Origin: a virus | Lineage: Duplodnaviria; Heunggongvirae; Uroviricota; Caudoviricetes | Reading direction: 5' to 3' (one strand) | IMG/VR virus record: IMGVR_UViG_2585427782_000001 | DNA: 33,888 nt | Shown here: positions 1-33,888 of the stretch, one piece after another | Layout of the letters: each line of letters opens with the position of its first letter | How positions within the stretch are numbered: position 1 is the first letter of the stretch | Position numbers and translations under genes: made by a program | The notes under the pieces: model-generated | Database searches by the model: none | Seen by the model: only the letters and a program-made list of their open reading frames with translations | What the model was told of the DNA's origin: nothing

Positions 1-72
1 ACGGAGTTTTCAGGGGGAAATGAAACCCGCCCACGTAACATCGCCTTCAATTATATTGTGAGAGCTGCATAA
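1..72 (+). CDS. 3' end of an alternative tail-fibre C-terminal (variable) segment; partial, enters from upstream of the window
   Basis: Frame 1 is open from base 1 to TAA at 70-72 (..TEFSGGNETRPRNIAFNYIVRAA*). The stop overlaps the ATG of the plus-strand tfa copy (TAATG), mirroring the fibre/tfa junction on the minus strand. Confidence 0.3.
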   Translation, partial: TEFSGGNETRPRNIAFNYIVRAA

Positions 73-674
73 TGAATAACGCGATATTAAATAATGACCT
101 TATTGCCGTACAGGCGGGAAACGTCATCGTTTATAACTATGATGGTGAGACGCGGGAATATATTTCCGAATCAACTGAATATCTTGCTGTGGGTGTTGGT
201 ATTCCGGCATGTTCCTGTTTAGAGGCTCCTGGTACACATAAGGATGGTTATTCAATTTGCCGCTCTGTGGATTTAAATTCATGGGAATATGTGCCGGACC
301 ATCGCGGTGAAATTGTCTTTAGCACCGAAACAGGAGAATCAAAAGAAATCACAGCACCGGGTGATTACCCTGATAATACAACCACTCTCGCACCGTTAAC
401 GCCATACGATAAATGGGATGGTGAAAAATGGGTGACAGATACTGAGGCACAGCATAGTGCCGCAGTAGGCGCGGCAGAAGCACAGCGTCAGTCACTGATT
501 GATACTGCAATGGCTTCCATTAGTCTGATTCAACTGAAATTGCAGACCGGGCGGAAGCTGACGCAGACAGAAAACACCCGACTTAACGCTGTGCTGGATT
601 ACATTGACGCGGTGACGGCAACTGATACCAGCACCGCGCCGGATATCAATTGGCCTGCTCCCCCGGAGGCGTAG
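72..674 (+). CDS. tail fibre assembly protein (Tfa), second copy in inverted orientation
   Basis: 200-aa ORF. C-terminal half (..[32 protein letters not shown]) matches the conserved Tfa C-terminus recalled from lambda Tfa / Mu U. Convergent with and overlapping the minus-strand tfa. Confidence 0.8.
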   Translation: [200 protein letters not shown]

Positions 675-1062
675 GCCAGACGGGATTTGATGTATCAACG
701 CGCATCAGCAAGACCCGGTATTTTTTCCATTCAGATAACGCGGCGGTTTCTTCTGCCGTCGCGATTTCCGCATCAAAAGCATCCTGTCTCCAGACTATTT
801 CCTTATCAGCCATAGAACGCAATACCGTTCTTTTCTGTTCAGCCTGAATAATCTGTTGTTCAGCGGAGAGTGGCGGGATATCAATCCACGCAGGATTACC
901 ATTTTTATCAGCCCCCAGCGTTTTGCCTTCTGGCGCTACGCCTGTGTAAATTGCCATTGTTTCATCATCAACATCAGCGCCATTTTCAGGCCATGAACCG
1001 GCGCTGATATATACATCTTTTAGTGCTTCCGGATAGAAAGAGCCTTTATAAAATTTATTCAT
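646..1062 (-). CDS. tail fibre assembly protein (Tfa)
   Basis: Starts [12 protein letters not shown] at an ATG 2 nt after the fibre stop. C-terminus ..[36 protein letters not shown] closely resembles lambda Tfa (..[36 protein letters not shown]). The ORF track's 646..1092 uses an upstream in-frame start. Confidence 0.8.
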   Translation of the reverse strand: [138 protein letters not shown]

Positions 1063-1064
1063 TC

Positions 1065-1823
1065 TTAATACCCCAGCGCGATAAAACAACAATCTTCGGT
1101 GCCCTCTCCGGATGGCGACCAGTTCTGAATACTGATATGCGTTCTGCTGGCAATACGCACATTCATCGCGGCATTGTAGCCAGATGTTCCACGGTTTCCG
1201 GTCGCAAACAAACCTGCATAGGGAAAAGCAAATGGTAAGGCATATCCAGCATCAACTCCCTTTTGTGTTGCCACCGTTCCCCACTGCAACATAAGTTTCA
1301 CCGGGTTTCCTGTCGTCGCAATGCATGGAATGTAGATGTAGCCATTACCTGACATCATTGACCTGAAGCTGTCTAAATCCAGTAACTTCGAGGCATTATC
1401 TGCTCCAACATCTCGTGTTGCAGCGGTCCCTAACTGGAGCGCATTTCGGAAGGCTGATACATCAGAAATATCATATCCATTAGCCGATTTCTGCATAGCT
1501 CCGGAGGCTTTATCTATCGTTTCTCCCAAACTAAGGTTTTCGAGAGCCGTTTGCACAGTGCCATCCGATTTGATATCGCCAAACGGATTCTTGCGGCTTA
1601 ACAGCAGCGTACGAAGCGCGGTAAGCAACTGGTCGTGCCGCGCCTTCTCCAGGCTGGCACCGGAGGCCTCCACCACGCTACAAAGTTCTTCCTGCAACAT
1701 GTCAAAGTAGTCATCATCCAGATCGGTGGCAGGTGTGCCGGTCTGGGGGTTACCACGGGTAAAACCGTTCTTACCCGCGCCGAACTTATCCTTCTGCGCG
1801 GTTTTCGTGTCTATACGATGCAT
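1065..1823 (-). CDS. tail fibre protein (short Mu S-like fibre with constant N-terminus and variable C-terminus)
   Basis: 252-aa ORF directly downstream of the baseplate genes and upstream of tfa; it contains the hix/gix-like site at 1521-1546. Confidence 0.7.
1521..1546. other. candidate Hin/Gin/Pin-family inversion crossover site inside the tail fibre gene
   Basis: ttctcccaaactaaggttttcgagag matches the recalled hixL site TTCTTGAAAACCAAGGTTTTTGATAA at about 19 of 26 positions, including the AAAC-N-AAGGTTTT core and central AA. Confidence 0.5.
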
Positions 1824-1826
1824 GGA

Positions 1827-2411
1827 TTACTCCGGATATTTAAAAATTACGTAGGTATGCGAAGGGCAGAGTTTGTTAAGCACGCACTCGACAACGGTGT
1901 CGCCCCAGATACGCAGTGCGGAATCACAGGGATCGCCACATGTCATCCAGGTGGTGTTGGTGGCGGCTGGCATGTTGACCTGCCAGTAATACCGCCATTC
2001 CGGCGCATTCACTGCGTCAGTACAGGCCGATGAGCAGGTGAACGTGCTTTTATCGTATCGCGTGATAGTGGCGTCTGGTCTGCCCAGGGCAGCAAGCTGT
2101 GCAAGGTAAAAATCCTCATTGATGCCGCCCGCCAGATTAACCTTCGCATCCAGCCGTTGCTGACGCTGGCGAAGGGTCTGTGTCCCTGCGGGAATACATT
2201 CATCCGGCAGGCCGCACAGACGCTCCCAGCGATTTATCAGTTCGGTGGTGGTGCGCGGATCCAGCTCCCGCATCAGGGCATCCGCACGCTGATGAACGCG
2301 GGTTAATGACGGTGCCGCACCGGCAATCGCCGGATCGCTGGCTGACCACGCCGGACCGGGGGGCAACAGTGCCGACAACAGACGGATGTAATCATCGTTT
2401 GTCACGTCCAT
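1827..2411 (-). CDS. Mu gp48-like tail protein (DUF2313-type)
   Basis: 194-aa ORF between the baseplate J-like gene and the tail fibre, matching Mu/P2-type tail gene order; family assignment by position and recalled similarity. Confidence 0.65.
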
Positions 2412-3460
2412 GAAATCGTCCCCAGTACCGCCAGTTCATTTTTTGCAATGGAGATATTGTCTGCCGGTGCAAGCAACTGATGGCTGTATTCCCCGTTCGC
2501 ACCGGAAATCGCTTCACTGATACGCGACACCTTCAGTTCTCCCTGCGGATAACCATCACGCAGCAGGAACGAACGCAACTCGGTGGTGATGGCAGCCCGT
2601 ATTTCTGGTGTATCCGGCGTCACACGGATATGAAAATCCACCGTATGCGCCACCGGCCTGAACACATACAAATCAGAGCCTGCCACCGGGGCCAGTGGCC
2701 CGATATGTTGTCTTGCCGCCGTTTCCGTTGATTCTTCCGGAATGGGATTAATCAGGTCGCTGCTGGCAATCATCACACCGACAGTCCCCGTTCCCATCCA
2801 GTGTCGGTATGTCCATGCGCGGGTAATGCCGGGCACTTCTTTAGCCCAGACGACATAGTCCCCGTCAGCCCCGCCCTGAGGCGTCCAGTAATACCGCTCA
2901 ATGACGCGGGCGCGCCACGTTTCCAGCTCTTCAGTATCAAATCCACCTGTCAGTGTATCTGCCACGCCGGAAGACGGCAGACCATTCACCGGCGTGACCA
3001 GGATTAATGACGTACCGTCGTCAGCGTTACCGACCGCGCCTGCACTTGAGCAGGCGATCGGCACGCGCAGGACACCACCGGAGCTGGTTGCATCGGCAGT
3101 TGCCGTGTACTGAACCAGGTCATCGCGCTGAATAACACTCCCGGCGGTCACCTTCAGGCCATCGCTGACACCTTCCCAGCGCATATACCCGCTGGCAGCC
3201 GTGGCCCCCTTGCGCGGACACCGTTTCATCGCAGCATGTCGCGCCAGCCAGGACTCATCGCACAGGTCAGGCAGCATGTTCATTGCCAGATAATCGATGT
3301 ACCCGTAAACCGTATGCAGCGCCGCCGCATACACCTTTGCCCGCACGTCTTCATCCATGCGCCGGAGCGTGTCGCTGACGTCCAGCCTGGCGAATAAATC
3401 GTTACGGAGCATACTGATATTTTCTGCCAGCGTCGGGCGCTGAAATTCACTGTCCGCCAT
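2402..3460 (-). CDS. baseplate J-like protein (Mu gp47 / P2 gpJ family)
   Basis: 352-aa ORF; size and position in the baseplate operon; overlaps its neighbours by a few nt as in coupled operons. Confidence 0.75.
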
Positions 3461-3875
3461 GCGTTATCGCACTCCACAGATCATCAAAAGAAATCATTAC
3501 CGGTCCGTCACGACGCCAGAGAGTGATACTGTTACCCAGTTCATTAATCCCGGTGCGGCGGATATCCAGATCAATACGGGACACCACGCCGTCATCAATC
3601 ATCCATTGCAGGCATTCGCGGATATACCCCCTTACCGTCTGCACCAGCTGATTGGTCAGTTTGCTGCGCTGAAGCAGCCACAGTCGGGAGCCGTAACGGT
3701 CATTCTGTACCGCAGGCCAGGTATCCCCCCACCATCCCATCGGGACGTCGGCGTTGTCATCAGGCTCCGCCCGCCGCCAGGTAAACAGGGAAATCACCAC
3801 GGCGCGGGTCAGCGGATCCAGCGGTGCGCTGGCGCAGGTGCGTTTACCGTTCACCGTCAGCCACAGTTCCATCAT
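3447..3875 (-). CDS. baseplate protein (Mu gp46-like)
   Basis: 142-aa ORF between the baseplate V-like and J-like genes. Confidence 0.6.
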   Translation of the reverse strand: MMELWLTVNGKRTCASAPLDPLTRAVVISLFTWRRAEPDDNADVPMGWWGDTWPAVQNDRYGSRLWLLQRSKLTNQLVQTVRGYIRECLQWMIDDGVVSRIDLDIRRTGINELGNSITLWRRDGPVMISFDDLWSAITHGGQ

Positions 3876-4420
3876 GCCTCCATCGCTTTATCCGGTTTGT
3901 CGGTGTTACTGCCCTGACCGTTCTCTCTGTGACGATGCCCGTTATAGGCAAGCCGCATCGCTGACATGGTGGTGCCGCTGGAGTCGCACAGGTCTTTCAC
4001 CTGTCCGGTCACTTCCAGGTCCATTTCAAAACGAGCCTTAGGCGCATTGCGAAACGTGATCGTTTTACCTGCACCGTCCACCACGATCCCCGCCCGGGTC
4101 AGCGTCACGGACTGCCCCTGATCGTCATAGACAGCCACCTCACCCGTCTGCAGCCCTTTCAGGCGGTAGCGCCGGTCCGACACCGTAACAACCACCGCAT
4201 GAGAACGGTCACCATCCGGAAACAACACCACCGCTTCCGCACCGCTGTTTGCCCTTGCTGTAAAACCGTAGGGTTCAAGATGTTCAACCCCGGCTTTGGG
4301 TTCACCGGCAATCAGGGACACATCCACGGTCTGACATTTCGTGGCGGCACTGATGCTTTTCACCACGGCCCGCCCAATCAGGCCGAGGAGTTGTCGCTGC
4401 ATGGCTTCAATCGTCCTCAT
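3872..4420 (-). CDS. baseplate assembly protein V / spike (Mu gp45-like)
   Basis: 182-aa ORF; position in the conserved myovirus baseplate gene order. Confidence 0.65.
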   Translation of the reverse strand: MRTIEAMQRQLLGLIGRAVVKSISAATKCQTVDVSLIAGEPKAGVEHLEPYGFTARANSGAEAVVLFPDGDRSHAVVVTVSDRRYRLKGLQTGEVAVYDDQGQSVTLTRAGIVVDGAGKTITFRNAPKARFEMDLEVTGQVKDLCDSSGTTMSAMRLAYNGHRHRENGQGSNTDKPDKAMEA

Positions 4421-5499
4421 CAGAACGGGTCCTCCTGTACTCTGGCTTTTTTCTTTTTCCGCGCGCCGGGGGCTTCGGGTTCAGGCAGATAAGCATCAGG
4501 CGGGCCGACACGGATTTCCGTCAGGGTGCCGTTCTGGTCCTGAGTAAACGTGACTTCCGAGACAAGCAGTTCGGTATTGTCGAAACCACAGACCGGATCG
4601 AAGACAATCACCCGCTGGTTGGGTTGCCACAGCGTACCGTTACCCTGTCGCCAGCCCTGCACCACATAGGTGGTTTCATCCGTCCGCGCCGCCCGTTGTC
4701 GGGCTTCAAAGTCCGCACGGGCAATACAGCCTGCCCCCGTAGCCTGCCCTGTCTGCCTGATATACATCGGACGGTAACGGGCAATAAATGCGTCCTCTGT
4801 GCGGGCCCGCAGCGCGGTGGTGGTGGCCTCACCGAAATCATCGTCGTTTCCGGCACGCTGCCCCGCCACCTGGTAAACAGAAAACCGCTCCCGGATACTC
4901 TTCTCCGTATCGCAGGAAAGGATGTTTTCCCCGAGTACCAGCGCAGTATGTGCCCGCGTTGAGCCAATACCGCCAATCACCAGCCTGCCGTGCGGGTCGT
5001 CGTAAGCCAGTGCCTGCTGCTGACCGAGTATTTTGTTGATTACCTCAATCACCGTTTCACCGTGATCAGGCTGGACATCAGGAATAACACCCGACGGCGC
5101 ACCGCTGTTCACCACCTCAATGCCGAAAGGCGCAGCAAGCGCCTGCGCAATCTGCACCAGCGAGCGTCCGTTAAACTGTGTCGGTTCGGCTGCACAGTCA
5201 ATCAGGTCAGCAGTCAGACTACGTCCGGCAATACCGGTGCTGACCGAACGGGCATCGTAACGAACGGGCGTCGCCTCCACCCAGCCGGTGATCACCAGCT
5301 CATCACCAATCAGCACTTCCACTTTTGAACCGTTTTTAATGCGCGGCTGAAGCGTGGTGATACCCTCATCTCCCGGCCACTGGCGGGTAATCTCCACGCT
5401 GAAATCCCGCGCCAGTCGTTCAATACCGGCACCGATGCGCACCGATGTCCAGCCATTCCACTCCCGGCCATTTACCCGTAGCGTGACATTGTCGTTCAT
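4420..5499 (-). CDS. baseplate hub / tail protein (Mu gp44, P2 gpD-like)
   Basis: 359-aa ORF following the DNA circulation-like gene; contains a lysine run near the C-terminus. Confidence 0.65.
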   Translation of the reverse strand: MNDNVTLRVNGREWNGWTSVRIGAGIERLARDFSVEITRQWPGDEGITTLQPRIKNGSKVEVLIGDELVITGWVEATPVRYDARSVSTGIAGRSLTADLIDCAAEPTQFNGRSLVQIAQALAAPFGIEVVNSGAPSGVIPDVQPDHGETVIEVINKILGQQQALAYDDPHGRLVIGGIGSTRAHTALVLGENILSCDTEKSIRERFSVYQVAGQRAGNDDDFGEATTTALRARTEDAFIARYRPMYIRQTGQATGAGCIARADFEARQRAARTDETTYVVQGWRQGNGTLWQPNQRVIVFDPVCGFDNTELLVSEVTFTQDQNGTLTEIRVGPPDAYLPEPEAPGARKKKKARVQEDPF

Positions 5500-6866
5500 T
5501 GCACTGGCACCTTCAGAGGGATCACCGGCACAAAGCCGGGATGCGTAATGGCATTACGCCGGATAATGTCCGCGTCACGCGCCGCGTTATCAAACCAGGT
5601 CGCCGCCAGCACCAGCGCGGGTAAAACCTCATCCGGTGTGCGCTGAATGATCCGTGCAGACTGTTCAAGGCGCGTGTTGATATCCGCATTCAGATCTGCT
5701 TTCACCCGGCGCAGCGCCAGAAACAGCGCATCACTGGTTGTACGGGACAACTCCTTATCAATTGCCGTATTCAGTGTGTCGCGAATGTCAGTCAGTTCTT
5801 CCCACGTCGGCAGGTCAACCGTGTTTTTCACCGCCGGTGCATTGTTCAGTGCCGGATGCGTGACGGAAGGCCAGCCAGTGCTCTGCGCGGGTGTTGTTGC
5901 CTGCCCCACTGCGGAATTCTGCATCACCGCGGAAGTTGTTGGCGCAGGCAATCGTGTGACGGCATACGCCGCTTCGCTGATTGCGGTCGTACGAAGGGTG
6001 CTGGCAACCACGTTACGCTGCTGCGTCGCCGTGGCGGTGGTTTTACTGTCCGTTTTCCAGACGCCGCGCGGTTGCAGATCGCTGCCGAGGCTGACACCGG
6101 AAAGCGTTTTGATCATGGTGACCAGGTCGCTGGCGTTACCATAAAGGCGTTTCCCGGTACGCCACATTTTCTGCACCTGCTCAACGAAATTTTTGCCTGA
6201 CGATGGCGGCGGCAGAAGTACCGAGATATCCCCCTGCAACAGCCTGGCGGCATCCGATACGGCAGAATCCACCACTTTCATCGCATCAGAAACATACCCC
6301 AGCATTATGCTGGCATTACCGATAACGTCGTTCTGCACGAAATCCGCCACACCATCGATACTGAAACCGCTGAAGCTGTCACTGATGCAGTCATCCAGTG
6401 CAGAACAGGATGACATCAGCGTCTGCGCCGTCGCCGCACCTGATGTGGGGTAAGAGAGTTCTCCTGCTTCGACAAACTTCAGGTCAAAGCGGACAATACG
6501 CCCTTCACTTTTCGATGTGCTGACCCGAACTTCCCCGTCAACACAGACTTTCAGCTCACCATATGTCGGGTGGACAAGCGTGCCGGGACCGGGTTTATTC
6601 AGCGCTTCAATCAGGCGATCGCGCTGGTCAAAGCAGTCATCTCCCACCACATAAGCTGTGATGGACGGGCGGAAAGTGACTTTTCCCAGATCTTCGGTAT
6701 AGGGTTTGTCGCGGTTCGGGTATTCGTGCGTTTCCACACGACGACCGGTTCCCGCACTTTCTTCTTCAACCTTAAACGGCACACCGCGAAATGACGCGTC
6801 CTGAAGTCTGTCTTTCCACGTCATATAAACTCCGTACATAAAAAATCCCACCGGAGTGGGACTCAT
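5496..6866 (-). CDS. Mu gp43-like DNA circulation protein (tail/baseplate)
   Basis: 456-aa ORF immediately downstream of the tape measure gene, as in Mu. Confidence 0.65.
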   Translation of the reverse strand: MSPTPVGFFMYGVYMTWKDRLQDASFRGVPFKVEEESAGTGRRVETHEYPNRDKPYTEDLGKVTFRPSITAYVVGDDCFDQRDRLIEALNKPGPGTLVHPTYGELKVCVDGEVRVSTSKSEGRIVRFDLKFVEAGELSYPTSGAATAQTLMSSCSALDDCISDSFSGFSIDGVADFVQNDVIGNASIMLGYVSDAMKVVDSAVSDAARLLQGDISVLLPPPSSGKNFVEQVQKMWRTGKRLYGNASDLVTMIKTLSGVSLGSDLQPRGVWKTDSKTTATATQQRNVVASTLRTTAISEAAYAVTRLPAPTTSAVMQNSAVGQATTPAQSTGWPSVTHPALNNAPAVKNTVDLPTWEELTDIRDTLNTAIDKELSRTTSDALFLALRRVKADLNADINTRLEQSARIIQRTPDEVLPALVLAATWFDNAARDADIIRRNAITHPGFVPVIPLKVPVQ

Positions 6867-6884
6867 TAACAGATTAATTTTTCA

Positions 6885-8720
6885 TTACCTGCCAAAGCGC
6901 GTATAGCCAACATCATGGCTGACATCAAAACCGCTGGATCGCGTTTCCATAACCCGCATACCCGGAGGCGAATTCACAAAAGAGACCTTGATCTCACCAT
7001 CAACTTTTGGCGCAGAAGCTTTGTTAATCATGAAGGGGTTCGGGCCTGTGACATCGGAGGCGTTGTTTGACTGAGCCGGATCCACCACCGGATAAGGTGT
7101 GTATCCCCGCGCCGGTATTCCCGTCCCATAAGCATCATAAGCACCCGCGCCCCACTGCGCAGAGTTAATGGCATCGACCGTGTCACCGGAACTGTCGGTA
7201 AACCACTCAATAATTGGCTTCAGCTTGTCCCACATATCCTGAAACCACTTAACAACCGGCCCCCAGTTATTGATCACCATCCCCAGCGGCGACCAGGCAA
7301 AAACTTTCTTAAGGAGTTCCCAGCCAGCCTCAAAATAAGGACCAATGGTTTCCCAGAGTTTCTTAAAATAAGGTCCGACAACATCCCAGTTAGTGATAAT
7401 TAATCCCGCAGCCAGGGCTATCGCCGTCGCAATCATGCCAATCGGCGTCATCGACATGATCCTGCTGACAATACTGATGGCACCGCCAACACCCATCAAT
7501 CCCAGTTTCAGAATCGCAAGACCGGCAGCAAGCCCAACGACGCCGCGAATAACCCGGGGATTTTCATCCGCAAACTTCGTGAATTTCTCCCCCAACTCCC
7601 CCAGCCATTGCGTGATATTTTTAGCGTCACCAGAAAATGCGCCGCCAATAGCCGCAAGGCCGTTAGTTGCGGTCCCCGTCATTGCCTCCCACAGGTTGGA
7701 CAGCGTACCAAGCTGGGCCTGAACACGTTTATTCAGGCTGGCCTGTTTATTCATCTTCTGCTGGATCTGATCGTAGCCATCCTTTCCTTTATCGATTAGT
7801 GCATTGACCACCTGAAGGGTTTCGGCATCATCACCAAATATTGCCTTAAGTACACCTGTTCGCTTAACGTCGGTCAGTTTTCGCAGCTTTGCCAGTTGCC
7901 TGAACATGTTATCAAGACCGCCAAAACTTCCTTTGCCGTCAGTAAAATCGAGCTGTACCCCGAGTTTCTGGCGGGCCATGATTTTATTGACGTCCCTGAT
8001 TTTCTTAACGCTTAATCCGGACTGGATAACTTTTCGCAGGGCGTTACCTGCCGACTCCCCGTTCATCCCCATCTGATCCATCATGACGCTGATGGGGGCA
8101 AGGCTCTGTGCAGCCTGAAGACCGTCCTTGTTCACCATCTTCAGAACAGAGCTGGTTTTAGTGAAGAAGGACAACATGTTGGTATCGTCAACACCCAGAT
8201 AAAACGCCTTCTGGATAGTGTCGAACAGCCCCATCATGTCTTCTGACGCCGTTCCGGTAGCATCCTGCATCTTTGCAGCAAACTCAGCAGCCGCTTCCGG
8301 TGTTTTTTTCAGTTGTACCGCAAGATAAGCTGTCGCTTTACCCACACCACCAAGAATGTTTTCTGCCGGGATCCCCTGACGCACCAGCATCTGCATCATG
8401 TTCTGGAAATCAGCCGTTGTACCGGGTAGCTGGTTACCCAGGCCAATAGCCAGTTTATTGATGTCCTGAAAGCTCTTTCCAACCTCGCCGTTCGCATCCA
8501 TCATGGCGACTTTCAGCCCGGTGGCGGCGTTTTCCTGATCGGCATAAGATTTCAGGGAAAGCGTCAGACCAGCTGCCAGTCCGCCACCAAGCGCCAGCCC
8601 ACCCTGTGACGCTTCTTCCGCCTGGCGTTTAAATCCCCGGATTTTCTTTTGCATTTTCGACAGCGCGGGAGAAAGTCTGTCGACACCGGTGATCAACGCC
8701 TTAAGCTCAAATTCAGCCAT
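6885..8720 (-). CDS. tail tape measure protein
   Basis: 611-aa ORF with Ala/Gly-rich and hydrophobic segments typical of tape measure proteins; sits between the chaperone and baseplate genes. Confidence 0.85.
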   Translation of the reverse strand: MAEFELKALITGVDRLSPALSKMQKKIRGFKRQAEEASQGGLALGGGLAAGLTLSLKSYADQENAATGLKVAMMDANGEVGKSFQDINKLAIGLGNQLPGTTADFQNMMQMLVRQGIPAENILGGVGKATAYLAVQLKKTPEAAAEFAAKMQDATGTASEDMMGLFDTIQKAFYLGVDDTNMLSFFTKTSSVLKMVNKDGLQAAQSLAPISVMMDQMGMNGESAGNALRKVIQSGLSVKKIRDVNKIMARQKLGVQLDFTDGKGSFGGLDNMFRQLAKLRKLTDVKRTGVLKAIFGDDAETLQVVNALIDKGKDGYDQIQQKMNKQASLNKRVQAQLGTLSNLWEAMTGTATNGLAAIGGAFSGDAKNITQWLGELGEKFTKFADENPRVIRGVVGLAAGLAILKLGLMGVGGAISIVSRIMSMTPIGMIATAIALAAGLIITNWDVVGPYFKKLWETIGPYFEAGWELLKKVFAWSPLGMVINNWGPVVKWFQDMWDKLKPIIEWFTDSSGDTVDAINSAQWGAGAYDAYGTGIPARGYTPYPVVDPAQSNNASDVTGPNPFMINKASAPKVDGEIKVSFVNSPPGMRVMETRSSGFDVSHDVGYTRFGR

Positions 8721-8880
8721 GTGTGCGTTTCTCCTGCTCTATCCTGTTTGCCTGACTGACCAGCAAGGGAATTTCACTGATCGGCATATTCAGCAATTCG
8801 AAGGGATTAATGCGCCAGTAACTGGCGCAGTCAAAGAAGCGATCAGTGAGGTATTCAGCCGTCAGGCCTGGAGGAAAAAA
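8713..8880 (-). CDS. -1 frame extension of the tail assembly chaperone (predicted programmed frameshift product)
   Basis: The -1 frame is open from the slippery heptamer TTTTTTC (plus 8874-8880) to a stop at 8713, adding about 55 aa and ending in an ATGGCTGA overlap with the tape measure start. Confidence 0.55.
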   Translation of the reverse strand, partial: FFPPGLTAEYLTDRFFDCASYWRINPFELLNMPISEIPLLVSQANRIEQEKRTHG

Positions 8881-9131
8881 CCGGCCACAAGCCACGCCGC
8901 TGCATTCAGGTCTGCCGGAGACATCTGGTCGACAGAGCTTTGCGGCACTTTCGCCAGCCGCACAATGTATTTCGACACCACATGCGCCAGAAGTCTGACG
9001 GACTCATCCTGATTCATCTGGTAGGGATACCCCAGCTCGCGGACATCCTTCCCGGTGGGTTCATCAAACTCCAGTACGGAAAGTGTCTCACCATGAGCGA
9101 TAATCGGTTTCTTTAACTCAAGCTCTTTCAT
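8862..9131 (-). CDS. tail assembly chaperone (upstream ORF of a frameshift pair)
   Basis: 89-aa ORF between the tube and tape measure genes; ends ..AGFFLQA* just after a T_TTT_TTC slippery heptamer. Confidence 0.7.
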   Translation of the reverse strand: MKELELKKPIIAHGETLSVLEFDEPTGKDVRELGYPYQMNQDESVRLLAHVVSKYIVRLAKVPQSSVDQMSPADLNAAAWLVAGFFLQA

Positions 9132-9487
9132 TACTGGTAATCCCCTTCTTCACCGTGGAACTCAAGATCAACCGTGCCTTCTTCGGCATTATGGTTCGCT
9201 TCGCCGTGCAGCCAGGCGGACGACAATACATAGACCTGACCGTTCGCCAGCTCGGCAGTGATGGTCATCTCATCAGACGAGGTGATTTTGCTCACCGGAA
9301 AATTCTTCGGCACCTTGAAGGTCCCTTTGACATAAGGCGCACGGTGAGTTTCCTTGCGGTCCACTGAACCGTCCAGGCCGATGATGTCATCATTGACCGT
9401 CCTGTTCATGGGCACCTCAATGCCGCCGGTCAGCGATAGCTGCTGACCGTCAATTTTGAAATAACAGGTTCCCCCGATACGGGCCAT
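9131..9487 (-). CDS. tail tube protein (Mu M-like)
   Basis: 118-aa ORF immediately downstream of the sheath gene. Confidence 0.75.
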   Translation of the reverse strand: MARIGGTCYFKIDGQQLSLTGGIEVPMNRTVNDDIIGLDGSVDRKETHRAPYVKGTFKVPKNFPVSKITSSDEMTITAELANGQVYVLSSAWLHGEANHNAEEGTVDLEFHGEEGDYQ

Positions 9488-10983
9488 TATGCAGACTCCT
9501 CTGAATACTGAAGACGGAACTGATTAACCACGGCAAAGACACGCAGCTGGTTAACATAGTCAGGCGGGAACAGCGTGTTCAGGCGGTTCGGATCGCTGGC
9601 ATCACGCTCCACAACCAGGTGCTGCTTAAACAGTTCGTAGTTTTCCACGATCCCCGCATGCTCAAGCTGACGGTAGGTTGCCAGCAGTTCCCCTTTGATC
9701 ACCGCCGGTGTGACAATCGCCTGACCGGGACCAAAGCGGGTACCGTCGCTGGCAAGCTTGTGACGCCCGTACTTACTGGTAATGACGGATTTCAGTTTGC
9801 GCAGCACATACGCGCTGGTATGCAGCGTCTCGCTGTCGAGGTAGCTGTTATCCGCAACCCCGTAAGCGTTTTTCCTGTACGTGGTGACATCACGCTGAAT
9901 GCGCAGTACCCCGCTTTCGACATACGCCGTTGCCACGCCATGAGACAGCAGGGTCTGTTGTTCGGTCATCGTGAACCGTTTCCCCTTCGGCGCAGGCAGC
10001 ATACCCACCAGCTCACCGGTCTGCGTGGGACGTGCCGGATCGTTGCGGATAAACACCGCTGCGCGGGCGGTACGGCTTGCCGCCAGCTCGTCGGCAGGCG
10101 TCTGGGTCTCTTTTTCGTATCCCGCCAGGGTAATGTGCTGCTGGTTAAACTGGTCACCTGCGGTCACCAGTTCTGACAGCGTGCCGATCTTTGCCGTATA
10201 CACATGACCATACAGCTGACGCGCATAGCTCCAGCGACCGCTGGTATCGTTCATCTCGGTCACCAGCGTGTTAACGGAGGCCGTGTCGTTGAACGGCAGG
10301 CCGATATAATCAAACGGCTCATCCGCCATTGCAGCCACCGCGCCGGTGAGAACAGGAGCGCCCGTTCCAGCGGTACCCGTCGCCACGGCAATCTGTACGC
10401 CCGCTGGCAGCACTTCGCCCCCACCAAAGCCGTAGTAATTGAGGCTGACAGGAATTTCATTCCCGCAAAGCCCCTTATGACGCGCGGTCAGTGTGACCAC
10501 GCCTGCCGAAGATGAAGCCGTAAACGGCAGGGTCGGAACGGCATTGATGGCATCCTGAATACTACTGGCAATCATCGTGACGTTATCGCCGTTAGTCACC
10601 GGTGCCTGCACGCGGGTACGTCCCACATACACATTCACCGTGCCGGTTTCGGTTGCCGCCCCGGTCACCGTCAGCGTAACTGTTGCCGCCGCGCCCGTGG
10701 ATTCAGGAACGGCAATCACATACAGTTCACCAAACGGGTCGGTCTGGCGATAAGCCTCGACCATACGCGCCAGCTGACTTCCCGCACCACAAATCTGGCG
10801 TGCATAGTCTGCCGATGGCATCAGCACCAGACTGTTGGCAACAATCTCTGCACCGTTACTGGCGTGACCAATCAGCAGCGATGCCCCGCTGTCCTGTGCA
10901 GTATTCGCCGCCGAGTTATCCATTTCCGCATAAAACAGCGGAACCAGCGTATTCGACGGAATGGTGTTAAAGCTTATCGTCAT
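9487..10983 (-). CDS. contractile tail sheath protein (Mu L-like)
   Basis: 498-aa ORF; size and position (sheath-tube-chaperone-tape measure order). Confidence 0.85.
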   Translation of the reverse strand: MTISFNTIPSNTLVPLFYAEMDNSAANTAQDSGASLLIGHASNGAEIVANSLVLMPSADYARQICGAGSQLARMVEAYRQTDPFGELYVIAVPESTGAAATVTLTVTGAATETGTVNVYVGRTRVQAPVTNGDNVTMIASSIQDAINAVPTLPFTASSSAGVVTLTARHKGLCGNEIPVSLNYYGFGGGEVLPAGVQIAVATGTAGTGAPVLTGAVAAMADEPFDYIGLPFNDTASVNTLVTEMNDTSGRWSYARQLYGHVYTAKIGTLSELVTAGDQFNQQHITLAGYEKETQTPADELAASRTARAAVFIRNDPARPTQTGELVGMLPAPKGKRFTMTEQQTLLSHGVATAYVESGVLRIQRDVTTYRKNAYGVADNSYLDSETLHTSAYVLRKLKSVITSKYGRHKLASDGTRFGPGQAIVTPAVIKGELLATYRQLEHAGIVENYELFKQHLVVERDASDPNRLNTLFPPDYVNQLRVFAVVNQFRLQYSEESA

Positions 10984-11145
10984 CGGTGTTCACCTTTTTA
11001 TTCACGCGCCGGATATCACCCGCTGCTTCACGGCGCAGCCAGTAGTTGTTCTCGTCAACATTTCGCCCTTCGGCGGGCAAAAGGTCACCGCGGGCAGGGT
11101 CAGGCACTGACCGCCCTTTAACAGGTTTCACAAACATGAAGATTC

Positions 11146-11706
11146 TCAGGAAGGAAGGGTTATTTCGGTGTGATGTTCGATATCGCCGTCAGGCCCGTTA
11201 CCGGGATCGAGATAATCAACATCAATCGCCAGCGTTCGCAGTTCATCCAGACTGTTCAGGTCATCCTGCTGGCGGGTATCGTCTTCGGTCAGCTCGCTGA
11301 TGACCGAAAAATCGAACTGATAAATCAGCTCATGACGATTCAGATCCAGCAGCGTGCCGCCGTCATAGGTAATCGGGTTACCGCACGCTTCCGGGTTCCA
11401 GCCCAGCAGGGCCTTAAAGAGCATCTGCCGGACATCGTCCACCACATCATACGAAGCAAACTGACCGCGCTCATCACGCCCGTTACTCAGTATGACAACC
11501 ACGGAGAAGCCCTCTTTCAGCTCCTGCCAGTAGTCGGTCTGGCTTTTGTTTTCTCCCGGAGAGTCATCACCCGGTACCACATACGCCGCCGGGAGTCTCA
11601 GCTTTCCGACCTCCGGCAGATTTTTGAACTGTGCCGCGCCTGCCACCCGGTTTTCAAAATACGGGCAGCGGGCACGCAGCGCAGCAATAACAGGCGTCAG
11701 TTTCAT
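11146..11706 (-). CDS. hypothetical virion protein (neck / tail-completion region)
   Basis: 186-aa acidic ORF between the head-completion genes and the sheath. Confidence 0.4.
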   Translation of the reverse strand: MKLTPVIAALRARCPYFENRVAGAAQFKNLPEVGKLRLPAAYVVPGDDSPGENKSQTDYWQELKEGFSVVVILSNGRDERGQFASYDVVDDVRQMLFKALLGWNPEACGNPITYDGGTLLDLNRHELIYQFDFSVISELTEDDTRQQDDLNSLDELRTLAIDVDYLDPGNGPDGDIEHHTEITLPS

Positions 11707-12209
11707 CTGCGTCGTCGCTCCGGCTTCAGTGATTTACGTAATTCCCGCGCCAGAAAATAGCGTGTCCAGCTGCGGTTCTTTTCAAGCGTTTCCACCATGA
11801 AGTTATTACGTGGAGCCAGTCGCCAGCCGCTGCCACCGGATGCACCACGATGATGACTACGACGACGTTTTGCTCCTCCCCGGACACCAAAAAACAGAAA
11901 CGCCGGATAGAAGTCACCAGAGATCATCCGGTTCCCCTTCCCGTTGCGCTGGTTAGGGGCAATGCGTGTCATAAAACCGGATCGCTTTTTACTGGCTCTC
12001 GGCACCATATAACCAATCGAACGAGCCAGGCGTCCGGTCTGATAACCGGGGTTTTCACCCGGTGCCGACCGCGCACGGCGCATCACCAGCCGACGGGCAT
12101 CACGCATATGACGCTGCCCAATCGTGACAAACGCCCGCCGGACACGGGCGCGGTTAAAGCGCATCTCCGCGGGCTGCTGAACATCAACGTGCAAAAAGGG
12201 AGTCGCCAT
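11703..12209 (-). CDS. hypothetical head-tail joining protein (possibly HK97 gp10-like)
   Basis: 168-aa strongly basic ORF in the head-tail joining cluster; start uncertain. Confidence 0.4.
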   Translation of the reverse strand: MATPFLHVDVQQPAEMRFNRARVRRAFVTIGQRHMRDARRLVMRRARSAPGENPGYQTGRLARSIGYMVPRASKKRSGFMTRIAPNQRNGKGNRMISGDFYPAFLFFGVRGGAKRRRSHHRGASGGSGWRLAPRNNFMVETLEKNRSWTRYFLARELRKSLKPERRRR

Positions 12210-12594
12210 TGCTGCCTCCGTGACTCTGCGTAAATTCGCCCAGCTCTGTACACTCCAGCAACAGAAAGCGCCGCGCCCCGTTCAGATCGCGCTGACGTTT
12301 CACCCGGTACACACAGTCATCAGACACCACCTCATAATCAGCGGTGATCCCCCGGCGATAACGAATGGTGATGTAATGGGTGATGGCGTCTCCGGTCTGC
12401 GCGGTTTCCTGCCAGGTGGTGGCACTGGTCTGGATAACCTTCGCCCATGTCCGGAACACAACCGGGTATTGAGGCTCCACGCCAAAGTTATCCGCGGGCA
12501 TATCCACCCGCTGGCGGAGCAGGACGCGTTTATTCAGTTCGCCGGGGTCCGGCAGCATGTAGGTTGCGCTGGTCTGCGCCTGACGAATTTTCAT
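12184..12594 (-). CDS. head-tail adaptor / head closure protein
   Basis: 136-aa ORF following the gp6-like connector gene, HK97-like order. Confidence 0.5.
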   Translation of the reverse strand: MKIRQAQTSATYMLPDPGELNKRVLLRQRVDMPADNFGVEPQYPVVFRTWAKVIQTSATTWQETAQTGDAITHYITIRYRRGITADYEVVSDDCVYRVKRQRDLNGARRFLLLECTELGEFTQSHGGSNGDSLFAR

Positions 12595-12914
12595 TGCGGA
12601 AAGTACCTGTACGGGCCGACAAGCCAGCCAAAACTCTGTGGCATGTCGAGTTTCTCCACTTCCGTAACCGACGAGCGGTTTTCGTAAAAATGGCTGATAA
12701 GCATCAGCATCCCCAGACGAATATCATCCTGCAGGTGCAGCCCGTCCGGATCGCTGTCCGGAATGGTTTCATCCGGTGCATAGAGCTTCCGGTTCAGATA
12801 CGTTTCCGTCCGCTTTTGCGCCGCACAGGCCAGCAGTTGCAGATGGCGGTCATCAGTATCGAAATCCTCATCCAGCCGGAGTTGGGCTTTAATCTCTTCC
12901 ATTGTCAGAAGCAT
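12591..12914 (-). CDS. head-tail connector protein (HK97 gp6-like)
   Basis: 107-aa ORF shortly downstream of the major capsid gene. Confidence 0.55.
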   Translation of the reverse strand: MLLTMEEIKAQLRLDEDFDTDDRHLQLLACAAQKRTETYLNRKLYAPDETIPDSDPDGLHLQDDIRLGMLMLISHFYENRSSVTEVEKLDMPQSFGWLVGPYRYFPQ

Positions 12915-12916
12915 AC

Positions 12917-13117
12917 TCAGCCCTCTTTACTGGTCGTGGCTTTTTTCTCTTTTGCCGCTTTACTGCTTTTTGCACTGGTTCCGCGCTCTGCTAACCCGGC
13001 CTGAAGTGCAATCTCCTGCACCCGGGCAGGAATCGCCCCGTCGTCATACTCACCGGCCCGAATGACCTCAACACGCATACCGTCCGGTGACCATTTCAGA
13101 TCTTGTTTCAGGATCAT
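12917..13117 (-). CDS. small hypothetical protein with Lys-rich C-terminus
   Basis: 66-aa ORF between the capsid and connector genes; no recognised family. Confidence 0.3.
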   Translation of the reverse strand: MILKQDLKWSPDGMRVEVIRAGEYDDGAIPARVQEIALQAGLAERGTSAKSSKAAKEKKATTSKEG

Positions 13118-13165
13118 GATTCTTCACCCGTCAGAACAGGGGCGCGGTTCCGCGCCCCTGAGTGA

Positions 13166-14371
13166 TTACGCCACTGCAATCTTCAGCAGTTTGATGGCCT
13201 GCGAATCGACCAGCATGCCGCCGGTGCGCTTGGTGGTATAAAAACCGACAAACGGTTTATTGGTGTACGGGTCGCGCAGAATGCGGGTACCGATACGGTC
13301 AACGATGGTGTACCCCCGCTTGAAGTTACCAAATGCAATGGCTTTCGCATCAGCGGCGATATCCGGCATCTGTTCGTTTTCAGCGATACCGTAACCCGCC
13401 AGAGAGGACGGCTGCCCCAGTTCCAGCCCCGGACGCCACAGATAGTTACCCTCGCTGTCTTTCAGCAGACGGATGGCAAACAGGCTGTTGTTGTTCATCA
13501 TGAACTTCGCGCCAGTGCGGTGTGCCTTACGCAGCGTGTAAATCAGTTTGATAATGGCGTCTGCGGTCACCGTCGTCGCTTCACCGGATACGATATGCTG
13601 AAGTTTACCGAACGCACGAACCTTATCGGTTTCATCGGTGGATTCATACGCCAGGAACCCTTTTGGCTTCTTGGTGCCATCGCCGGTGGTAAAGGCAATT
13701 TCTTCCTGTTCGGCAAATTCGGTTGCCAGCTCGCTGTTGATCCATGCTTCCACGTTGAAAAAGGCATCATCCAGCATTTTCTGGGTGGCCTGCGGGTTAC
13801 CGTAGATTTCCCCCATGAAAGGTTCAATCAGGCCAAGTTTTGAGGTGGCAGTCTGGGAGCGCGCGTCAGTCTCGCCAACCCATCCGGAAGCCGTGCCGCC
13901 CAGATTCACCAGTTTTTTGTAGTCGGAACCACCAACGGTGATCACCGTGGCTTCCTGACGCATCACCACTTCATCTTTCAGCAAGGTCAGAATGTTGCGA
14001 TCCAGCTCTTCCGGCACGGCATAGCCACCGTCTTCATCGGTGCCTACCTGTAATGCCTTGCGCTCCAGATCGCGCAGACCATCTTCACGGCCTTTACGCA
14101 GGAAGCCCACAAACGCTTCTTTATGCTCGGTGGCCAGTTTATTTTGCGCACCACCTGCCGGACGTTTCAGCTCAAGCAGCTCTTTTTCAAGGTCGCTTTT
14201 GAGGTTTTCCAGCTCGCTGAGTTTCCCGTTCAGGGTTTCCACCTGCCCGGCAAGTTTGCCTTTTTCCTGCTCAATCGCATCCACGCGCTTGTCGTTCTTT
14301 GCTTTGAAGTCGTCAAACTTCTGCTGCAGCTCCTGCGCGACCTGTTCGACATCTTTAATATCAACCGCCAT
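13166..14371 (-). CDS. major capsid protein, HK97 fold, with N-terminal coiled-coil delta/scaffold domain
   Basis: 401-aa ORF; first ~100 residues are coiled-coil-like (KLSELENLKSDLEKELLELK); follows the prohead protease gene. Confidence 0.9.
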   Translation of the reverse strand: MAVDIKDVEQVAQELQQKFDDFKAKNDKRVDAIEQEKGKLAGQVETLNGKLSELENLKSDLEKELLELKRPAGGAQNKLATEHKEAFVGFLRKGREDGLRDLERKALQVGTDEDGGYAVPEELDRNILTLLKDEVVMRQEATVITVGGSDYKKLVNLGGTASGWVGETDARSQTATSKLGLIEPFMGEIYGNPQATQKMLDDAFFNVEAWINSELATEFAEQEEIAFTTGDGTKKPKGFLAYESTDETDKVRAFGKLQHIVSGEATTVTADAIIKLIYTLRKAHRTGAKFMMNNNSLFAIRLLKDSEGNYLWRPGLELGQPSSLAGYGIAENEQMPDIAADAKAIAFGNFKRGYTIVDRIGTRILRDPYTNKPFVGFYTTKRTGGMLVDSQAIKLLKIAVA

Positions 14372-14385
14372 CGTATTTCTCCTGA

Positions 14386-15072
14386 TTAGAAGTTCAGATT
14401 TTTCAGTGCATTCAGTGCAGAGCCCACATCCTCAGCGTCGCGCAGGGACAGTGCGCCATAGCCCCCGGCCATGAATGCTTTGGCCTGGGTACGGGAGAGT
14501 CCGACATCACGCAGGACTCTTTCGATTTTTTTCTGTTCGGGGATTTCCCCGCGGGCCAGTGCGTTCTTGACGTCGCTGATCCGCGCCTCGTCGTTAGACG
14601 GGAACGTCACCAGGCTGACTTCCCAGAGGTCGATTTCTTTCAGCAGAAAGGCTTCTTTGCTCCGGTCGTATTCCCAGTCTTTCAGGACGTACCCAATAGA
14701 AAGGCCGGTTAACGAACCGGCCTTCATGTGTGCATGTGCGCGTTTTGCGAGGGGATCATCATCAATAAGCAACCGTCCCCTGACGTAAAGCCCGACATCG
14801 TCTTCCTTCATTTCGGTGTAAACACCGATGGGTTCATCCATGCGGTGCTGCCAGAGCAGCGCAGGTAACGCTTTTCTGTCACTCCACGCCCGCAGGGAAG
14901 CAGCAAATGCCCCGGACATCACCACATCATCGTGGCTGTCCTTTACACCAAAGACGGAGCCATACCCTTCAAACTCACCGGAGTCACTGACAGATTTCAG
15001 ACTCAGCGGTACATCAAGACGTTGTTTCGTCTGCATTGGCGTTATCCTTCTGCTTACCGGCTTTACTGCCAT
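14386..15072 (-). CDS. prohead maturation protease (HK97 gp4 family)
   Basis: 228-aa ORF between portal and capsid; start may be internal given the 59-nt overlap with the portal gene. Confidence 0.8.
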   Translation of the reverse strand: MAVKPVSRRITPMQTKQRLDVPLSLKSVSDSGEFEGYGSVFGVKDSHDDVVMSGAFAASLRAWSDRKALPALLWQHRMDEPIGVYTEMKEDDVGLYVRGRLLIDDDPLAKRAHAHMKAGSLTGLSIGYVLKDWEYDRSKEAFLLKEIDLWEVSLVTFPSNDEARISDVKNALARGEIPEQKKIERVLRDVGLSRTQAKAFMAGGYGALSLRDAEDVGSALNALKNLNF

Positions 15073-16255
15073 CGGAGGGTTTCGTGGTCATGTTCATCGG
15101 TGTGAGATAGACATCACCACCGGGTCGTGGATTCATATCTTCCAGGTCGCGGCAGTCATTGGGAGAGTAAATTCCCCAGTTGATCCCGGTGGCGTAGGCT
15201 TCAAAACGGGACTTCATATCCCCGCGCAGTAACGCCCCGGCGTTAAATTTGGCGTAATAAACGCCCTGCTTACTTTTTCGTACCAGTCCGGTGTTGATCC
15301 GCTGTTCGATGCGGGTCAGATACGGCACCAGTGAATAGTTGATAAATCCCAGCCCCAGCTCTTCGATATTGTTGAAGGTGGCGCGATCGGTGTTCTGCAC
15401 CATGTGCAACGGCACCCGGAACAGACGACAGATTTCTTCAAGCTGAAACTTGCGGGTTTCCAGGAACTGGCTGTCCTCGGCGTTCAGCGCCATCGACTTC
15501 CAGTCCAGCCCCATCTCAAGGATCATCGGGCGGTGAGCATTGCCAAGCCCGGTGTGACGCTCCTCAAAATCTTTCTTCAGGCGCTCATAAGCCTGATCTG
15601 ACAGCGTCTGCTCTGTACGCAACACACCCGACGTCACCGCGCCATTGCTGAACAGTCTGGCCCCGTGCTCTTCGGTCGCTGCCGCCAGCGATATTGCCTC
15701 GCGGGCATAGGCGATGGGATTCAGCCCCACCAGTCCGTCCAGCGTCAGCGTGCGCACATGCCAGATATCCTCCTGGCTCAGTACATCCGCGGAGCCATCC
15801 GGGAATGTGACCTGATAGACCGGTTCCCAGCTACTGTTAAGCTTCGGTACCACACAGCCGGGATCGACGGGCAGCAGTTCAGCCACTTCGCCAAATGCTT
15901 TCACTTTGTAGGCGTAAAAGTTTCCCCTCAGGCACAGACAGGTGACCACCAGCTCCCAGAACTCCTGCGGCGTCATATAGCCATTGGGATGCGTGGAGAT
16001 CAGCTTATGCAGACGTTCGCCGGTGGCTCTCTGTTTAAGGCTGCCGTTCAGGTGATACAGATTGCAGGGCAACATCCCGACCGACTCCGCCAGCACCCTG
16101 ACACAGGAAAAAACCGCCGTCAGTCGCATGGCCCGCTGGCTGCTGATCTGCTTTCCGGTATAGGTGTCGTAGGACAACCCGATAGCATCCGCCAGCTCTG
16201 CTGGCGTGGTCACCGGTGCGTCACTTTTTCGTTGAAATAATCCCGAAAAGAACAC
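15014..16255 (-). CDS. portal protein (HK97 family)
   Basis: 413-aa ORF downstream of the large terminase. Confidence 0.85.
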   Translation of the reverse strand: MFFSGLFQRKSDAPVTTPAELADAIGLSYDTYTGKQISSQRAMRLTAVFSCVRVLAESVGMLPCNLYHLNGSLKQRATGERLHKLISTHPNGYMTPQEFWELVVTCLCLRGNFYAYKVKAFGEVAELLPVDPGCVVPKLNSSWEPVYQVTFPDGSADVLSQEDIWHVRTLTLDGLVGLNPIAYAREAISLAAATEEHGARLFSNGAVTSGVLRTEQTLSDQAYERLKKDFEERHTGLGNAHRPMILEMGLDWKSMALNAEDSQFLETRKFQLEEICRLFRVPLHMVQNTDRATFNNIEELGLGFINYSLVPYLTRIEQRINTGLVRKSKQGVYYAKFNAGALLRGDMKSRFEAYATGINWGIYSPNDCRDLEDMNPRPGGDVYLTPMNMTTKPSDGSKAGKQKDNANADETTS

Positions 16256-16437
16256 TATTTACCTCCGCCGACAGACGACTGTGTACGGTCGAGATATCGC
16301 GCCACCAGCCACGACCAGAACAGGCACAACGCCCCGGCAACAACAACCCCCGCCGGGGGATAAATCAGCCAGGCACCATACGCCAGCAAAAGCGCCCCCA
16401 GCACGCCCACCAGAGGCGCGAGAATCAGCATGATCAT
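16255..16437 (-). CDS. small hydrophobic protein
   Basis: 60-aa ORF with two hydrophobic stretches, wedged between terminase and portal; could be non-coding. Confidence 0.3.
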
Positions 16438-16448
16438 AATTACCTCAG

Positions 16449-18182
16449 TTAAAGCGAGCGGATCCCATAGGACTCAATGTGGTCAGACAGCGTGTCTTCT
16501 TTCTCGTACAGCATGGCTCTGCCAACCGCCATAATCAGCGCAACTGCACCATCGATTTTGTTTTCCGCCTGCTCTTTGACGGGCTTCACCACATCATCGT
16601 TACCTGGCATGTTTTTGCCGACCACATTGCCGATACACCAGGTCATGATGGGATTGCCGTCATGATGAAAGCGTCCCGATTCAATCGCTGCTTCCAGCTC
16701 TTTCATCGGATCGGACATATTGGCGAAGTTCTGGACGATAGTGACGGGATTCAGATCTTCATCAGCAAGGTCATGTGACAGCCCGGTCGCCCCGAAGGGG
16801 TCGATGGGTGACTCACTGACCGGGCTGATTTTGTTCGCCGCTTTGGCCTCCTCGAGGATGTAGCGATAATCCACCTCCGCACCATCGGTAACGGTCAGAA
16901 CGCCCATTTCCACCCATTTCTGAAAGCGTTCGGCTGTCCGTCGATCTTCATTTTTCTCGACGCTGTACACCGTGTCATACGGTACCCAGAAACGCGGGGC
17001 CACACTGTAGTAATGCGTTTTACCGTCAATCTCGCGGGTATAAAGTCGCGCCATGCTGTTCATATCCAGCTTACGCGCCAGGTCAAAGGCCAGAATGCAC
17101 GGCTGCCCCTCGAACTGCTCAAGGGTCAGTGATTTATCCTCGCAGCTCTGCCAGCTCACCAGGTTGAAATACGCCGAACGCGCCGACACCCAGATATTGA
17201 GGTGTTTTGTTTTAAAGACGTTTGCCAGACGGGCGTTATTTTTCGCACGCTGCTGCTGACTTAACAAAAATTCGCGATAAACCGACACGCCAATATTTGG
17301 ATTGGCTTTTTCCAGCACCTGCGGGTCGGTCCAGTCGTCACCTTCATCAACGGTATAGATGATCCCGAACAGTTCATCGTTAGGCACCGAGCCGTTGAGC
17401 ATCTCGATGACTTCCCGCCGTTTGTCGTAGCACGGCCCCTCAATGTTGTACCCGGCGGTAGTGATAGCCCACATCAGTGGCTGACGTCGCGCCCCCATCC
17501 CGGTAAGCATCGTGGTGTAAAGCGCATCTGTGGCGTGCTCGTGATATTCATCCACCACCGCACAGTGGGGTGATGAACCATCACCGGGGTTACCGATCAG
17601 CGGTTCAAAACGCGCACCATCCTCCGGACGGTTCATGTTTGAGGCGTTAACCTCAATCCCGAACGCTTCCGTCAGCATGGGTGTGCGTTTACACATCAGT
17701 CTTGCCGGACGAAAGACTTCCCATGCCTGTTTCTCCGTCGTGGCACCGGAATACACTTCCGCGCCGAACTCGTTATCACAGGCAAAACAATACAGGGCGA
17801 CACCGGCAGAGATTGCCGATTTGCCGTTCTTACGGGGGATTTCGGTATACACCTCACGGAAGCGGCGCAGCCGGGAGCCTTTATTGACCCAGCCAAACGC
17901 GCAGCAGATCACAAAGAGCTGCCACGGCTCCAGCGTGATGGGCATCCTCTTGAATGCCCACTCACCCTTGGTGTGCGGCAACAGCTGAATAAATTTCGCG
18001 GCCCGTTCAGCCAGGTCCTTGTCGAAGCGGTAACGAAACGACTTACTTTTTTCCTCCATCAGGTCATCAAGATGGCGCTGGCAGGCCTGAATCACAAACT
18101 GGCAGGCCACAATCTTTCCGCGCACGACATCACGGGCATACTGATTGGCAGCATTTACGTTGGGGTAAGATTTCCGGCTCAT
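16449..18182 (-). CDS. terminase large subunit
   Basis: 577-aa ORF with ATPase-like N-terminus and nuclease-like C-terminus; position after the small terminase. Confidence 0.9.
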
Positions 18183-18682
18183 GATTCGATGATTTTCAGA
18201 AACGGGTTAGTGGCTTTCTTCTGCCCCGCCAGGCCAATCAGACGCTGGCGGCTGCTGGGGTCGAGTCCGAGCATTGCCCCCGTACTGCTCATCTCGGACT
18301 CCTGTTCTTTTTTGGCGGTCAGCTCCGGATTTTTGACCATACCGCCCATTGCACCGGTGATGGTGTTGCCCTGTCTGGCAATATTTTTCACGGCACGTCG
18401 CCAGAACTCGTAGGCCACGCACCACCGCTCAAGCACCGCGAGGTCAGTCACGCACAGCAGGCCCTGACCGCAGAGTTCTTTGGTTGTCAGTTGCCACATG
18501 ATCGTAGCGAGAGGGAGATCTTCTTCAGCGAACCACTCCGGTGGCTCAACACCTTTGATGGGCGTAAAAACAGGTTCATCTTTATTCAGGGCTCGCTTGC
18601 CGGGGTTTCCGGCCAGCGCCTTGCGCGCCGTTGGCTTGGGGCGACGCCCGGAACGCCCCGCCGTTCCAGCCATATGCGGCAC
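18179..18682 (-). CDS. terminase small subunit (P27-type)
   Basis: 167-aa ORF whose stop overlaps the large terminase start. Confidence 0.8.
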
Positions 18683-18723
18683 TCCTGGTTAAATTTCATT
18701 TTTCGCGGGTATAAAAAAACGAT

Positions 18724-18772
18724 GGGGCGGGCAGTCCGGAAGACGTCAGGTCACAGAGATTTGACCCGCCCC
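18724..18772. other. GC-rich inverted repeat in the HNH-terminase intergenic region; candidate cos / terminase recognition element
   Basis: GGGGCGGG (18724-18731) and CCCGCCCC (18765-18772) are exact reverse complements. HK97-type genomes place cos between the HNH gene and the small terminase gene. Confidence 0.35.
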
Positions 18773-18798
18773 TCCCCTCAGACAGTTGAGAGTTATTA

Positions 18799-19150
18799 TC
18801 ACTTAAGCCGTTCACGGGCCGTCTTCGCCTTATGACACGGCCAGCACAGACTCTGCAGATTACGGTCGGCATCAGAGCCGCCATGCGCTTTAGGGATGAT
18901 GTGATCAACGGTTTTCGCTTCACGCACCACACCGGCACGCAGGCACAACTGGCACAGTCCTTTGTCACGCTTCAACACACGCACGCGGATAACATCCCAC
19001 TTCGAACCATAACCGCGCTGATGACGGGATTGTCCTGGCTTGTATTGCTTCCAGCCTTCGCTTTTGTGGCTTTCACAATAGCCTGACGGGTCTGTGGTGG
19101 TATGGCGGCAGCCACGAACACGGCAGGCTTTTGGGATTCGTGATGGCATA
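18799..19150 (-). CDS. HNH endonuclease (terminase-associated)
   Basis: Cys/His pattern (C..C..H....C..C...H, ..VDHIIPKAHGGSD..NLQSLCWPCH). Start chosen at MPSRIPK, which has GGAG 5 nt upstream; the ORF track extends to 19248. Confidence 0.85.
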
Positions 19151-19371
19151 TGTACTCCAATGAAGAAGCCACCGACATAGCCTCCTCCATTCATCGTGAA
19201 ACTATTTTCATCTACCCAGTAATGAATTCTTTGTAGAGTTGTGATCAATACAACTCACTAATGGAGAGGCTTTTCCAACACGTTGGACAAGTTTCCTGTT
19301 TGATTTACTGGACACTATAGAAGGACAGAATGCCTTCATCACTCGAATAACATCAATTAAGGAGGTTCAAC

Positions 19372-19494
19372 ATGTTTCATTCCACAAATCATCAGGCTGT
19401 AATTATGGCTGCATCAGCTTGTGCCACAGACCTTTTCCGCTTCACTTTGAGCCTGATTCATTTCTACCTGACCGGCTCGCCTCTATCTTTTTAA
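19372..19494 (+). CDS. small ORF (40 aa) with strong ribosome binding site
   Basis: TTAAGGAGGTTCAACATG; encodes MFHSTNHQAVIMAASACATDLFRFTLSLIHFYLTGSPLSF; below the ORF-track size cutoff. Confidence 0.3.
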   Translation: MFHSTNHQAVIMAASACATDLFRFTLSLIHFYLTGSPLSF

Positions 19495-19674
19495 TCCCCG
19501 CTTTATCCAAATTGCATTGCCAGAATGCCGACAACAGACTGACATTCAAATCCTGACTACCTCCAATAGTCTGACCGTACACCTATATAGTTTTAATTTT
19601 CATCAATCCATTTAACTATCGTTTAATTGTTGTCACATAGGATTCTGCCGTTTTTAACAATGCAGGATAATAAG

Positions 19675-19968
19675 ATGAAAAAAATGTTGTTTTCTGCCGC
19701 TCTGGCAATGCTTATTACAGGATGTGCTCAACAGACGTTTACTGTTGGAAACAAACCGACAGCAGTAACACCAAAGGAAACCATCACCCATCATTTCTTC
19801 GTTTCGGGAATTGGACAGGAGAAAACTGTTGATGCAGCCAAAATTTGTGGCGGCGCAGAAAATGTGGTTAAAACAGAAACCCAGCAAACATTCGTAAATG
19901 GATTGCTCGGTTTTATTACTTTAGGCATTTATACTCCGCTGGAAGCGCGGGTGTATTGCTCACAATAA
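19675..19968 (+). CDS. bor: Bor lipoprotein (serum-resistance, Iss family)
   Basis: MKKMLFSAALAMLITGCAQQTFTV..EARVYCSQ is near-identical to recalled lambda Bor; lipobox LITGC; AGGA upstream of the ATG. The ORF track start at 19627 is an upstream in-frame codon. Confidence 0.92.
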   Translation: MKKMLFSAALAMLITGCAQQTFTVGNKPTAVTPKETITHHFFVSGIGQEKTVDAAKICGGAENVVKTETQQTFVNGLLGFITLGIYTPLEARVYCSQ

Positions 19969-19999
19969 TTGCATGAGTTGCCCATCGATATGGGCAGCG

Positions 20000-20461
20000 C
20001 TATCTGCACTGCTCATTAATATACTTCTGGGTTCCTTCCAGTTGTTTTTGCATCGTGATCAGCCTCTCTCTGAGGGTGAAATAATCCCGTTCAGCGGTGT
20101 CTGCCAGTCGGGGGGAGGCTGCATTATCCACGCCGGAGGCGGTGGTGGCTTCACGCACTGACTGACAGACTGCTTTGATGTGCAACCGACGACGACCAGC
20201 GGCAACATCATCACGCAGAGCATCATTTTCAGCTTTCGCATCAGCTAACTCCTTCGTGTATTTTGCATCGAGCGCAGCAACATCACGCTGACGCATCTGC
20301 ATGTCAGTAATTGCCACGTTCGCCAGCTTCAGTTCTCTGGCATTTTTGTCGCGCTGGGCTTTGTATGTAATGGCGTTATCGCGGTAATGATTAACAGCCC
20401 ATGACAGGCAGACGATGATGCAGATAACCAGAGCGGAGATAATCGCGGTTACTCTGCTCAT
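20000..20461 (-). CDS. Rz: i-spanin Rz
   Basis: 153-aa product essentially identical to recalled lambda Rz ([44 protein letters not shown]..). Confidence 0.95.
20059..20241 (-). CDS. Rz1: o-spanin lipoprotein Rz1, embedded in the +1 frame of Rz
   Basis: ..[58 protein letters not shown] matches lambda Rz1; lipobox VVGC. Confidence 0.9.
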
Positions 20462-20934
20462 ACCTCAATCTCTCTGACCGTTCCGCCTGCTTCTTTGAAT
20501 TTTGCAATCAGGCTGTCAGCCTTATGCTCGAACTGACCATAACCAGCACCCGGCAGTGAAGCCCAGATATTGCTGCAACGGTCAATTGCCTGACGAATAT
20601 CACCGCGATCAATCATCGGTAAAGCGCCACGCTCCTTAATCTGCTGCAATGCCACAGCGTCCTGGCTTTTCGGAGAGAAGTCTTTCAGAGCAAGCTGCTT
20701 ACGGTAAGCATCCCACCAGCGTGAAAGAAGCTGATAACGTCCGGCGGCTGTTGATTTAAGTTTCGGGTTTAGCGTGACAAGTTTGCGAGGATGATCGGAG
20801 TAATCAGTAAACAGTTCACCACCAACAATAACATCATAACCGTGGTTACGTGTCGGTTGTCGCCCGTTATCCGTTCCCTCTGACCACGCCAACATATCGA
20901 GGAAAGCTTTACGCTGAGGATTAAGATTTTGCAT
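20458..20934 (-). CDS. R: endolysin R (lambda-type lytic transglycosylase)
   Basis: 158-aa product near-identical to recalled lambda R (..[44 protein letters not shown]..). Confidence 0.95.
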
Positions 20935-21226
20935 TTTTCACCCCTGTCAGTCGTTCCCAGAAGTACGTCAGTGCAACCGAACCCATCGCACCACTAATCC
21001 CCGCTGTCGCGAGAATCATGTAAATACTGAATCCACTTTCGATACTGATCAGGCCACCAATAACACCGGTGAATCCCGATACCACTATCTGAGCCAGAGC
21101 ATTTATCCAACTCCACGTTGCTTTACTCTGCTTCACATCTATCAGGTAGCGGACCAGACCGCCCCAACCTGCGATGATCAGCAAAACGAGCCAGAACACT
21201 CCGGCAAGGCTCTCTTTTTCGTGCAT
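20921..21226 (-). CDS. holin (class I-like, not lambda S)
   Basis: Hydrophobic ~100-aa protein with about 3 predicted helices, immediately upstream of R. The ORF track start (21238) is a TTG; the first ATG is at 21226. Confidence 0.6.
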   Translation of the reverse strand: MHEKESLAGVFWLVLLIIAGWGGLVRYLIDVKQSKATWSWINALAQIVVSGFTGVIGGLISIESGFSIYMILATAGISGAMGSVALTYFWERLTGVKNAKS

Positions 21227-21340
21227 ATGAATAGCCAATGTTTCGCCGCCGACAAAAGGCCGGGACGTTAAATGTCAGAAATCAGGCTCACGGGGTAATT
21301 TAACGACAAAGCACGGAGTTGATGCTCCCCGCAAGCCTGG

Positions 21341-21366
21341 AATAAAAAAGCCAGCATGTAGCTGGC
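21341..21366 (-). terminator. intrinsic terminator, tR'-like, ~200 nt downstream of Q
   Basis: Minus-strand RNA GCCAGC-uacau-GCUGGC followed by UUUUUU; the distance from the Q stop matches the lambda pR'-tR' 6S RNA arrangement. Confidence 0.6.
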
Positions 21367-21547
21367 AACAGAGGGTTAAGCAATATCAACTCAACAGCTG
21401 AAGACCCCCTGGCTGGGGTAGGTTGGAAGGCTACTCACCGTCCAGAAACAGAAAAGCCCAAAGTTTTAAACCTCGGGCTTGAATTTGGATTACTGCCAGT
21501 GCGTACAACATTGGCAAAATATCAGATTTACACGAAATATATGCTTT

Positions 21548-22237
21548 TTAATCCAGTTTTGCAATAGTTTGCTGTGAAAATGTCGTTTTTTGTTTTGAAC
21601 GTGTTTCCGTTAAAAGCAATAAAGCTTGGCTATCAAGCTGTAGAAAAATGTGCTTCATTGCAACCCAGCGTTCAGTAAATGTCTCAGACCAGTTTTTTGA
21701 TGTCACTCCCACCAGTGATGCCAGCTCCTGGTATTCATAGGTCTTACGCCCTGCCAGCTCGTTCTTCACATCCTGTGCCGCCAGCCAGATCAACTTCTTT
21801 AAGCGTTCCAGTGTCTTACTGGCAATTTTTCTTGTACCTAACAGAGCCTTAAACTCGTTCCATGCCCACTGCGTTATGGCAACCTGATGCTCCCAGCGAA
21901 TACTTTCGCTGTAACTCCACAGCAACCACGCTTTCTGGTGTTCTTCGAGAGACAGAACCGCGCGGCGCCATGAAGATGTTGAGAACTCAACCTGGCTGAC
22001 CAGTGCAATGGATGAACCTTTTGCGTACGACTGCTTACCGGAAATCGGCGGATTATCCAGCGTAATCATCCTGCCAGTTACCTCATCCAGAATGCGCGGC
22101 TTCTTTCGTTTGTATGTACCAGTATCAAATTGAGCATGCTCCAGCCAGGCTTCAAGCTGGCCTTTCGTTACTCCGCTCAAATCAGCGGTAGCCACCATGA
22201 GTTGCTCGCGAACATACTGTAAATATTGGATATTCAT
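21548..22237 (-). CDS. late-gene antiterminator Q-like protein (not lambda Q)
   Basis: 229-aa ORF in the Q position: downstream of ylcG/rusA and directly upstream of the late terminator and lysis cassette. Sequence is unlike lambda Q; assignment is mainly positional. Confidence 0.55.
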   Translation of the reverse strand: MNIQYLQYVREQLMVATADLSGVTKGQLEAWLEHAQFDTGTYKRKKPRILDEVTGRMITLDNPPISGKQSYAKGSSIALVSQVEFSTSSWRRAVLSLEEHQKAWLLWSYSESIRWEHQVAITQWAWNEFKALLGTRKIASKTLERLKKLIWLAAQDVKNELAGRKTYEYQELASLVGVTSKNWSETFTERWVAMKHIFLQLDSQALLLLTETRSKQKTTFSQQTIAKLD

Positions 22238-22374
22238 GCGGCAGCTCCTTTCAGTGTTTTGGCGTAATTCTTCAGTATTCGGTAATCGGTCAAAACAGAA
22301 CCGGGAAAACGATATAAGCGCAGGCGCACCCAGCGGCGGCGAAGACGTTCTGCCATATAAGACTCAAACATCAT
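22234..22374 (-). CDS. ylcG: YlcG-like small protein
   Basis: 46-aa [49 protein letters not shown], as recalled for DLP12 ylcG; ATGA overlaps with rusA stop and Q start. Confidence 0.7.
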
Positions 22375-22733
22375 TCATCTCCCAGTTCAGTGATGGTCAG
22401 CTCCAGCTTTCCACCTTTGGTAACGGGCATCTTCATAACGCGGTAATCAACGACCTGAGCATCATCCAGCCAGAAACCTGCTTTGGTGAGTGCGTCAAAA
22501 GCGGCCTTTTGTAGATTATCCAGGTCACGGCGACGGCGATCCGGCATGTGACACTCAATGCGGATTTTCACTGGCATAGCCAGGCCGATATCCAGCATTG
22601 CGTTTTTAATGATTTGAGCGACGTTATCGCGGTATGCCTGTCCCTCTGCGCTGACGTGCGTGCGCCCGCGATTATGGCGGTAATAGCGATTATTGCTCGG
22701 AGGCCAGGGTAATGTGATGCTGTAGGTATTCAC
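22371..22733 (-). CDS. rusA: Holliday junction resolvase RusA
   Basis: 120-aa product ([57 protein letters not shown]) matches the recalled RusA family. Confidence 0.9.
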
Positions 22734-23020
22734 GCCTTAATAACCCCCTCTTTCAGCCAGATAACCTGTGTTCTCGCCATACCTTCCAGCGCGCATTCTT
22801 TTGCATATCCAGCGTCAACAAAATGCGTGCGACGGTCGATCTCATCGTGACAGGCAGAACATGCAATGGTGGCAATCAGGTCTGGCGGTTTGGTACCGGT
22901 GCCACACAATCCAGCCAGCCGGATATGTGCCAGTACAGACGTTTCAGGGTTGCCATTACATATGCCAGGGATTCTTACCTGGCATTCCCGACCACGCGCT
23001 GCTTTTCTCAAATCAGCCAT
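22730..23020 (-). CDS. ybcO: YbcO-like putative nuclease (DUF1364-type, Cys-rich)
   Basis: [64 protein letters not shown].. matches recalled DLP12 YbcO; start set at the ATG overlapping the ninE stop. Confidence 0.85.
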
Positions 23021-23183
23021 GATTCCTCCTTGCTGCCAGTCGCAACCATTTTTTATCAACCAGGCTGGCGGTATACCCTAGCAGTGTTGGTATTTCGGAT
23101 GGCTTCAGCTCAGGTTTACGCTTACGACGATTTGGTACTCTGTAAATGTGCCCGTTCATGACACGAATAAGCGGTGTAGCCAT
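23013..23183 (-). CDS. ninE: NinE
   Basis: Hand translation gives [56 protein letters not shown], matching recalled lambda NinE; missing from the ORF track because it is under 60 aa. Confidence 0.85.
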   Translation of the reverse strand: MATPLIRVMNGHIYRVPNRRKRKPELKPSEIPTLLGYTASLVDKKWLRLAARRNHG

Positions 23184-23638
23184 TACGCCTCCTGCTTATC
23201 GCGCAGCAGCTGGAACTCGCAGCTCTGCGGAATAGTCAGGTGGCAGCCAATATTCATCGCCCAGGCTTCAACCTTACACAGGAAGACATACATCTCTCCG
23301 GTATCAAGATCGGAGGTATGGCGTAACGACTGGATAGTAGTGATTTCGCCGGTTACGACATCAACCAGGTCCTTGGTTTCATAACCGAGATATGTGTGTT
23401 TGAGAGCATCTTTTACCCAAGCTGGAGTGGCGAACGTTTTACCCCTGCTGATGAGGTATTCACTGATTTCGCTGTACCACATGTGGCTGAGTGCATTCTG
23501 GGAAAGACTGCGTCTCTCGCGCCACGGTTTAAGCACCATGCGAAAGCATTTGCCGTCCTCCAGATAAGGCTGGATCTGCTGGCCGATAGCAGTGAAGTTA
23601 CCGCGATGCAATTTGATACCTTCTTGTGGGAGGTTCAC
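23183..23638 (-). CDS. ybcN: YbcN-like protein (NinB-position, DNA base-flipping protein family)
   Basis: 151-aa product [62 protein letters not shown].. matches recalled DLP12 YbcN; GTG start. Confidence 0.85.
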
Positions 23639-23675
23639 GCTTCACCTCCGCAGAGGTCAAACGTTGGATGCAAAG

Positions 23676-23796
23676 AACCACAGGTGCATTTCTGCATCAG
23701 TGAAGGGAGAAGAGAGTTTGGATTGTATGTGCGCATAAACGTCCCCGTTTAGCGCAGAAGTCACCGGAGTTGTTCAGGCTCCGATGACATGATTAT
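23676..23796. repeat. direct repeat copy 1 (~120 bp), left boundary of the inserted module
   Basis: About 80-85 percent identical to 26062-26181 by eye, including an identical 18-mer caggtgcatttctgcatc and shared blocks gggagaaga, agtttggattgt, cataaac, ccccgttt, gtcacc, gttgttca, tgatgacatga. Confidence 0.8.
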
Positions 23797-23822
23797 GGCG
23801 GGTTGATTATTGAAAATCAAAG

Positions 23823-24500
23823 TTAATCGTACGAGTCGAGTATGTTCTGAAACGCCCAGCCATCCTCCTTAGGAACACAAGACAGAATCGAATGAATTAG
23901 ATCCCCTGCGGAAAGAAGTAACCCTTCTTGCCCTTCAAGAAAATAACGCCATTTAGGTCCATGAAACAGATTGTTCCGTAACCGGAAACAAACGAACAAG
24001 CACACTGCAAGCTGAGTCTCAGGCTCGGTTGTCATAGCTTGCATGGCTGAAAAATAGTCATCTCTCGCCTTTTGAGAGGTGTGGTGTAATTCCCCGCATA
24101 GGCTTTCAAACTTGCTTTTATCATTTACATAGCGTTCTGAAAAAAAATCGTATGTACACTTGAGAACCCCCAGATCCACAACCTCCATTTGCAAAAGACG
24201 ATTGGCATATTTCGCACTTTTGCCTTGCCCCCCAGCGCAATTAAGAAGTAGAGACTCGAAGAAAGAGAAGTACAAAAAATAACGATTAACGGCTGTAAGG
24301 ATAGATGGGGTAATCCTGCCTTCTGCATTAATCAACTCGTCAAATTCTGATGAAAAATCCAACTGTTCATCCTTTTCCATTATATTCGGCCATTTATTGA
24401 TATTGCACATCAGTCGCTCTTGGCAATGACAGGTTTGCTCTCGGTAATGTCTCAAACGCCCCAAAAAGTAGTCTCGCAAATGCTCTAGTTGCTCGCGCAT
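23823..24500 (-). CDS. hypothetical protein with HEPN-like R-x4-H motif (candidate RNase / abortive-infection effector)
   Basis: 225-aa ORF in an AT-rich insert; contains ..CFRLRNNLFHGPKW.. (RNxxxHG-type motif); no RBS at the annotated start, so the true start may be internal (M31 or M41). Confidence 0.35.
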   Translation of the reverse strand: MREQLEHLRDYFLGRLRHYREQTCHCQERLMCNINKWPNIMEKDEQLDFSSEFDELINAEGRITPSILTAVNRYFLYFSFFESLLLNCAGGQGKSAKYANRLLQMEVVDLGVLKCTYDFFSERYVNDKSKFESLCGELHHTSQKARDDYFSAMQAMTTEPETQLAVCLFVCFRLRNNLFHGPKWRYFLEGQEGLLLSAGDLIHSILSCVPKEDGWAFQNILDSYD

Positions 24501-24626
24501 AACAACTTCGGCGATAACCGGCTATTCGGTCGTTCTTTATACGCTACGCTTGAAGGCGCAAGGCCAACGCTTACCTTGTCACGTTCCTATTGCGGTTTTG
24601 CTGCAATGTTCCTGTCAGTCTGACAT

Positions 24627-24652
24627 AAAAAACCCCTCAATCATCTGAGGGG
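24627..24652 (-). terminator. intrinsic terminator after the 66-aa ORF
   Basis: Minus-strand RNA CCCCUCA-gaugau-UGAGGGG followed by UUUUUU. Confidence 0.55.
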
Positions 24653-24660
24653 ATTAGACA

Positions 24661-24861
24661 TCATTGCTTCCAATACTTTTGAACCCGGATATTCATTGGC
24701 ACACAAACATTTTCATAGATAGGGCCGCTAACAGTCATGACTATATAAATACCATCAAGACCATCAATATTAAGCGAGAGTCTATCTCCGGCTCTAACCT
24801 CACGCTCTAGTTCAATATCTTCTACTCGTCCAGTATCATCGAAAGTCACTGAATACATCAT
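24661..24861 (-). CDS. small hypothetical protein
   Basis: 66-aa ORF between the Bro-N gene and the terminator; no recognised family. Confidence 0.3.
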   Translation of the reverse strand: MMYSVTFDDTGRVEDIELEREVRAGDRLSLNIDGLDGIYIVMTVSGPIYENVCVPMNIRVQKYWKQ

Positions 24862-25023
24862 TTCAAATTTCCATCTAAGTGCATGAGGTGTCTAACGAAA
24901 ATACCATAAAGAGAATTTGATTACATTGAACTTTTTCAGTGCTTACTTGGCTTATCTGAAGCCTTAATCATTGCCGCCCAGTGCGCTACCTGCTTGCATC
25001 CATTCAGCGCCTAATATGTAAAA

Positions 25024-25632
25024 CTATTGCAATCTAGCCTGACGCAAATGTGGCAATACCCTGCTCCACTTATTATCCTGCCAAGGCTGGAATTTTACAT
25101 GTGCCGTTTTTCTGGCAAGGATTTCGCGCGCCTTATGTAGTATCTGGGGATATTCTTGCTCGATAGAAGTAAAGCGACCGGCTTCGCGGTGTTCCGCAAC
25201 CTGAAGAAGTGGAGTAACGTTCTGGCAGGCGGTTAACATCGTATCACTTGCTCGCCATAACCAAGCAAGTGTGCAAAGTTCGTTATCAGTGAATTGTTTT
25301 GTGATCGGGGATTGTTGAACTTCTCGATCGAGAATATCCAGAACCCAGCGGCGGAACTCTTTGGCTACAGGAGTTCGTGCAAACATTGCGATCAAATGGG
25401 CTCCGCGAAGGCTAAATACTCGAGACTCCTGCATTCCACGAGGGGTGGTCACTTTGACCACCCTTGTCATCATATCTGTAAATTCATCTGAGTGACGAGA
25501 GTAAATGCGCTGAACTGCTTTATCGTCCGCATATTCCAGAGCTAAACCAACTTCAGTGGCAGTAAGCCAAATTCTGTTATTGTGGCAAATTGGGGTAAAC
25601 GTCGTTTTGTGGAATGCTAATTGAGTAGTCAT
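25024..25632 (-). CDS. Bro-N domain protein (antirepressor-like)
   Basis: N-terminus ..LAFHKTTFTPICHNNRIWLTATEVGLALEYADDKAVQRI.. fits the recalled Bro-N pattern (F..F....IR...G..WF.A.DVA..LGY); RBS GAGGTGA upstream of the ATG. Confidence 0.55.
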   Translation of the reverse strand: MTTQLAFHKTTFTPICHNNRIWLTATEVGLALEYADDKAVQRIYSRHSDEFTDMMTRVVKVTTPRGMQESRVFSLRGAHLIAMFARTPVAKEFRRWVLDILDREVQQSPITKQFTDNELCTLAWLWRASDTMLTACQNVTPLLQVAEHREAGRFTSIEQEYPQILHKAREILARKTAHVKFQPWQDNKWSRVLPHLRQARLQ

Positions 25633-25788
25633 AGTATCACCTCATCAGGTTAACCATCACCACCAACGACGCCAATCGACTGGTGGTGAACTGTGCAAGG
25701 TTGGCGTAACCGGCTACTCAAACCCGGCGCTCCCGAAGAAGCCCTCACACAGCCCACCATAATTTGGGCGTAGCCGTGCTTAGCGCAT

Positions 25789-25809
25789 AAAAAAACCGCT
25801 TAACGCGGT
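25789..25809 (-). terminator. intrinsic terminator between the promoter-like element and the Bro-N gene
   Basis: Minus-strand RNA ACCGC-guuaa-GCGGU followed by UUUUUUU. Confidence 0.5.
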
Positions 25810-25869
25810 ATGCGTTGAGTAGTATTCCGGGACGCCAATCCCGTGTGCCGATTTTGCGGCAACGCACAG

Positions 25870-25899
25870 AATATAGCGCCGGATAAATAATGTCGTCAA
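25870..25899 (-). promoter_or_regulatory. sigma70-like promoter candidate (TTGACG-18-TATATT)
   Basis: Minus strand -35 TTGACG (plus 25894-25899), 18-nt spacer, -10 TATATT (plus 25870-25875); predicted transcript would reach the 25789-25809 terminator after about 75 nt. Confidence 0.35.
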
Positions 25900-26061
25900 C
25901 CCTTGCAAATGGGTGGCGCGATGATCACTACTACCACTATAACCGCTCCAACTGTTGCAACTACTTTAGGCCAAGACATCAAGATCTCCATATCACCTTT
26001 AGCTGCGAAACGAACAGAGGTTCCCATCTCTATACTGCCGAGGCCAAACACCGAATATAAA

Positions 26062-26181
26062 AACCGCAGGTGCATTTCTGCATCTATGACGGGAGAAGAT
26101 AGTTTGGATTGTGTGGGCTCATAAACTCCCCGTTTGGTGCAGTAGTCACCGTAGTTGTTCATATTCTGATGACATGATAAT
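26062..26181. repeat. direct repeat copy 2 (~120 bp), right boundary of the inserted module
   Basis: See copy 1 at 23676-23796. Confidence 0.8.
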
Positions 26182-26381
26182 TTCCTATTGAATAGAAAAA
26201 ATTAACACTACTCATTCTTATGACTGGAAAAAGCAATCATGCTAATAATCATTGTTGTTCCAGTTCCAAATGCAGCGAAATAATCACTAATATTTTTTTT
26301 CTACCGGTTTCGACTTTGATGCTATATTCTGCCAACACCTAACTAACACTACGTTTCACACAGCAATTACATGGAAATAAC

Positions 26382-26729
26382 ATGACTATCAAAGCGACTG
26401 ACATAGAGATTCTTCATCGTTATGCTGAAGGGGTAATGGAACGTTCTAACCATCATGCAAAAAATGTTGGTGCAGCCGCTCTTACATTGCTAGGAGGTGT
26501 TATCTGGAAAGCCCTGCCCGGCTCAATCGAGATAAGAACTTATAACGGAAGTCTTGCAAATATGGTATGGTGGAAAAGCGAAAGTACATTAAAAAATTAT
26601 GCAATATCATACAACCATGATTCATGTGAAATTGAAATGAGAGATGGATCAGTCAAAGGTGCTGTTTTGTTTAGCATTTCCAACAAAACTACTCCAGAAA
26701 AAATATTATCACAGCTTTCTGAACTTTAA
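26382..26729 (+). CDS. hypothetical protein on the opposite strand in an AT-rich island
   Basis: 115-aa ORF convergent with P; a GC-rich hairpin (26735-26752) lies just after its stop; no recognised family. Confidence 0.4.
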   Translation: MTIKATDIEILHRYAEGVMERSNHHAKNVGAAALTLLGGVIWKALPGSIEIRTYNGSLANMVWWKSESTLKNYAISYNHDSCEIEMRDGSVKGAVLFSISNKTTPEKILSQLSEL

Positions 26730-26934
26730 TTAAAGGCGGTGCTAACACCGCCCCATACCATTACTCCACATCTTACGCAACTTGATAATTATGCTCTATT
26801 AAATACCCACAATATTTCATCAATGCATGGGCCAGCTACAAAATATTTACCGTGGTTATTCCTGTTTTCGCAACATCTCAAAAGAACAATAAACACTGTA
26901 TTTCTTCAAGTAACGAAGAATCTTTCTTTGCCTG

Positions 26935-27636
26935 TCATACACTGGCTCCTTTCAGTCCGAACTTAGCTTTGATTTCTGCGATCTTCGCCAGAGACTGAAC
27001 ACGATTAAGCGGTCTCCCGCCCATAACAGGAAGCTGTTTTACTGGTTCAGGTATCACCTCACCACGGTTAATTCGCGCGGTCATACAGGACAGTTCATCG
27101 GCAGCCTTGCGCCGTAATTCCGCATCAGTAAGCGCATTGGCCCGCATGTTCTGGTACAGGTTGGTAACCAGCCAGTAGTGCGCGTTTGATTTCCATGGAT
27201 AAGACTCTGCGTCCGGATACAGGCCTCGCTTCCGGCAATACTCGTAAACCATATCAACCAGCTCGCTGACGTTTGGCAGTCCGGCGATAACGGATGCTTC
27301 TTCCCGGCACCATGCAACAAACTGCCCGGGTGATGGCAGGAATGGTCGATTCTGCCGACGGGCTACGCGCATTCCTGCGTTAACCTGTTCCATTGTGGTG
27401 ATCTCGTTTTCCCGGAAAGCCAGAACCCACTGGCGGCGGATTTCGTTCAGTTCGTTCTGATCCCGGTTAGCCAGGCTCGCAGGGAAAGTTGCCAGTAACT
27501 GGCTGAACACACCGTTGATGATCTGCGCTACCTGCTGTACCTGCGGCTTTTCGTCGTACTGTTCCGGCATATTGTTGGCGAGCCGGCGCATCTGCTCACG
27601 GTCAAAGTTAACCATCTGTGCGGCGATGTTTTTCAT
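26935..27636 (-). CDS. P: replication protein P (DnaB helicase loader)
   Basis: 233-aa product near-identical to recalled lambda P (MKNIAAQMVNFDREQMRR.ANNMPEQYDEKPQVQQVAQIINGVFSQLLATFPASLANRDQNE..). Confidence 0.95.
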   Translation of the reverse strand: MKNIAAQMVNFDREQMRRLANNMPEQYDEKPQVQQVAQIINGVFSQLLATFPASLANRDQNELNEIRRQWVLAFRENEITTMEQVNAGMRVARRQNRPFLPSPGQFVAWCREEASVIAGLPNVSELVDMVYEYCRKRGLYPDAESYPWKSNAHYWLVTNLYQNMRANALTDAELRRKAADELSCMTARINRGEVIPEPVKQLPVMGGRPLNRVQSLAKIAEIKAKFGLKGASV

Positions 27637-28562
27637 AAATCCACCCCGTAAATCCAGTCAGTGTTCGTCAGGTCGAGTTTTGGTTTGCCGGCTGTCACGC
27701 CAGCCTGTTGCTTGTTTCGGTTGATTTCGAGCTGGGTCCACTTGTCGCGGAGTTTGGCCGGACTCAGCACGTTACCGGACCAGAAGTTGTCCTGGCATGC
27801 CCAGCGGAACAGCACGCACATGTCGCGGTGGTTACGTCCGTCACGTTCACGCATCAGGCGGATATCGTTAGCCCACCCTGCAAAATTCGGTTTTCTGGCT
27901 GATGGCGCGATGGTCTTCACCATGTCAAACATCCACTCTGCGGCGGTCAGGTCTTCTGCTGTCCCCCACCTGCTGCCGCTCTGAATTGCAGCATCTGGTT
28001 TCTCCACAGGAAGATCGTTTTCTGGTTGGTCAGAGGATTCGCCAGAATTCTCGGACGAAAAAGGTTTTATATTGTCTTTTGTTAGTTTGTCTTTTGTGTT
28101 TACCTGATTCGGGTAAGTGCCTTTACCTGATTTGGGTAAACTTTTCTTACCTGATTCAGGTAAATTTACCTCTTTCAGGTAAACTTTATTTTTCTTACCT
28201 GATTCGGGTAATGTTGACCATTCACTGACCACATTATTAATGCCGATATTCCGCCCGCTCTGAATAAAAATCCCACGCTTTACCAGAACACTTTTTGCAG
28301 CAGAACACTTGTGCGGCAATATCCCGGTCAACTCGGAAAGTTGCTCGTTGCTCACCCAATCCAGTTTTTTATTAAAGCCATATGTTTTGCGCATGACAGC
28401 CAGGAAGACCAGAAGCTGGTGCTGTGTTAATCCGGCCAGCATCACAGCTTCCAGCAACTCATTTGCAATGCGCGTATAACCATCATCGAGATCTGCCACA
28501 CGCGGCTCCTTTTGTGCCGCATCCGGCACTGGAAAATTGAATATCTCAGCAGTGTTTGCCAT
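27633..28562 (-). CDS. O: replication initiator O (iteron-binding)
   Basis: Start chosen at MANTAEIFNFP with GGGAGG 5-6 nt upstream; the N-terminal region ..ADLDDGYTRIANELLEA..LTQHQLLVFLAVMRKTYGFNK resembles lambda O; ori iterons lie inside the gene. The ORF track's 28652 start is an upstream in-frame codon. Confidence 0.85.
   Translation of the reverse strand: MANTAEIFNFPVPDAAQKEPRVADLDDGYTRIANELLEAVMLAGLTQHQLLVFLAVMRKTYGFNKKLDWVSNEQLSELTGILPHKCSAAKSVLVKRGIFIQSGRNIGINNVVSEWSTLPESGKKNKVYLKEVNLPESGKKSLPKSGKGTYPNQVNTKDKLTKDNIKPFSSENSGESSDQPENDLPVEKPDAAIQSGSRWGTAEDLTAAEWMFDMVKTIAPSARKPNFAGWANDIRLMRERDGRNHRDMCVLFRWACQDNFWSGNVLSPAKLRDKWTQLEINRNKQQAGVTAGKPKLDLTNTDWIYGVDL
28100..28212. repeat. origin of replication: five iterons inside the O gene, with adjacent AT-rich tract
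   Basis: ttacctgattcgggtaa (28100), ttacctgatttgggtaa (28123), ttacctgattcaggtaa (28147), ttacctctttcaggtaa (28166), ttacctgattcgggtaa (28196); each is internally palindromic (TTACC..GGTAA). AT-rich tract at about 28058-28099. Confidence 0.75.
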
Positions 28563-28648
28563 AATTCCTCCCGCAATGAGTGTGTTACGATTTGCACCTG
28601 AAAGTCGGTTCTGTTCCCGCAGACCGACTTTCGCCATTTCTGAACCTG

Positions 28649-29188
28649 TCATATTGCCCCCAGCATGGTGGTCACCATCGCCATTAATGGACCAGCCAGA
28701 TCCGGGTCCACACGAAACATCGACACAATACCTTCACTCATTTCCTTCAGTTTCTGGTGGCGTGGTGCGTTGAGAATGACAGCCTGTTTTGCCTCACTGA
28801 GTTCCTTTTCCATTTCAGCCAACCGAGTCATGAAGCTATCCTGCTCAACCAGGTAACCGCGATATTCCAGCGGTAGTACCGCCAGAATTGCCGGGGTCAG
28901 TTCACGCACGTTATTTCGGTATTTTTCAGAATCGAATTTGTTATCGAGGAAGCGGAACAGCTTCTGGCGTGCACGGCTGACATCATCAGGGAAATCGATG
29001 GTGCCGTCGCCCTGCTCCCGATACTCATTCACAATGAGTGCGGCAACGACATCCTGATTATCTACAGCCGACCAGGCGCGGACGGCATCACGGATTTTTT
29101 CGTGGCCTGGCACCTGTTTTGTTTGAGAACGATTTATCACCGCAGTCGGGCTAAATCCGCTAGTCTGTTGGTATGTAAGTGGTTGCAT
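28649..29188 (-). CDS. YdaT-like protein at the cII position
   Basis: 179-aa ORF between cro and O with RBS AAAGGAG; segment ..LTPAILAVLPLEYRGYL.. resembles my recollection of Rac YdaT; not lambda cII. Confidence 0.45.
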   Translation of the reverse strand: MQPLTYQQTSGFSPTAVINRSQTKQVPGHEKIRDAVRAWSAVDNQDVVAALIVNEYREQGDGTIDFPDDVSRARQKLFRFLDNKFDSEKYRNNVRELTPAILAVLPLEYRGYLVEQDSFMTRLAEMEKELSEAKQAVILNAPRHQKLKEMSEGIVSMFRVDPDLAGPLMAMVTTMLGAI

Positions 29189-29231
29189 AATTGACTCCTT
29201 TAGTTTGAATTGACTGTTAAGTTGATTGCTT

Positions 29232-29245
29232 ATTGTTAAAGAGCG
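29232..29245 (-). promoter_or_regulatory. boxA-like element (rrn-type) in the pR transcript downstream of cro
   Basis: Minus strand reads CGCTCTTTAACAAT, matching the recalled boxA consensus (lambda CGCTCTTA, rrn GCTCTTTAACAAT). Confidence 0.5.
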
Positions 29246-29257
29246 TGAAATGGAAAT

Positions 29258-29488
29258 TTAAGCTGCGTTCTTTTCGGTGTGTGGAAACAACTTCGGAAGA
29301 TCCGGGCGAATCTGGTATGCCTTCACTACTCCACCAGTAGCCGTAACAATGCTGCCGACATGTTCAGGGGATACCTTTGCTTTGTTGTGAAGCCACTTAT
29401 AGACGGCCTGCTGTGAAACTTCGCAAGCAGCGCCCAGTTTCTTTTGTGAACCAACGATATTGATCGCTGTTTTGATAGCTGGGTTCAT
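29258..29488 (-). CDS. Cro-like repressor (small HTH protein)
   Basis: 76-aa ORF divergent from cI with GGAGG RBS; ..QKKLGAACEVSQQAVYKW.. is helix-turn-helix-like. Confidence 0.65.
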   Translation of the reverse strand: MNPAIKTAINIVGSQKKLGAACEVSQQAVYKWLHNKAKVSPEHVGSIVTATGGVVKAYQIRPDLPKLFPHTEKNAA

Positions 29489-29592
29489 AACAACCTCCGT
29501 GGTTAATTTGAATCAAAATTAAAACTATGGTTGTTTTTAGTCAACAACTATTTTCGTTTGATGGAATAAAACCTTGGTTGTACATTTGGACT
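29489..29592. promoter_or_regulatory. divergent pR / pRM-like promoter and operator region
   Basis: Minus strand: TTGACT-17-TAATTT then GGAGG and the cro ATG. Plus strand: TTGATG-17-TACATT ending 6 nt before the cI ATG (leaderless-like). Palindromes ttaatttgaatcaaaattaa (29503-29522) and GTTGTT-N7-AACAAC (29530-29548). Confidence 0.55.
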
Positions 29593-30282
29593 ATGAAAAC
29601 AACACTCTCAGAAAGACTTAAAGAAGCCAGATTAGCGCGAGGCCTTACACAAAAGGCGCTTGGGGATTTGGTCGGGGTTAGCCAGGCTGCTATTCAGAAA
29701 ATCGAAACAGGGAAAGCTAATCAAACAACTAAAATCGTGGAGATCGCGAACGCTTTGGGTGTGCGCGCAGAATGGTTATCTTCTGGCGTTGGAAATATGT
29801 CAGACAGTACAGTGCAACCAATACAATCAACTGTCAGCCATTCCAAATACTTTAAGATTGACGTTCTTGATATAGAAGTGAGTGCCGGGCCGGGAGTCAT
29901 CAACCGTGAGTTTGTAGAAGTTCTACGCTCGGTTGAGTACTCGTTTGACGATGCTCGTCACATGTTCGATGGTAGGAAGGCAGAAAATATCCGCATCATT
30001 AACGTACGCGGTGACAGCATGTCAGGAACGATCGAACCAGGTGACCTTTTGTTCGTTGATATCACTGTTAAATCTTTCGACGGTGATGGTATCTATGCGT
30101 TTCTGTACGACGACACAGCCCATGTAAAGCGCCTGCAAATGATGAAGGATAAGCTGCTCGTTATCTCTGATAACAAGAGTTACTCACCGTGGGACCCGAT
30201 CGAGAAAGACGAGATGAACCGGGTATTCATTTTCGGGAAAGTCATCGGGAGCATGCCGCAGACGTACAGGAAGCATGGGTAA
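29593..30282 (+). CDS. CI-type repressor (HTH plus LexA-like S24 peptidase domain)
   Basis: MKTTLSERLKEARLARGLTQKALGDLVGVSQAAIQKIETGK (HTH) and ..VRGDSMSGTIEPGDLLFVD..HVKRL.. (Ser/Lys dyad region); start set at the internal ATG at 29593. Confidence 0.9.
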   Translation: MKTTLSERLKEARLARGLTQKALGDLVGVSQAAIQKIETGKANQTTKIVEIANALGVRAEWLSSGVGNMSDSTVQPIQSTVSHSKYFKIDVLDIEVSAGPGVINREFVEVLRSVEYSFDDARHMFDGRKAENIRIINVRGDSMSGTIEPGDLLFVDITVKSFDGDGIYAFLYDDTAHVKRLQMMKDKLLVISDNKSYSPWDPIEKDEMNRVFIFGKVIGSMPQTYRKHG

Positions 30283-30330
30283 ACATGGAACTTATGAAAC
30301 TTTAAATTAATTAAATATTGAGTTTATATA

Positions 30331-30747
30331 ATGCAACATAATATTCATAGTGATTATTTCAAGTGGTGGTGCGGAACAGTAATCATTGGAGCAATCCCTA
30401 TCTTTATTAGATTTATTGCTTATTTCATCACTAATAAAAACATAGAGCTGATCAATATAACTGAGTTGATATGTTTTGGCTTTGCCATACAAATATCCAG
30501 TATTTATTACGGAATGGGCCAACCCAGCAAGCAAACTGAAAACAATATTATTATAAACACTACCATATCGATTGTTTTCATTGTACTTTTTTCTATAATT
30601 TACATTATTGTTATGCTGGCTGATAACATCCTTAACATGAATACGACTCGCATATTAGTCGCTATTACTTGTGGTATATCCTTATACATTGGACAAAATT
30701 CAGTCAGGTGTGCTATTATCAATAACAAAGTAGTGGCGCAGGAGTAA
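30331..30747 (+). CDS. multi-helix membrane protein in the rexAB position (candidate exclusion/defence component)
   Basis: 138-aa ORF with 3-4 hydrophobic stretches (WWCGTVIIGAIPIFIRFIAYFI, ELICFGFAIQISSIYYGM, IIINTTISIVFIVLFSIIYIIVMLA, TRILVAITCGISLYIG); visibly AT-rich; directly downstream of cI on the same strand. Confidence 0.5.
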   Translation: MQHNIHSDYFKWWCGTVIIGAIPIFIRFIAYFITNKNIELINITELICFGFAIQISSIYYGMGQPSKQTENNIIINTTISIVFIVLFSIIYIIVMLADNILNMNTTRILVAITCGISLYIGQNSVRCAIINNKVVAQE

Positions 30748-30750
30748 ATT

Positions 30751-30927
30751 ATGGAGTACTTAATTACTATTTTATCCATAATAGCTGTTGTGATACCTGC
30801 TGTATTGGCATGGTTTTCAAGAAAAAACCTCAAAAATGCACAGGAAACTTTAATGCACATAGAAAGGGTCAGAAAGTCAAATAGCGATGACTTTGAAAGA
30901 AAGAAAGAACAACTTAAATATCACTAA
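30751..30927 (+). CDS. small single-helix protein (58 aa), translationally coupled
   Basis: GGAG overlaps the stop of the upstream gene, 6 nt before the ATG; MEYLITILSIIAVVIPAVLAWFSRKNLKNAQETLMHIERVRKSNSDDFERKKEQLKYH; below the ORF-track size cutoff. Confidence 0.35.
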   Translation: MEYLITILSIIAVVIPAVLAWFSRKNLKNAQETLMHIERVRKSNSDDFERKKEQLKYH

Positions 30928-30937
30928 TGGAATTGGT

Positions 30938-31837
30938 ATGCAGTTAAAAAATATCATTTATATTGATTATGAGAAGGTCTACTCTTTAAGCTCTCAATTA
31001 TTTGAGGGCGTAATTCAATCCGCGATGGAGCATAAAGAGTCTACTCTTTCAAATATAGATGCAGTCGAAATAAAGACAAAAAGTAGTTCAAGTAAAACGA
31101 GTGACACAAAAAAAATATCAACAGTGTTAAACCCTCATGATTATCATTATCTGAAATTTGAAAACGAACTTAGCAAAAGAGGAATTCTGTCTAACATAAC
31201 TTCCCCGATCGACTCGAACAAAATTAAGGCTAATTGCTTTGTTAAAATCACCTGCCCAATTCAATTTAATGACTATAATAAATTAAAAAATACCGCTAAG
31301 AATTTCTGTAAAACTAACTATGCTATTAATTTCGTTCATCGAAATGACGAATTAGAAAGTCTAGAATCGATGCTGAAATCGATAAAACCCAAATCCAATG
31401 AATTTAATATTATCAAGGCAAGACAAGCAGAAATTAAAAGTGAGCTTGATAATTTAACATCTCCAAATCAGAAAAAATTCTTTGAGCATTTGTCTTCTGT
31501 TTTAGATTACGCATATGGTGACGAAATAGAAATATCACAAAAAATGCAAGATATTAAATTCACCTCATTCTTAATCAGAGATTTTCTTAAAATCAGTCCA
31601 GAAATGTTTGTAAAGTTATATTCTCGTCGAACGACCTCTGCATTCACAGTCGTAGGGATGATAACGCGTACATCAACGTCTGAAGGTAATCAGGAATCAG
31701 AGGCTCGTGAACTAAACGGCATTCGCAGTGCAGTCTGGAATATGAATGACAGCCTTTTTGATCTGGAGTCAACATTTTGCGCCCCTGACTCTGATGAGTA
31801 TTTCATTGAGCCTATTGCTGTTTACAATGAGCTATAA
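30938..31837 (+). CDS. hypothetical soluble protein (~300 aa), third gene of the cI-downstream operon
   Basis: AT-rich, Lys/Asn/Ser-rich ORF with no nucleotide-binding or nuclease motif recognisable by eye; start could instead be the ATG at 30887 (316 aa); followed by a terminator. Confidence 0.5.
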   Translation: MQLKNIIYIDYEKVYSLSSQLFEGVIQSAMEHKESTLSNIDAVEIKTKSSSSKTSDTKKISTVLNPHDYHYLKFENELSKRGILSNITSPIDSNKIKANCFVKITCPIQFNDYNKLKNTAKNFCKTNYAINFVHRNDELESLESMLKSIKPKSNEFNIIKARQAEIKSELDNLTSPNQKKFFEHLSSVLDYAYGDEIEISQKMQDIKFTSFLIRDFLKISPEMFVKLYSRRTTSAFTVVGMITRTSTSEGNQESEARELNGIRSAVWNMNDSLFDLESTFCAPDSDEYFIEPIAVYNEL

Positions 31838-31843
31838 AAACAA

Positions 31844-31870
31844 CCCGGCCACCGTGCCGGGTTTTCTTTT
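31844..31870 (+). terminator. intrinsic terminator closing the cI-distal operon
   Basis: CCCGGC-caccgt-GCCGGG followed by TTTTCTTTT. Confidence 0.6.
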
Positions 31871-31998
31871 GCCCCTCCCCTCATCACACACACCGTTCAA
31901 AAAACCACCACAACCTCGCTTCAGTTATCGCTATGCGATGCAAGTCACAAAATAAATCCATCCTAAATACAACCAGTTATTTCTAAAATAACCAACAA

Positions 31999-32041
31999 AA
32001 CAACTTTTGTTGTTGACGATAAAACAACTATAGTTTTAAAT
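31999..32041 (+). promoter_or_regulatory. pL-like promoter with overlapping palindromic operator candidates
   Basis: Perfect palindrome aacaacttttgttgtt (31999-32014) overlaps -35 TTGACG (32013-32018); 17-nt spacer; -10 TTAAAT (32036-32041); second palindrome aactatagtt (32026-32035) sits in the spacer. Confidence 0.4.
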
Positions 32042-32147
32042 GAATTCATCGCAACAACACAACGATACGGCAATCACCTGATTCACCGTTGCGATGACCG
32101 CTTAGATCCGCAGCTTGAATTTCAGCAGGCTCCGGGGAGTGCGAGGG

Positions 32148-32525
32148 GTGAAGCGGACGCGTGAACGTCGGTGTGACCAGCTGAAATCAACTCAACACTT
32201 CATACCTCAGTCGCTTCAACGAGGCGGCTTAGTTATGACAACCGGCGGCCATCCACCGCCTGAATACGCGCAGAAGTCTATATATGTTCAGCAGCCCAGC
32301 TTACGGGCAGGAGTTTTTATGGTTCATCAACATTACGGAACGCAGACCGTTAATCGCGGTGCGGTCATGCCAGGAATGCTGGTCAAACACAAAGATGGTA
32401 CCTGGACTGCATCAGCTAATTTACGCGGACGGCTATATCTGCATCGCGGCATCGAGCGCACTTATACCCGTGATTTGCTCGTGGAAGTTTTTCTCGACGG
32501 ACGCGGCAACGGCCTGAATCACTAA
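32148..32525 (+). CDS. candidate N-like antiterminator with Arg-rich N-terminus
   Basis: The ORF-track start at 32115 is a TTG. A GTG at 32148 with GGGGAG 8 nt upstream gives an N-terminus KRTRERRCDQLK, reminiscent of the lambda N arginine-rich motif (QTRRRERRAEKQ). Alternative ATG start at 32235. Confidence 0.3.
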   Translation: MKRTRERRCDQLKSTQHFIPQSLQRGGLVMTTGGHPPPEYAQKSIYVQQPSLRAGVFMVHQHYGTQTVNRGAVMPGMLVKHKDGTWTASANLRGRLYLHRGIERTYTRDLLVEVFLDGRGNGLNH

Positions 32526-32600
32526 TCCCCTTTCCTGTTTTCCTAATCAGCCTGGCATTTCGCGGGCGATATTTTCACAGCCATTTTCAGGAGTTCAGCC

Positions 32601-32897
32601 ATGAACGCTTATTACATTCAGGATCGTCTTGAGGCTCAGAGCTGGGCGCGTCACTACCAGCAGATCGCCCGTGAAGAGAAAGAGGCAGAACTGGCAGACG
32701 ACATGGAAAAAGGCCTGCCTCAGCACCTGTTTGAATCGCTATGCATCGATCATTTGCAACGCCACGGGGCCAGCAAAAAAGCCATTACCCGTGCGTTTGA
32801 TGACGATGTTGAGTTTCAGGAACGCATGGCAGAACACATCCGGTACATGGTTGAAACTATTGCCCACCACCAGGTTGATATTGATTCAGAGGTATAA
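32601..32897 (+). CDS. gam: Gam (RecBCD inhibitor), short form only
   Basis: 98-aa product [60 protein letters not shown].. near-identical to recalled lambda GamS; AGGAG 8 nt upstream; an in-frame stop 13 codons upstream excludes the long form. Confidence 0.93.
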
Positions 32898-32902
32898 AAC
32901 GG

Positions 32903-33688
32903 ATGAGTACAGCACTCGCAACGCTGGCAGGGAAGCTGGCTGAACGTGTCGGCATGGATTCTGTCGACCCACAGGAACTGATCACCTCTCTTCGCCAGAC
33001 GGCATTTAAAGGTGATGCCAGCGATGCGCAGTTCATCGCATTGTTGATCGTCGCCAACCAGTACGGCCTTAATCCGTGGACGAAAGAAATTTACGCCTTC
33101 CCTGACAAGCAGAACGGCATCGTTCCGGTGGTGGGCGTTGATGGCTGGTCCCGCATCATCAATGAAAACCAGCAGTTTGATGGCATGGACTTTGAGCAGG
33201 ACAATGAATCCTGCACATGCCGGATTTACCGCAAGGACCGTAATCATCCGATCTGCGTTACCGAGTGGATGGATGAATGCCGCCGCGAACCATTCAAAAC
33301 CCGCGAAGGCAGAGAAATCACCGGACCGTGGCAGTCGCATCCCAAACGGATGTTACGGCATAAAGCCATGATTCAGTGTGCCCGTCTGGCCTTCGGATTT
33401 GCGGGTATCTATGACAAGGATGAAGCCGAGCGCATTGTCGAAAATACTGCATACACTGCAGAACGTCAGCCGGAACGCGACATCACTCCGGTTAACGATG
33501 AAACCATGCAGGAGATTAACACTCTGCTGATCGCCCTGGATAAAACATGGGATGACGACTTATTGCCGCTCTGTTCCCAGATATTTCGCCGCGACATTCG
33601 CGCATCGTCAGAACTGACACAGGCCGAAGCAGTGAAAGCTCTTGGATTCCTGAAACAGAAAGCCACTGAGCAGAAGGTGGCAGCATGA
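32903..33688 (+). CDS. bet: Bet (Red-beta single-strand annealing protein)
   Basis: 261-aa product [85 protein letters not shown].. matches recalled lambda Bet. Confidence 0.95.
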
Positions 33689-33888
33689 CACCGGACATTA
33701 TCCTGCAGCGTACCGGGATCGACGTGAGAGCTGTCGAACAGGGGGATCATGCATGGCACAAATTACGGCTCGGCGTCATCACCGCTTCAGAAGTTCACAA
33801 CGTGATAGCAAAGCCCCGATCAGGAAAGAAGTGGCCTGACATGAAAATGTCCTACTTCCACACCCTGCTGGCTGAGGTTTGCACCGGT
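33685..33888 (+). CDS. exo: Exo (Red-alpha exonuclease), 5' part, truncated by the window end
   Basis: [65 protein letters not shown].. matches recalled lambda Exo; ATGA overlap with the bet stop. Confidence 0.93.

Follow-up and report, generated by a model that had tools for sequence, protein, structure and literature searches.

Bases 1–1546 of the stretch of DNA analysed here (the window, 33,888 bp) very probably make up most of an invertible tail-fibre cassette of about 1,924 bp, of the e14 P-segment type and belonging to the Pin/Gin family of inversion systems. The cassette lies at the end of the tail operon in a lambdoid prophage resembling SfV, whose head is of the HK97 type and whose contractile tail is of the Mu type. 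We regard its architecture, and its origin as an invertible segment, as highly probable; that switching is still active in the window's strain seems rather likely. The original prediction, made from the window alone, had recognised the arrangement of the Mu G segment and the e14 P region, and this reading is upheld by the layout of the genes, the crossover site and the constant/variable boundary, as well as by complete genomes in which one backbone carries the cassette in either orientation. An exact look-up of the fibre protein identified the window as the entire contig JOQN01000030.1 of assembly GCA_000714105.1. The features of its left end (bases 1–1823) and of the adjoining baseplate gene are as follows.

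1–72, plus strand: C-terminus of S'v, the silent variable part (StfE-like, Pfam Collar type); the last 23 codons and a stop at 70–72, with the remainder off the contig.
72–674, plus strand: TfaE-like tail-fibre assembly chaperone of 200 aa, partner of the silent S'v (Pfam Caudo_TAP, E = 3.7e-33).
646–674, both strands: 29-nt overlap of the 3' ends of the convergent tfa genes (from the ORF coordinates).
646–1062, minus strand: tail-fibre assembly chaperone of 138 aa, partner of the expressed tip (Pfam Caudo_TAP, E = 1.8e-31).
1065–1823, minus strand: fibre gene, 252 aa (Pfam Gp53-like_C at residues 177–252).
1065–1520, minus strand: Sv, the expressed variable C-terminal part of the fibre, carrying the Gp53-like_C domain (Pfam).
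1521–1546, no strand assigned: crossover site of the pix/gix/hix type, 26 bp, with an AA dinucleotide at 1533–1534 (sequence comparison).
1547–1823, minus strand: Sc, the constant N-terminal part of the fibre, about 92 codons, outside the invertible segment (homology to the StfP/SfV backbones).
1827–2411, minus strand: baseplate gene of the YmfQ/Mu gp48 type, directly upstream of the fibre gene (Pfam Phage_Mu_Gp48; RefSeq names the homologue ymfQ).

The open reading frames and their Pfam domains resolve into two opposed modules, each consisting of a fibre C-terminus and its own assembly chaperone. As had been predicted, the two tfa genes are convergent and overlap at 646–674, and a second fibre C-terminus ends at 70–72 on the plus strand: frame 1 of bases 1–72 encodes 23 residues terminating in ETRPRNIAFNYIVRAA before the stop codon, an ending that resembles that of e14 StfE. 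The expectation that fibre and chaperone genes meet at an identical TAA-ATG junction on both strands has to be corrected. On the plus strand the stop of S'v and the start of the 200-aa tfa overlap as TAATG, whereas on the minus strand the fibre stop is followed by two nucleotides and then by the ATG of the 138-aa tfa at 1062 (TAA-GA-ATG). The 200-aa and 138-aa chaperones do not match each other in BLASTP at E ≤ 1e-3, though both belong to Pfam Caudo_TAP; the C-terminal half of the 138-aa protein is 43% identical to Mu U over 68 aa. No terminator-like match was found in the tfa overlap, with a scan of bases 1–2600 giving three matches elsewhere against 2.5 expected from shuffles.

Since the ymfQ/gp48 baseplate gene lies directly upstream of the fibre gene, the fibre would be read from the late tail operon. 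Upstream of ymfQ/gp48 on the minus strand come genes for J/gp47, gp46, gp45, gp44 and a DNA circularization (DNA_circ_N) protein. The contig as a whole runs through the Mu-type tail, HK97-type head, lysis and lambdoid early genes, and ends inside a lambda-type exonuclease gene.

The proposal that the 26 bp at 1521–1546 (TTCTCCCAAACTAAGGTTTTCGAGAG) are a crossover site of the Hin/Gin/Pin type is well supported by comparison with reference sites taken from annotated records. The sequence is identical at 25/26 positions to the e14 stfP site (TTCTCCCAAACCAAGGTTTTCGAGAG) and at 17/26 to Mu gix (TTCCTGTAAACCGAGGTTTTGGATAA, centred on the annotated G-segment boundaries); its central dinucleotide is AA, as in the e14 and Mu sites, and its half-sites show dyad symmetry at 8/12 positions. 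No other copy occurs in the window at up to 3 mismatches, where 0.00 are expected from shuffles, nor at up to 8. Position 12, next to the core, is the single difference from e14, with T in the window in place of C. The site is read in frame as codons 93–101 of the fibre gene, encoding ALENLSLGE, and the corresponding peptides are ENLSLGE in the window's fibre, ENLGLGE in e14 StfP and QNLGLQE in Mu S. That the same motif is encoded in all three of these fibres would also be expected if the resemblance between the sites reflected only a conserved fibre peptide (NLGLGE), with the convergent tfa genes being a fixed mosaic left by ordinary recombination. The distribution of homology around the site and the state of the cassette in complete genomes bear on this explanation.

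Placed about 90 codons into the fibre gene, the site was predicted to mark the boundary between constant and variable parts, and alignments from both directions converge on it. In a megablast search of phage genomes, the alignments of SfV, SfI and SfII to the window start exactly at base 1521, with nothing ahead of it, and extend to 2500 at 96% identity; the homology of e14, SfIV and vB_EcoM-720R4 likewise begins at 1521. The DNA of Sc is 96–98% identical to that of SfV, SfI, SfII, SfIV and e14. At the protein level, the fibre matches e14 StfP at 97% identity over residues 1–101 and is unrelated to it thereafter, and no homology of Sv (1065–1520) to e14, SfV, SfI or SfII was found. Sv is instead about 99% identical to cassettes of P2-like prophages, and the cassette homology to these prophages ends at 1539 or 1545 on one side and 391 nt upstream of the window on the other. 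At the fibre-gene end of the cassette all homology breakpoints thus fall inside 1521–1546.

The window holds neither an inverted partner of the site (none at up to 8 mismatches, with an inverted-repeat search giving nothing relevant) nor a serine invertase gene, because it is a whole contig that ends within the cassette. A second assembly includes a contig of 2,439 bp (JOQT01000067.1, our locus L011) that shows no difference from the window over 2,047 nt and continues 392 nt further upstream. This extension encodes the rest of the alternative C-terminus S'v, with 61% identity to e14 StfE and a Pfam Collar domain. The contig terminates at TTGGTTTGGGAGAA, which comprises the crossover core and the cassette-side half of a second site; this site is inverted with respect to the first and lies 392 nt upstream. 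The expected pin-side half-site is TTTTCATAAACG, followed by TTGGTTTGGGAGAA. Taken over the window and this contig together, the cores are separated by about 1,924 bp. The ending of an assembly exactly at a crossover core is suggestive of mixed orientations in the sequenced population. We do not count it as evidence, because a pin region repeated in the genome would interrupt the assembly at that point as well.

Complete genomes supply what lies beyond the contig end. Escherichia coli ECSD228 stands alone among complete E. coli genomes in covering bases 1–2500 in one piece (97.6% identity), and it has the cassette in the window's orientation. Upstream, it continues with full S'v, an inverted second site, pinE, a DinI-like gene, an integrase gene and dusA. 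Its second site (TTCTCCCAAACCAACGTTTATGAAAA) is identical to the pin-side e14 site between stfE and pinE, and pinE itself lies 30 nt beyond, encoding a protein 96% identical to e14 PinE and 78% identical to Mu Gin. A leader ORF on the pin side (beginning MMPFACYFFIFINVGLGEG) runs through the second site into S'v. The full inverted second site is present in HeN100 and W21 as well as in ECSD228.

When the cassette is inverted in silico, the resulting junction (ymfQ, Sc, core, S'v, 200-aa tfa) reads through as a fibre of 250 aa, and this flipped junction occurs in one piece, at 97–98% identity, in E. coli MEI4O1-23, HeN100 and W21. In HeN100 and W21 the cassette (−391 to 1539) aligns on one strand at 98.6% and the backbone (1521 to 4000) on the other at 97%, with the two alignments overlapping by 19 nt, corresponding to the shared half-site. 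HeN100 has an intact pinE. The protein accessions of both Tfa proteins, YmfQ, baseplate J and gp46 are the same in W21 as in ECSD228, and yet the two genomes have their cassettes in opposite orientations. Across genomes, ECSD228 and the window are therefore arranged one way, and HeN100, W21 and MEI4O1-23 the other.

Exact inversion of a cassette between backbones 97% identical, with breakpoints within the 26-mer, is not what a conserved peptide motif and a fixed mosaic would produce. The same pattern is seen in P2-like prophages, and the inverted partner site lies in non-coding DNA by pinE, where it is free of any peptide constraint. The inverted cassettes in HeN100, W21 and the P2-like prophages in effect refute the motif-and-mosaic explanation, and we consider it extremely improbable.

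The P2-like enterobacterial prophages resemble the window in the whole cassette, which is 98.5–99.1% identical from core to core (−391 to 1539/1545) and includes the exact 200-aa Tfa; the window's expressed tip and its 138-aa chaperone are a common pair in these prophages. As in the e14-type loci, the cassettes adjoin a gene for a Resolvase-family protein (Resolvase/HTH_7) and occur in both orientations: a full fibre with a Collar tip is found at loci L002, L004 and L009, and one with a Gp53-like_C tip at L003 and L008. They differ from the window in their P2-like backbone and in the constant part, which is a P2 H-type fibre N-terminus (fibres of 429–505 aa), and also in the backbone-side half-site, GGTATGCGAGAA against GGTTTTCGAGAG in the window. 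Inversion in P2-like E. coli prophages has been reported (PMC4272514).

Among known switches, the closest is the P segment of e14 in E. coli K-12 (ymfQ-stfP-tfaP / tfaE-stfE-pinE). The gene order after ymfQ/gp48 is the same, as is the 29-nt overlap of the tfa genes, here tfaP and tfaE. The 200-aa chaperone is 85% identical to TfaE and S'v 61% identical to StfE, and both the pin-side site and PinE (96%) match those of ECSD228, the closest complete relative. The differences lie in the expressed module, where Sv and the 138-aa chaperone of the window are unrelated to the StfP tip and TfaP, in the one base change beside the core of the window's site, and in the length of the segment (about 1,924 bp, as compared with 1,797 bp in e14; PMC12529663). 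Moreover, the window's cassette resides in an SfV-like prophage that is largely complete, whereas e14 is a 15-kb remnant. For the e14 P segment, measurements have shown that PinE inverts it and that PinQ of prophage Qin does so in trans (PMC12529663). Clonal cultures with mixed orientations have been revealed by sequencing and PCR (PMC4272514).

The Mu G segment (Sc-gixL-Sv-U / U'-S'v-gixR-gin) likewise joins a constant fibre N-terminus to two opposed tip-plus-chaperone modules, with an in-frame site encoding (Q/E)NLGL(Q/G)E and an invertase gene just outside the segment; the window's baseplate genes are of the Mu gp44–gp48 type, and the Pin of ECSD228 is 78% identical to Gin. However, in Mu the Sc part comprises about 170 residues, the G segment is about 3 kb long, and U and U' do not overlap. 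With a site identical at only 17/26 positions and short, weak local similarities to Mu S' (32% over 77 aa) and Mu U (43% over 68 aa), the window's segment was rejected as a Mu G segment proper. Judged from its sequence, the cassette would function like the Mu G segment but is a different element. A multi-site system like Min of p15B was also rejected, as the relatives carry two sites only. Further members of this family of Fis-dependent serine invertases, acting on 26-bp sites with a 2-bp core, are the Hin/hix flagellar switch of Salmonella and Cin/cix of phage P1; Hin flips a promoter rather than a coding C-terminus. Switches of this type are expected to have a Fis-dependent recombinational enhancer within the 5' part of their invertase gene.

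On this basis we propose the following mechanism. The fibre gene would be read from the minus-strand baseplate operon, with the promoter and the constant Sc outside the segment; beyond the site, the cassette would contain Sv, its own chaperone, the opposed chaperone and S'v. In the assembled orientation, the Sc::Sv fibre with its Gp53-like_C tip and the 138-aa chaperone would be expressed, while S'v and the 200-aa chaperone would be silent. A serine invertase of the Pin/Gin family is predicted to bind both the site at 1521–1546 and the inverted one that would lie about 392 nt before the window begins. By analogy with Hin, Gin, Cin and Pin, Fis-assisted synapsis would be followed by double-strand cleavage at the 2-bp core (AA/TT), rotation of the cut ends by 180 degrees, and religation. 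Inversion would then fuse Sc to S'v, giving the predicted 250-aa fibre with a Collar-type tip and placing the 200-aa chaperone behind it. Exchange of the tip in this way would be expected to change host range, and the window's strain presumably keeps both an invertase and a full second site.

Decay is common among related prophages, and this raises the alternative that the segment was once invertible and has become locked in the window's strain, through loss of the invertase or of the pin-side half-site or through the C-to-T change, so that only the Gp53-like_C fibre is made. SfIV retains site 1, but an IS element truncates its plus-strand tfa, and S'v and pin are missing; in 2022CK-00450 an IS5 lies next to S'v in the place expected for pin, and the variable-side half of site 1 is lost, such that homology to the window begins exactly at the core, base 1533; in W21 the recombinase is truncated. 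The T at position 12 is shared by JOQT01000067.1, and every other cassette-side half-site scanned has C, so the window's site does bear a substitution next to the core that is missing from the other loci scanned. Against a frozen segment, however, Sv, S'v (from JOQT01000067.1) and both tfa genes are intact ORFs, and the cassette-side half of site 2 is also intact. In addition, Pin-family invertases act in trans, as PinQ of Qin does on e14 (PMC12529663), and therefore the switch could keep working even if the local gene were lost. We consider a locked cassette possible, though the less likely state of the window's strain, and continue to favour a functional switch.

A switch of this kind could also serve the host. 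In e14, StfE2 is reported to arise when the P segment is inverted and to block adsorption of T2 (PMC12529663), and one orientation of the present cassette might similarly yield a pin-side chimeric fibre fragment that blocks the adsorption of other phages; the pin-side leader ORF of ECSD228 that runs into S'v is the same as the one in e14. Nevertheless, the variable parts are not those of e14: Sv is unrelated to the StfP tip, and S'v is 61% identical to StfE. Furthermore, the prophage appears largely intact, and thus host-range switching is the simpler role. A contribution to the host seems improbable to us. A wider suggestion is that the cassette is a module moving freely between P2-like and SfV/e14-like backbones by invertase-mediated exchange at the crossover sites, and/or that the pin-side chimeric fragment protects the lysogen in the manner of StfE2. 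Invertase-mediated exchange would explain why the 99% identity ends exactly at the cores, although we give this wider suggestion, too, little probability, and retain the host-range switch as the preferred reading.

With regard to the element as a whole, the best match to most of the window is the prophage of 2022CK-00450 (97%), which is integrated at the tRNA-Thr gene beside proA. The ECSD228 prophage matches the window only at bases 1–12701 and 16527–19149, and we rejected the idea that the window derives from a dusA-integrated element like that of ECSD228, given the 97% match of most of it to the tRNA-Thr/proA prophage.

All of the features found here have already been described for this family of switches; this is a known system that poses no new biological question. 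The analysis has its use mainly in annotation: short ORFs labelled "phage tail protein" or "hypothetical" at the ends of prophages are halves of one switchable fibre gene. Short-read assemblies are expected to break at such cassettes, and the host range predicted for this prophage depends on the orientation that happened to be assembled. The cassette also adds one more natural case of a fibre module, bounded by crossover sites, that is about 99% identical between P2-like and SfV/e14-like phages.

In the second assembly, the 2.4-kb contig JOQT01000067.1 runs up to the second site, the inverted partner that lies beyond the silent alternative fibre C-terminus (S'v), and stops precisely at that site's crossover core; position 1 of the window's own contig falls 392 nt inside S'v. 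Breaks in and around the fibre cassette evidently occur in short-read assemblies; they could be caused by a repeat common to other prophages, or by mixed orientations in the culture.

In the prophage locus of E. coli 2022CK-00450, at about 3902–3927, homology with the window starts precisely at the crossover dinucleotide (window 1533), with unrelated sequence in place of the variable-side half of site 1; stfP carries the annotation "truncated" there. The crossover core itself seems to have undergone an aberrant rearrangement in this relative.

Several further features were identified in the window away from the cassette.

Features of the window outside the fibre cassette
19627–19968, plus strand: lipoprotein gene of the Bor/Iss type (Pfam Lambda_Bor, E 1e-30)
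25679–25764, minus strand: C4 antisense RNA (Rfam match, 72.7 bits, above the gathering score)
25789–25861, minus strand: isrK Hfq-binding RNA (Rfam match, 60.7 bits, above the gathering score)
26382–26729, plus strand: small ORF with a match to the VCH_CASS14 family of integron-cassette proteins (E 5e-21)
29527–30282, plus strand: CI-like repressor (HTH_3 and Peptidase_S24)

The Bor/Iss-type gene lies on the strand opposite to the late genes, and its counterpart in 2022CK-00450 bears the annotation Iss, the lipoprotein of increased serum survival. The C4 and isrK matches (25679–25861, minus strand) lie immediately upstream of a 202-aa ORF (25024–25632), whose counterpart in the same relative is annotated "P22AR C-terminal domain-containing protein", that is, of the P22 antirepressor type. 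Together, the two RNAs and this ORF look like an antisense-controlled antirepressor module of the P1/P7 type within a lambdoid prophage. The ORF with the VCH_CASS14 match sits amid the prophage early genes. The CI-like repressor is accompanied, within 29527–31837 on the plus strand, by a 138-aa ORF that matches no Pfam family, together with a DUF6414 protein of 316 aa; because conservation with the closest relative is only patchy across this stretch, it is a candidate accessory or defence module.

The dusA-integrated prophage of E. coli ECSD228 shares with the window the tail region (1–12701) and the terminase/HNH endonuclease block (16527–19149), whereas in the remaining stretches (12701–16527 and 19149–33888) most of the head genes and the entire early region are different. 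The differing head genes and early region instead match the 2022CK-00450 prophage, which is integrated at a tRNA-Thr gene next to proA. This split likeness to the two prophages is ordinary lambdoid mosaicism.

Follow-up and report, generated by a model that had tools for sequence, protein, structure and literature searches.

Here lambda-like genes adjoin an HK97-type head and a contractile tail, which raises the question of what kind of phage this DNA represents and how much of it is lambda. The window (the whole stretch of 33,888 nt analysed) opens in an invertible tail-fibre cassette and breaks off early in exo; integrase, xis, attachment sites and the invertase lie outside it. Judged from its sequence, and with a probability of about 90%, these ~34 kb make up most of a temperate E. 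coli/Shigella prophage that appears intact and belongs, as a myovirus, to the SfV/SfII group, with a lambdoid patchwork as its early/lysis half (Table 1). The late half (1521-19150) is a single coherent module with genes for packaging (cos/HNH/terminase), for an HK97-family head and for a contractile tail with baseplate of Mu type, and the early/lysis half (19150-33888) is the patchwork. Module-wise comparisons bore out the first-pass annotation in describing a mosaic temperate-phage genome segment.

Table 1. Features of the window. Families are from Pfam unless stated; paired lambda values are nt/aa identities.
Feature	Position	Strand	Basis or similarity
Alternative tail-fibre C-terminal segment, 3' end	1-72	+	Invertible fibre cassette; cut by left window edge
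Alternative tail-fibre assembly protein tfa'	72-674	+	Caudo_TAP, E=3.7e-33; convergent with expressed tfa
Tail-fibre assembly protein	646-1062	-	Caudo_TAP, E=2.3e-31; ATG start at 1062
Tail fibre, conserved N-terminal and exchangeable C-terminal part	1065-1823	-	Gp53-like_C
Pin/Gin/Cin-type invertase crossover site, 26 bp, TTCTCCCAAACTAAGGTTTTCGAGAG	1521-1546	+	Mosaic joint of fibre gene
gp48-like baseplate gene	1827-2411	-	Phage_Mu_Gp48
gp47/J-like baseplate gene	2402-3460	-	Baseplate_J
gp46-like baseplate gene	3447-3875	-	GP46
gp45/V-like baseplate gene	3872-4420	-	Phage_Mu_Gp45
Hub, gpP-like	4420-5499	-	GpP-like domains
DNA-circulation, N-like	5496-6866	-	DNA_circ_N
Tape measure	6885-8720	-	PhageMin_Tail
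Tail chaperone	8862-9131	-	Phage_TAC_7; -1-frame extension to 8713
Tube	9131-9487	-	Tail_tube
Sheath	9487-10983	-	Phage_sheath_1/1C/domII; 36% aa to Mu
DUF2635/gp38-like	10967-11137	-	DUF2635; 42% aa to Mu
Tail terminator	11146-11706	-	Phage_tail_terminator
Tail completion/Neck1	11703-12209	-	
Head closure	12184-12594	-	
Head-tail connector	12591-12914	-	Phage_connect_1 (neck genes)
66-aa ORF	12917-13117	-	
Major capsid protein with N-terminal delta-like domain	13166-14371	-	Phage_capsid PF05065, residues 115-398
S78 prohead protease	14386-15036	-	Peptidase_S78
Portal	15014-16255	-	Phage_portal, PF04860
YmfR-like 60-aa ORF	16255-16437	-	
Large terminase	16449-18182	-	TerL_ATPase/TerL_nuclease
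Small terminase	18179-18682	-	Terminase_4
cos region	about 18740		Ends of linear SfV record map to 18740/18741
HNH endonuclease	18799-19149	-	HNH
Lambda/DLP12-like patch	19621-20929		92.7% nt to lambda 45500-46809; 92.9% to DLP12 borD-rzpD
bor/iss	19675-19968	+	Lambda 93.2/91.8%
Rz	20000-20461	-	Lambda 98.7/99.3%
Rz1	20059-20241	-	Lambda 99.5/98.3%
R transglycosylase	20458-20934	-	Lambda 89.1/94.9%
Holin, non-lambda, LydA family	20921-21226	-	Phage_holin_3_3, E=7.9e-22
Antiterminator Q, non-lambda	21548-22237	-	Phage_antiter_Q PF06323, E=4.7e-94
nin block (ylcG, rusA, ybcO, ninE, ybcN, ylcH)	22233-23821	-	95.2% nt to DLP12, 1589 bp
Variable cargo slot at lambda's ren position	23823-26925	mixed	Pfam, Rfam, PHROGs
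Bro-N/P22_AR_C antirepressor	25024-25632	-	In ren-position slot
C4 antisense RNA	25679-25764	-	Precedes antirepressor
isrK	25789-25861	-	Precedes antirepressor
VCH_CASS14 protein	26382-26729	+	In ren-position slot
Lambda-like patch, P and O C-terminal domain	26925-28099	-	94.1% nt to lambda 39119-40293
P	26935-27636	-	Lambda 94.6/96.1%
O N-terminal half, non-lambda	28100-28652	-	Phage_rep_O, residues 51-145
YdaT-family gene at cII position	28649-29188	-	YdaT_toxin
YdaS/Cro-like gene	29258-29488	-	YdaS_toxin/P22_Cro
S24-peptidase repressor	29593-30282	+	HTH_3 and Peptidase_S24
Low-GC cargo slot, repressor to kil	30283-31837	+	GC 32-36%
138-aa ORF	30331-30747	+	Low-GC slot
58-aa ORF	30751-30927	+	Low-GC slot
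DUF6414 protein	30938-31837	+	DUF6414, E=1.1e-17
Lambda-like Red patch	32519-33888	+	97.2% nt to lambda 31825-33193
gam	32601-32897	+	Lambda 98.0/98.0%
bet	32903-33688	+	Lambda 97.5/99.2%
exo, first 204 nt	33685-33888	+	Lambda 96.6/98.5%; cut by window end

The packaging, head and tail module

The virion module is SfV-type, as first proposed. Packaging, head and contractile tail (1521-18798) are colinear with Shigella phage SfII (NC_021857; with SfI and SfIV) at 97.6% nucleotide identity over 17,279 bp, and the SfII HNH gene is 91.5% identical to the window's. SfV (NC_003444) matches in tail, neck and terminase, in two parts (1518-12915 and 16510-18740; 96.6% and 98.0%), while its connector-capsid-protease-portal block (window 12915-16510) represents another HK97-family allele: the window's capsid, protease, portal and YmfR-like ORF (13166-16437) are 97% identical to SfII, whereas capsid and portal are only 26-28% identical in amino acids to SfV and the protease has no match there. 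This difference between the SfV and SfII-type head blocks has already been described, and the head proteins of SfI, SfII, SfIV and SfV have been assigned to the HK97 family (PMC3851460).

The HK97 organisation originally assigned to packaging and head holds, with HNH, Terminase_4, TerL, PF04860 portal, S78 protease and PF05065 capsid in the order common to HK97, and with a capsid that carries a delta-like domain as an N-terminal extension of ~105 aa, a separate scaffold gene being absent. The likeness is at the family level only: no DNA match to the HK97 head was found in the window, and TerL, portal, protease and capsid are 25-36% identical in amino acids to their HK97 counterparts. The capsid matches HK97 gp5 weakly (E about 0.01) and shows no evident conservation of the HK97 crosslink residues; the RcGTA capsid, the closest solved structure (6TB9), is much closer (E=8e-75).

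The tail, likewise as first read, is a myovirus module in Mu gene order. Thirteen genes are colinear with Mu (gp38-L-M-gp41-gp42-N-P-gp45-gp46-gp47-gp48-S-U) and include Mu-specific Pfam families, with similarity at the protein level only (27-45% aa); Mu transposition genes and Mu-type head genes are absent. The baseplate genes (1827-6866) are 27-45% identical in amino acids to their Mu counterparts and 98-100% to those of SfV, whose own record likens its tail genes to Mu L, N, P and gp45-48. A slippery T TTT TTC lies near 8880 in the tail chaperone gene, and assignments from the neck to the 66-aa ORF (11146-13117) also draw on Pfam Phage_HCP and Phage_connect_1 and on phrog_879.

The invertible tail-fibre cassette

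A G-segment-like invertible fibre arrangement is also common to Mu and the window. Positions 1-72 read in frame 1 as ...RPRNIAFNYIVRAA followed by a stop codon. The neighbouring tfa' is 86% identical in amino acids to HK97 Tfa and 87% in nucleotides to e14 tfaE; the tail-fibre assembly protein at 646-1062 shares 43% aa with Mu U over 68 aa, and the tail fibre 51% aa overall with SfV orf21. Homology to e14 stfE/tfaE spans 22-678 and that to a P1-like plasmid C-segment 21-1537, and homology of the tail fibre with SfII, SfV and e14 ends at 1518-1533. SfII homology reaches down to 1521 and the P1-like cassette homology up to 1537; their overlap falls within the crossover site and places the fibre joint there. 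The 26-mer has one mismatch to the sequence common to e14 stfP, SfV, SfII and L009, a change of C to T adjoining the central AA dinucleotide, and a second, more diverged copy adjoins pinE in e14. SfII shares the fibre-gene crossover site but differs in fibre C-terminus and tfa, and fibre cassettes also differ among E. coli prophages of the window's architecture; cassettes were probably swapped via invertase sites.

The lysis region and the extent of lambda

Lambda-like DNA amounts to three patches only, about 3.9 kb of 33.9 kb (11%). Nucleotide identity to lambda (NC_001416) is 89-99.5% for the Red genes, P, the O C-terminal domain, R, Rz/Rz1 and bor, and early and late genes follow a generally lambdoid order, but the lambda virion genes are absent and the window's immunity region, Q, holin, nin block and ori iterons are each of a non-lambda type. 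The description of P, gam, bet, exo, R, Rz/Rz1 and bor as lambda sequence therefore survives in the sense of close homologues (89.1-99.5%), not identical genes, and that of lambda-identical regulatory genes fails, since repressor, cro, the YdaT-family gene at the cII position and Q have no lambda match at the DNA or protein level.

Could the window nevertheless be basically a lambda genome that acquired an SfV-type virion module, with the holin alone swapped into a lambda lysis cassette? The identities of R, Rz, Rz1, bor, P, gam, bet and exo speak for this, as does the fact that within S-R-Rz-Rz1 only the holin is without a lambda match; the small lambda share and the non-lambda state of the regulatory genes, Q-holin intergenic region, nin block and O N-terminal half with its iterons make it very improbable. 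Moreover, the whole bor-to-nin block (19556-23821) is 96% common to other lambdoid phages such as PhiR47_2. The lambda-like patch begins only 57 bp upstream of bor and gives out about 5 nt into R; across the holin from R, the intergenic region and the PF06323 Q are all non-lambda, and no lambda-like sequence (pR'/qut/Q) was found upstream of the holin in the window. Since lambda-like DNA flanks it on one side only, the holin stands at a module boundary, and the proposed single-gene exchange inside a lambda cassette is not supported. Holin and Q had no match in the lambda, HK97 or SfV comparisons and would come from another lambdoid lineage.

The nin block is DLP12-like, as claimed, matching ylcH-ybcN-ninE-ybcO-rusA-ylcG between joints at the Q start codon and the stop codon of a 225-aa ORF. 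Its ninE, earlier taken for lambda sequence, is the DLP12 allele (50.8% nt and 32% aa identical to lambda's).

Replication, immunity and cargo

The O protein is only 61.5% identical to lambda's; its N-terminal, origin-binding half is non-lambda and contains five origin iterons TTACCCGAATCAGGTAA at 28100-28211, located by iteron scan and joint alignment. Homologues of N and cII were not detected in the window, and the cro and YdaT genes appear to represent Rac gene families, a naming taken from Pfam rather than from comparison with Rac itself. There are three variable cargo slots (P-nin, repressor-kil and Q-holin), the last filled in relatives. The ren-position slot also includes the 225-aa ORF, a 66-aa ORF and an 88-aa ORF, and in relatives holds other genes, such as ren, emrE, ybcK or an AAA ATPase with RloB. 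The repressor-kil cargo occurs in one of 5426 complete E. coli genomes.

Relatives and intactness

The precedent first claimed for this combination, SfV-type phages, extends to head plus tail only; the early regions of SfV and SfII are different. In SfII the repressor/cro are its own, Q and holin likewise differ, the replication gene is of primosomal type, and dam, gtr genes and IS elements are present; the SfV early region is unrelated to the window's. Protein matches of SfV/SfII in the early/lysis half are weak apart from R (90%): rusA 38-39%, part of O 35% and repressor 41%.

Many complete E. coli genomes harbour contiguous prophages like the window. Of the 5426, 85 contain 80% or more of bases 1-25000, and in CP104681 (3.79-3.83 Mb) 95% of 1-25000 and 86% of 18700-33888 are covered at adjacent coordinates. 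The 44.8-kb circular replicon pCE-O153H30-A carries pinE, int, Red, O/P and SfV-like virion genes, and a relative in NADC1036 adjoins tRNA-Thr/proA (thrW-proA). All three share the window's fibre-to-Red backbone at 96-98% nucleotide identity, including iss-Rz-R-LydA holin-Q-DLP12 nin, lambda-like P/O and Red. Cargo in the E. coli relatives differs (Panacea-domain, NACHT, HipA, emrE/ybcK, AAA with RloB, and DUF3800, versus DUF6414 in the window), and CP104681 differs in immunity specificity (cro 48% aa, different repressor N-terminus). Among the complete E. coli and deposited phage genomes searched, none matched at 99% or more across the window length.

These contiguous relatives bear on whether an assembler joined an SfV-like myovirus and a lambda-like siphovirus prophage via shared lambdoid repeats. 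E. coli genomes have a median of three places matching parts of the window, so repeats able to mislead an assembler exist, and no deposited phage genome covers both halves together (at most 43% of 8889-33888); but the series TerS-HNH-iss-Rz-R-holin-Q-nin-...-P-O-immunity-Red has the same junctions, uninterrupted, in several closed chromosomes and the circular replicon, and we regard an artefact as extremely improbable.

Two cryptic prophages are also related: e14, which has a pin system, matches three window segments at 87-97.6%, with its TerL-ymfR-portal and gp47-gp48-fibre pieces at 96-97.6%, and DLP12 shares nin (95.2%) and borD-rzpD (92.9%). E. coli K-12 alone holds 95-97% identical segments, in DLP12 and e14. 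Such common segments, with the IS insertions and pseudogenes of the close relative in CP104681, would fit a decayed remnant rather than a functional phage. We consider this unlikely: e14 and DLP12 are heavily deleted, whereas the window is without such deletions; no IS element or transposase was found among the genes examined; all 25 of 25 virion proteins align at full length to SfII or relatives; and the virion, lysis, replication and recombination ORFs are all full length against intact phages or relatives.

Origin of the mosaic

The joints of this apparently intact SfV/SfII-group prophage are sharp, each coinciding to a few bases with a start or stop codon or, in O, with a domain boundary; in joint alignments identity is lost abruptly at the P stop/ren start, kil stop, Q start, R start and last ori iteron. 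Read from these positions, the patchwork would have arisen as lambdoid and SfV-like prophages residing together recombined repeatedly, probably aided by the phage's own Red system, and selection would keep only exchanges at functional boundaries. With the HK97-type head and Mu-type tail of the SfV/SfII group joined to a lambda-, DLP12- and Rac-like patchwork, the mosaicism of the window is real but ordinary for phages.

Overall layout and kinship

The window reads as one long minus-strand operon running from ~29488 down to 646 and a plus-strand block from 29527 to the end (ORF listing), with a GC content of ~55–59% within 1500–19000 and 32–51% elsewhere. When bases 1–25000 were compared by megablast with 50,697 phage genomes, the best matches were the Shigella serotype-converting phages SfII, SfI, SfIV and SfV and the E. 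coli phages vB_EcoM-689R6 and 720R4, reaching ~97% identity and in the structural part only; 18700–33888 gave piecewise matches at 95–97% to lambda-like E. coli phages (PhiR47_2 and others). Both halves together are spanned by none of the phage records, the best of which covers 43% of 8889–33888. At least 80% of bases 1–25000 are present at ~97% identity in 85 of 5426 complete E. coli genomes, in several of which the early half is contiguous too, as it is in pCE-O153H30-A, a 44.8-kb circular replicon that carries pinE, Avs2, int, Red, O/P and virion genes, with Avs2, not gtr, beside int. Since closed genomes show the two halves joined in the same way, an assembly chimera can be rejected. In the SfV/SfII group the O-antigen modification genes (gtrABC/oac) adjoin int and integration is at thrW; this part of the genome falls outside the window. 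The relative in E. coli NADC1036 adjoins tRNA-Thr/proA, and a tRNA scan of the window found none.

Fragments 95–97.6% identical to the window persist in two cryptic prophages of E. coli K-12, e14 and DLP12. The former is a deleted relative of the window phage, matching at 22–678, 1521–3189 and 15848–17585; its aaaE/ymfR/beeE fragments are 96–97.6% identical to the TerL and portal genes of the window, as are jayE/ymfQ/stfP to the baseplate and fibre genes. The object is a further member of a well-known kind of phage, and its mosaic obeys textbook rules. The first-pass annotation had described lambda-identical regulatory, lysis and recombination genes joined to an HK97-like head and a Mu-like tail; the mosaic is real, the observation is confirmed in part, and that interpretation of it is supported in part.

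Features of the window discussed in the text (an empty strand cell marks a homology patch)
Feature	Coordinates	Strand	Remarks
Alternative fibre C-terminus, 3' end	1–72	+	Cut by window edge
tfa'	72–674	+	Convergent with tfa
tfa	646–1062	-	Left-end cassette
Fibre	1065–1823	-	Left-end cassette
Tail chaperone	8713–9131	-	
Capsid	13166–14371	-	
bor, Rz/Rz1, R	19621–20929		92.7% to lambda
bor homologue	19675–19968	+	
225-aa ORF	23823–24500	-	P–nin slot (23823–26925); no Pfam family above threshold
Bro-N/P22_AR_C antirepressor	25024–25632	-	P–nin slot; Pfam
C4 antisense RNA	25679–25764	-	Rfam, 72.7 bits; directly upstream of antirepressor
isrK	25789–25861	-	Rfam, 60.7 bits; upstream of antirepressor
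P and last ~466 nt of O	26925–28099		94.1% to lambda
gam, bet, 204 nt of exo	32519–33888		97.2% to lambda

An SfII-type virion module

SfII aligns to window 1521–18798 in a single 17,279-bp stretch at 97.6% nucleotide identity (local blastn against fetched references), colinear from terminase to tail fibre, the HNH gene being 91.5% identical. SfV matches in two blocks (1518–12915 at 96.6%, 16510–18740 at 98.0%; blastn), whereas its connector–capsid–protease–portal block has no DNA match to that of the window, with capsid and portal at 26–28% amino acid identity and the protease without a match; this difference between the heads of SfV and of SfI, SfII and SfIV has already been published (PMC3851460). 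All 25 virion proteins are full length, aligning end to end with those of SfII or close relatives, and no IS element was seen in the virion module, which thus looks intact. None of the genes of the SfV-type early region (YfdN/P/Q-like genes, dam, SfV cI/cro, SfV Q) occurs in the window, and the matches of its early and lysis genes to SfV and SfII are weak protein matches (R 90%, rusA 38%, part of O 35%, repressor 41%).

The packaging genes carry HNH, Terminase_4 and TerL (ATPase and nuclease) domains in the order HNH–TerS–TerL (Pfam). Mapped onto the window, the ends of the linear SfV record fall at 18740/18741, between HNH and TerS, with a GC-rich inverted repeat, GGGGCGGGC ... GCCCGCCCC, on either side; the region 18724–18777 is therefore probably cos.

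HK97 head organization had been proposed for the next block, and at the family level it holds: capsid (PF05065, E = 1.9e-80), S78 protease (PF04586, 1.2e-31) and portal (PF04860, 7.6e-108) stand in HK97 gene order, along with a gp6-like connector and a head completion protein (Pfam). Close kinship does not follow, however, as the proteins are 25–36% identical to those of HK97, the HK97 head genes have no DNA match to the window (blastn), and the closest solved structure to the capsid is that of the Rhodobacter capsulatus gene transfer agent (6TB9, E = 8e-75; HK97 gp5, E ~0.01). The PF05065 domain spans capsid residues 115–398, residues 1–114 give a weak coiled-coil-type match, and the protease and capsid genes lie 14 bp apart without a scaffold gene between them. 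HK97 capsid is cleaved at K103/S104; in a three-sequence capsid alignment (21–28% identity) K105 and L107 of the window are invariant and A106 aligns with HK97 S104. Residues 1–114 have the character of a delta-like (scaffold) domain, with predicted cleavage. In the weak, 21%-identity alignment the HK97 crosslink residue K169 corresponds to R171 while the window capsid lacks the segment that holds N356 and E363, and the chainmail residues are not evidently conserved.

The contractile tail bears out the earlier description of a Mu-like tail in Mu gene order. From 11137 along the minus strand run DUF2635 (Mu gp38), sheath, tube, chaperone, tape measure, DNA-circulation N, hub P, gp45, gp46, gp47, gp48, fibre and tfa, of which 10 of 13 match Mu by tblastn (27–45% amino acid identity); the tube, chaperone and tape-measure genes were placed by Pfam and position, and the baseplate genes are covered by Mu-named Pfam families. 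The similarity is at the protein level only, there being no nucleotide match between Mu DNA and the window, and no Mu match was found outside the tail, either to transposase A/B or to a Mu-type head; replication is of the lambda O/P type. A -1 frameshift in the tail chaperone is a conserved feature, as in P2 E/E+E', and here a slippery T TTT TTC lies near 8880 and an ORF in the -1 frame continues to 8713.

Probable fibre-cassette exchange at an invertase site

The left end is arranged like the Mu G segment, with two convergent tfa genes and the 3' end of an alternative fibre. Homology to SfII, SfV, e14 and the E. coli relatives breaks off at 1518–1533, where a 26-bp Pin/Cin/Gin-type site, TTCTCCCAAACTAAGGTTTTCGAGAG, occupies 1521–1546 and pinpoints the mosaic joint of the fibre gene. 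A search for canonical gix-type 26-mers allowing up to three mismatches found nothing; the site came to light on inspection of the homology break and a subsequent scan of relatives. It has one mismatch, a C-to-T change beside the central AA, to the 26-mer of e14 stfP, SfV, SfII and pCE-O153H30-A, and e14 has a second, more diverged copy adjoining pinE. The relatives carry the pinE invertase gene; the window holds one crossover site, a repeat search in bases 1–2600 having revealed no second one within the window. The second must lie to the left of it, and the invertase too is encoded outside the window.

Of 5426 E. coli genomes, 238 carry the cassette itself (640–1530) at 99.8% identity, with 96–100-kb plasmids among the carriers. 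On one of these plasmids the surroundings are P1-like: DarA, two holin-family genes (LydA/B-like by position), a recombinase, and a long fibre gene with convergent tfa genes. Homology to this plasmid covers window 21–1537 and ends inside the 26-bp site, while SfII homology begins at 1521, so the two parental homologies overlap by 17 bp, central AA included. An overlap of this sort would be expected after exchange at a Cin/Pin/Gin site. In the early 1990s Sandmeier, Iida and Arber reportedly described fibre exchange of this kind.

A lambdoid patchwork in the early and lysis half

Only three patches of the window match lambda by blastn, those listed in the feature table.

Identity of window genes to their lambda counterparts
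Gene	Nucleotide (%)	Amino acid (%)
P	94.6	96.1
gam	98.0	98.0
bet	97.5	99.2
exo (5' part, first 68 codons)	96.6	98.5
R	89.1	94.9
Rz	98.7	99.3
Rz1	99.5	98.3
bor	93.2	91.8
O	69.5	61.5
ninE	50.8	32.3

The Red genes gam–bet–exo are present and lambda-like, as had been stated, but not identical (96.6–98.0% nucleotide, 98–99% amino acid identity). The regulatory genes were also said to be lambda-identical, and this cannot be maintained: the lambda set (cI, cro, cII, N, Q) has no DNA or protein match in the window. Instead, Pfam assigns Q to PF06323, Cro to the YdaS family, followed by a YdaT-family gene, and the repressor to HTH_3 plus S24; none of these, nor the holin (PF16083, LydA family), matches lambda. 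The nin block (22233–23821) was correctly called DLP12-like, being 95.2% identical to DLP12 ylcH–ybcN–ninE–ybcO–rusA–ylcG; its ninE, which had been listed as lambda sequence, is far from it. The holin, for its part, had been seen as a single-gene exchange inside an otherwise lambda lysis cassette. We rejected this, because lambda-like DNA lies on one side of the holin only. The bor homologue falls inside a stretch 100% identical in nucleotides to relatives whose gene RefSeq names Iss.

The patches end in abrupt losses of identity in ungapped alignments. One such joint falls in the overlap of holin and R, ~5 nt inside the R start codon; others are found 57 bp upstream of bor, at the P stop (14 nt into lambda's ren), at the last kil codons, at the Q start codon/ylcG stop, and at the 225-aa ORF's stop codon (23821), this last breakpoint being common to many relatives.

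Within the O-like gene, five iterons, TTACCCGAATCAGGTAA, at 28100–28211 on the minus strand take the place of lambda's four. Upstream of 28100 the N-terminal domain of O differs from that of lambda, and the match to lambda starts again at lambda 39119, directly behind the fourth lambda iteron, continuing through the AT-rich region, the O C-terminal domain and P. This arrangement is the classic ori-specificity swap in which the P-interacting C-terminus is kept. The immunity region of the window is common to pCE-O153H30-A at 99–100% amino acid identity, whereas the otherwise 97% identical prophage of E. coli CP104681 differs over 29189–29726, with cro at 48% amino acid identity and another repressor N-terminal domain, an immunity-specificity swap between the two.

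Cargo slots

Tile-wise comparison, together with the annotations of relatives, revealed a conserved backbone interrupted by variable slots. In the slot between P and nin, the 225-aa ORF, whose counterpart in CP104681 is broken by IS421, resembles the DNA polymerase III theta/HOT family in its first 23 residues, the rest matching only a PHROG of unknown function. C4, isrK and the antirepressor that follows them form a secondary immunity module like P1 immI or that of Gifsy. The slot also holds a 66-aa ORF, an 88-aa ORF and a VCH_CASS14 protein.

A second slot (30283–31837, plus strand; GC 32–36%) lies between the repressor and kil, where lambda has rexAB. It contains 138-aa and 58-aa ORFs without a family and a DUF6414 protein, and occurs in one of 5426 complete E. 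coli genomes. At the same place the relatives have genes of the NACHT, HipA, Panacea-domain, DUF7946 or DUF3037 kind, and on account of such genes (NACHT, HipA, Panacea-domain or DUF7946) the slot looks like a defence hotspot at the rexAB position. DolA, which is among the components of the Dodola defence system (bioRxiv 10.1101/2024.10.26.620412), belongs to the DUF6414 family; the ClpB-like Dodola partner is not present in the window, and PADLOC, NCBIfam and PHROGs gave no functional assignment for the cargo proteins.

Implications

We put at roughly three in ten the chance that two things hold jointly: that the window represents a distinct, so far unnamed SfV-like myovirus sub-lineage, its SfV-type early region having given way entirely to a lambda/DLP12-like one (Red, O/P, DLP12-like nin) whose immunity genes are of the Rac family, and that the rare orphan DUF6414 gene in the repressor–kil slot, with its 138-aa and 58-aa partners, could serve the prophage in defence or exclusion in a way not yet described. 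As a candidate defence gene this cargo is of minor practical interest, as is the iss (bor-like) allele, a serum-survival marker. As an aid to annotation, the analysis sets right the view of the early region as 'lambda'. The SfII-type virion module travels with a lambda-Red/O–P early region in many E. coli prophages, although the deposited phages include no isolate with this combination. Little of the biology is new; the window is a clean, base-resolution example of the established rules of lambdoid mosaicism, with joints at gene and domain boundaries, an O/ori specificity swap, immunity-region swaps, fibre-cassette exchange at invertase sites, and cargo slots.

What the first reader, a model, noticed from the sequence alone, without database searches (positions are those of the whole stretch)
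8713..9131. Programmed -1 ribosomal frameshift in the tail assembly chaperone upstream of the tape measure gene
The chaperone ORF (8862-9131) ends just after a T_TTT_TTC heptamer (plus 8874-8880, minus strand) that sits in the correct frame for -1 slippage; the -1 frame then runs a further ~55 codons to the tape measure start. This reproduces the conserved G/GT-type frameshift known from lambda and from P2 (E/E+E'), here in a Mu-like tail module.
Basis: partly seen in the sequence, partly recalled or inferred. Interest (0 to 1): 0.5.

Follow-up and report, generated by a model that had tools for sequence, protein, structure and literature searches.

The report
Tail chaperone -1 frameshift, P2 type
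This prophage's small tail-assembly chaperone gene carries the classic slippery sequence that lets some ribosomes slip back one base and make a longer second protein, a well-known phage device that databases have left unannotated in this phage group.

Summary
On the minus strand, an 89-codon tail assembly chaperone gene (9131-8862, Pfam PF10109) lies between the tail tube and tape measure genes. It contains T_TTT_TTC (8880-8874) in the phase needed for tandem -1 slippage. The -1 frame then runs 53 codons and stops at 8715-8713, overlapping the tape measure ATG (8720). The predicted fusion is 139 aa.

One sequence alone proves little: the window has 28 TTTTTTY. The comparative evidence is decisive.
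- All 33 related loci examined keep NNT TTT TTN in phase, down to 38% identity and including P2.
- All keep a 50-64 codon -1 extension ending at the tape measure start, while the 0-frame stop moves.
- The Gly and first Phe codons of the heptamer are GGT and TTT in 22 of 22 sequences. Every other conserved codon varies.
- The -1 peptide evolves mainly by third-position changes.
- Half of the relatives have no start codon for it.

The site sits at the same Pfam profile position as the annotated frameshift of phage P2 E/E+E'. I found no conserved stimulatory RNA structure.

Verdict: a real, ordinary member of the known G/GT (P2 E/E+E') class, and missing from every public annotation I inspected. 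The tail module is Mu-like, but Mu itself is reported to use a -2 shift. Interest is low.

The parts
8862..9131 (-). Tail assembly chaperone gene in the 0 frame, 89 aa, the counterpart of P2 gpE. Its ATG overlaps the tail tube stop (TAATG).
   Evidence: ORF list. PF10109 Phage_TAC_7, E 2.4e-15, 56.7 bits against cutoff 25, residues 4-86 on profile positions 2-78. phrog_166 'tail protein', E 4e-23. RefSeq names it 'phage tail assembly protein'.
8874..8880 (-). Slippery heptamer T_TTT_TTC (U_UUU_UUC in the mRNA). It lies in codons Gly84 (GGT), Phe85 (TTT) and Phe86 (TTC).
   Evidence: Sequence. In phase in all 24 genome loci and 10 phage records. GGT 22/22 and TTT 22/22, while every other conserved degenerate codon uses 2-5 synonyms. 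Synonymous diversity is 0 at codons 84-85 against a gene-wide 0.50.
8713..8874 (-). The -1 frame extension, the counterpart of P2 E' and lambda T: 53 sense codons (8874-8716) plus TGA (8715-8713). With the 0-frame part it gives a 139-aa fusion, complement(join(8713..8874,8874..9131)).
   Evidence: Translation. phrog_32181, E 4e-40. Differences by codon position are 215/102/616, with 531 synonymous against 245 non-synonymous codon differences among close relatives. No start codon in this frame in 12 of 24 loci.
6885..8720 (-). Tape measure protein gene, 611 aa. Its ATG (8720-8718) overlaps the stop of the -1 extension by 8 nt (ATGGCTGA).
   Evidence: PF10145, E 1.3e-26. phrog_17727 and phrog_28 'tape measure'. 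P2 shows the same 8-nt overlap of the E+E' stop with the T start.
9131..9487 (-). Tail tube protein gene, directly upstream. It fixes the canonical position of the chaperone pair between the tube and tape measure genes.
   Evidence: PF10618 Tail_tube, E 2.4e-33. phrog_185.
8812..8828 (-). Hairpin GCGCCAG-UUA-CUGGCGC inside the -1 extension, 45 nt 3' of the heptamer. Its role is uncertain and it is probably not a frameshift stimulator.
   Evidence: Predicted in the minimum-free-energy folds. 86% of cells pair across 20 relatives, but with almost no covariation. Cys102 and Tyr105 codons show reduced synonymous variation.

Best explanation
This is a programmed -1 ribosomal frameshift of the lambda G/GT and P2 E/E+E' class.

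How it works. Most ribosomes translate the chaperone gene to its stop and make an 89-aa protein. A minority slip back one base. This happens when tRNA-Phe occupies both the P site (UUU) and the A site (UUC) of U_UUU_UUC, where both anticodons can re-pair with UUU in the -1 frame. Those ribosomes then read CCU CCA GGC... for 53 more codons. The product is a 139-aa fusion that ends inside the first codons of the tape measure gene.

What is shown here: the sequence anatomy, selection on the heptamer at synonymous sites, selection on the -1 peptide as protein, the absence of an independent start in many relatives, and positional correspondence with the annotated P2 site.

What is inferred from lambda and P2. 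The shared N-terminal part coats the tape measure protein. The frameshift-only C-terminal part recruits the tail tube protein so that the tube polymerises around the tape measure. The slip frequency sets the ratio of the two products, and neither product stays in the virion. The shift is probably of low efficiency (a few percent or less) and works without a conserved downstream RNA structure.
For: 1. Anatomy. The heptamer is in phase. The extension is 53 codons, and its stop overlaps the tape measure ATG.

2. Family and position. The gene is PF10109 and lies between the tube (PF10618) and tape measure (PF10145) genes.

3. Conservation. 24 genome loci (100% down to 38% aa identity, including the beta-proteobacterium Derxia) and the phages AH07, F1055, ST64B, SfIV, phiP27, BgVeeders33, DVM-2008, PG1, PBb002 and P2 were examined.
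- All have NNT TTT TTN in phase at codons 78-89.
- The -1 extension is 50-64 codons and ends at the tape measure start.
- Fusions are 129-150 aa.
- The 0-frame product ranges from 87 to 111 aa.

4. Synonymous constraint. GGT and TTT are invariant (22/22) while all 25 other conserved degenerate columns vary. The residue before Phe-Phe or Phe-Leu is G, N, R, S, P or D in different lineages, yet its codon always ends in T.

5. The extension is protein-coding. 66% of differences fall at third positions, and the motif FDCAxYWRINP...QANRI is conserved.

6. No independent initiation. 12 of 24 loci have no ATG, GTG or TTG in that frame. The window's GTG at 8895 has no Shine-Dalgarno sequence.

7. P2 precedent.
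- NC_001895 annotates E+E' as a joined CDS with a '-1 translational frameshift' at GGTTTTTTG.
- P2 E residues 7-85 and window residues 4-86 both map to PF10109 profile positions 2-78, which places the two slip sites at the same position.
- A profile of the fused family against P2 E+E' gives E 8e-5 over 119 columns.

8. Literature.
- U_UU.U_UU.C belongs to the efficient H_HH.U_UU.Y class in E. coli and is used by IS elements (PMC4066793).
- The G/GT mechanism and its wide conservation are reviewed in PMC5009743.
- P2 E is 91 aa and E+E' 142 aa, with no downstream structure (PMC3091744).
Against: - No protein-level evidence exists for this phage group. No record inspected annotates the join.
- In a reporter without a stimulator, UUUUUUC gave only 0.121% frameshifting, rising to 7.6% with the IS3 pseudoknot (PMC4066793, supplement).
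- I found no conserved stimulator. RNAalifold gives -3.8 kcal/mol. The window's long hairpin is kept only in the close clade, with no compensatory changes. Synonymous resampling gives z -1.6 for the whole extension and +1.2 for the first 51 nt.
- The -1 part is not recognised by Pfam PF06528 (P2 GpE). It matches a GpE profile only at E 0.035, so its homology to E' is not established.
- The sequence cannot separate ribosomal slippage from transcriptional slippage.
Confidence: 0.88

Rival explanations
1. Transcriptional slippage. RNA polymerase adds one extra U on the T6 run in a fraction of transcripts. Standard translation of those mRNAs then gives the same GFF-PPGL fusion.
For: The site is a homopolymer run, and seven lineages have T7. 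Selection for T at the third position of the preceding codon also lengthens the run. UUUUUUU is under-represented in E. coli genes, and transcriptional slippage is one explanation offered for that (PMC4066793). The protein product would be identical, so the sequence evidence here fits both mechanisms.
Against: Six U is short for efficient polymerase slippage (established knowledge, not tested here). In 19 of 22 sequences the second Phe codon is TTC, so the run is held at exactly six in the X_XXY_YYZ phase rather than lengthened. The homologous P2 site is annotated and published as a translational frameshift (title of Christie et al. 2002 as cited in PMC3091744).
Confidence: 0.07
2. The -1 ORF is an independent small gene: a 60-aa protein started at GTG 8895, as annotated in phage vB_EcoM-689R6. 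It is not a frameshift extension.
For: One GenBank record annotates it as a separate hypothetical protein (URC08943.1). Many databases hold it as stand-alone ORFs of 35-100 aa. phrog_32181 is built from such calls.
Against: 12 of 24 related loci have no ATG, GTG or TTG in that frame between the previous stop and ten codons past the slip site. Where a start exists, no Shine-Dalgarno sequence precedes it. This reading does not explain why the heptamer is frozen at synonymous sites.
Confidence: 0.02
3. Chance or decay. The heptamer and the open -1 frame are fortuitous, or the locus is a chaperone gene broken by a frameshift mutation or a sequencing error.
For: Heptamers of this type are common: 28 TTTTTTY in the window and 196 XXXYYYZ on both strands. 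The full-length 'fused' proteins in metagenome assemblies are indel artefacts.
Against: The identical two-frame arrangement occurs in 75 of 80 IMG/VR loci, and the other five differ only in the stop. It also occurs in 24 genome loci and 10 phages across several bacterial orders. The -1 frame is under purifying selection.
Confidence: 0.01

Closest known systems
Phage P2 gpE / gpE+E' (-1 frameshift at T_TTT_TTG; NC_001895 19430..19685,19685..19857)
   Same: - Same Pfam family for the 0-frame protein (PF10109: P2 E, E 1.5e-12; window, E 2.4e-15).
- The slip site maps to the same profile position (78).
- Same GGT TTT TTN context.
- Similar sizes: 91 and 142 aa in P2, 89 and 139 aa here.
- The stop of the fusion overlaps the tape measure ATG by 8 nt in both.
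- No conserved downstream structure in either.
(PMC3091744)
   Different: - The seventh base is C, not G.
- The -1 peptide is not recognised by the P2 GpE model PF06528, and the profile comparison gives only E 0.035.
- The flanking sheath, tube and baseplate genes are Mu-like rather than P2-like.
- Pairwise identity is very low (BLASTP E 0.65).
Phage lambda gpG / gpGT (-1 frameshift at G_GGA_AAG)
   Same: Same gene position between the major tail and tape measure genes. Same logic of two products with a shared N-terminus, made at a fixed ratio of about 30:1. This is the mechanistic model in which G binds the tape measure and T binds the tail tube protein (PMC5009743).
   Different: Different slippery heptamer and tRNAs (Lys rather than Phe). 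No detectable sequence similarity. Lambda has a non-contractile tail.
Phage Mu gp41 (tail assembly chaperone, reported -2 frameshift)
   Same: Same gene order: sheath L, tube M, chaperone, tape measure, DNA circularisation protein N, baseplate P. The neighbouring genes of the window are Mu-like.
   Different: Mu gp41 is 144 aa. It belongs to PF23746 and reaches only 24.7 bits on PF10109, just under the cutoff of 25. It has no X_XXY_YYZ heptamer near its end. It is reported to use -2 frameshifting (PMC5009743, PMC2628397).
U_UUU_UUC -1 frameshift sites of bacterial insertion sequences
   Same: Same heptamer and the same tRNA-Phe tandem slippage (PMC4066793).
   Different: IS sites normally carry a downstream hairpin or pseudoknot, or an upstream Shine-Dalgarno-like stimulator. 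None is conserved here.

Membership tests
G/GT-class tail assembly chaperone frameshift (Xu, Hendrix & Duda 2004 class) | Two overlapping reading frames located between the major tail (tube) gene and the tape measure gene | tested here: met
   Tube 9487-9131, chaperone 9131-8862, -1 ORF to 8713, tape measure 8720-6885.
G/GT-class tail assembly chaperone frameshift (Xu, Hendrix & Duda 2004 class) | [quoted passage not shown] | tested here: met
   T_TTT_TTC at codons 84-86 of 89, in phase. Frozen at synonymous sites.
G/GT-class tail assembly chaperone frameshift (Xu, Hendrix & Duda 2004 class) | The downstream frame has no translation start of its own | tested here: met
   No start codon in 12 of 24 loci. 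No Shine-Dalgarno sequence before the window's GTG.
G/GT-class tail assembly chaperone frameshift (Xu, Hendrix & Duda 2004 class) | The two-frame arrangement is conserved among diverged relatives, and the extension evolves as protein | tested here: met
   33 loci down to 38% identity. Third-position excess 215/102/616.
G/GT-class tail assembly chaperone frameshift (Xu, Hendrix & Duda 2004 class) | Both the short and the fused protein are made in vivo at a fixed ratio, and both are needed for tail assembly | not testable with these tools
   Needs western blot or mass spectrometry and genetics. Known for lambda and P2 only (PMC5009743).
Pfam PF10109 Phage_TAC_7 (P2 gpE / Mu gp41 / 'gp14') | HMM score above the gathering threshold | tested here: met
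   56.7 bits against 25, residues 4-86.
Pfam PF06528 Phage_P2_GpE (the E' part of P2 E+E') | HMM match of the -1 encoded peptide | tested here: not met
   No hit at E <= 10, whereas P2 E' scores 78.7 bits. Profile-profile comparison gives E 0.035, probability 1.5%. The peptide resembles E' in position and length, but membership is not shown.
Mu gp41 type (PF23746, -2 frameshift) | Gp41_Mu domain and a -2 shift site | tested here: not met
   The window protein hits only PF10109. Mu gp41 hits PF23746 and has no X_XXY_YYZ heptamer. The extension frame here is -1.
-1 PRF cassette with a downstream stimulatory structure (IS3, dnaX or viral type) | Conserved hairpin or pseudoknot 5-9 nt 3' of the heptamer, or a Shine-Dalgarno-like element 6-17 nt 5' | tested here: not met
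   Consensus fold -3.8 kcal/mol. No compensatory changes in the window-derived stems. The first 51 nt give z +1.2 against synonymous resampling. No GGAGG upstream. No Rfam match.

The most novel reading that the evidence does not exclude
The bare U_UUU_UUC and U_UUU_UUG heptamers give only about 0.12% frameshifting in E. coli reporters (PMC4066793). P2-type sites are nevertheless reported to shift more often than lambda's (PMC5009743). The SfV/P2-type sites may therefore depend on a stimulator that has not been recognised. One candidate is the clade-specific extended structure whose base starts 5 nt after the heptamer and encloses the hairpin at 8828-8812, where synonymous variation is reduced. 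Another is the conserved nascent peptide W-x-V-A-G-F-F. If either holds, this widespread prophage would be a convenient model for a non-canonical frameshift enhancer.
Probability: 0.15. Interest if true: 0.45.

Novelty: already known. Interest (0 to 1): 0.2.

Why it matters
The main value is for annotation. This prophage family occurs in 1104 of 5426 complete E. coli genomes and in the Shigella serotype-converting phages SfV, SfI, SfII and SfIV. Every record I inspected either leaves a 142-nt 'intergenic' gap or calls a spurious 60-aa hypothetical protein. The correct feature is a joined CDS with ribosomal slippage, complement(join(8713..8874,8874..9131)) in window coordinates. The same fix applies to ST64B, phiP27, and the Pantoea, Burkholderia, Pseudomonas (including a tailocin cluster) and Bordetella relatives.

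Biologically it shows that a Mu-like contractile tail module can carry the P2-type chaperone and slip site rather than Mu's reported -2 site. That fits the mosaic exchange of tail genes among phages. It does not change what is understood about how these chaperones work.

Tried and rejected
- Downstream stimulatory structure.
  - Single-sequence folding gave z -3.06 against dinucleotide shuffles.
  - The signal vanished with controls that keep the protein sequence: z -1.6 for the whole extension, p 0.36 for the first 70 nt, z +1.2 for the first 51 nt.
  - It also vanished across relatives: the stems persist only where the sequence itself is conserved, and the outer stem shows no compensatory changes.
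- Rfam: no family matched. The only hit was a chance CRISPR-repeat match at E 0.76.
- Upstream Shine-Dalgarno-like stimulator: none in the sequence.
- Natural in-frame fusions. The 137-139 aa hits P0001-P0006 have scrambled junctions and are singletons from error-prone assemblies. A profile search with the -1 peptide found only short stand-alone ORF calls.
- Homology of the -1 part to P2 E': not significant on its own.
- Solved structures and NCBIfam: no matches.
- Literature.
  - Xu et al. 2004, Christie et al. 2002 and the SfV genome paper are not held in the library. I could not check whether SfV is explicitly listed there.
  - Searches for SfV or ST64B together with frameshift found nothing specific.
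- Other heptamers. The in-phase heptamer at ORF 24125-24328(-) lies inside a longer real ORF (23823-24500) in another frame, so I dismissed it as a shadow ORF. I did not follow up the other candidates.
- Terminator-like hairpin plus T-run at 8894-8882. The stem is weak and depends on the variable Ala codon, and the count is no higher than in shuffles.
Full report
**What is there**

The window is a prophage of the SfV/SfI/SfII group. The 1.2 kb around the finding is 98-99% identical to the Shigella phages SfII, SfI and SfV and to Escherichia phage vB_EcoM-689R6. It matches 1104 of 5426 complete E. coli genomes.

The tail genes lie on the minus strand in Mu order:
- sheath, 10983-9487 (Phage_sheath domains)
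- tube, 9487-9131 (PF10618)
- an 89-codon ORF, 9131-8862
- tape measure, 8720-6885 (PF10145)
- DNA circularisation protein, 6866-5496 (PF07157)
- Mu gp44/P-like baseplate hub, 5499-4420

The 89-aa protein belongs to Pfam PF10109, 'Phage tail assembly chaperone proteins, E, or 41 or 14' (56.7 bits, cutoff 25).

**Checking the observation**

Read on the minus strand, the ORF ends GCC GGT TTT TTC CTC CAG GCC TGA.
- TTTTTTC occupies 8880-8874 in the X_XXY_YYZ phase.
- After a -1 slip the ribosome would read CCT CCA GGC CTG ACG..., giving PPGLTAEY..., for 53 codons to TGA at 8715-8713.
- That stop overlaps the tape measure ATG at 8720 (ATGGCTGA).
- The fusion would be 139 aa.

The '~55 codons' are 53.

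By itself this is not rare. The window has 28 TTTTTTY against 16.9 expected. Several mechanical ORFs carry in-phase heptamers near their ends.

**Comparative test**

I fetched 23 loci from one-genome-per-species bacterial genomes, with 100% to 38% chaperone identity. They include Edwardsiella, Pantoea, Kosakonia and the beta-proteobacterium Derxia. I also fetched 80 IMG/VR viral contigs and ten phage records.

- *Anatomy is kept everywhere.* Every locus has NNT TTT TTN in phase at codons 78-89. Every locus has a -1 frame open for 50-64 codons that stops at or just inside the tape measure start. Fusions are 129-150 aa. The 0-frame stop wanders, giving products of 87-111 aa.
- *The heptamer is frozen at synonymous sites.* Among 22 distinct sequences the Gly codon is GGT 22/22 and the first Phe codon TTT 22/22. 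Each of the 25 other conserved degenerate columns uses 2-5 codons. Synonymous diversity falls from a gene-wide 0.50 to 0 exactly at the heptamer and recovers a few codons later.
- *The base before the Phe codons is always T.* In more distant lineages the residue before Phe-Phe or Phe-Leu is Gly, Asn, Arg, Ser, Pro or Asp. Its codon is always GGT, AAT, CGT, AGT, CCT or GAT.
- *The extension evolves as protein.* Among nine close relatives the differences by codon position are 215/102/616. There are 531 synonymous and 245 non-synonymous codon differences. The motif FDCAxYWRINP...QANRI is conserved.
- *It cannot start on its own.* In 12 of 24 loci that frame has no start codon at all. The window's GTG at 8895 has no Shine-Dalgarno sequence.

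Together these results exclude chance, a pseudogene and an independent small gene.

**Relation to known systems**

P2 (NC_001895) annotates E (91 aa) and E+E' (142 aa) as a joined CDS, with a '-1 translational frameshift' at GTC GGT TTT TTG. The E+E' stop overlaps the tape measure (T) start by 8 nt.
- P2 E residues 7-85 and the window protein's residues 4-86 both align to PF10109 profile positions 2-78. The two slip sites therefore sit at the same position of the same family.
- A profile of the fused family aligns with P2 E+E' over 119 columns at E 8e-5.
- The -1 part alone is not recognised by the P2 GpE model PF06528. It matches a GpE profile only at E 0.035. I treat it as E'-like in position and size, not as a proven homologue.

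Mu's own gp41 is 144 aa, belongs to PF23746 and lacks such a heptamer. Mu is reported to use -2 frameshifting (PMC5009743, PMC2628397). So this Mu-like tail module carries a P2-type chaperone and slip site.

**Mechanism**

Two steps are shown by the sequence and its relatives: selection for a tandem-slippage heptamer, and a protein-coding extension that can be reached only from the upstream frame.

The rest is inferred from lambda and P2 (PMC5009743, PMC3091744):
- The short protein and the N-part of the fusion bind the tape measure protein.
- The frameshift-only C-part recruits the tube protein.
- The slip frequency fixes the ratio of the two products.
- Neither product stays in the virion.

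U_UU.U_UU.C belongs to the efficient H_HH.U_UU.Y class in E. coli (PMC4066793). In a reporter, however, it gave 0.121% without a stimulator and 7.6% with the IS3 pseudoknot (supplement).

**Stimulatory structure**

- The 131 nt after the site fold with z -3.06 against dinucleotide shuffles. The fold is a long irregular hairpin whose base starts 5 nt after the heptamer.
- Controls that keep the protein sequence remove the signal: z -1.6 for the whole extension and +1.2 for the first 51 nt.
- The alignment consensus fold is only -3.8 kcal/mol.
- The window-derived stems survive only in the close clade, without compensatory changes in the outer stem.
- Rfam has no match.
- Three distant relatives do carry strong hairpins 2-3 nt after the heptamer.
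- A small hairpin at 8828-8812 shows reduced synonymous variation. At 45 nt it is too far away to act in the classical way.

The absence of a conserved structure agrees with what is reported for P2 (PMC3091744).

**Rival that remains**

Transcriptional slippage on the T6 run would give the same protein, and sequence alone cannot exclude it. Three things make it unlikely: the short run, its maintenance at exactly six T in 19 of 22 sequences, and the P2 precedent.

**State of annotation and novelty**

None of the inspected records annotates the join. These are RefSeq SfV, SfIV, ST64B and phiP27, a PGAP-annotated E. coli genome, and phages AH07, F1055, BgVeeders33, DVM-2008, PG1 and PBb002. One record calls the -1 ORF a separate hypothetical protein, as do many database entries.

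The phenomenon itself is textbook. The key survey (Xu et al. 2004) could not be read here, so I cannot say whether SfV is listed in it.

I rate the finding as a correct identification of an already known kind of feature. Interest is low, and its practical value is for annotation.

Noticed in passing
window 8812-8828 (minus strand): Perfect 7-bp hairpin GCGCCAG-UUA-CUGGCGC inside the -1 extension, 45 nt after the heptamer. The Cys102 and Tyr105 codons within it show almost no synonymous variation across relatives (0.11 and 0.0 against 0.50 gene-wide). Tyr codons elsewhere in the gene split about 12:8 and 12:10. This is unexplained.
   Followed up: partly
L019 1743-1793, L024 1752-1802, L026 1743-1793: Three distant relatives (an uncultured proteobacterium, Pantoea sp. 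AS142, Derxia gummosa) carry strong hairpins starting 2-3 nt after the heptamer (z about -2.0 to -2.4 against synonymous resampling). The window and its close clade do not. Stimulators may be lineage-specific.
   Followed up: partly
proteins P0001-P0006: The 107-139 aa 'fused' chaperone proteins in the large protein collection are mostly singleton clusters, each seen on one contig, with scrambled junctions (for example ...AGFSSSLTAEY...). They come from indel-error assemblies at the T-run and are not natural in-frame fusions.
   Followed up: yes
L044, L050, L075, L096, L106 (IMG/VR loci), equivalent to window 8713-8720: Five of 80 otherwise identical viral contigs have a 55-codon extension instead of 53. 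In the two I read (L044, L050) the junction is ATGGCGGA instead of ATGGCTGA. The change is synonymous in the tape measure gene but removes the -1 stop. The exact end of the fusion is therefore not strictly fixed.
   Followed up: partly
L001 2206-2388 (ON470584.1 9199-9381) and window 8713-8895: The -1 frame is annotated in one phage record as a separate 60-aa 'hypothetical protein' starting at GTG. RefSeq SfV and PGAP genomes leave 142 nt unannotated between the chaperone and the tape measure gene.
   Followed up: yes
L029 (Burkholderia phage BgVeeders33) and the literature: A PF10109-family protein of a Burkholderia gladioli prophage (Bg_9562) has been reported as a type III-secreted antifungal effector (PMC5581363). 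The B. gladioli phage homologue in my set has the same T_TTT_TTC frameshift arrangement. That paper never uses the word 'frameshift'.
   Followed up: no
window 8882-8894 (minus strand): A weak terminator-like hairpin (5 pairs) lies directly before the T-run of the heptamer. Its stem depends on the third base of the Ala codon, which varies among relatives. The number of such sites is no higher than in shuffles.
   Followed up: partly
L115 (Pseudomonas phage DVM-2008, EU982300.1 8955-9382): The element annotated as Pseudomonas phage DVM-2008, from P. fluorescens Q8r1-96, keeps the same chaperone frameshift. PMC2647930 describes the related SfV-like tail cluster of this strain as pyocin-like and lacking head genes. 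The heptamer is AGT TTT TTC and the 54-codon extension ends at the tape measure start. It too is unannotated.
   Followed up: partly

Follow-up and report, generated by a model that had tools for sequence, protein, structure and literature searches.

The P-to-nin interval of this phage-82/DLP12-like lambdoid prophage, which is transcribed on the minus strand, is an accessory hot spot. Within the window (the whole stretch of 33,888 nucleotides that was analyzed), the following features occupy it, given in the direction of prophage transcription:

26037-26206, minus strand: leader copy 2, degenerate (repeat alignment, folds and consensus scan)
25896-26075, minus strand: 59-aa small membrane-protein ORF (phrog_4612; PHROG match 1.1e-14, residues 30-81)
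25870-25899, minus strand: putative PisrK promoter, TTGACG-18-TATATT (10/12 in a consensus scan)
25789-25861, minus strand: IsrK RNA (RF01394, 60.7 bits, gathering score 50), corresponding to the a1b1 target element
25795-25809, minus strand: IsrK terminator, flagged by a terminator scan
25679-25764, minus strand: C4-type antisense RNA (RF01695, 72.7 bits, gathering score 45, full length 1-87)
25670-25676, minus strand: AUUGGCG target site downstream of C4, within a hairpin that precedes the ribosome-binding site of ant
25024-25632, minus strand: antirepressor of 202 aa (Bro-N plus P22_AR_C, AnrP/Ant-like; Pfam, PHROG)
24661-24861, minus strand: 66-aa ORF of unknown function (phrog_38858; PHROG match 1.1e-50)
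24633-24652, minus strand: intrinsic terminator-like hairpin and T-run (8-bp stem, 5 GC pairs, TTTTTT tail)
24431-24626, minus strand: pseudogene of DNA polymerase III theta (HolE/Hot-like; Pfam, PHROG and NCBIfam theta models)
23823-24380, minus strand: RNxxxH (HEPN-like) protein, 185 aa from Met41 of a 225-aa ORF, or 195 aa from Met31 (24410)
23639-23820, minus strand: leader copy 1 (the ylcH/nin leader), intact (repeat alignment, sharp 5' boundary, recurrent breakpoint)
23183-23638, minus strand: ybcN, the first nin gene, directly downstream of leader copy 1

All ORFs reported in the first-pass annotation were found where it had placed them, as was the terminator after the 66-aa ORF. Its description of the cargo as AT-rich holds to a moderate degree only: the GC content is 0.452 over the interval that it had delimited and 0.425 for 23821-25023, below the 0.511 of the whole window. 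A Vch_cass14-family gene on the plus strand (26382-26729), which it had missed, lies between P and copy 2, outside the repeats.

The two leader copies correspond to a pair of direct repeats with a common 18-mer, for which a pairwise alignment had been proposed as a check. Local alignment of 23640-23860 with 26025-26245 bears out this pair, with 120 identities over 147 columns (81.6%), two 1-bp indels and a score of 155; since 200 shuffles reached 16.8 +/- 2.4 and a maximum of 28, a chance match is ruled out. A repeat search returned the pair as two blocks without gaps, one of 85% identity (23673-23745/26059-26131) and one of 76% (23742-23820/26127-26205). The 18-mer CAGGTGCATTTCTGCATC is common to both copies, which extend over ~23650-23820 and ~26037-26205, somewhat beyond the limits first drawn. 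Copy 1 had been taken for the native upstream region of ybcN and, indeed, the element precedes ybcN/ninB in ~100 unique phage and prophage copies.

Judged by its sequence, the core of the cargo between the repeats is an antirepressor module of the P1-immI/Gifsy-1 type, in which the C4 RNA, the IsrK/a1b1 element and the antirepressor gene are all present. The 202-aa protein matches not only Bro-N (4.2e-10), as had been recognized from the sequence, but also P22_AR_C (9.9e-17, both Pfam) and the PHROG 'anti-repressor Ant' (1.1e-54). An RF03163 c4-a1b1 match overlapping IsrK falls short of the gathering score (40.6 bits against 46.7). The CGCCAA of C4 (25701-25706) is complementary to AUUGGCG, of which there are two occurrences. 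In all nine related E. coli ant loci, isrK and C4 are present in the same arrangement. The C4 and isrK RNA genes had been overlooked in the initial inspection of the cargo. The mechanism of the Gifsy-1 IsrK-orf45-AnrP system has been published (Hershko-Shalev et al., 2016; PMC4825925), and the present module resembles that locus, the P1/P7 immI region (c4-icd-ant) and the N15 anti-immunity system in its promoter, IsrK/a1b1 element with terminator, C4-type RNA, Bro-N/P22_AR_C antirepressor and repeated AUUGGCG target complementary to C4. It differs from the Gifsy-1 and P1 systems in having no recognizable orf45/icd; the start of ant lies in an ATGA overlap with an upstream frame that is open for only 6 codons. 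A further difference is its location between P and the nin genes, where it is preceded by a leader copy and the 59-aa membrane ORF. By homology, the C4 RNA would block ant expression, IsrK/a1b1 would act as competitor or activator, and Ant would inactivate a prophage repressor; the local annotation should show the Bro-N gene as an antirepressor controlled by the regulatory RNAs IsrK and C4. The start codon of the 59-aa ORF is an AUG within leader copy 2, and its end falls in the -35 hexamer of PisrK; in the mechanical ORF list it appears as 88 aa (25896-26162). Its tblastn matches, some of them partial, have 38-100% identity and, in every ant-carrying locus compared, are located between leader 2 and isrK.

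Downstream of ant, the 225-aa ORF (23823-24500) is, on sequence grounds, the 3' part of the theta pseudogene fused in frame to a HEPN-like ORF. Theta models from Pfam, PHROG and NCBIfam match its residues 1-23, and homologs of the RNxxxH protein (183-203 aa) start at the equivalent of Met41; hence, the '225-aa hypothetical protein' WP_024238538 should be reannotated as a pseudogene-gene fusion. Compared with the intact theta of locus L130, the pseudogene has an insertion of 4 nt and other indels, and a nonsense codon interrupts it. The theta remnant in these first 23 codons had escaped the first-pass annotation, which did report an RNxxxHG-type motif in the ORF. This motif is present as CFRLRNNLFHG, in which RNNLFH fits the Rx4-6H (R-N-x-x-x-H) pattern, and R145, N147 and H150 are invariant in 57 sequences; E52, R93, G151 and K153 are likewise invariant across the family. 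The family comprises 549 cluster representatives at E<=0.001 and keeps an invariant R, N, H, G, K motif. A structure prediction had been suggested for the 225-aa protein; the AlphaFold2 model obtained for its RNxxxH part (pLDDT 84.9, pTM 0.81) is all-alpha, with nine helices and no strands.

The genomic context of the family may point to defense. In sibling prophages, the slot of this widespread protein holds other HEPN or RNxxxH proteins, among them a PF05168 HEPN protein that, together with a 472-aa gene elsewhere in the hot spot, matches PADLOC candidate-defense models. More distant homologs adjoin TIR, other HEPN, integrase and relaxase genes. A search of PADLOC-DB 2.0 at E<=0.1 gave no match for the five cargo proteins. 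Its motif and genomic context make a dimeric RNase of the HEPN type the most likely identity of the RNxxxH protein, with a probable role in exclusion or abortive infection. It could instead be a helical non-HEPN protein, such as a regulator or anti-defense factor acting in lytic growth, that acquired the motif by convergence. We consider this the less likely reading, but the model places the motif at the C-terminal end of a helix; in classical HEPN domains it stands at the start of helix 4. The HEPN-type reading has a parallel in the HEPN-domain RNases of defense and toxin systems, among them the S. aureus prophage protein Tha (PMC11087260). With Tha, MNT-HEPN toxins, Abi proteins and RiboL-PSP/DUF4145 HEPN domains, the protein shares the R-N-x-x-x-H-G motif, small size, all-alpha structure and a prophage or defense-island context, and it shares a single-gene organization with some Abi/Tha proteins.

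The repeat unit itself is a leader of ~180 bp combining a promoter with palindrome, two covarying hairpins, an upstream ORF of 31-33 codons and a hairpin masking a ribosome-binding site. In copy 1 its parts are:

23792-23820, minus strand: predicted sigma-70-like promoter, TTGATT-17-CATAAT (9/12 in a consensus scan; putative -35/-10 in the phage 82 record X92588)
23760-23788, minus strand: hairpin P1 at the predicted transcript 5' end, with a 10-bp stem and a conserved 9-nt loop, CCUGAACAA
23730-23756, minus strand: hairpin P2, whose GGGA loop is the ylcH Shine-Dalgarno sequence and whose 3' arm contains the ylcH AUG
23635-23736, minus strand: ylcH/orf33 upstream ORF of 33 codons, with a stop overlapping the ybcN start (GTGA); an annotated CDS in relatives
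23667-23698, minus strand: hairpin P3, holding the invariant 18-mer (minimum free energy fold of the leader)
23637-23664, minus strand: hairpin P4, sequestering the ybcN Shine-Dalgarno sequence GGAGG (same fold)

From these sequences we infer that the leader has a promoter, where its transcription starts and that the hairpins form in RNA. The phage 82 record already lists the promoter, inverted-repeat and ribosome-binding sites as putative, with the P1 site labeled 'possible regulator-binding site'. The -35 hexamer forms part of a palindrome, TTGATT-N6-AATCAA (23803-23820).

Comparison of leaders delimits the unit and fits its folding as RNA. Its 5' boundary is sharp at TTGATT in 89 non-redundant copies; palindrome and hexamer positions are conserved at 0.87-1.0 (107 copies), and bases farther upstream are random. 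P1 is formed by 48 sequence variants with double changes at 9 of its 10 pairs, many of them as G-U, and such frequent G-U pairs fit an RNA on the sense strand. P2 is built from four different stem sequences, with double changes at 6/6 inner pairs and 99.6% of cells paired, a figure that carries a small bias, as the loop was anchored at the best-pairing GGGA. Taken together, P1 and P2 show double changes at 15 of 16 pairs and have 92.5% of cells paired, against 66.8% in shuffles (none of 500 reaching the observed value; kinship among the sequences inflates these statistics) and at most 45% in slid controls. P3, being nearly invariant, is without covariation support, and conservation in its region arises partly by construction, since the IMG/VR copies were gathered by the exact 18-mer. 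The ORF with a stop overlapping the next start is kept in 99 of the 108 unique leaders evaluated, before at least five different downstream genes, and the Shine-Dalgarno sequence is paired within P4, by three different stem sequences, in 97/103. A search of 23500-27000 against Rfam 15 at E<=1 returned only C4, isrK and c4-a1b1, no family matching the leader.

These structures suggest a two-step arrangement in which P2 would present the ylcH Shine-Dalgarno sequence in its loop and bury the ylcH start codon, and P4, lying inside the end of ylcH, would bury the Shine-Dalgarno sequence of the first nin gene; the stop of ylcH and the start codon of that gene overlap. Translation of the nin genes could thus depend on translation of ylcH, itself dependent on the opening of P2, and a leader peptide is the best interpretation of the 33-aa YlcH. 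Leader peptides of the erm type are likewise coupled to an upstream ORF and sequester a ribosome-binding site. The isrK-orf45-anrP transcript also has a short upstream ORF ending on the start of the regulated gene (A/GUGA), with the Shine-Dalgarno sequence buried in a hairpin inside that ORF (PMC4825925).

It is improbable that the hairpins are instead DNA-level features (operators or sites for recombination or replication proteins), with ylcH spurious and the element only a joint or a tR2-like terminator. The palindrome is a DNA-type feature, the near-invariant 18-mer is suggestive of a sequence-specific site, copy 2 retains a terminator-like hairpin with a U-run (26065-26082), and a literature search found nothing on ylcH function. 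However, P1 contains many G-U pairs (for example, 21 U-G at a single pair), which on the opposite strand of DNA would become A-C mismatches, the ORF with its stop/start overlap is kept across three sequence types of differing lengths and at least five downstream genes, and the sequestering P4 has been rebuilt with three different stems. The tR2 terminator of lambda does lie at exactly the same position, between ren and ninB and directly before the site where ribosomes bind for the first nin gene, but it is one strong intrinsic terminator in a 74-bp spacer, without promoter, upstream ORF or sequence similarity to the ylcH leader, which has at most a weak terminator-like hairpin.

Copy 2 appears to be a decayed paralog heading a second unit, as copy 1 heads ybcN. 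Its hexamers are weakened (GTTAAT/AATTAT), its P1 is reduced to 6 bp (-4.0 kcal/mol), its P2 is weakened and its ylcH is shortened to 12 codons (26084-26122), and given this degeneration it may have no leader function in this window. The copy-2 type also occurs, at 90% identity, in prophages of the EHEC type.

The first-pass annotation had viewed everything between the copies as one module, possibly for defense or toxicity. The cargo is instead composite, with the already described IsrK/C4-antirepressor system as its core, and may be divided into the 59-aa membrane ORF, the PisrK-IsrK-C4-Ant module and a variable slot that extends from the ant stop to leader 1 and here holds the 66-aa ORF, the terminator, the dead theta gene and a stand-alone RNxxxH protein. 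The functional role first suggested corresponds to a toxin-antitoxin or two-gene defense operon, in which the 225-aa protein would be a HEPN toxin and either the 66-aa protein or theta its antitoxin. HEPN toxins are usually paired with small partners, the RNxxxHG motif is invariant, and in several prophages of E. coli and Klebsiella the HEPN-like gene directly follows theta or overlaps it. Nevertheless, between the 66-aa ORF and the HEPN-like gene lie the strong terminator (24652-24633) and ~130 nt of the theta pseudogene. Among the E. coli loci compared, the 66-aa ORF was seen only in those that also carry ant and theta, and none of the Klebsiella loci retaining the HEPN-like gene has it; the 66-aa protein was accordingly rejected as partner. 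Theta, in turn, is frameshifted or survives as a remnant both here and at the Klebsiella loci L135-L137, and no theta gene is called in L131-L133. The HEPN-like gene is intact in all of these, and an essential antitoxin should not decay in this way. With the commonest neighbor found in only 7/72 distant RNxxxH loci, and again no PADLOC match, a toxin-antitoxin or two-gene operon is improbable, and the single-gene reading is preferred.

The slot is subject to exchange. The 5' edge of copy 1 (23820-23822) is the homology breakpoint against all six compared relatives with different adjacent cargo, other breakpoints fall at several different internal positions, and sibling prophages fill the same slot with at least six kinds of alternative cargo, including PD-lambda-1, HEPN proteins, lipoproteins, a colicin with immunity, emrE/ybcLM and an esterase, in keeping with the earlier remark that the nin region is a common site for accessory genes. 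A comparison with cargo-less prophages had also been proposed, and two E. coli genomes have the order P - Vch_cass14 - leader - ybcN. The single leader of both is a chimera that resembles copy 2 toward the promoter and copy 1 toward ybcN, with the crossover in a stretch identical between the copies, which is the expected product of homologous recombination between the repeats. Such recombination removes everything in between. That a site-specific mobile element (a transposon, a satellite or an integron-like cassette) inserted once and left the repeats as target duplications or att-like sites is very improbable: direct repeats do bracket lower-GC DNA and a gene of the Vch_cass14 'integron cassette' family adjoins copy 2, but the repeats (~150-180 bp, 18% diverged) go far beyond target duplications, the interval lacks terminal inverted repeats and any gene for a transposase or recombinase, breakpoints with relatives are scattered internally, copy 2 belongs to its own widespread lineage, the crossover lies where homologous recombination predicts, and Vch_cass14 is outside the repeats and retained in the empty-site genomes.

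The annotation's view of the duplication as a recombination footprint at a conserved boundary therefore stands in part: the breakpoint at 23820-23822 and the chimeric single leaders support it, but the repeat, as its sequence reads, is a functional-looking promoter/leader unit and not merely an insertion scar, and the duplication is old, copy 2 forming its own lineage in many phages. Modular theory (Susskind-Botstein) and Hendrix's morons provide the general frame of lambdoid mosaic boundaries and moron hot spots; Juhala and colleagues reportedly described mosaic lambdoid phages in 2000, and DLP12 of K-12 carries emrE-ybcK-ybcL-ybcM at this same site. By its conserved flank, unrelated alternative cargo and recombinants, the locus is such a boundary and hot spot. 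As elsewhere, conserved sequence flanks highly variable cargo; unlike elsewhere, the boundary is a structured promoter/leader/upstream-ORF unit that is present twice, and a cargo-less recombinant is seen directly. Since the unit is common to almost all such phages, the leader would also serve as a homology 'handle' for cargo exchange.

Overall, it is probable that a duplicated ylcH/nin leader brackets composite, exchangeable cargo removable by recombination between its copies. The locus is ordinary lambdoid mosaicism plus two uncharacterized parts, the ylcH leader and the RNxxxH protein, and offers a sequence-level example of accessory cargo swapping in lambdoid prophages, with a shared ~180-bp unit present twice and the cargo-less recombinant documented. 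That the leader represents an undescribed cis-regulatory family and, jointly, that the RNxxxH protein founds a new single-gene HEPN-type defense family has somewhat less than an even chance. Such a leader family would combine a palindrome-controlled promoter, a conserved-loop 5' hairpin and a two-step translational gate (P2 - ylcH upstream ORF - P4) that could control nin gene expression, including recombination genes and perhaps read-through to Q, in phage-82/DLP12-type phages, and would double as the handle by which defense and antirepressor cargo moves between phages. Repeat-like sequences occur in 4190 of 5426 complete E. coli genomes.

The prophage in the window is lambdoid, with its early-right operon on the minus strand, and its overall organization is classical lambdoid mosaicism combined with an antirepressor system that has been described. 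The region between P/ren and nin is a well-known variable region of lambdoid phages; in K-12, DLP12 carries emrE-ybcK-ybcL-ybcM there. No literature on the ylcH/ybcN leader was found, either by topic or by literal sequence, and lambdoid phages fall outside the scope of a preprint on phage hot spots. In the literature that could be searched, which leaves out most subscription journals, three elements appear to be unreported: a boundary sequence that itself forms a strongly covarying, structured promoter/uORF leader, direct evidence of leader-leader recombination, and a large uncharacterised RNxxxH protein family.

Genes of the prophage around the minus-strand early-right operon
29527-30282, plus strand: S24-family repressor
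29258-29488: cro-like gene
28649-29188: YdaT-domain gene
27633-28652: O
26935-27636: P, replication gene
23183-23638: ybcN
23013-23183: ninE
22730-23059: ybcO
22371-22733: rusA
21548-22237: Q, phage-82 type
after Q: lysis genes

Most of the 3.3-kb gap between P and ybcN is occupied by an interval flanked by two repeats, which the first-pass annotation had described as AT-rich cargo inserted at a conserved boundary. The repeats are real: their best local alignment spans 147 columns with 120 identities (81.6%) and two single-base indels, and its score of 155, against 16.8 ± 2.4 for shuffles, rules out a chance origin. The annotated positions of the ORFs, terminator and CFRLRNNLFHG motif are likewise correct, whereas the AT-richness is only moderate (GC 0.452 in the interval vs 0.511 in the window). 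AT content in the region is highest in 26206-26934 (GC 0.369), a stretch that holds a Vch_cass14-family ("integron cassette protein") gene on the opposite (plus) strand (26382-26729). The gene is located beyond the repeats, in the gap that separates leader copy 2 from P.

Each repeat belongs to a leader, of which complete E. coli genomes, annotated phages and IMG/VR contigs yielded 139 instances (115 unique). When 89 non-redundant copies are aligned, the leader starts abruptly at TTGATT, and the DNA upstream is unrelated between phages. Its first 29 bases form a sigma-70-like putative promoter (TTGATT-17 nt-CATAAT), the -35 hexamer being one half of the palindrome TTGATT-N6-AATCAA. The hexamer and palindrome positions are 87-100% conserved across 107 copies, and the bases just upstream are random. 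A consensus scan also found the promoter of copy 1, and the phage 82 record X92588 (1996) annotates a putative -35/-10, a "possible regulator-binding site" and an RBS for orf33 at leader sites. At two mismatches or fewer, the palindrome matches the window 6 times (1.9 expected), both leaders included. One two-mismatch site, GTGGTTAATTTGAATCAA at 29499-29516 in the cI-cro intergenic region, is weak and unconvincing and may be a chance match.

Downstream of the promoter the leader is structured. Hairpin P1 has a stem of 10-12 bp and a conserved YYUGAACAM loop, and all of its 48 sequence variants fold; in hairpin P2, four different stems surround a GGGA loop. Since a plain MAFFT alignment mis-aligns these variants and leads RNAalifold to mis-pair P2, a gap-free alignment anchored on the loops (45 distinct sequences) was used instead. 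There, 92.5% of the P1/P2 cells are paired, compared with 66.8% in shuffles, and double changes are seen at 15 of the 16 pairs; when the partner is slid by 1-3 columns as a control, at most 45% remain paired. The many G-U pairs fit an RNA on the gene-sense strand better than a DNA palindrome. No Rfam family matches the leader (E ≤ 1).

The GGGA loop of P2 is the Shine-Dalgarno sequence of an ORF of 31-33 codons (orf33 in phage 82, ylcH in DLP12), whose start codon, AUG or GUG, is part of the 3' arm of the same hairpin. This ORF is open in 99 of the 108 unique leaders evaluated, in three sequence types of differing lengths, and its stop always overlaps, as ATGA or GTGA, the start codon of the gene that follows. 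Across leaders, that following gene encodes at least five different proteins, ybcN-type and ninB-type among them. Within the 3' end of ylcH, hairpin P4 pairs the Shine-Dalgarno sequence of that gene; this holds for 97 of 103 unique leaders, with three different stem sequences. From this layout we infer that the leader combines a promoter with a translational gate: opening of P2 would permit translation of ylcH, which in turn would melt P4 and allow translation of the first nin gene.

Copy 2 of the leader (26037-26206) is degenerate in the window. Its hexamers read GTTAAT and AATTAT, its P1 retains only 6 bp and its ylcH reaches a stop after 12 codons. Similarity ends in the 5' half of the third hairpin, P3, where a conserved 59-aa membrane ORF (phrog_4612, 1.1e-14) starts that extends into the -35 of the isrK promoter. 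This ORF has a hydrophobic C-terminal helix and its stop codon lies inside that -35 element. The 88-aa ORF called mechanically at 25896-26162, of which only residues 30-81 match phrog_4612 (with a weak DUF4752 match, 7.4e-4), is probably the same 59-aa protein with its start at 26075. Copy 2 also retains a terminator-like hairpin followed by a U-run (26082-26065). In lambda (J02459 40570-40644, L139), the position that the ylcH leader occupies in phage-82-type phages is taken by just a 74-bp spacer, which contains the strong tR2 terminator; the conserved hairpin and U-tract of the leader may be a weak counterpart of tR2.

The first-pass annotation had read the duplication as a likely footprint of a module inserted by recombination. 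A fresh scar does not agree with the sequences: copy-2-type leaders, intact in other phages (L124, L035, L009), are 90% identical between the window and EHEC-type prophages, whereas copies 1 and 2 within the window share 82%, which argues that the duplication is old. Two leaders also occur in the IMG/VR phage L105, at 6817 and 10921, 4.1 kb apart and with no isrK or C4 between them, so the duplication is not specific to the antirepressor module. The second of these heads a 271-aa gene.

Pairwise comparison with eight relatives placed homology breakpoints at five positions.

Homology breakpoints in the P-ybcN region
26925-26935: P stop
26161-26214: 5' edge of leader 2
25025-25042: 3' end of ant, the antirepressor gene
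24457: inside theta
23820-23822: 5' edge of leader 1 (6/6 relatives with differing adjacent cargo)

Of 5,426 complete E. coli genomes queried with a synthetic "deleted" junction, two, NJS001 and STEC799, gave a single-piece match over 100% of the query. Both have the order O - P - Vch_cass14 - one leader - ybcN, and their leader is chimeric: diagnostic bases are of the copy-1 type toward ybcN and of the copy-2 type at the promoter side and beyond, with the switch point within a stretch of ~50 nt that is identical in both copies. Such a leader bears the mark of homologous recombination between the two repeats. These single-leader genomes thus support the earlier placement of cargo between repeats at a conserved boundary, and either arrangement could have come first. 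The Vch_cass14 gene is kept in both of these cargo-less genomes. Only three genomes carry the full arrangement of the window, and in one of them (NZ_CP104681.1 3818570-3823814) an IS4-like IS421 is inserted in the region.

The cargo is itself composite, consisting of an antirepressor module and a variable slot. The module encodes a 202-aa Bro-N/P22_AR_C antirepressor (Ant) and two RNAs.

RNA genes of the antirepressor module
25679-25764: C4 antisense RNA (Rfam, 72.7 bits)
25789-25861: IsrK (Rfam, 60.7 bits)

IsrK, which also matches the a1b1 target model below that model's gathering score, has a strong predicted promoter (TTGACG-18-TATATT) and its own terminator. The motif AUUGGCG occurs twice, in an IsrK loop and between C4 and the ant ribosome site, and both copies are complementary to CGCCAA of C4. 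In a duplex-energy test the C4-IsrK duplex scored z about -2; pairing of C4 or IsrK with the leader was no better than shuffled (z +0.3 to +0.8). Through the Rfam C4 and a1b1 families, the module can also be compared with the immI system of phage P1. All nine related two-leader loci carry isrK, C4 and ant together. This layout is the architecture of the Gifsy-1 locus, where short IsrK activates translation of the isrK-orf45-anrP transcript, a processed orf45' RNA is C4-like, and the system has been likened to phage P4 seqA and CI RNA (PMC4825925). Unlike in Gifsy-1, no comparable orf45 was seen in the window. A Klebsiella prophage that has the RNxxxH gene and lacks isrK and C4 (L135) carries matches to Rfam isrJ (63 bits) and STnc100 (82 bits) at 6872-7247, downstream of Q.

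The slot, from the ant stop to leader 1, contains in the window a 66-aa ORF (phrog_38858), a terminator, a theta pseudogene and the RNxxxH protein, and its content differs among relatives.

Slot content in related loci
L003, L004, L117, L124, L035: PF05168 HEPN protein and a 133-aa protein
L008: theta and an unrelated 210-aa protein, also with RNKYAH
L009: 169-aa protein
L130-L134, L036: intact or unannotated theta and a 68%-identical RNxxxH protein

The pseudogene (24431-24626, minus strand) derives from a HolE/P1 Hot-like DNA polymerase III theta gene; relative to the intact copy in L130 it carries 4 inserted nt after codon 3, a nonsense codon and additional indels. The 225-aa ORF at 23823-24500 (minus strand) exists only because the 3' end of theta reads in frame into the RNxxxH gene, whose homologs are 183-203 aa long and start at the position equivalent to Met41. 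Other prophages of E. coli and Klebsiella have an intact theta ahead of the RNxxxH gene, with a 14-nt overlap in L138.

Searched with the family profile, 1.84 billion cluster representatives yielded 549 members of the RNxxxH family at E ≤ 0.001, most of them stand-alone proteins of 160-180 aa from Proteobacteria and other phyla. Residues E52, R93, R145, N147, H150, G151 and K153 are invariant among 57 members of 18-61% identity, those of the motif falling in YRLRNNLFHGxKW. An AlphaFold2 model is confident and all-helical (pLDDT 84.9). Beyond the motif and the all-alpha fold, no significant similarity to HEPN proteins emerged from profile or structure searches: Foldseek against PDB and BFVD returned nothing at E ≤ 0.001, HMM searches of PDB sequences with narrow and broad family profiles gave chance matches only, and hhalign found no significant match to a 30-member family of PF05168 HEPN proteins assembled around the one in the sibling slot, nor to the 210-aa RNxxxH protein or a RiboL-PSP-like neighbour; with these last two, the motif region alone aligned. 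PADLOC, NCBIfam and Pfam recognized only Ant, Vch_cass14 and the theta remnant among the cargo proteins and hold no RNxxxH family model.

In E. coli and Klebsiella the RNxxxH gene always lies immediately upstream of leader-ybcN, usually after theta, and in several loci theta has decayed and the RNxxxH gene is intact. The 66-aa ORF is absent from Klebsiella loci that retain the RNxxxH gene; among 72 distant loci no conserved neighbour was found (the commonest occurs in 7), and the gene is unlikely to be one half of a toxin-antitoxin pair. The distant neighbours include a CAP12-type TIR protein, another HEPN protein, integrases and a relaxase. A single-gene HEPN-like function in exclusion or abortive infection is our best guess for the RNxxxH protein, and a tentative one.

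The P-to-nin region of sibling prophages contains further candidate defence or competition genes. The PF05168 HEPN protein, with its 133-aa partner, matches PADLOC PDC-M28A (1.8e-7), and the 210-aa RNKYAH protein lies at 2250-2882 of L008. A 472-aa HEC-07-like protein (1.1e-9; L130 673-2091), PD-lambda-1 (L009 4400-5902) and a colicin-pore protein with an immunity gene (L135 1781-3478) are further examples. In the window itself, a 138-aa multi-pass membrane protein (30331-30747, plus strand) and a 316-aa DUF6414 protein (30887-31837, plus strand; Pfam 1.1e-17, in PADLOC only an AbiEi match at 0.008) are encoded directly downstream of the cI-like repressor, in the position of rexAB in lambda. 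Together they may form an exclusion pair that the lysogen expresses.

Follow-up and report, generated by a model that had tools for sequence, protein, structure and literature searches.

A predicted IsrK-type RNA as the probable first element of a P1 immI-like switch in an Escherichia coli lambdoid prophage

Introduction

The order of elements in the immI region of phages P1 and P7 was reportedly set out by Citron and Schuster in 1990 as P51b, a1 and b1, c4, a2 and b2, icd and ant. The C4 RNA is matured from a precursor by RNase P, and a CCA-like 3' end is needed. In P1, icd lies between c4 and ant and couples translation to Rho-dependent polarity, via which the system partly acts. In the immI region of P22, the antisense RNA sar controls ant.

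A related arrangement has been characterized in Gifsy-1 of Salmonella Typhimurium (Hershko-Shalev et al. 2016, PMC4825925). There, the isrK transcript either stops at a terminator, which yields an Hfq-binding small RNA, or reads through to form the isrK-orf45-anrP mRNA (PMC4825925). The isrK promoter drives anrP by this terminator read-through, and the long RNA is translationally silent (PMC4825925). Short IsrK supplied in trans was shown to activate the translation of orf45 and anrP approximately 100-fold, and expression of anrP was shown to increase expression of the antiterminator antQ (PMC4825925). A stable processed RNA, STnc1160, is found at the position of C4, and the authors likened IsrK to seqA and STnc1160 to CI of P4 (PMC4825925). 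The nucleotides of orf45 are conserved and its amino acids are not (PMC4825925). In Salmonella lysogens, IsrK and STnc1160 were highly transcribed under all conditions tested (PMC7067206). IsrK and P1 c4 have been reviewed as separate entities (PMC12197685), and literature searches returned no description of an IsrK-type RNA upstream of the ant genes of E. coli or of Stx phages.

This report examines a short unit upstream of a Bro-N gene in a stretch of phage DNA of 33,888 nucleotides, which as a whole is called the window. A sequence-only reading of the window had described the unit as a promoter followed closely by a terminator. The case is made here that this unit probably opens a switch for immunity and induction, similar to that of P1 immI, in a lambdoid prophage of E. 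coli. The subject bears on annotation and on how prophage induction in E. coli is understood. More distant relatives of the module are found upstream of ant in many Shiga-toxin phages, in which both the induction of toxin phages and immunity to superinfection could be affected by an antirepressor under RNA control.

Genomic context and related loci

The window represents an E. coli lambdoid prophage. The 951 nt that were queried are 99.9% identical to strain 2022CK-00450 (NZ_CP104681), and the identity to phage IdasGreatGrand is 97.6%. Features discussed below lie on the minus strand unless stated otherwise. A YdaT-domain gene comes first in the listed gene order, ahead of the replication genes, which are an O-like gene (28652-27633) and P (27636-26935). 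Between P and the module made up of the IsrK-type and C4 RNAs lies a VCH_CASS14 gene on the opposite strand. The module is followed on its 3' side by the Bro-N/P22_AR_C antirepressor-type gene (25632-25024), and this in turn by two ORFs without an assigned function and a gene in the position of ninB, named ybcN by RefSeq in the matching genome. Q (22237-21548) is located 3.4 kb downstream of the module, and a CI-like S24 repressor is encoded on the plus strand (29527-30282). The count of tRNA and tmRNA genes in the window is zero. Direct repeats of 147 nt flank the cassette, which begins just ahead of the promoter and runs to the end of a 225-codon ORF.

Neither isrK nor the C4 RNA is annotated in the matching RefSeq genome. 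Both RNAs are also unannotated in the phage records examined, and in those of cdtI, mEp460, ST64B and Ayreon a long CDS is annotated straight through the C4 RNA.

A sensitive DNA search with the 271-nt module matched 266 phage records, mostly of Stx-converting phages, and 644 of 5426 complete E. coli genomes had the module, or a part of it, at an identity of at least 80%. Comparisons were made with 14 diverse loci, comprising Stx phages, SfV-like phages (cdtI, mEp460, ST64B, Ayreon), the Uetakevirus type and one Salmonella phage, and additionally with P1 immI. The order of promoter, IsrK, terminator, C4 and antirepressor recurs in these 14 other phage loci and in P1; in the Stx phages the module is placed between ninE and ant. 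Above threshold, C4 was detected in 14 of 14 loci and isrK in 13 of 14, with a spacing of 18-26 nt. The downstream gene is always of the antirepressor type, and its domains vary (Bro-N, ORF6N with P22_AR_C, or Rha).

The promoter, the terminator and the IsrK-type RNA

The near-consensus promoter that had been noted upstream of the Bro-N gene is present. This sigma-70 promoter, PisrK (25899-25870), consists of the -35 element TTGACG (25899-25894), an 18-nt spacer and the -10 element TATATT (25875-25870); it matches 10 of 12 consensus positions and is the top promoter-like site in the 6 kb scanned. Transcription is predicted, from the position of the -10 element, to start at about 25863. The terminator noted together with it was likewise found. 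About 55 nt after the promoter, a 5-bp hairpin (ACCGC-GUUAA-GCGGU, 25809-25795) and a U7 run ending at 25789 make up a Rho-independent terminator (25809-25789), the hairpin of which has a ΔG of -7.4 kcal/mol. Such a weak stem is compatible with partial read-through. In a close relative, an A-U pair of the stem is replaced by G-U. The statement that no ORF fits between promoter and terminator was a fair one: only mechanical ORFs of 40 and 42 codons overlap the unit.

Promoter, terminator and fold, when considered alone, amount to no more than chance. In 6 kb, 10 promoter-like sites were observed against 8.7 +/- 2.9 expected from shuffled sequence, and 10 terminator-like sites against 6.0 +/- 2.4; the fold of the 82-nt unit had a z-score of -1.96 relative to shuffles. 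These figures would agree with a functionless chance juxtaposition of a promoter-like and a terminator-like site. That explanation is refuted by the comparative data, namely an Rfam E-value of about 1e-11, a layout kept in 15 further loci and extensive compensatory changes, and its probability is close to nil. The case for a real unit is thus built on the Rfam isrK match and on conservation and covariation across loci, not on site counts.

At curated thresholds, an Rfam scan of the whole window gave two matches only, isrK and C4, which are adjacent and 24 nt apart. The isrK match (RF01394) covers 25861-25789 and model positions 1-77, with 60.7 bits against a gathering score of 50 (E = 8.7e-11). 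Because this score exceeds the curated threshold, the unit is classed, by its sequence, as an IsrK-type RNA and a member of a known Rfam family. The predicted RNA (25863-25789, about 73-75 nt, from the Rfam match and the promoter) would also be the 5' leader of a read-through transcript; its start was placed from the -10 position and its 3' end is the U7 run. As is typical of the isrK family, it has two 5' hairpins, a single-stranded linker, a Rho-independent terminator and its own predicted promoter, and it is placed upstream of C4, a 36-codon ORF and the antirepressor gene, with complementarity to the C4 region. In a permissive scan, the Rfam family RF03163, "a1, b1 targets of C4" (c4-a1b1), was matched at 25876-25824 with 40.6 bits (E = 1.9e-8), below the cut-off of 46.7 bits that is passed by four Stx-phage loci and P1. 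Rfam assigns isrK to no clan.

Hairpin 1 (25861-25846, UGCCG-CAAAAU-CGGCA) is paired in 92.3% of the cells of the 15-sequence alignment, and six of its seven pairs are compensatory, with changes on both sides. Hairpin 2 (25843-25828, CGGG(A)...(U)CCCG) bears box a1, described below, in its loop; its stem is 100% paired across 15 loci and is represented by the second hairpin in the isrK model of Rfam. Of the two inner stems proposed in the sequence-only reading, CGGGA..UCCCG is this hairpin 2. The other, GUGC..GCAC (25868-25865 with 25846-25843), is unsupported, since it lies partly upstream of the predicted transcription start and competes with the conserved hairpin 1.

Across the 15-sequence alignment, pairing is kept in 95.1% of structure cells and 24 of 51 pairs show changes on both sides, a result reached by none of 500 shuffles. 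In a control in which the partner was slid by 1-3 columns, only 37-43% were paired. The first T of the -35 element and A2, A4 and T6 of the -10 element are invariant in the 15 aligned loci, among which three promoter sequence types occur, and the promoter holds the same position in all loci compared. A hairpin (5-7 bp, ΔG -6.5 to -11.7 kcal/mol) with a run of U5-U7 is found at the same place in 14 of 14 loci including P1. This terminator comparison was an anchored analysis of each locus; the MAFFT alignment mis-registered the short stems, and RNAalifold then gave no structure. Strong comparative evidence thereby argues that the unit is real and functional.

An outer helix (25814-25784) is formed across the U-run by CGCAU (25814-25810) and AUGCG (25788-25784), and is possible in the read-through RNA only. 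It is predicted in the minimum-free-energy fold of the long leader. The outer flanks pair, with differing sequences, in 12 of 14 loci including P1 (cognate score 87 against 64.5 +/- 3.8; 0 of 2000 permutations).

The C4 RNA and the antirepressor gene

The sequence-only reading had offered two interpretations of the unit, a small RNA or a terminator-controlled leader of Bro-N. By homology, both would hold. What had been missed is an 86-nt C4-type antisense RNA (25764-25679) ahead of the Bro-N gene, which was matched by Rfam RF01695 with 72.7 bits against a gathering score of 45. C4 would be the central regulator of the module. Its stems are 100% paired across 15 loci, with compensatory changes at 6 of 17 pairs of the outer stem and at all five pairs of hairpin 1, and its 3' motif CCACC does not vary among the aligned sequences. 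Placed in register with the 77-nt c4 RNA that is annotated in P1, the mature C4 is predicted at 25758-25682 (77 nt).

An ORF of 36 codons (25760-25650) begins at an AUG in the 5' end of C4 and ends at a UAA (25652-25650) located 17 nt ahead of the antirepressor AUG. Given the predicted register of mature C4, the 5' cut would fall inside this AUG. A conserved small protein encoded inside C4 was considered and ruled out, since all three reading frames are in use across loci and the ORF is fused to the downstream gene in some of them. Between C4 and the antirepressor gene there is no icd-like ORF, the gap from the C4 match to the AUG being only 46 nt; such an ORF is missing in the lambdoid comparator loci too. 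Without it, the Rho-coupled step known from P1 may not apply.

The antirepressor-type gene (25632-25024) encodes 202 amino acids with the domains Bro-N (PF02498, E = 4.2e-10) and P22_AR_C (PF10548, E = 9.9e-17), and RefSeq names its product "P22AR C-terminal domain-containing protein". To judge from these domain families, the product may act as an antirepressor. Its initiation region (25643-25621) comprises the Shine-Dalgarno (SD) sequence GAGG (25643-25640), the AUG (25632-25630) and a short segment, box b2 (25628-25621), that is shared with the IsrK-type RNA.

Complementarity among IsrK, C4 and the antirepressor leader

Three RNA segments are linked by two short boxes, named here by the P1 convention as annotated in NC_005856. 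The IsrK-type RNA carries box a1 (UUGGCGU, 25838-25832) in the loop of hairpin 2 and box b1 (CUACUCAA, 25822-25815), a copy of the target at the antirepressor start site, in the single-stranded linker. Box b' (UUGAGUAG, 25721-25714) forms the loop of C4 hairpin 2, and box a' (ACGCCAA, 25707-25701) lies in the C4 3' junction. The antirepressor mRNA leader carries box a2 (UUGGCGU, 25675-25669) 4 nt after the C4 match, and box b2 (CUACUCAA) occupies codons 2-4 of the antirepressor gene, positions +5 to +12. The core boxes CUACUCAA and UUGGCGU have their complements in the loop and the junction of C4. The minus strand of the window (33.9 kb) has only two sites for the 10-mer GAUUGGCGUC, one in IsrK and one at 25677-25668, and only two for the 9-mer ACUACUCAA, at 25823-25815 and 25629-25621; the complement of ACUACUCAA has a single site, in the C4 loop. 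All six boxes are kept in three E. coli relatives of 94-96% identity, in which the few stem substitutions preserve pairing.

The complementarity is maintained as the sequences change. Pairing in the long-range a1:a' helix is 100% over 15 loci, and six of its seven pairs show compensatory changes. Box a2 is found 1-7 nt after C4 in 16 of 16 loci including P1, where it is the exact complement of the a' box of its own locus (six types). Box b could not be aligned by column and was assessed with a permutation test on the longest complementary runs and with exact-word counts. The 13 distinct b' loops gave a longest-run sum of 109 with their own b1 (69.1 +/- 2.9 for non-cognate partners) and of 121 with their own b2 (83 +/- 4), neither of which was attained in 2000 permutations. 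This test replaced a matrix of duplex energies from short loop probes, which was noisy, three non-cognate leaders having equalled the window loop's own. Co-folding of the full RNAs gained 0.0 kcal/mol for IsrK with C4 and -2.0 kcal/mol for the leader with C4; these and the RNAduplex energies are uninformative because co-folding does not model loop-loop contacts and duplex scoring takes no account of intramolecular structure. This analysis established the parts and the families to which they belong, along with the three-way complementarity and its covariation. The 13 loop types and six junction types resemble immunity specificities of the kind that distinguish P1 from P7.

These data also bear on whether IsrK might be an independent, Hfq-dependent small RNA that acts in trans on host mRNAs and lies upstream of the antirepressor gene only incidentally. 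The unit possesses a promoter of its own and ends in a Rho-independent terminator whose tail is U7, Rfam describes the isrK family as Hfq-binding, and other prophage small RNAs have been shown to act on host RNAs (PMC4104026). However, both exposed segments of IsrK repeat the antirepressor-leader boxes exactly and covary with C4 over 13 specificity types, so that the constraint on IsrK is explained by local partners. An independent role of this kind is accordingly rated as improbable, and regulation of host mRNAs could be an additional function of IsrK.

The boxes can be related to the genetics of Gifsy-1, where the silent conformer needs the pairs G28:C162 and G31:C159, both genetically proven (PMC4825925). 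With the window RNA numbered from 25863, the counterparts are G28-C161 and G31-C158, both of which are G-C pairs of a1:a'. The Gifsy-1 pairs thus map onto a1:a', which identifies the published "helix b-I" with the a1b1:a'b' pairing. This suggests that the publications on isrK and those on C4 deal with a single system. The minimum-free-energy fold of the window's 259-nt leader preserves both the IsrK hairpins and the C4 fold, and in the centroid the middle of IsrK pairs instead with b'/a' of C4. The two predicted folds would correspond to the two published Gifsy-1 conformers.

Could the boxes of IsrK act in cis only? In such a leader, a1 and b1 would function within the precursor, for instance through a long-range helix with b'/a' of C4 that times C4 folding or processing, or through the tuning of termination, and the short RNA would be a by-product. 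The centroid just described pairs IsrK with C4 in cis, the P1 annotation labels a1 and b1 as no more than "putative" target sites, and the conserved helix that closes the terminator exists in the read-through RNA only, which points to a role for the long form. Against a purely cis-acting leader, Gifsy-1 IsrK provided in trans raises anrP translation about 100-fold, and IsrK mutations act oppositely in cis and in trans (PMC4825925). In addition, the terminator with its U-run is kept in 14 of 14 loci, and the short RNA is abundant in Salmonella lysogens (PMC7067206). A role confined to cis is therefore viewed as unlikely.

The position of b2 distinguishes the lineage of the window. Elsewhere, in 15 loci, the start of b2 lies 22 to 6 nt ahead of the AUG, and the box usually overlaps the SD. 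A b2 after the AUG is found in this lineage only and is identical in the three relatives of 94-96% identity. In the window, b2 is off the SD, yet still within a ribosome footprint, and the pairing there comprises 8 bp only. This pattern suggests re-targeting in the lineage, in which b2 moved from the SD into codons 2-4 and the C4 loop and the IsrK linker changed to match. If true, the lineage shows how the specificity of a switch can be rewired after a change of cargo gene.

A model for the control of the antirepressor

By analogy with P1/P7 and Gifsy-1, the following steps are proposed: termination and read-through, processing of the RNA, a block of translation, the action of IsrK as a decoy, and an effect on induction. 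Transcription would start at about 25863 from the sigma-70 promoter (25899-25870), and most transcripts would end at the weak terminator (25809-25789) as an IsrK-type RNA of about 73 nt that displays a1 and b1. Read-through transcripts would carry C4, probably matured to 77 nt, and the Bro-N/P22_AR_C antirepressor mRNA. Boxes b' and a' of C4 would pair with b2 and a2 and occlude the ribosome-binding region, so that the antirepressor is silenced, whether it is encoded by the prophage or by a superinfecting phage that shares its specificity. Since IsrK has the same two boxes, it would compete for C4, in cis through an inactive long-range helix and in trans as a short-RNA decoy. The window IsrK may thus exist as a short terminated RNA and as a read-through mRNA, with the short form binding Hfq and activating translation in trans, as in Gifsy-1. 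If short IsrK rose in relation to C4, the start site of the antirepressor would become accessible, and the protein could go on to inactivate the repressor of the prophage and promote induction.

The model places control in RNA-RNA pairing at the antirepressor translation start, which the sequence favours over antitermination that depends on Q or N. The contrary proposal is a plain attenuator, in which expression of Bro-N needs a phage N- or Q-type antitermination at the hairpin; it would call for a nut or qut site and for read-through that depends on the antiterminator. The unit does belong to the early-right/nin region and shares its strand with O, P and Q, where antiterminated early transcription would probably cross it in lytic growth, and the IsrK promoter has been described as regulated by antitermination (PMC7547250). 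A plain attenuator, however, is at odds with the unit's own predicted promoter and leaves C4 and the covarying boxes without a role. Moreover, read-through from PisrK of Gifsy-1 without induction gave 280 Miller units of transcription and 4 units of translation (PMC4825925). With transcription on and translation off, control in Gifsy-1 appears to be mainly post-transcriptional. Attenuation as the sole control is considered very improbable.

In its full form, the pairing model states that IsrK is the terminated a1/b1 leader, that orf45/STnc1160 is the C4 RNA, that the IsrK:C4 ratio, set via read-through, decides antirepressor translation with IsrK as an anti-antisense decoy, and that the switch was re-targeted in this lineage. 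Confidence in the whole of this statement is evenly divided. When the orf45/STnc1160 region of Gifsy-1 was expressed constitutively along with IsrK, growth arrest became stronger and not weaker (PMC4825925). This co-expression result and the missing icd-like ORF do not fit well with a simple model in which C4 represses and IsrK titrates.

Comparison with known systems

One of the closest parallels in organization is Gifsy-1. Both loci have a three-hairpin RNA of about 75 nt with its own promoter, a leaky terminator and a read-through mRNA, these being predicted from sequence in the window. In both, the antirepressor gene is preceded by a structured RNA in which a short ORF is embedded, beginning approximately 104-107 nt from the start site, and the 36-codon ORF of the window is the positional counterpart of orf45. 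The two differ in several respects. The antirepressor of the window has Bro-N and P22_AR_C domains, whereas the Salmonella-type and Stx-phage genes examined have ORF6N, with or without P22_AR_C. In the window, 17 nt separate the end of the short ORF from the AUG of the antirepressor gene, whereas in Gifsy-1 the two overlap as AUGA. The isrJ gene, which follows anrP in Salmonella, is absent downstream of the module in the window. The module of the window is preceded by P and followed by the nin genes, and Q lies 3.4 kb downstream of it, whereas antQ of Gifsy-1 is upstream of isrK. Finally, b2 lies inside the coding start in the window, unlike in Gifsy-1.

With P1/P7, the window shares the order of parts, the C4 fold including its CCACC 3' end, and the predicted mature length of 77 nt. 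Also shared are a box directly after C4, a box at the ribosome site of the next ORF and upstream decoy copies of both. The P1 record (NC_005856) lists the series P1c4 promoter, a1, b1, c4, a2, b2 and gene, and its note on the homologous promoter reads "sigma 70 promoter P1c4; corresponds to former P51b". P1 too has a hairpin and a U-run between b1 and c4, with the same flanking helix. The isrK model scores only 35.1 bits in P1, where the terminator loop is 10 nt. The target of C4 in the window would be the antirepressor start directly, whereas icd intervenes between c4 and ant in P1. A second promoter under the control of the C1 repressor is particular to P1, and the antirepressor protein families of the two differ.

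Further likenesses are seen in P4 and P22. The CI RNA of P4, which belongs to the same clan as C4 (CL00128), is a processed stable RNA with target copies on both sides (seqA and seqC); it acts through premature transcription termination of replication genes and not through a block of antirepressor translation. In P22, as would be the case here, a small RNA holds a P22-type antirepressor untranslated, and the protein of the window bears P22_AR_C; sar, however, is a true cis-antisense RNA from the opposite strand, without the C4 fold and without decoy copies. The module therefore consists of known families, represented by Rfam isrK and C4, P1 immI and the Gifsy-1 isrK locus, and nothing in it is mechanistically new. 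What the window adds to them is a minor variant in target placement, with b2 in codons 2-4 of the antirepressor gene.

A helix spanning the IsrK terminator

The terminator of the IsrK RNA is bracketed by a second pairing. On the minus strand, the 5 nt before the terminator hairpin (25814-25810) pair with the 5 nt after its U-run (25788-25784). This terminator-flanking helix was found at the matching position in the comparison loci L002-L009, L011-L013 and L015, and in the immI region of P1 (L016). The sequences of the flanks vary among the loci while their complementarity is kept. In a permutation test, pairing of each flank with its own partner scored 87, versus 64.5 ± 3.8 with the partners of other loci (0/2000). 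The helix needs the 5 nt beyond the U-run and is therefore able to form only in the read-through RNA. It may serve as a processing site or as a stabiliser of this long isoform.

Reading frames overlapping the C4 RNA

The read-through RNA also carries the C4 RNA, in which a 36-codon ORF is embedded. The AUG of this ORF lies at 25760-25758, and the 5' end of C4 is predicted at 25758. If C4 matures to 77 nt as it does in P1, cleavage at its 5' end would fall inside this AUG, and the ORF could then be translated from the unprocessed precursor only.

Longer reading frames have been annotated over C4 in SfV-like phages. In Ayreon (L008 1121-1957), cdtI (L011 1121-2269), mEp460 (L013 1075-2226) and ST64B (L014 1092-2249), a single long CDS is drawn over C4 and also over the terminator of IsrK, under names such as "immunity region," "transcriptional regulator" and "Sb41." In cdtI, mEp460 and ST64B, the AUG at the 5' end of C4 shares the reading frame of the Rha gene that lies downstream; in Ayreon, the frame shared is instead that of a short 77-aa ORF. 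The CDSs drawn over C4 in these phages are probably over-annotations.

Boundaries and neighbours of the module

Two direct repeat copies of 147 nt (window 23673-23820 and 26059-26205; 76-85% identical, 2386 nt apart) enclose the remainder of an 88-codon ORF together with isrK, C4, the antirepressor gene and two ORFs of 66 and 225 codons. This repeat-flanked cassette looks like a mosaic boundary, with the entire module exchanged between the P and nin genes. The stretch that separates the P gene from the isrK module carries, on the plus strand and thus opposite to the module, a 115-aa ORF (26382-26729) assigned to VCH_CASS14, an integron-cassette family (Pfam PF18315, E = 4.7e-21).

The 225-codon ORF (23823-24500, minus strand) is located at the cassette end and is without a Pfam family. 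E. coli 2022CK-00450 is otherwise 99.9% identical, but in its corresponding stretch (L001 5571-7036) the annotation shows an IS421 transposase gene and, in place of the ORF, only a short hypothetical CDS of 303 nt. As read from the annotations of these stretches, our guess would be that the ORF is interrupted by an IS in this strain.

In the Stx2a phage WGPS6 (L002), an Rfam match to sRNA-Xcc1 (2253-2336; 73.5 bits, cut-off 53) follows a partial antirepressor pseudogene and lies directly upstream of an intact ant. Downstream of the antirepressor gene in the window, the 66-codon ORF (24661-24861, minus strand) is followed at its 3' side by a strong terminator-like site (24633-24652, minus strand; 8-bp stem and U6), which is probably the operon end. 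The sRNA isrJ is absent from the window, unlike in Salmonella phage SW-37, where isrJ lies slightly more than 400 nt downstream of a truncated antirepressor ORF of 61 aa.

Follow-up and report, generated by a model that had tools for sequence, protein, structure and literature searches.

The window, by which we mean the whole stretch of 33,888 nucleotides analysed here, is a lambdoid prophage whose minus strand carries, in this order, a predicted pR promoter, a cro gene, a short spacer, a gene for a YdaT-type CII analogue and O-like and P-like replication genes (Table 1). The spacer is the sole untranslated gap in the cro–ydaT–O–P series; at the other junctions the genes overlap by 4 nt, an arrangement of translational coupling for ydaT, O and P. 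The gene calls on either side of the spacer, made in a preliminary description from the letters of the DNA, are borne out by family matches (YdaS_toxin at 4e-17 for cro; YdaT_toxin at 5e-30 and PHROG 163 for the ydaT-like gene), and the YdaT-like protein also has a distant match to PDB entry 8bt1 (E 5e-4).

The plus strand carries a predicted pL followed by a leader and then by kil, gam and bet. Operator-like repeats are common to pR and pL (inverted repeats I6 and I7; 95% complementary), and both promoters are assignments that we infer from their sequence. Homology between the window and phages of different immunity starts at about 32049, roughly at the predicted start of the pL transcript. 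Further along, between P and the Q-like gene, come a cargo gene on the opposite strand and an isrK/C4/Ant module; two good intrinsic terminators on the pR strand also lie in this interval. Q might be transcribed from pR or from an internal promoter, for instance that at 23820-23792.

Table 1. Features of the early regions of the window
Feature	Position	Strand	Basis or remark
Q-like gene	21548-22237		PHROG 304 at 5e-107
Strong intrinsic terminator-like site	24633..24652	- (pR strand)	8-bp stem, 5 GC pairs, T7; between P and the Q-like gene
Intrinsic terminator-like hairpin with U-run	25795..25809	- (pR strand)	End of isrK; between P and the Q-like gene
P-like replication gene	26935-27636	-	Translationally coupled
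O-like replication gene	27633-28652	-	Translationally coupled to ydaT
YdaT-type CII analogue, 179 aa	28649..29188	-	Pfam YdaT_toxin 4.6e-30; PHROG 163 'CII-like' 1e-66
cro–ydaT spacer	29189..29257	-	69 nt, from cro stop TAA (29260-29258) to ydaT-like ATG (29188)
ydaT-like Shine-Dalgarno AAGGAG	29195..29200	-	6 nt 5' of ATG; sequence reading
TTGAYT direct half-site repeats	TTGACT 29191-96; TTGACT 29210-15; N6; TTGATT 29222-27	+	Candidate YdaT operator or pRE-like region; sequence reading
boxA RNA element CGCUCUUUAACAAU	29232..29245	-	Consensus GYTCTTTAANA type; rrn boxA match 13/14
cro, YdaS-type, 76 aa	29258..29488	-	Pfam YdaS_toxin 4e-17, P22_Cro; PHROG 35 transcriptional repressor 1.5e-27
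Predicted pR	29509..29544	-	TTGACT 29544-29539, 17 nt, TAATTT 29521-29516; start near 29509; sequence reading
Predicted pL and OL	32013..32042	+	TTGACG 32013-32018; -10 near 32036-32042
Non-coding pL leader	32049..32318	+	Frame broken among variants; without boxA, without put
kil, KilR/P22-type, 68 aa	32319..32525	+	PHROG 294 at 1.3e-37; first conserved pL-operon gene
gam	32601-32897	+	After kil; Pfam, relatives' annotation
bet	32903-33688	+	After gam; Pfam RecT, relatives' annotation

A consensus boxA in the nutR position

boxA is a short RNA signal that recruits host antitermination factors in lambda-like phages and in ribosomal RNA operons. Twelve nucleotides beyond the cro stop, the minus strand of the window (29245 to 29232) reads CGCTCTTTAACAAT, an exact boxA present as a single copy. 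The consensus GYTCTTTAANA matches nowhere else on either strand, and this site is also the sole zero-mismatch match in a scan of the window with GCTCTTTAACA. At the given base composition, chance alone would yield the 12-nt core GCTCTTTAACAA 0.0037 times in the whole window and 3e-6 times in the spacer; a shuffle test that allowed two mismatches was not discriminating, as 20 of 100 shuffles also scored a match. Compared with the rrn boxA, TGCTCTTTAACAAT, the element is identical at 13 of 14 positions. Its occurrence at the cro–ydaT junction is more than chance, and the preliminary description, which had reported a boxA between the two genes within 29189 to 29257, was right on this point: the match is exact and unique. 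It is a genuine boxA of consensus strength and occupies, in a lambdoid early-right operon, the place of nutR.

Like the nutR sites of lambda, P22 and phage 21, the element lies directly 3' of cro and before a CII-type gene, and it belongs to the same class of boxA; the lambda boxA has the weaker form CGCUCUUA, whereas that of the window has the strong consensus form. The spacer around it is A/U-rich, C-rich and G-poor (15 C and 6 G in 69 nt) and has no stable fold. Among all 78-nt stretches of the 8-kb pR-strand transcript, the one from 29287 to 29210 (27% C, 9% G) ranks third for C minus G, a signature by which the region resembles Rho-loading (rut) RNA. At lambda tR1, rutA overlaps boxA and is itself C-rich, G-poor RNA, in which the window boxA is likewise embedded. 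The predicted unpaired probability averages 0.65 over boxA versus 0.49 in the surrounding context. The element starts about 265 nt into the predicted pR transcript, and its core ends 33 nt before the Shine-Dalgarno sequence and 45 nt before the ATG of ydaT.

The partners of a nut site are missing

Lambda N acting at nut is the textbook case of processive antitermination, to which the HK022 put RNA is the textbook exception. From the boxA and an Arg-rich, N-like open reading frame in the pL operon, the preliminary description had proposed N-type antitermination or, as its other option, action by boxA and Nus factors alone, and had found no convincing boxB. The consensus-strength boxA in the nutR position stands, but the N-type mechanism fails because three features that define it, boxB, N and nutL, are all absent. 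Action by boxA and Nus factors alone has precedents, which point to antitermination as well as to repression.

With respect to boxB, folding agrees with the earlier impression: the 49 nt 3' of boxA fold at only -2.4 kcal/mol, the 151-nt context of boxA folds no better than shuffles (z = +0.84), and Rfam has no match at the cro–ydaT spacer or in the pL leader.

The N-like frame (32115-32525) proved to be a composite, in which an untranslated leader happens to be in frame with kil, the last 68 codons (32319-32525). An in-frame TAG (32208 C>T) breaks it in 16 of 39 distinct leader variants (93 copies); others are shifted by an insertion of 5 nt or by 1-nt deletions, and the TTG start is gone in two. 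The broken frame is also found in deposited phage genomes, namely IdasGreatGrand, PhiR68_2 and Turner. Substitutions 5' of 32319 show no codon periodicity, whereas in kil 8 of 10 fall at third positions. The Arg-rich part, which includes a stretch (KRTRERR) superficially like an arginine-rich motif, has no family match in PHROG or Pfam, and the same library detects the true N proteins of relatives (PHROG 271, E 8e-6 to 2e-9). No gene is annotated under the leader in the 40 listed records of the 2,223 E. coli genomes that carry it. The claim of an N-like gene is thus not sustained, its frame being interrupted in many near-identical relatives. An identical Cro was followed through ten different genomic contexts: no N gene occurs in any of them, and in all ten the left side runs from pL to KilR, Gam, RecT and exo.

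A matching element on the pL side, for which the preliminary description had proposed a search, was not found either: between 32045 and 32320 the best boxA match has 4 mismatches in 11, and none has two or fewer. Another string, CGCAGCTT(G/A)AATTTC, is present at 32109-32123, within the pL leader, and again at 29267-29253, where cro stops; it was rejected as a shared pL/pR signal. The copy in cro encodes a conserved C-terminal Ala-Ala-stop, the one in the leader varies at 32114 (C/T, 16 of 39 variants), and phages of the type of 4A7 have the pL leader in common with the window and not the cro end; we treat its presence at both places as coincidence.

A structured RNA in the leader was considered as well. 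In RNAalifold, the common polymorphisms of the pL leader all appeared compatible with pairing; against the single-sequence minimum free energy fold, 6 were compatible and 13 incompatible, no better than slid controls. We also rejected the idea that the leader is a boxA-deleted homologue of the leaders of three N-less relatives (L015, L017 and L018), as similarity beyond the promoter, operators and first bases is at null level (19-20 versus 18 +/- 2).

HK022, HK639 and HK75 offer another parallel, being N-less lambdoid phages with put RNAs, of which putR lies in the same gap between cro and cII. A covariance model built from nine put sequences (HK022 putL and putR and the diverged ones of HK639, CobraSix, S9-5, phiEt88 and UPF_BP1) gave 74-96 bits for positive controls and at best 9.7 bits (E about 1) in the window, in neither leader. 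The same model found no put RNA in the N-less relatives 4A7, IdasGreatGrand, HK225 and KO-TP1. Antitermination of the HK022 type is thereby excluded, and the window and these relatives differ from the HK022 group in having no put-like sequence or structure. The boxA is one half of a nut site, orphaned in a lineage that has no N gene, boxB, nutL partner or put RNA.

Distribution and natural variation

The spacer with its boxA occurs in 1,515 of 5,426 complete E. coli genomes (28%) and the pL leader in 2,223 of them, and members of this N-less, put-less family have been deposited as complete phage genomes. About 90 sampled copies of the spacer contained one variant in boxA (A>G) and two in its flanks and were otherwise nearly invariant; a minor lineage has a 12-nt insertion 3' of boxA. 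Because the whole spacer is invariant in a young lineage, the perfection of its boxA says nothing about selection, and conservation of the element is uninformative in this respect. Searched across the genomes of other species, the exact 14-mer is found mostly in rRNA operons and as chance matches, among the matches listed. A genome-wide boxA list (PMC5725501) contains prophage cII-type genes, and this locus was not found among the entries covered.

A probable remnant of a nutR site

Eleven cross-species Cro homologues (63-86% identical) were compared, and in five of them, from Erwinia, Xenorhabdus, Buttiauxella, Photorhabdus and Arsenophonus, the cro stop is followed at 6-40 nt by a boxA and then by GC-rich hairpins. 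Those hairpins fold at -6.4 to -17.9 kcal/mol, compared with -2.4 at the same place in the window. In the three for which the pL side was captured (L022, L023 and L025), boxA and hairpins occur there too, clearly matching in L023, together with an N-like open reading frame that matches PHROG 271. The two Photorhabdus hairpins read GUAUGCCGCGAGGUGUAC and CUAUGCCGCGAGGUGUAG, a clear match.

Among N-less relatives the element is patchy and sometimes decayed. No boxA follows cro in L015, L016, L017 or 4A7, and in L015 and L017 the pL-side copy, GCTTTTTAACA, carries C4>T, which alters a critical position. In L018, an N-less relative from Serratia, the pL leader still contains the same 14 letters as the window boxA. 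YdaT-like homologues in other genera (52-71% identity) are without boxA, and there cro usually abuts ydaT with no spacer.

4A7 has ydaT–O–P and the pL leader in common with the window, a different cro, and a GC hairpin that spans the cro stop; neither of its early transcripts contains a boxA. Phages of this type have ydaT in common with the window only from the ATG onward, so that the spacer travels with cro. The same two-piece match pattern is seen in Lambda_4C10, D2, 1W, 3W, Perceval, PhiR30_1, PhiR68_2 and PhiR70_1, the absence of boxA having been confirmed at the junction in 4A7, with the other roughly eight phages known by their match pattern. Since 4A7 has the same downstream genes without it, this operon architecture can probably do without boxA.

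The window boxA is positionally homologous to the canonical nutR boxA and stranded without its partners. Because distant phages with a Cro of the same family carry boxA and hairpin, some together with nutL and N, it is best read as a nutR boxA left behind in a lineage without N or boxB, with loss in the window's lineage as the direction of change that we infer. As a variant of known N/nut-type sites, it would be classed as a boxA-only nut remnant.

Possible roles of the stranded boxA

Any action of the element would have to go through host factors. The reading we place first, although we give it somewhat less than an even chance, is that it continues to recruit NusB-S10 from the host and has a modulating effect on Rho where cro meets ydaT. 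As polymerase leaves cro, boxA would emerge unpaired in the one untranslated, C-rich, G-poor stretch of the operon and, being of consensus strength, would be bound by host NusB-S10 at nanomolar affinity. Such binding requires no phage protein, and boxA should therefore nucleate an N-independent complex of Nus factors (NusB, S10, NusA, NusG and SuhB) on the elongating polymerase. By occluding the rut-like RNA and sequestering NusG, the complex would curb Rho-dependent termination and polarity, both at the cro–ydaT junction and farther along, where translation is poor, much as in rRNA operons and CRISPR leaders. The effect would be modulatory, not essential, and alone would not account for passage through the intrinsic terminators ahead of Q. 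Complexes of the rrn type resist Rho and are not known to suppress intrinsic terminators, and passage of the two pR-strand terminators is explained by none of the boxA readings weighed here.

Several published results are consistent with recruitment. NusB:NusE binds rrn-type boxA at 5-8 nM and lambda nut boxA at 80-90 nM (PMC2800207), so that the rrn-like window element may be expected to bind NusB-S10 with high affinity. GYTCTTTAANA is the working consensus for boxA elements that recruit Nus factors on non-rRNA transcripts, and all perfect-consensus sites tested both recruited these factors and altered expression (PMC5725501). A boxA-only leader gave about 10-fold more downstream transcription in an engineered array, and natural CRISPR arrays are described as using a leader boxA with a proposed anti-Rho role (PMC7862264, citing Stringer 2020 for the latter). 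According to a 2025 review, boxA can stimulate or inhibit Rho-dependent termination depending on context (PMC12360218).

Neither comparison is exact. The window shares with the rrn antitermination complex (NusA/B/E/G, SuhB, S4) a near-identical boxA and independence from any phage protein, but its boxA sits in an mRNA between two translated genes, some 265 nt from the promoter, neither followed by a GU-rich, boxC-like element nor preceded by a supported boxB hairpin. With CRISPR leaders it shares a boxA-only arrangement on a non-rRNA transcript of horizontally acquired DNA and a proposed protection from Rho; CRISPR transcripts, however, are untranslated over long distances, whereas the RNA of the window is mostly translated and tightly coupled. 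As to direction, we favour an anti-Rho outcome over its opposite, with a clear if not strong preference, because a phage without an antiterminator should not tolerate a termination-promoting site before its replication genes.

Other observations speak against this reading. Both boxA elements tested just 5' of an open reading frame repressed expression and did not promote read-through (PMC5725501). Further, the pL transcript has no second boxA site, and diverged ydaS–ydaT modules do without one.

An inert relic is nearly as likely as NusB-S10 loading, because 4A7 has no boxA and other copies are patchy and sometimes decayed; we would put it at about one chance in three. On this view an ancestor had an N-dependent nutR, boxB and N were later lost or replaced, and the boxA simply stayed with the cro module, without measurable effect on the phage. 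The complete nutR sites and N genes in distant members of the Cro family fit such an origin, as do the N-less relatives in which boxA is absent (L015, L016, L017, 4A7) or has C4>T, mutation of C4 being known to abolish boxA function (PMC5725501). 4A7 was moreover deposited as a complete phage genome, and in a lineage as young as that of the window even a neutral site would not yet have decayed. An accessible consensus boxA would nevertheless be expected to bind NusB-S10 at nanomolar affinity whether selected or not, in line with the behaviour of every perfect-consensus site tested in PMC5725501, and retention of the 14-mer in the pL leader of the N-less Serratia relative is not what an inert remnant would lead one to expect.

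Should boxA be active, it could also act in the opposite sense. In suhB of E. coli and Salmonella and in a Citrobacter gene for a ParE-like toxin (CKO_00699), a boxA just 5' of the open reading frame leads to repressed translation and Rho termination, an effect that tolerates up to 100 nt of separation of boxA from the Shine-Dalgarno sequence (PMC5725501); in suhB, boxA overlaps the rut site (PMC5725501; review PMC12360218). Applied to the window, a Nus complex at boxA would block the start of ydaT translation and so uncouple transcription from translation, Rho would terminate, and polarity would extend over ydaT–O–P, which would amount to a brake on the CII analogue and the replication genes that is sensitive to host physiology. 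This is the closest experimental precedent, both tested elements of this kind acting in this way, and the layout is similar: a perfect GYTCTTTAANA, a start codon less than 50 nt downstream, overlap with a pyrimidine-rich, G-poor putative rut region and a core at the short distances from AAGGAG and ATG given above. Control exerted at ydaT would spread to O and P, to which it is translationally coupled. We still consider it unlikely. The boxA of the window follows a translated gene and is not promoter-proximal, unlike that in the suhB 5' UTR; ydaT has a strong ribosome-binding site (AAGGAG, 6 nt from the ATG); and the gene downstream heads a replication operon, where unrelieved repression would be costly. 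In a phage that has no N to relieve the brake, a site promoting termination should be selected against.

A broader proposal would have the lone boxA serve, throughout this N-less E. coli prophage family, as a processivity or anti-Rho signal that depends on host factors only (NusB/S10/SuhB), or, wider still, as the pR-side part of an unrecognised antitermination device that might include, for example, the conserved 270-nt pL leader. We regard this as a rather improbable extension.

Of similarly low probability, perhaps slightly lower, is that the spacer works mainly as DNA, with a pRE-like promoter and YdaT operators on the opposite strand and boxA incidental, lying between a -35-like TTGATT (29222-27) and a weak -10-like TGAAAT (29246-51). 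The YdaT of CP-933P binds the ydaS/ydaT junction, which holds the equivalent of pRE, and recognises TTGATT half-sites (PMC9986795). Half-sites of this form are repeated on the plus strand of the spacer (Table 1), and the window also has a perfect TTGATTN6AATCAA at 23803-23820 and a copy with two mismatches at 29499-29516. Yet the YdaT-like protein is only distantly related to that of CP-933P (E 5e-4), the natural 12-nt insertion alters the spacing of the half-sites, the promoter hexamers are poor and were missed by a promoter scan, and the exact 14-nt boxA, as well as the boxA in the same place in relatives, would be left unexplained. A role of the spacer as DNA is compatible with one as RNA.

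Canonical N-type control, in which an N protein from the pL operon would bind boxB beside boxA and, with Nus factors, render polymerase resistant to pR terminators, accounts for the position and sequence of the nutR-like boxA and for the superficially N-like KRTRERR, but is highly improbable given that no hairpin follows boxA, no matching element exists in the pL leader, the Arg-rich frame is interrupted and none of the ten contexts has an N gene.

Implications

A consensus boxA beside cro does not establish N-type control. The family of the window forms a third group of lambdoid phages, with neither N nor put, and one that is very common in E. coli. If its boxA is functional, these phages would rely on the antitermination factors of host ribosomal RNA operons alone or, alternatively, use host factors as a brake on the CII analogue and the replication genes, and a phage case would be added to the control of ordinary mRNAs by boxA in either direction. 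If it is inert, the locus offers a clear regulatory half-site stranded by the exchange of modules. Either way, the question shifts to how N-less phages pass the intrinsic terminators that lie between their replication genes and Q.

Leader regions and the cro end

The untranslated pL leader of the window is common to phages of different immunity; among 5426 E. coli genomes, 2223 carry it at 95-100% conservation. Both boxA and put, the HK022-type antiterminator RNA, were sought in this leader, and neither was found. Its natural variants are compatible with a conserved fold and also with the lack of one. A 15-nt string, CGCAGCTT(G/A)AATTTC, matches at 14 positions between the leader (32109-32123, plus strand) and the cro stop region (29267-29253, minus strand). 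Because it encodes the C-terminal Ala-Ala-stop of Cro at the latter site, and because the pL-leader copy is polymorphic, its occurrence in both places is probably a coincidence.

Among relatives that are prophages of Kosakonia, Enterobacter and Serratia (loci L015, L017 and L018, together with L208), we find boxA in the pL leaders. The copy in L018, from Serratia, is a perfect CGCTCTTTAACAAT, and those in L015 and L017 carry C4>T. No N-like gene was detected downstream of pL in these prophages. The ORFs behind their boxA-bearing leaders are not N-like in a PHROG search. About 35 nt 3' of boxA, the motif TTAGACCC is conserved in these leaders and is accompanied by a small hairpin, the stem of which covaries between L017 and L018 (CGCA-CAAA-UGCG and CACG-UAAA-CGUG). 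Such leaders may represent a separate class of boxA-containing leader.

Cro-family relatives without a boxA after cro have a GC-rich hairpin across the cro stop codon, as in phage 4A7 (L014, 4520-4545); in L015, L016 and L017, a hairpin of the same stop-spanning kind lies at or just 3' of the cro end. The stop codon sits in the loop, for example in GCCGCC-UGACC-GGCGGC. A U-run is absent from these hairpins, which rules out a canonical terminator.

A YdaT-operator-like site upstream of Q

The YdaT operator consensus of CP-933P, TTGATTN6AATCAA, has a perfect copy, TTGATTATTGAAAATCAA, at 23803-23820 (chance expectation about 0.004), and a second copy with two mismatches in the pR/cro interval (29499-29516). 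Overlapping the perfect copy is a promoter-like TTGATT-17-CATAAT (23820-23792, minus strand), directed at the nin genes and the Q-like gene. The site may be a promoter under YdaT control, an analogue of paQ/pI, or an internal route by which Q is reached.

Accessory modules

Features of the pL leader and accessory regions
Feature	Coordinates	Strand	Remarks
Ant-type anti-repressor	25024-25632	-	Bro-N/P22_AR_C; PHROG 245, 1e-54
C4 antisense RNA and isrK	25679-25861	-	Rfam, 72.7 bits (C4), 60.7 bits (isrK)
115-aa gene	26382-26729	+	Pfam VCH_CASS14 (in identical contexts)
Low-GC cargo	30331-31837	+	cI-pL interval (rexAB position)
Bidirectional terminator	31842-31863		follows the cargo
Untranslated pL leader, 270 nt	32049-32318	+	5' border near predicted transcript start

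The anti-repressor gene lies directly downstream of the C4 and isrK RNAs, and the unit has its own promoter-like site (25899-25870) and its own terminators. Together they form a secondary immunity module of the P1/Gifsy style, which sits as an insertion in the nin region, between the P and Q genes. The 115-aa gene adjoins the end of P, convergent with pR transcription.

The cargo consists of three ORFs: one is membrane-like (138 aa), one has 58 aa, and one encodes a DUF6414 protein of 316 aa. In relatives the same slot holds different cargo (an ASCH domain, GevA, or HipA-like plus DUF3037) or is empty; it is probably a slot for lysogen-expressed defence or moron genes.

Follow-up and report, generated by a model that had tools for sequence, protein, structure and literature searches.

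The analysed window is a stretch of 33,888 nucleotides from an E. coli prophage (IMG/VR record IMGVR_UViG_2585427782_000001, Caudoviricetes). Three co-oriented ORFs fill the interval between the stop codon of a cI-type repressor gene and a strong terminator. The first-pass annotation had placed here, in the position of lambda rexAB, three same-strand genes encoding proteins of about 138, 58 and 300 aa. The sizes are 138, 58 and 299 aa, and the cassette indeed follows cI on the same strand and precedes the terminator and the OL/pL region. The features are as follows.

29258-29488, divergent from cI: cro-like gene
29593-30282, plus strand: cI-type repressor, 229 aa, HTH_3 and Peptidase_S24; first gene of the cassette-bearing transcription unit
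30283-30330, plus strand: left cargo junction and spacer, 48 nt, AT-rich, from the cI stop to the ORF1 start
30331-30747, plus strand: ORF1, 138 aa, predicted four-helix integral membrane protein
30751-30927, plus strand: ORF2, 58 aa, predicted single-pass membrane peptide
30938-31837, plus strand: ORF3, 299 aa, soluble DUF6414 (PF19952) protein
31842-31870, plus strand: intrinsic terminator closing the cI-cassette unit
31975-32070, plus strand: OL/pL-type control region with operator-like repeats and TTGACG-17-TTAAAT, upstream of kil-gam-bet-exo

All three ORFs are under purifying selection, which is strong for ORF1. The pN values are 0.17-0.31 for ORF1, against pS of 0.74-0.85 (saturated), and 0.29-0.36 for ORF3, against pS of 0.76-0.81. 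Since pN is well under pS and the three are kept as a unit across phyla, they are genuine genes rather than chance ORFs. ORF3 has an alternative longer reading from 30887, but all homologs begin at the equivalent of 30938. A GGAG (GCGCAGGAGTAAATTATG) is present upstream of ORF2, as proposed earlier for its coupling to ORF1. It directly precedes the ORF1 stop codon and abuts it. Related loci commonly have 4-nt stop/start overlaps between the cassette genes.

Repressor operon and control regions

The repressor matches the Pfam families HTH_3 (5.4e-13) and Peptidase_S24 (1.2e-18) and is identical to WP_000858975.1, annotated across many E. coli prophages. Scans of the gap between cI and ORF1 (30283-30330) for terminators and promoters returned nothing. 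Because the cargo lies directly behind the cI stop with no intervening terminator, the cassette is most likely co-transcribed with cI. A candidate internal promoter within ORF1 (30690-30719) was rejected, as promoter-like sites are not above chance (6, against 9.5 expected from shuffling).

The terminator hairpin (31842-31863) has a stem of 8 bp, 6 of them GC pairs, with a T-run behind it; read from the minus strand, the site scores as a terminator too. The clean terminator earlier said to close the block is thus present. However, it is not part of the cassette but belongs to the shared phage backbone, with homology to other prophages resuming at 31842. The situation is similar in lambda, where a terminator follows rexB.

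Operator-like AAAACAAC[TC][AT]T repeats occur at 31997, 32021 and 32056 and correspond to the repeats that separate cro from cI (29527-29606). There are 20 matches to this motif in the window, compared with 8.4 expected, and they cluster in the cro-cI intergenic region and just past the terminator. The pL-like hexamers TTGACG-17-TTAAAT were read by eye; the promoter scanner did not pick them up. NADC1036 carries annotations for the genes further downstream, kil, gam, bet and exo.

The cassette as cargo

The GC content of the cassette is 0.326, compared with 0.489 in the left flank and 0.511 in the right flank, in agreement with the earlier description of an AT-rich block between GC-balanced flanks. 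The same difference is seen in four hosts (about 0.31-0.36 against 0.47-0.51). Homology with sister prophages stops at 30281-30283 and resumes at 31839-31844. The cargo extends from 30283 to 31841, and the terminator is outside it.

Prophages with an identical cI protein differ in this slot. It is either empty or occupied by HipA with DUF3037, by ASCH, by ImmA with DUF4411, or by other genes, and cI, terminator and kil flanks are the same in the prophages without cargo and in those with other cargo. The cassette itself was found in one of 5426 complete E. coli genomes. A megablast search of 50,697 phage records with the cassette gave no match, nor did tblastn against plasmids. Presence or absence between conserved flanks and deviant base composition are the marks of a moron, and both are found here. 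Judging by these sequence comparisons, the cassette is horizontally acquired cargo in a repressor operon, because homology is lost at the cI stop and regained at the terminator, the slot is variable, the cassette is rare among E. coli genomes and its GC content is low. The horizontal acquisition suggested by the first-pass annotation is borne out by the exact position of the breaks, and the cI-to-pL interval is variable cargo among related prophages. The literature records rexAB and bstA as occupants of the cI-to-N slot (PMC8585504). The comparison marks the cI-to-terminator slot as a hotspot for cargo in this lineage of prophages, which is useful for finding further systems.

Products of the cassette

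ORF1 is strongly hydrophobic (Kyte-Doolittle maximum 3.06). Its AlphaFold2 model (pLDDT 67) contains four helices, at residues 7-33, 43-62, 67-96 and 103-137, consistent with the three or four hydrophobic helices noted previously. No Pfam, NCBIfam or PADLOC model covers the ORF1 family, and none of the 22 clusters of its homologs contains a Pfam domain, although ORF1 has motifs conserved across phyla. It is left unannotated by PGAP in NADC1036. In ORF2 a single hydrophobic helix at the N-terminus is followed by a charged tail, predicted to be cytoplasmic. Both the transmembrane helix and the basic tail are conserved in an alignment of 22 orthologs. We propose that ORF1 is a membrane effector or channel subunit, and that ORF2 is an anchor or adaptor linking ORF1 to the DUF6414 protein.

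ORF3 is rich in lysine (28 residues) and asparagine (23 residues) and contains no hydrophobic segment (hydropathy maximum 0.63), in line with the soluble Lys/Asn-rich protein described before. Residues 3-296 align with the entire DUF6414 profile (1-283 of 283) at 65.5 bits, E=8.8e-18, the Pfam gathering cut-off being 25 bits. The statement of the first-pass annotation that none of the proteins resembles any family is therefore incorrect for ORF3. PF19952 was found in all database relatives of ORF3 (sets of 80 and 37), and the family comprises at least 228 clusters at 50% identity with E<=1e-30, or 930 with E<=1e-3. Residues Y8, D10, K13, S16, Q20, G24, D68, E75, D112, R230, E277 and E287 of ORF3 are invariant. 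In the modelled structure a beta-barrel forms the core, with a helical insertion and, at residues 24-63, a disordered loop. The barrel is OB-like, its structural matches being limited to some 80 residues and of moderate Z. Foldseek searches of PDB and BFVD gave nothing at E<0.05, and a profile search against PDB sequences gave chance matches only (E>=0.19). The proposed role of ORF3 is that of a cytoplasmic sensor or regulator. On the basis of the model, it could instead be a nucleic-acid-binding effector itself.

No model of known function from PADLOC, NCBIfam or PHROG matches ORF1, ORF2 or ORF3. Matches to AbiEi, KwaA, LysB and holins were far under the cut-offs and were taken as chance.

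The Dodola system (DolA and DolB) is said to originate from Millman et al. 2022; the preprint text names neither Dodola nor DUF6414. A review reports DUF6414 as the family of DolA, one of the Dodola proteins. Dodola itself, a multi-gene system, has been validated by experiment as acting against phages; it blocks SPP1 and streptococcal phages by an unknown mechanism. The reported kinship of ORF3 to DolA is based on shared Pfam membership and this one review statement. Literature searches on PF19952 and on the RefSeq accessions retrieved no publication.

Apart from the shared DUF6414 family protein, the two systems differ. Dodola has two genes, with ClpB-like DolB, whereas the cassette has three, with two small membrane proteins preceding the DUF6414 protein. 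Dodola is known from Firmicutes, and the clade of the cassette is mostly from Proteobacteria and Bacteroidota. A ClpB-like DolB partner is absent both here and in about 160 related loci; ORF1 and ORF2 have no Clp-type Pfam match, and no Clp_N-type gene adjoins DUF6414 in the annotated contexts. Dodola models, presumably contained in PADLOC v2, gave no match in PADLOC-DB v2.0.0 to ORF3, to 18 close relatives, to 58 diverse relatives or to the TIR-linked relatives; nor did any other PADLOC model pick up ORF3 or its diverse relatives, 77 in all. A profile search with an alignment of 59 sequences returned only ORF3's own clade, and Firmicutes members were not among the relatives found.

Alternative partners of DUF6414

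Other lineages, including Myxococcota, couple DUF6414 with a soluble TIR protein and lack the membrane pair. The homology between the TIR-linked and cassette DUF6414 proteins is full-length (hhalign probability 100%, E=3e-44). The TIR partner is recognised by TIR effector models of CBASS/Pycsar (5e-47 and 1e-36). However, such partners match the TIR part only, without the nucleotide-binding domain of the PADLOC CBASS and PycTIR models. At one locus the partner of DUF6414 is an OLD-like AAA_21/TOPRIM protein (ATPase-nuclease). Since TIR and OLD proteins are well known as effectors of defence, the pattern of sequence associations fits a constant DUF6414 sensor with swappable effectors as its outputs.

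Conversely, ORF1 and ORF2 occur without DUF6414 in 17 of 67 ORF1-seeded loci (about a quarter), and for this reason the membrane pair may have a function of its own.

Conservation and genomic setting

Among the 88 DUF6414 loci fetched, which derive from Gammaproteobacteria, Bacteroidota, Campylobacterota, Bacteriovorax, Thermodesulfobacteriota and Nitrosomonas, 85 keep the order ORF1-ORF2-DUF6414; local HMMs detect ORF1 upstream of DUF6414 in 86 of the 88 and ORF2 in 85. Seeding with ORF1 gave DUF6414 downstream in 50 of 67 informative metagenomic loci. These proportions come from locus sets that are biased by the search patterns and include near-duplicates.

The cassette directly follows a repressor gene in about 12 of 23 non-redundant phage loci. 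The repressors ahead of it have at least three architectures, namely HTH_3 with S24, short HTH_3/CI_repr, and 186-type CI_repr with CI_C, and a P2/186-like Vibrio phage has the cassette between CI and the integrase. The cassette has been captured repeatedly behind the repressors of different phages. Many non-phage copies are situated among housekeeping genes (alaS, ylqF, recA, argS), and some adjoin integrases, AAA_15/AAA_21 with DUF3696, NERD, ParDE, Panacea, PD-T4-4, a type IIG RM system or Cas1. The 97 neighbouring ORFs include many housekeeping and some defence genes; this mixed picture, without a baseline, is not taken as strong evidence.

Membership of ORF3 in the DUF6414 (Dodola) family, the conserved gene order, the cargo status, the repeated capture in repressor operons and the TIR/OLD partner swap make a defence role the best reading of the cassette, which is very probably a hitherto undescribed system acting at the membrane. 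More specifically, the cassette would be a three-gene anti-phage module of the abortive infection or exclusion type carried in the cI operon, with the membrane pair as effector and the DUF6414 protein as sensor. We give this specific form an even chance of being correct.

The frequent housekeeping neighbours could also be explained if the cassette were a selfish addiction module of toxin-antitoxin type, or a lysogenic-conversion function at the membrane, for example in stress tolerance, transport or remodelling of the envelope. The ability of ORF1 and ORF2 to stand alone would agree with this, as would the presence of toxin-antitoxin-like HipA-type kinase modules among the cargo of the same slot. 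However, DUF6414 (Dodola) membership, the exchange of partners with TIR and OLD-like effectors, repeated capture in the repressor operons of unrelated phages and a patchy, horizontally transferred distribution together form the standard signature of defence genes. Moreover, toxin-antitoxin modules and abortive-infection systems overlap mechanistically. A non-defence role is thus rather improbable.

Two inner-membrane proteins in a lysogeny operon, right behind the repressor in many temperate phages, represent a classic layout for superinfection exclusion. The pair could block DNA entry at the inner membrane without cell death, similar to SieA, Sim and T4 Imm, with the DUF6414 protein as a peripheral accessory. 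We consider this quite improbable: the module is as common outside prophages, beside housekeeping genes, and the soluble TIR or OLD-like partners of DUF6414 cannot block injection. Known Sie proteins are usually single and small, and no Sie-type match was found in any of the profile libraries searched.

Comparison with known systems and a possible mechanism

The favoured interpretation as a sensor-effector defence module can be compared with RexAB of lambda. Both loci encode a four-helix membrane protein of about 140 aa and a soluble protein of about 280-300 aa, and both are expected to be on in the lysogen. The order of the genes in RexAB is the opposite, as in the cassette the membrane protein comes first and there is an extra single-pass peptide. 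Further, unlike RexAB, the module is widespread outside phages. The cassette had been described as mirroring RexAB while lacking similarity to it. The slot and the membrane-plus-soluble logic do correspond, but the likeness is one of analogy only. With hhalign, ORF1 and RexB align at a probability of 0.24% and ORF3 and RexA at 0.06%, and the cassette proteins have no Pfam match to the Rex family. An abortive-infection logic with a sensor and a membrane channel has been proposed for RexAB (PMC8585504).

A mechanism with the same functional logic, built from unrelated proteins, can be suggested for the cassette. The module would be expressed in the lysogen from the cI operon, and ORF3 would sense a superinfecting phage in the cytoplasm. 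ORF1 and ORF2 would form the membrane effector, the cytoplasmic tail of ORF2 linking ORF3 to the membrane. Upon sensing, ORF1/ORF2 would permeabilise or depolarise the inner membrane, halting phage development.

The two-gene system Kiwa (KwaA and KwaB) similarly combines a small polytopic membrane protein with a soluble DUF-type protein and also occurs in phages. However, its membrane sensor and soluble effector are the reverse of the polarity favoured here. If the cassette had Kiwa-like polarity, ORF1/ORF2 would sense adsorption, DNA injection or envelope perturbation, and the DUF6414 protein would be the effector, binding phage nucleic acid or replication machinery through its OB-like barrel. 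This seems unlikely. DUF6414 elsewhere pairs with TIR or OLD-like effectors, and a system of two effectors and no sensor would be odd; the limited extent and moderate Z of the OB-like matches, and the lack of significant Foldseek hits, also argue against it. Neither KwaA nor KwaB is related to the cassette proteins in sequence. PADLOC and Pfam gave no match to KwaB (DUF4868) or KwaA in the cassette, and the NCBIfam KwaA model scored ORF2 only, at 13.1 bits with a cut-off of 100.

Rst_2TM_1TM_TIR, reportedly described by Rousset et al. 2022 from phage and satellite hotspots, shares with the cassette three genes on a mobile element that encode a multi-TM, a single-TM and a soluble protein. However, it includes TIR, whereas in the TIR-type relatives of DUF6414 the TIR protein replaces the membrane pair and does not join it. 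The PADLOC Rst models match none of ORF1-ORF3, and the cassette has no TIR domain. As in CBASS and Pycsar, an upstream component that stays constant is combined with interchangeable outputs (TIR, transmembrane and possibly patatin) in the case of DUF6414 and the ORF1 module. No cyclase or cyclic-nucleotide-sensing domain of CBASS or Pycsar type was found in the cassette or in the genes called beside the examined DUF6414 genes.

A broader version of the sensor-effector interpretation would make DUF6414 the sensor shared by a large modular defence superfamily, most of it unrecognised so far. Its outputs would be ORF1/ORF2-type pairs (the commonest), TIR NADases, OLD-type nucleases and ClpB-like DolB, with Dodola as a minor branch. 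ORF1/ORF2 would then be a new phage-triggered membrane-permeabilising family, a non-homologous equivalent of RexB repeatedly wired into repressor operons. This proposal is tentative, its chance being somewhat below even.

If the cassette is indeed a defence system, it adds a widespread one missed by PADLOC-DB v2.0.0 and provides a broader comparative frame for Dodola. The constancy of DUF6414 next to varying TIR, OLD-like or membrane outputs would make the division into sensing and acting parts testable. The E. coli prophage offers a small tractable example in the classic rexAB position, where the 60-year-old model of a soluble sensor opening a membrane channel could be examined with unrelated proteins. 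At two of the related loci (L137 and L107) a helix resembling that of ORF2 forms a fusion with a larger soluble protein.

Gene order and position

The first-pass annotation proposed an undescribed exclusion or abortive-infection operon in the rexAB position. Indeed, three ORFs of the predicted kind (here called the cassette) directly follow the repressor gene on the same strand.

Cassette and flanking features
29593-30282, same strand as the cassette: repressor cI (HTH_3 and Peptidase_S24), directly 5' of ORF1-ORF3
30331-30747, co-oriented with cI: ORF1, 138 aa
30751-30927, co-oriented with cI: ORF2, 58 aa
30938-31837, co-oriented with cI: ORF3, 299 aa
31842-31863: strong terminator at the end of the block, 8-bp stem with 6 GC pairs followed by a T-run

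ORF3 has a possible longer start at 30887; all homologs start at the equivalent of 30938. The predicted protein topologies were borne out. ORF1 is very hydrophobic, and its structure model consists of four long helices (pLDDT 67, modest confidence). ORF2 has a single N-terminal hydrophobic helix and a charged tail, and the hydropathy profile of ORF3 contains no hydrophobic segment, as expected of a soluble protein. The GGAG said to couple ORF2 is present ahead of this gene, directly 5' of the ORF1 stop and abutting it. The reported AT-richness and clean terminator were confirmed, GC content being 0.326 in the cassette versus 0.489 and 0.511 in the flanks.

Operator-like AAAACAAC[TC][AT]T repeats form two clusters, in the cro-cI interval and just 3' of the terminator. 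Thus the block sits between cI and an OL/pL-type region, itself 5' of kil-gam-bet-exo, and this is indeed the position of rexAB in lambda.

A sigma-70-like site (TGGACA-18-TATTAT, 10/12 matches, extended TG) at 30690-30719, inside ORF1 near its 3' end and shortly before ORF2, is reminiscent of lambda pLIT, which lies within rexA. Sigma-70-like sites in the AT-rich DNA of the cassette show no excess over shuffle expectation. The terminator reads as intrinsic on either strand and is kept in all sister prophages whatever their cargo. Between terminator/OL and kil (31870-32320, positions 9555-10038 of L001, the prophage of strain NADC1036) the annotation contains no N-type antiterminator.

A cargo slot in the lysogeny operon

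In prophages with an identical cI (WP_000858975.1), the homology on the left extends to the cI stop at 30282; on the right it resumes at 31839-31844, at the terminator. The cargo therefore spans 30283-31841, and the terminator belongs to the phage backbone. The cassette is variable cargo, as had been suspected: related prophages have other genes in the slot or none.

Slot contents of identical-cI prophages, read from different strains (fetched loci L033, L034, L035 and search matches H3-H20)
empty (strain TOE3)
two hypothetical genes, 87 and 147 aa
HipA kinase and DUF3037
ASCH protein
ImmA and DUF4411
BamE-like protein

Cargo in this slot falls within the cI transcription unit, and the contents form a ready catalogue of candidate lysogen-expressed cargo. 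The terminator scan found no terminator-like site between cI and ORF1, and thus the predicted co-transcription of the cassette with cI is likely. Lambdoid phages have a documented mosaic hotspot between cI and N, occupied in lambda by rexAB and in BTP1 by bstA (PMC8585504).

The cassette is AT-rich relative to the host phage in four genera, as it is in most of the viral contigs. A repressor-type gene lies directly upstream in about half of 23 non-redundant phage and prophage loci (about 12/23, reading overlapping Pfam counts for the immediate upstream gene: HTH_3 8, Peptidase_S24 5, Phage_CI_repr 5, Phage_CI_C 4). These repressors have at least three architectures; a 186-type CI and the integrase flank the cassette in the P2/186-like Vibrio phage 10N.286.54.E4_PE001.

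A second AT-rich patch (26000-26900, GC 0.34-0.40) is flanked by replication gene P and a Bro-N/P22AR gene and contains an ORF (26382-26726, plus strand) for a protein of the VCH_CASS14 integron-cassette type (Pfam 4.7e-21). The corresponding site of the NADC1036 prophage holds an RloB and AAA ATPase pair, and the patch therefore looks like a second cargo hotspot.

Conservation of the three-gene unit

The window is a lambdoid prophage of E. coli. Its cassette is 99.9% identical to that of NADC1036; none of the other genomes among 5426 complete E. coli genomes contains it. There PGAP called ORF2 and ORF3 and missed ORF1 (L001 8049-8465, window 30331-30747). RefSeq probably under-annotates the ORF1 family. 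The missed protein is nonetheless conserved: its homologs form 22 clusters, none with a Pfam domain, and its conserved motifs persist from Enterobacteriaceae through Bacteroidales. Its non-synonymous divergence is 0.17-0.31 versus 0.74-0.85 (saturated) at synonymous sites, indicating strong purifying selection. ORF3 is under similar constraint, that on ORF2 being weaker (dN/dS 0.35-0.68).

In Buttiauxella, Klebsiella and Pantoea prophages, ORF3 homologs at 45-57% identity are accompanied by counterparts of both ORF1 and ORF2. A reference-genome scan yielded 23 loci, in Psychrobacter, Halomonadaceae, Methylobacter, Oceanospirillum, Photobacterium, Bacteroidales, Bacteriovorax, Thermodesulfobacteriota and Nitrosomonas. 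The gene order never differs: first a ~135-aa membrane protein, next a single-pass peptide (42-64 aa, basic tail), and last DUF6414; 4-nt gene overlaps are common. When local HMMs built for ORF1, ORF2 and ORF3 were applied to 88 loci with a DUF6414 gene, ORF1 and ORF2 were both upstream on the same strand in 85 (two more were added later), and of 67 informative loci from a reciprocal ORF1-seeded metagenome search, 50 had DUF6414 downstream; these fractions are descriptive, since the locus sets are biased by search patterns, include near-duplicates and are not phylogenetically independent. Many of the non-phage copies lie among housekeeping genes.

In a prophage region of Pseudomonas yamanorum (L038 5639-6023) ORF1 appears cut to a 77-aa C-terminal fragment, with ORF2 and DUF6414 intact; decay of this copy or a frameshift in the assembly may account for it.

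DUF6414 and known defence systems

The claim that the proteins resemble no known family does not hold for ORF3, which is a full-length Pfam DUF6414 protein (65.5 bits, cut-off 25). The family is large, with 228 clusters (50% identity) at E<=1e-30 and 930 at the looser E<=1e-3. The one paper found to mention DUF6414 assigns it, with a ClpB-related partner, to the Dodola system. Dodola acts against SPP1 and protects Streptococcus thermophilus broadly. The literature on it is inconsistent in one paper (PMC11514479): its text gives the ClpB domain to DolB, whereas its AlphaFold paragraph likens DolA to Clp ATPases. Dodola and the cassette have the DUF6414 family in common, the link to DolA being indirect; however, the cassette lacks PADLOC detection and a DolB partner. 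PADLOC v2 detected neither ORF3 nor its 18 close and 58 diverse relatives, and no ClpB-like gene lies beside any DUF6414 member examined. Thus the clade is outside Dodola as currently defined. ORF1 and ORF2 match no family in Pfam, NCBIfam, PHROGs or PADLOC, and a literature search found no paper mentioning the Pfam accession or the RefSeq proteins.

Direct homology tests failed for both RexA and RexB, as the first-pass annotation had anticipated, and homology to them was rejected; the likeness to RexAB would be in the proposed mode of working. Rst_2TM_1TM_TIR and Kiwa resemble the cassette in architecture only. By comparison with these systems and Dodola, we file the cassette as a putative defence system built on DUF6414, with a membrane pair as its effector.

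Partner swapping and possible mechanism

The key mechanistic clue is partner swapping. The place of the membrane pair ahead of DUF6414 is taken by a soluble TIR protein (239-266 aa) in Corallococcus exiguus and in two metagenomic contigs. The DUF6414 proteins are full-length homologs (Corallococcus, hhalign 100%, E=3e-44), and the Corallococcus stop/start junction has one common base.

Modules with exchanged or missing partners (fetched loci)
L037 1204-2897; L040 3663-5458; L170 3269-4960: TIR (PF10137) and DUF6414, Corallococcus and metagenomes
L167 2298-4972: AAA protein and DUF6414, Chryseolinea
L137 594-2889; L107 918-2375; L165 2935-4541: ORF1 without DUF6414

The TIR proteins match PF10137 at 1e-32 to 1e-33 (two proteins scanned), and in PADLOC the CBASS TIR effector (5e-47) and PycTIR (1e-36). 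PADLOC recognises the TIR part and no system; the modules are probably an undescribed TIR-based defence system. In Chryseolinea the gene 24 nt upstream of DUF6414 encodes an AAA_21/AAA_15 protein of 559 aa whose TOPRIM domain is OLD-like (faint Pfam match); an NADase_transloc gene is nearby.

Conversely, ORF1 and ORF2 are sometimes found without DUF6414 (also in L125, L134 and L138). They may stand alone, adjoining radC-argS; an ORF2-like anchor may be fused to a 628-aa protein without a Pfam match or to a 345-aa protein; and a disrupted ORF1 adjoins a patatin-like phospholipase. The cassette can thus be split into two modules. Defence effectors of the TIR and OLD types are well established, and CBASS, Pycsar, retron and Avs systems commonly use membrane proteins as effectors. 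On the simplest reading, DUF6414 is the unchanging sensor or regulator, and its partner provides the output. The fusions of the ORF2-like helix to soluble domains suggest that ORF2 tethers a soluble component to ORF1.

The sequence data show the anatomy, conservation, selection, cargo status, location in repressor operons and exchange of partners; a defence function, and the roles and membrane activity proposed here, are inferred. In the lysogen, the cI transcript would also yield ORF1, ORF2 and ORF3. DUF6414 would detect a feature of a superinfecting phage and, via the ORF2 tail, switch the ORF1/ORF2 complex to a permeabilising or depolarising state that aborts infection, functionally as in the RexA/RexB model. 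We give this scheme about an even chance. A reversed, Kiwa-like polarity, in which the membrane protein is the sensor and an OB-like DUF6414 the effector, is possible though unlikely. A non-defence role, in addiction or conversion, seems quite improbable. Superinfection exclusion by blocking injection appears very improbable.
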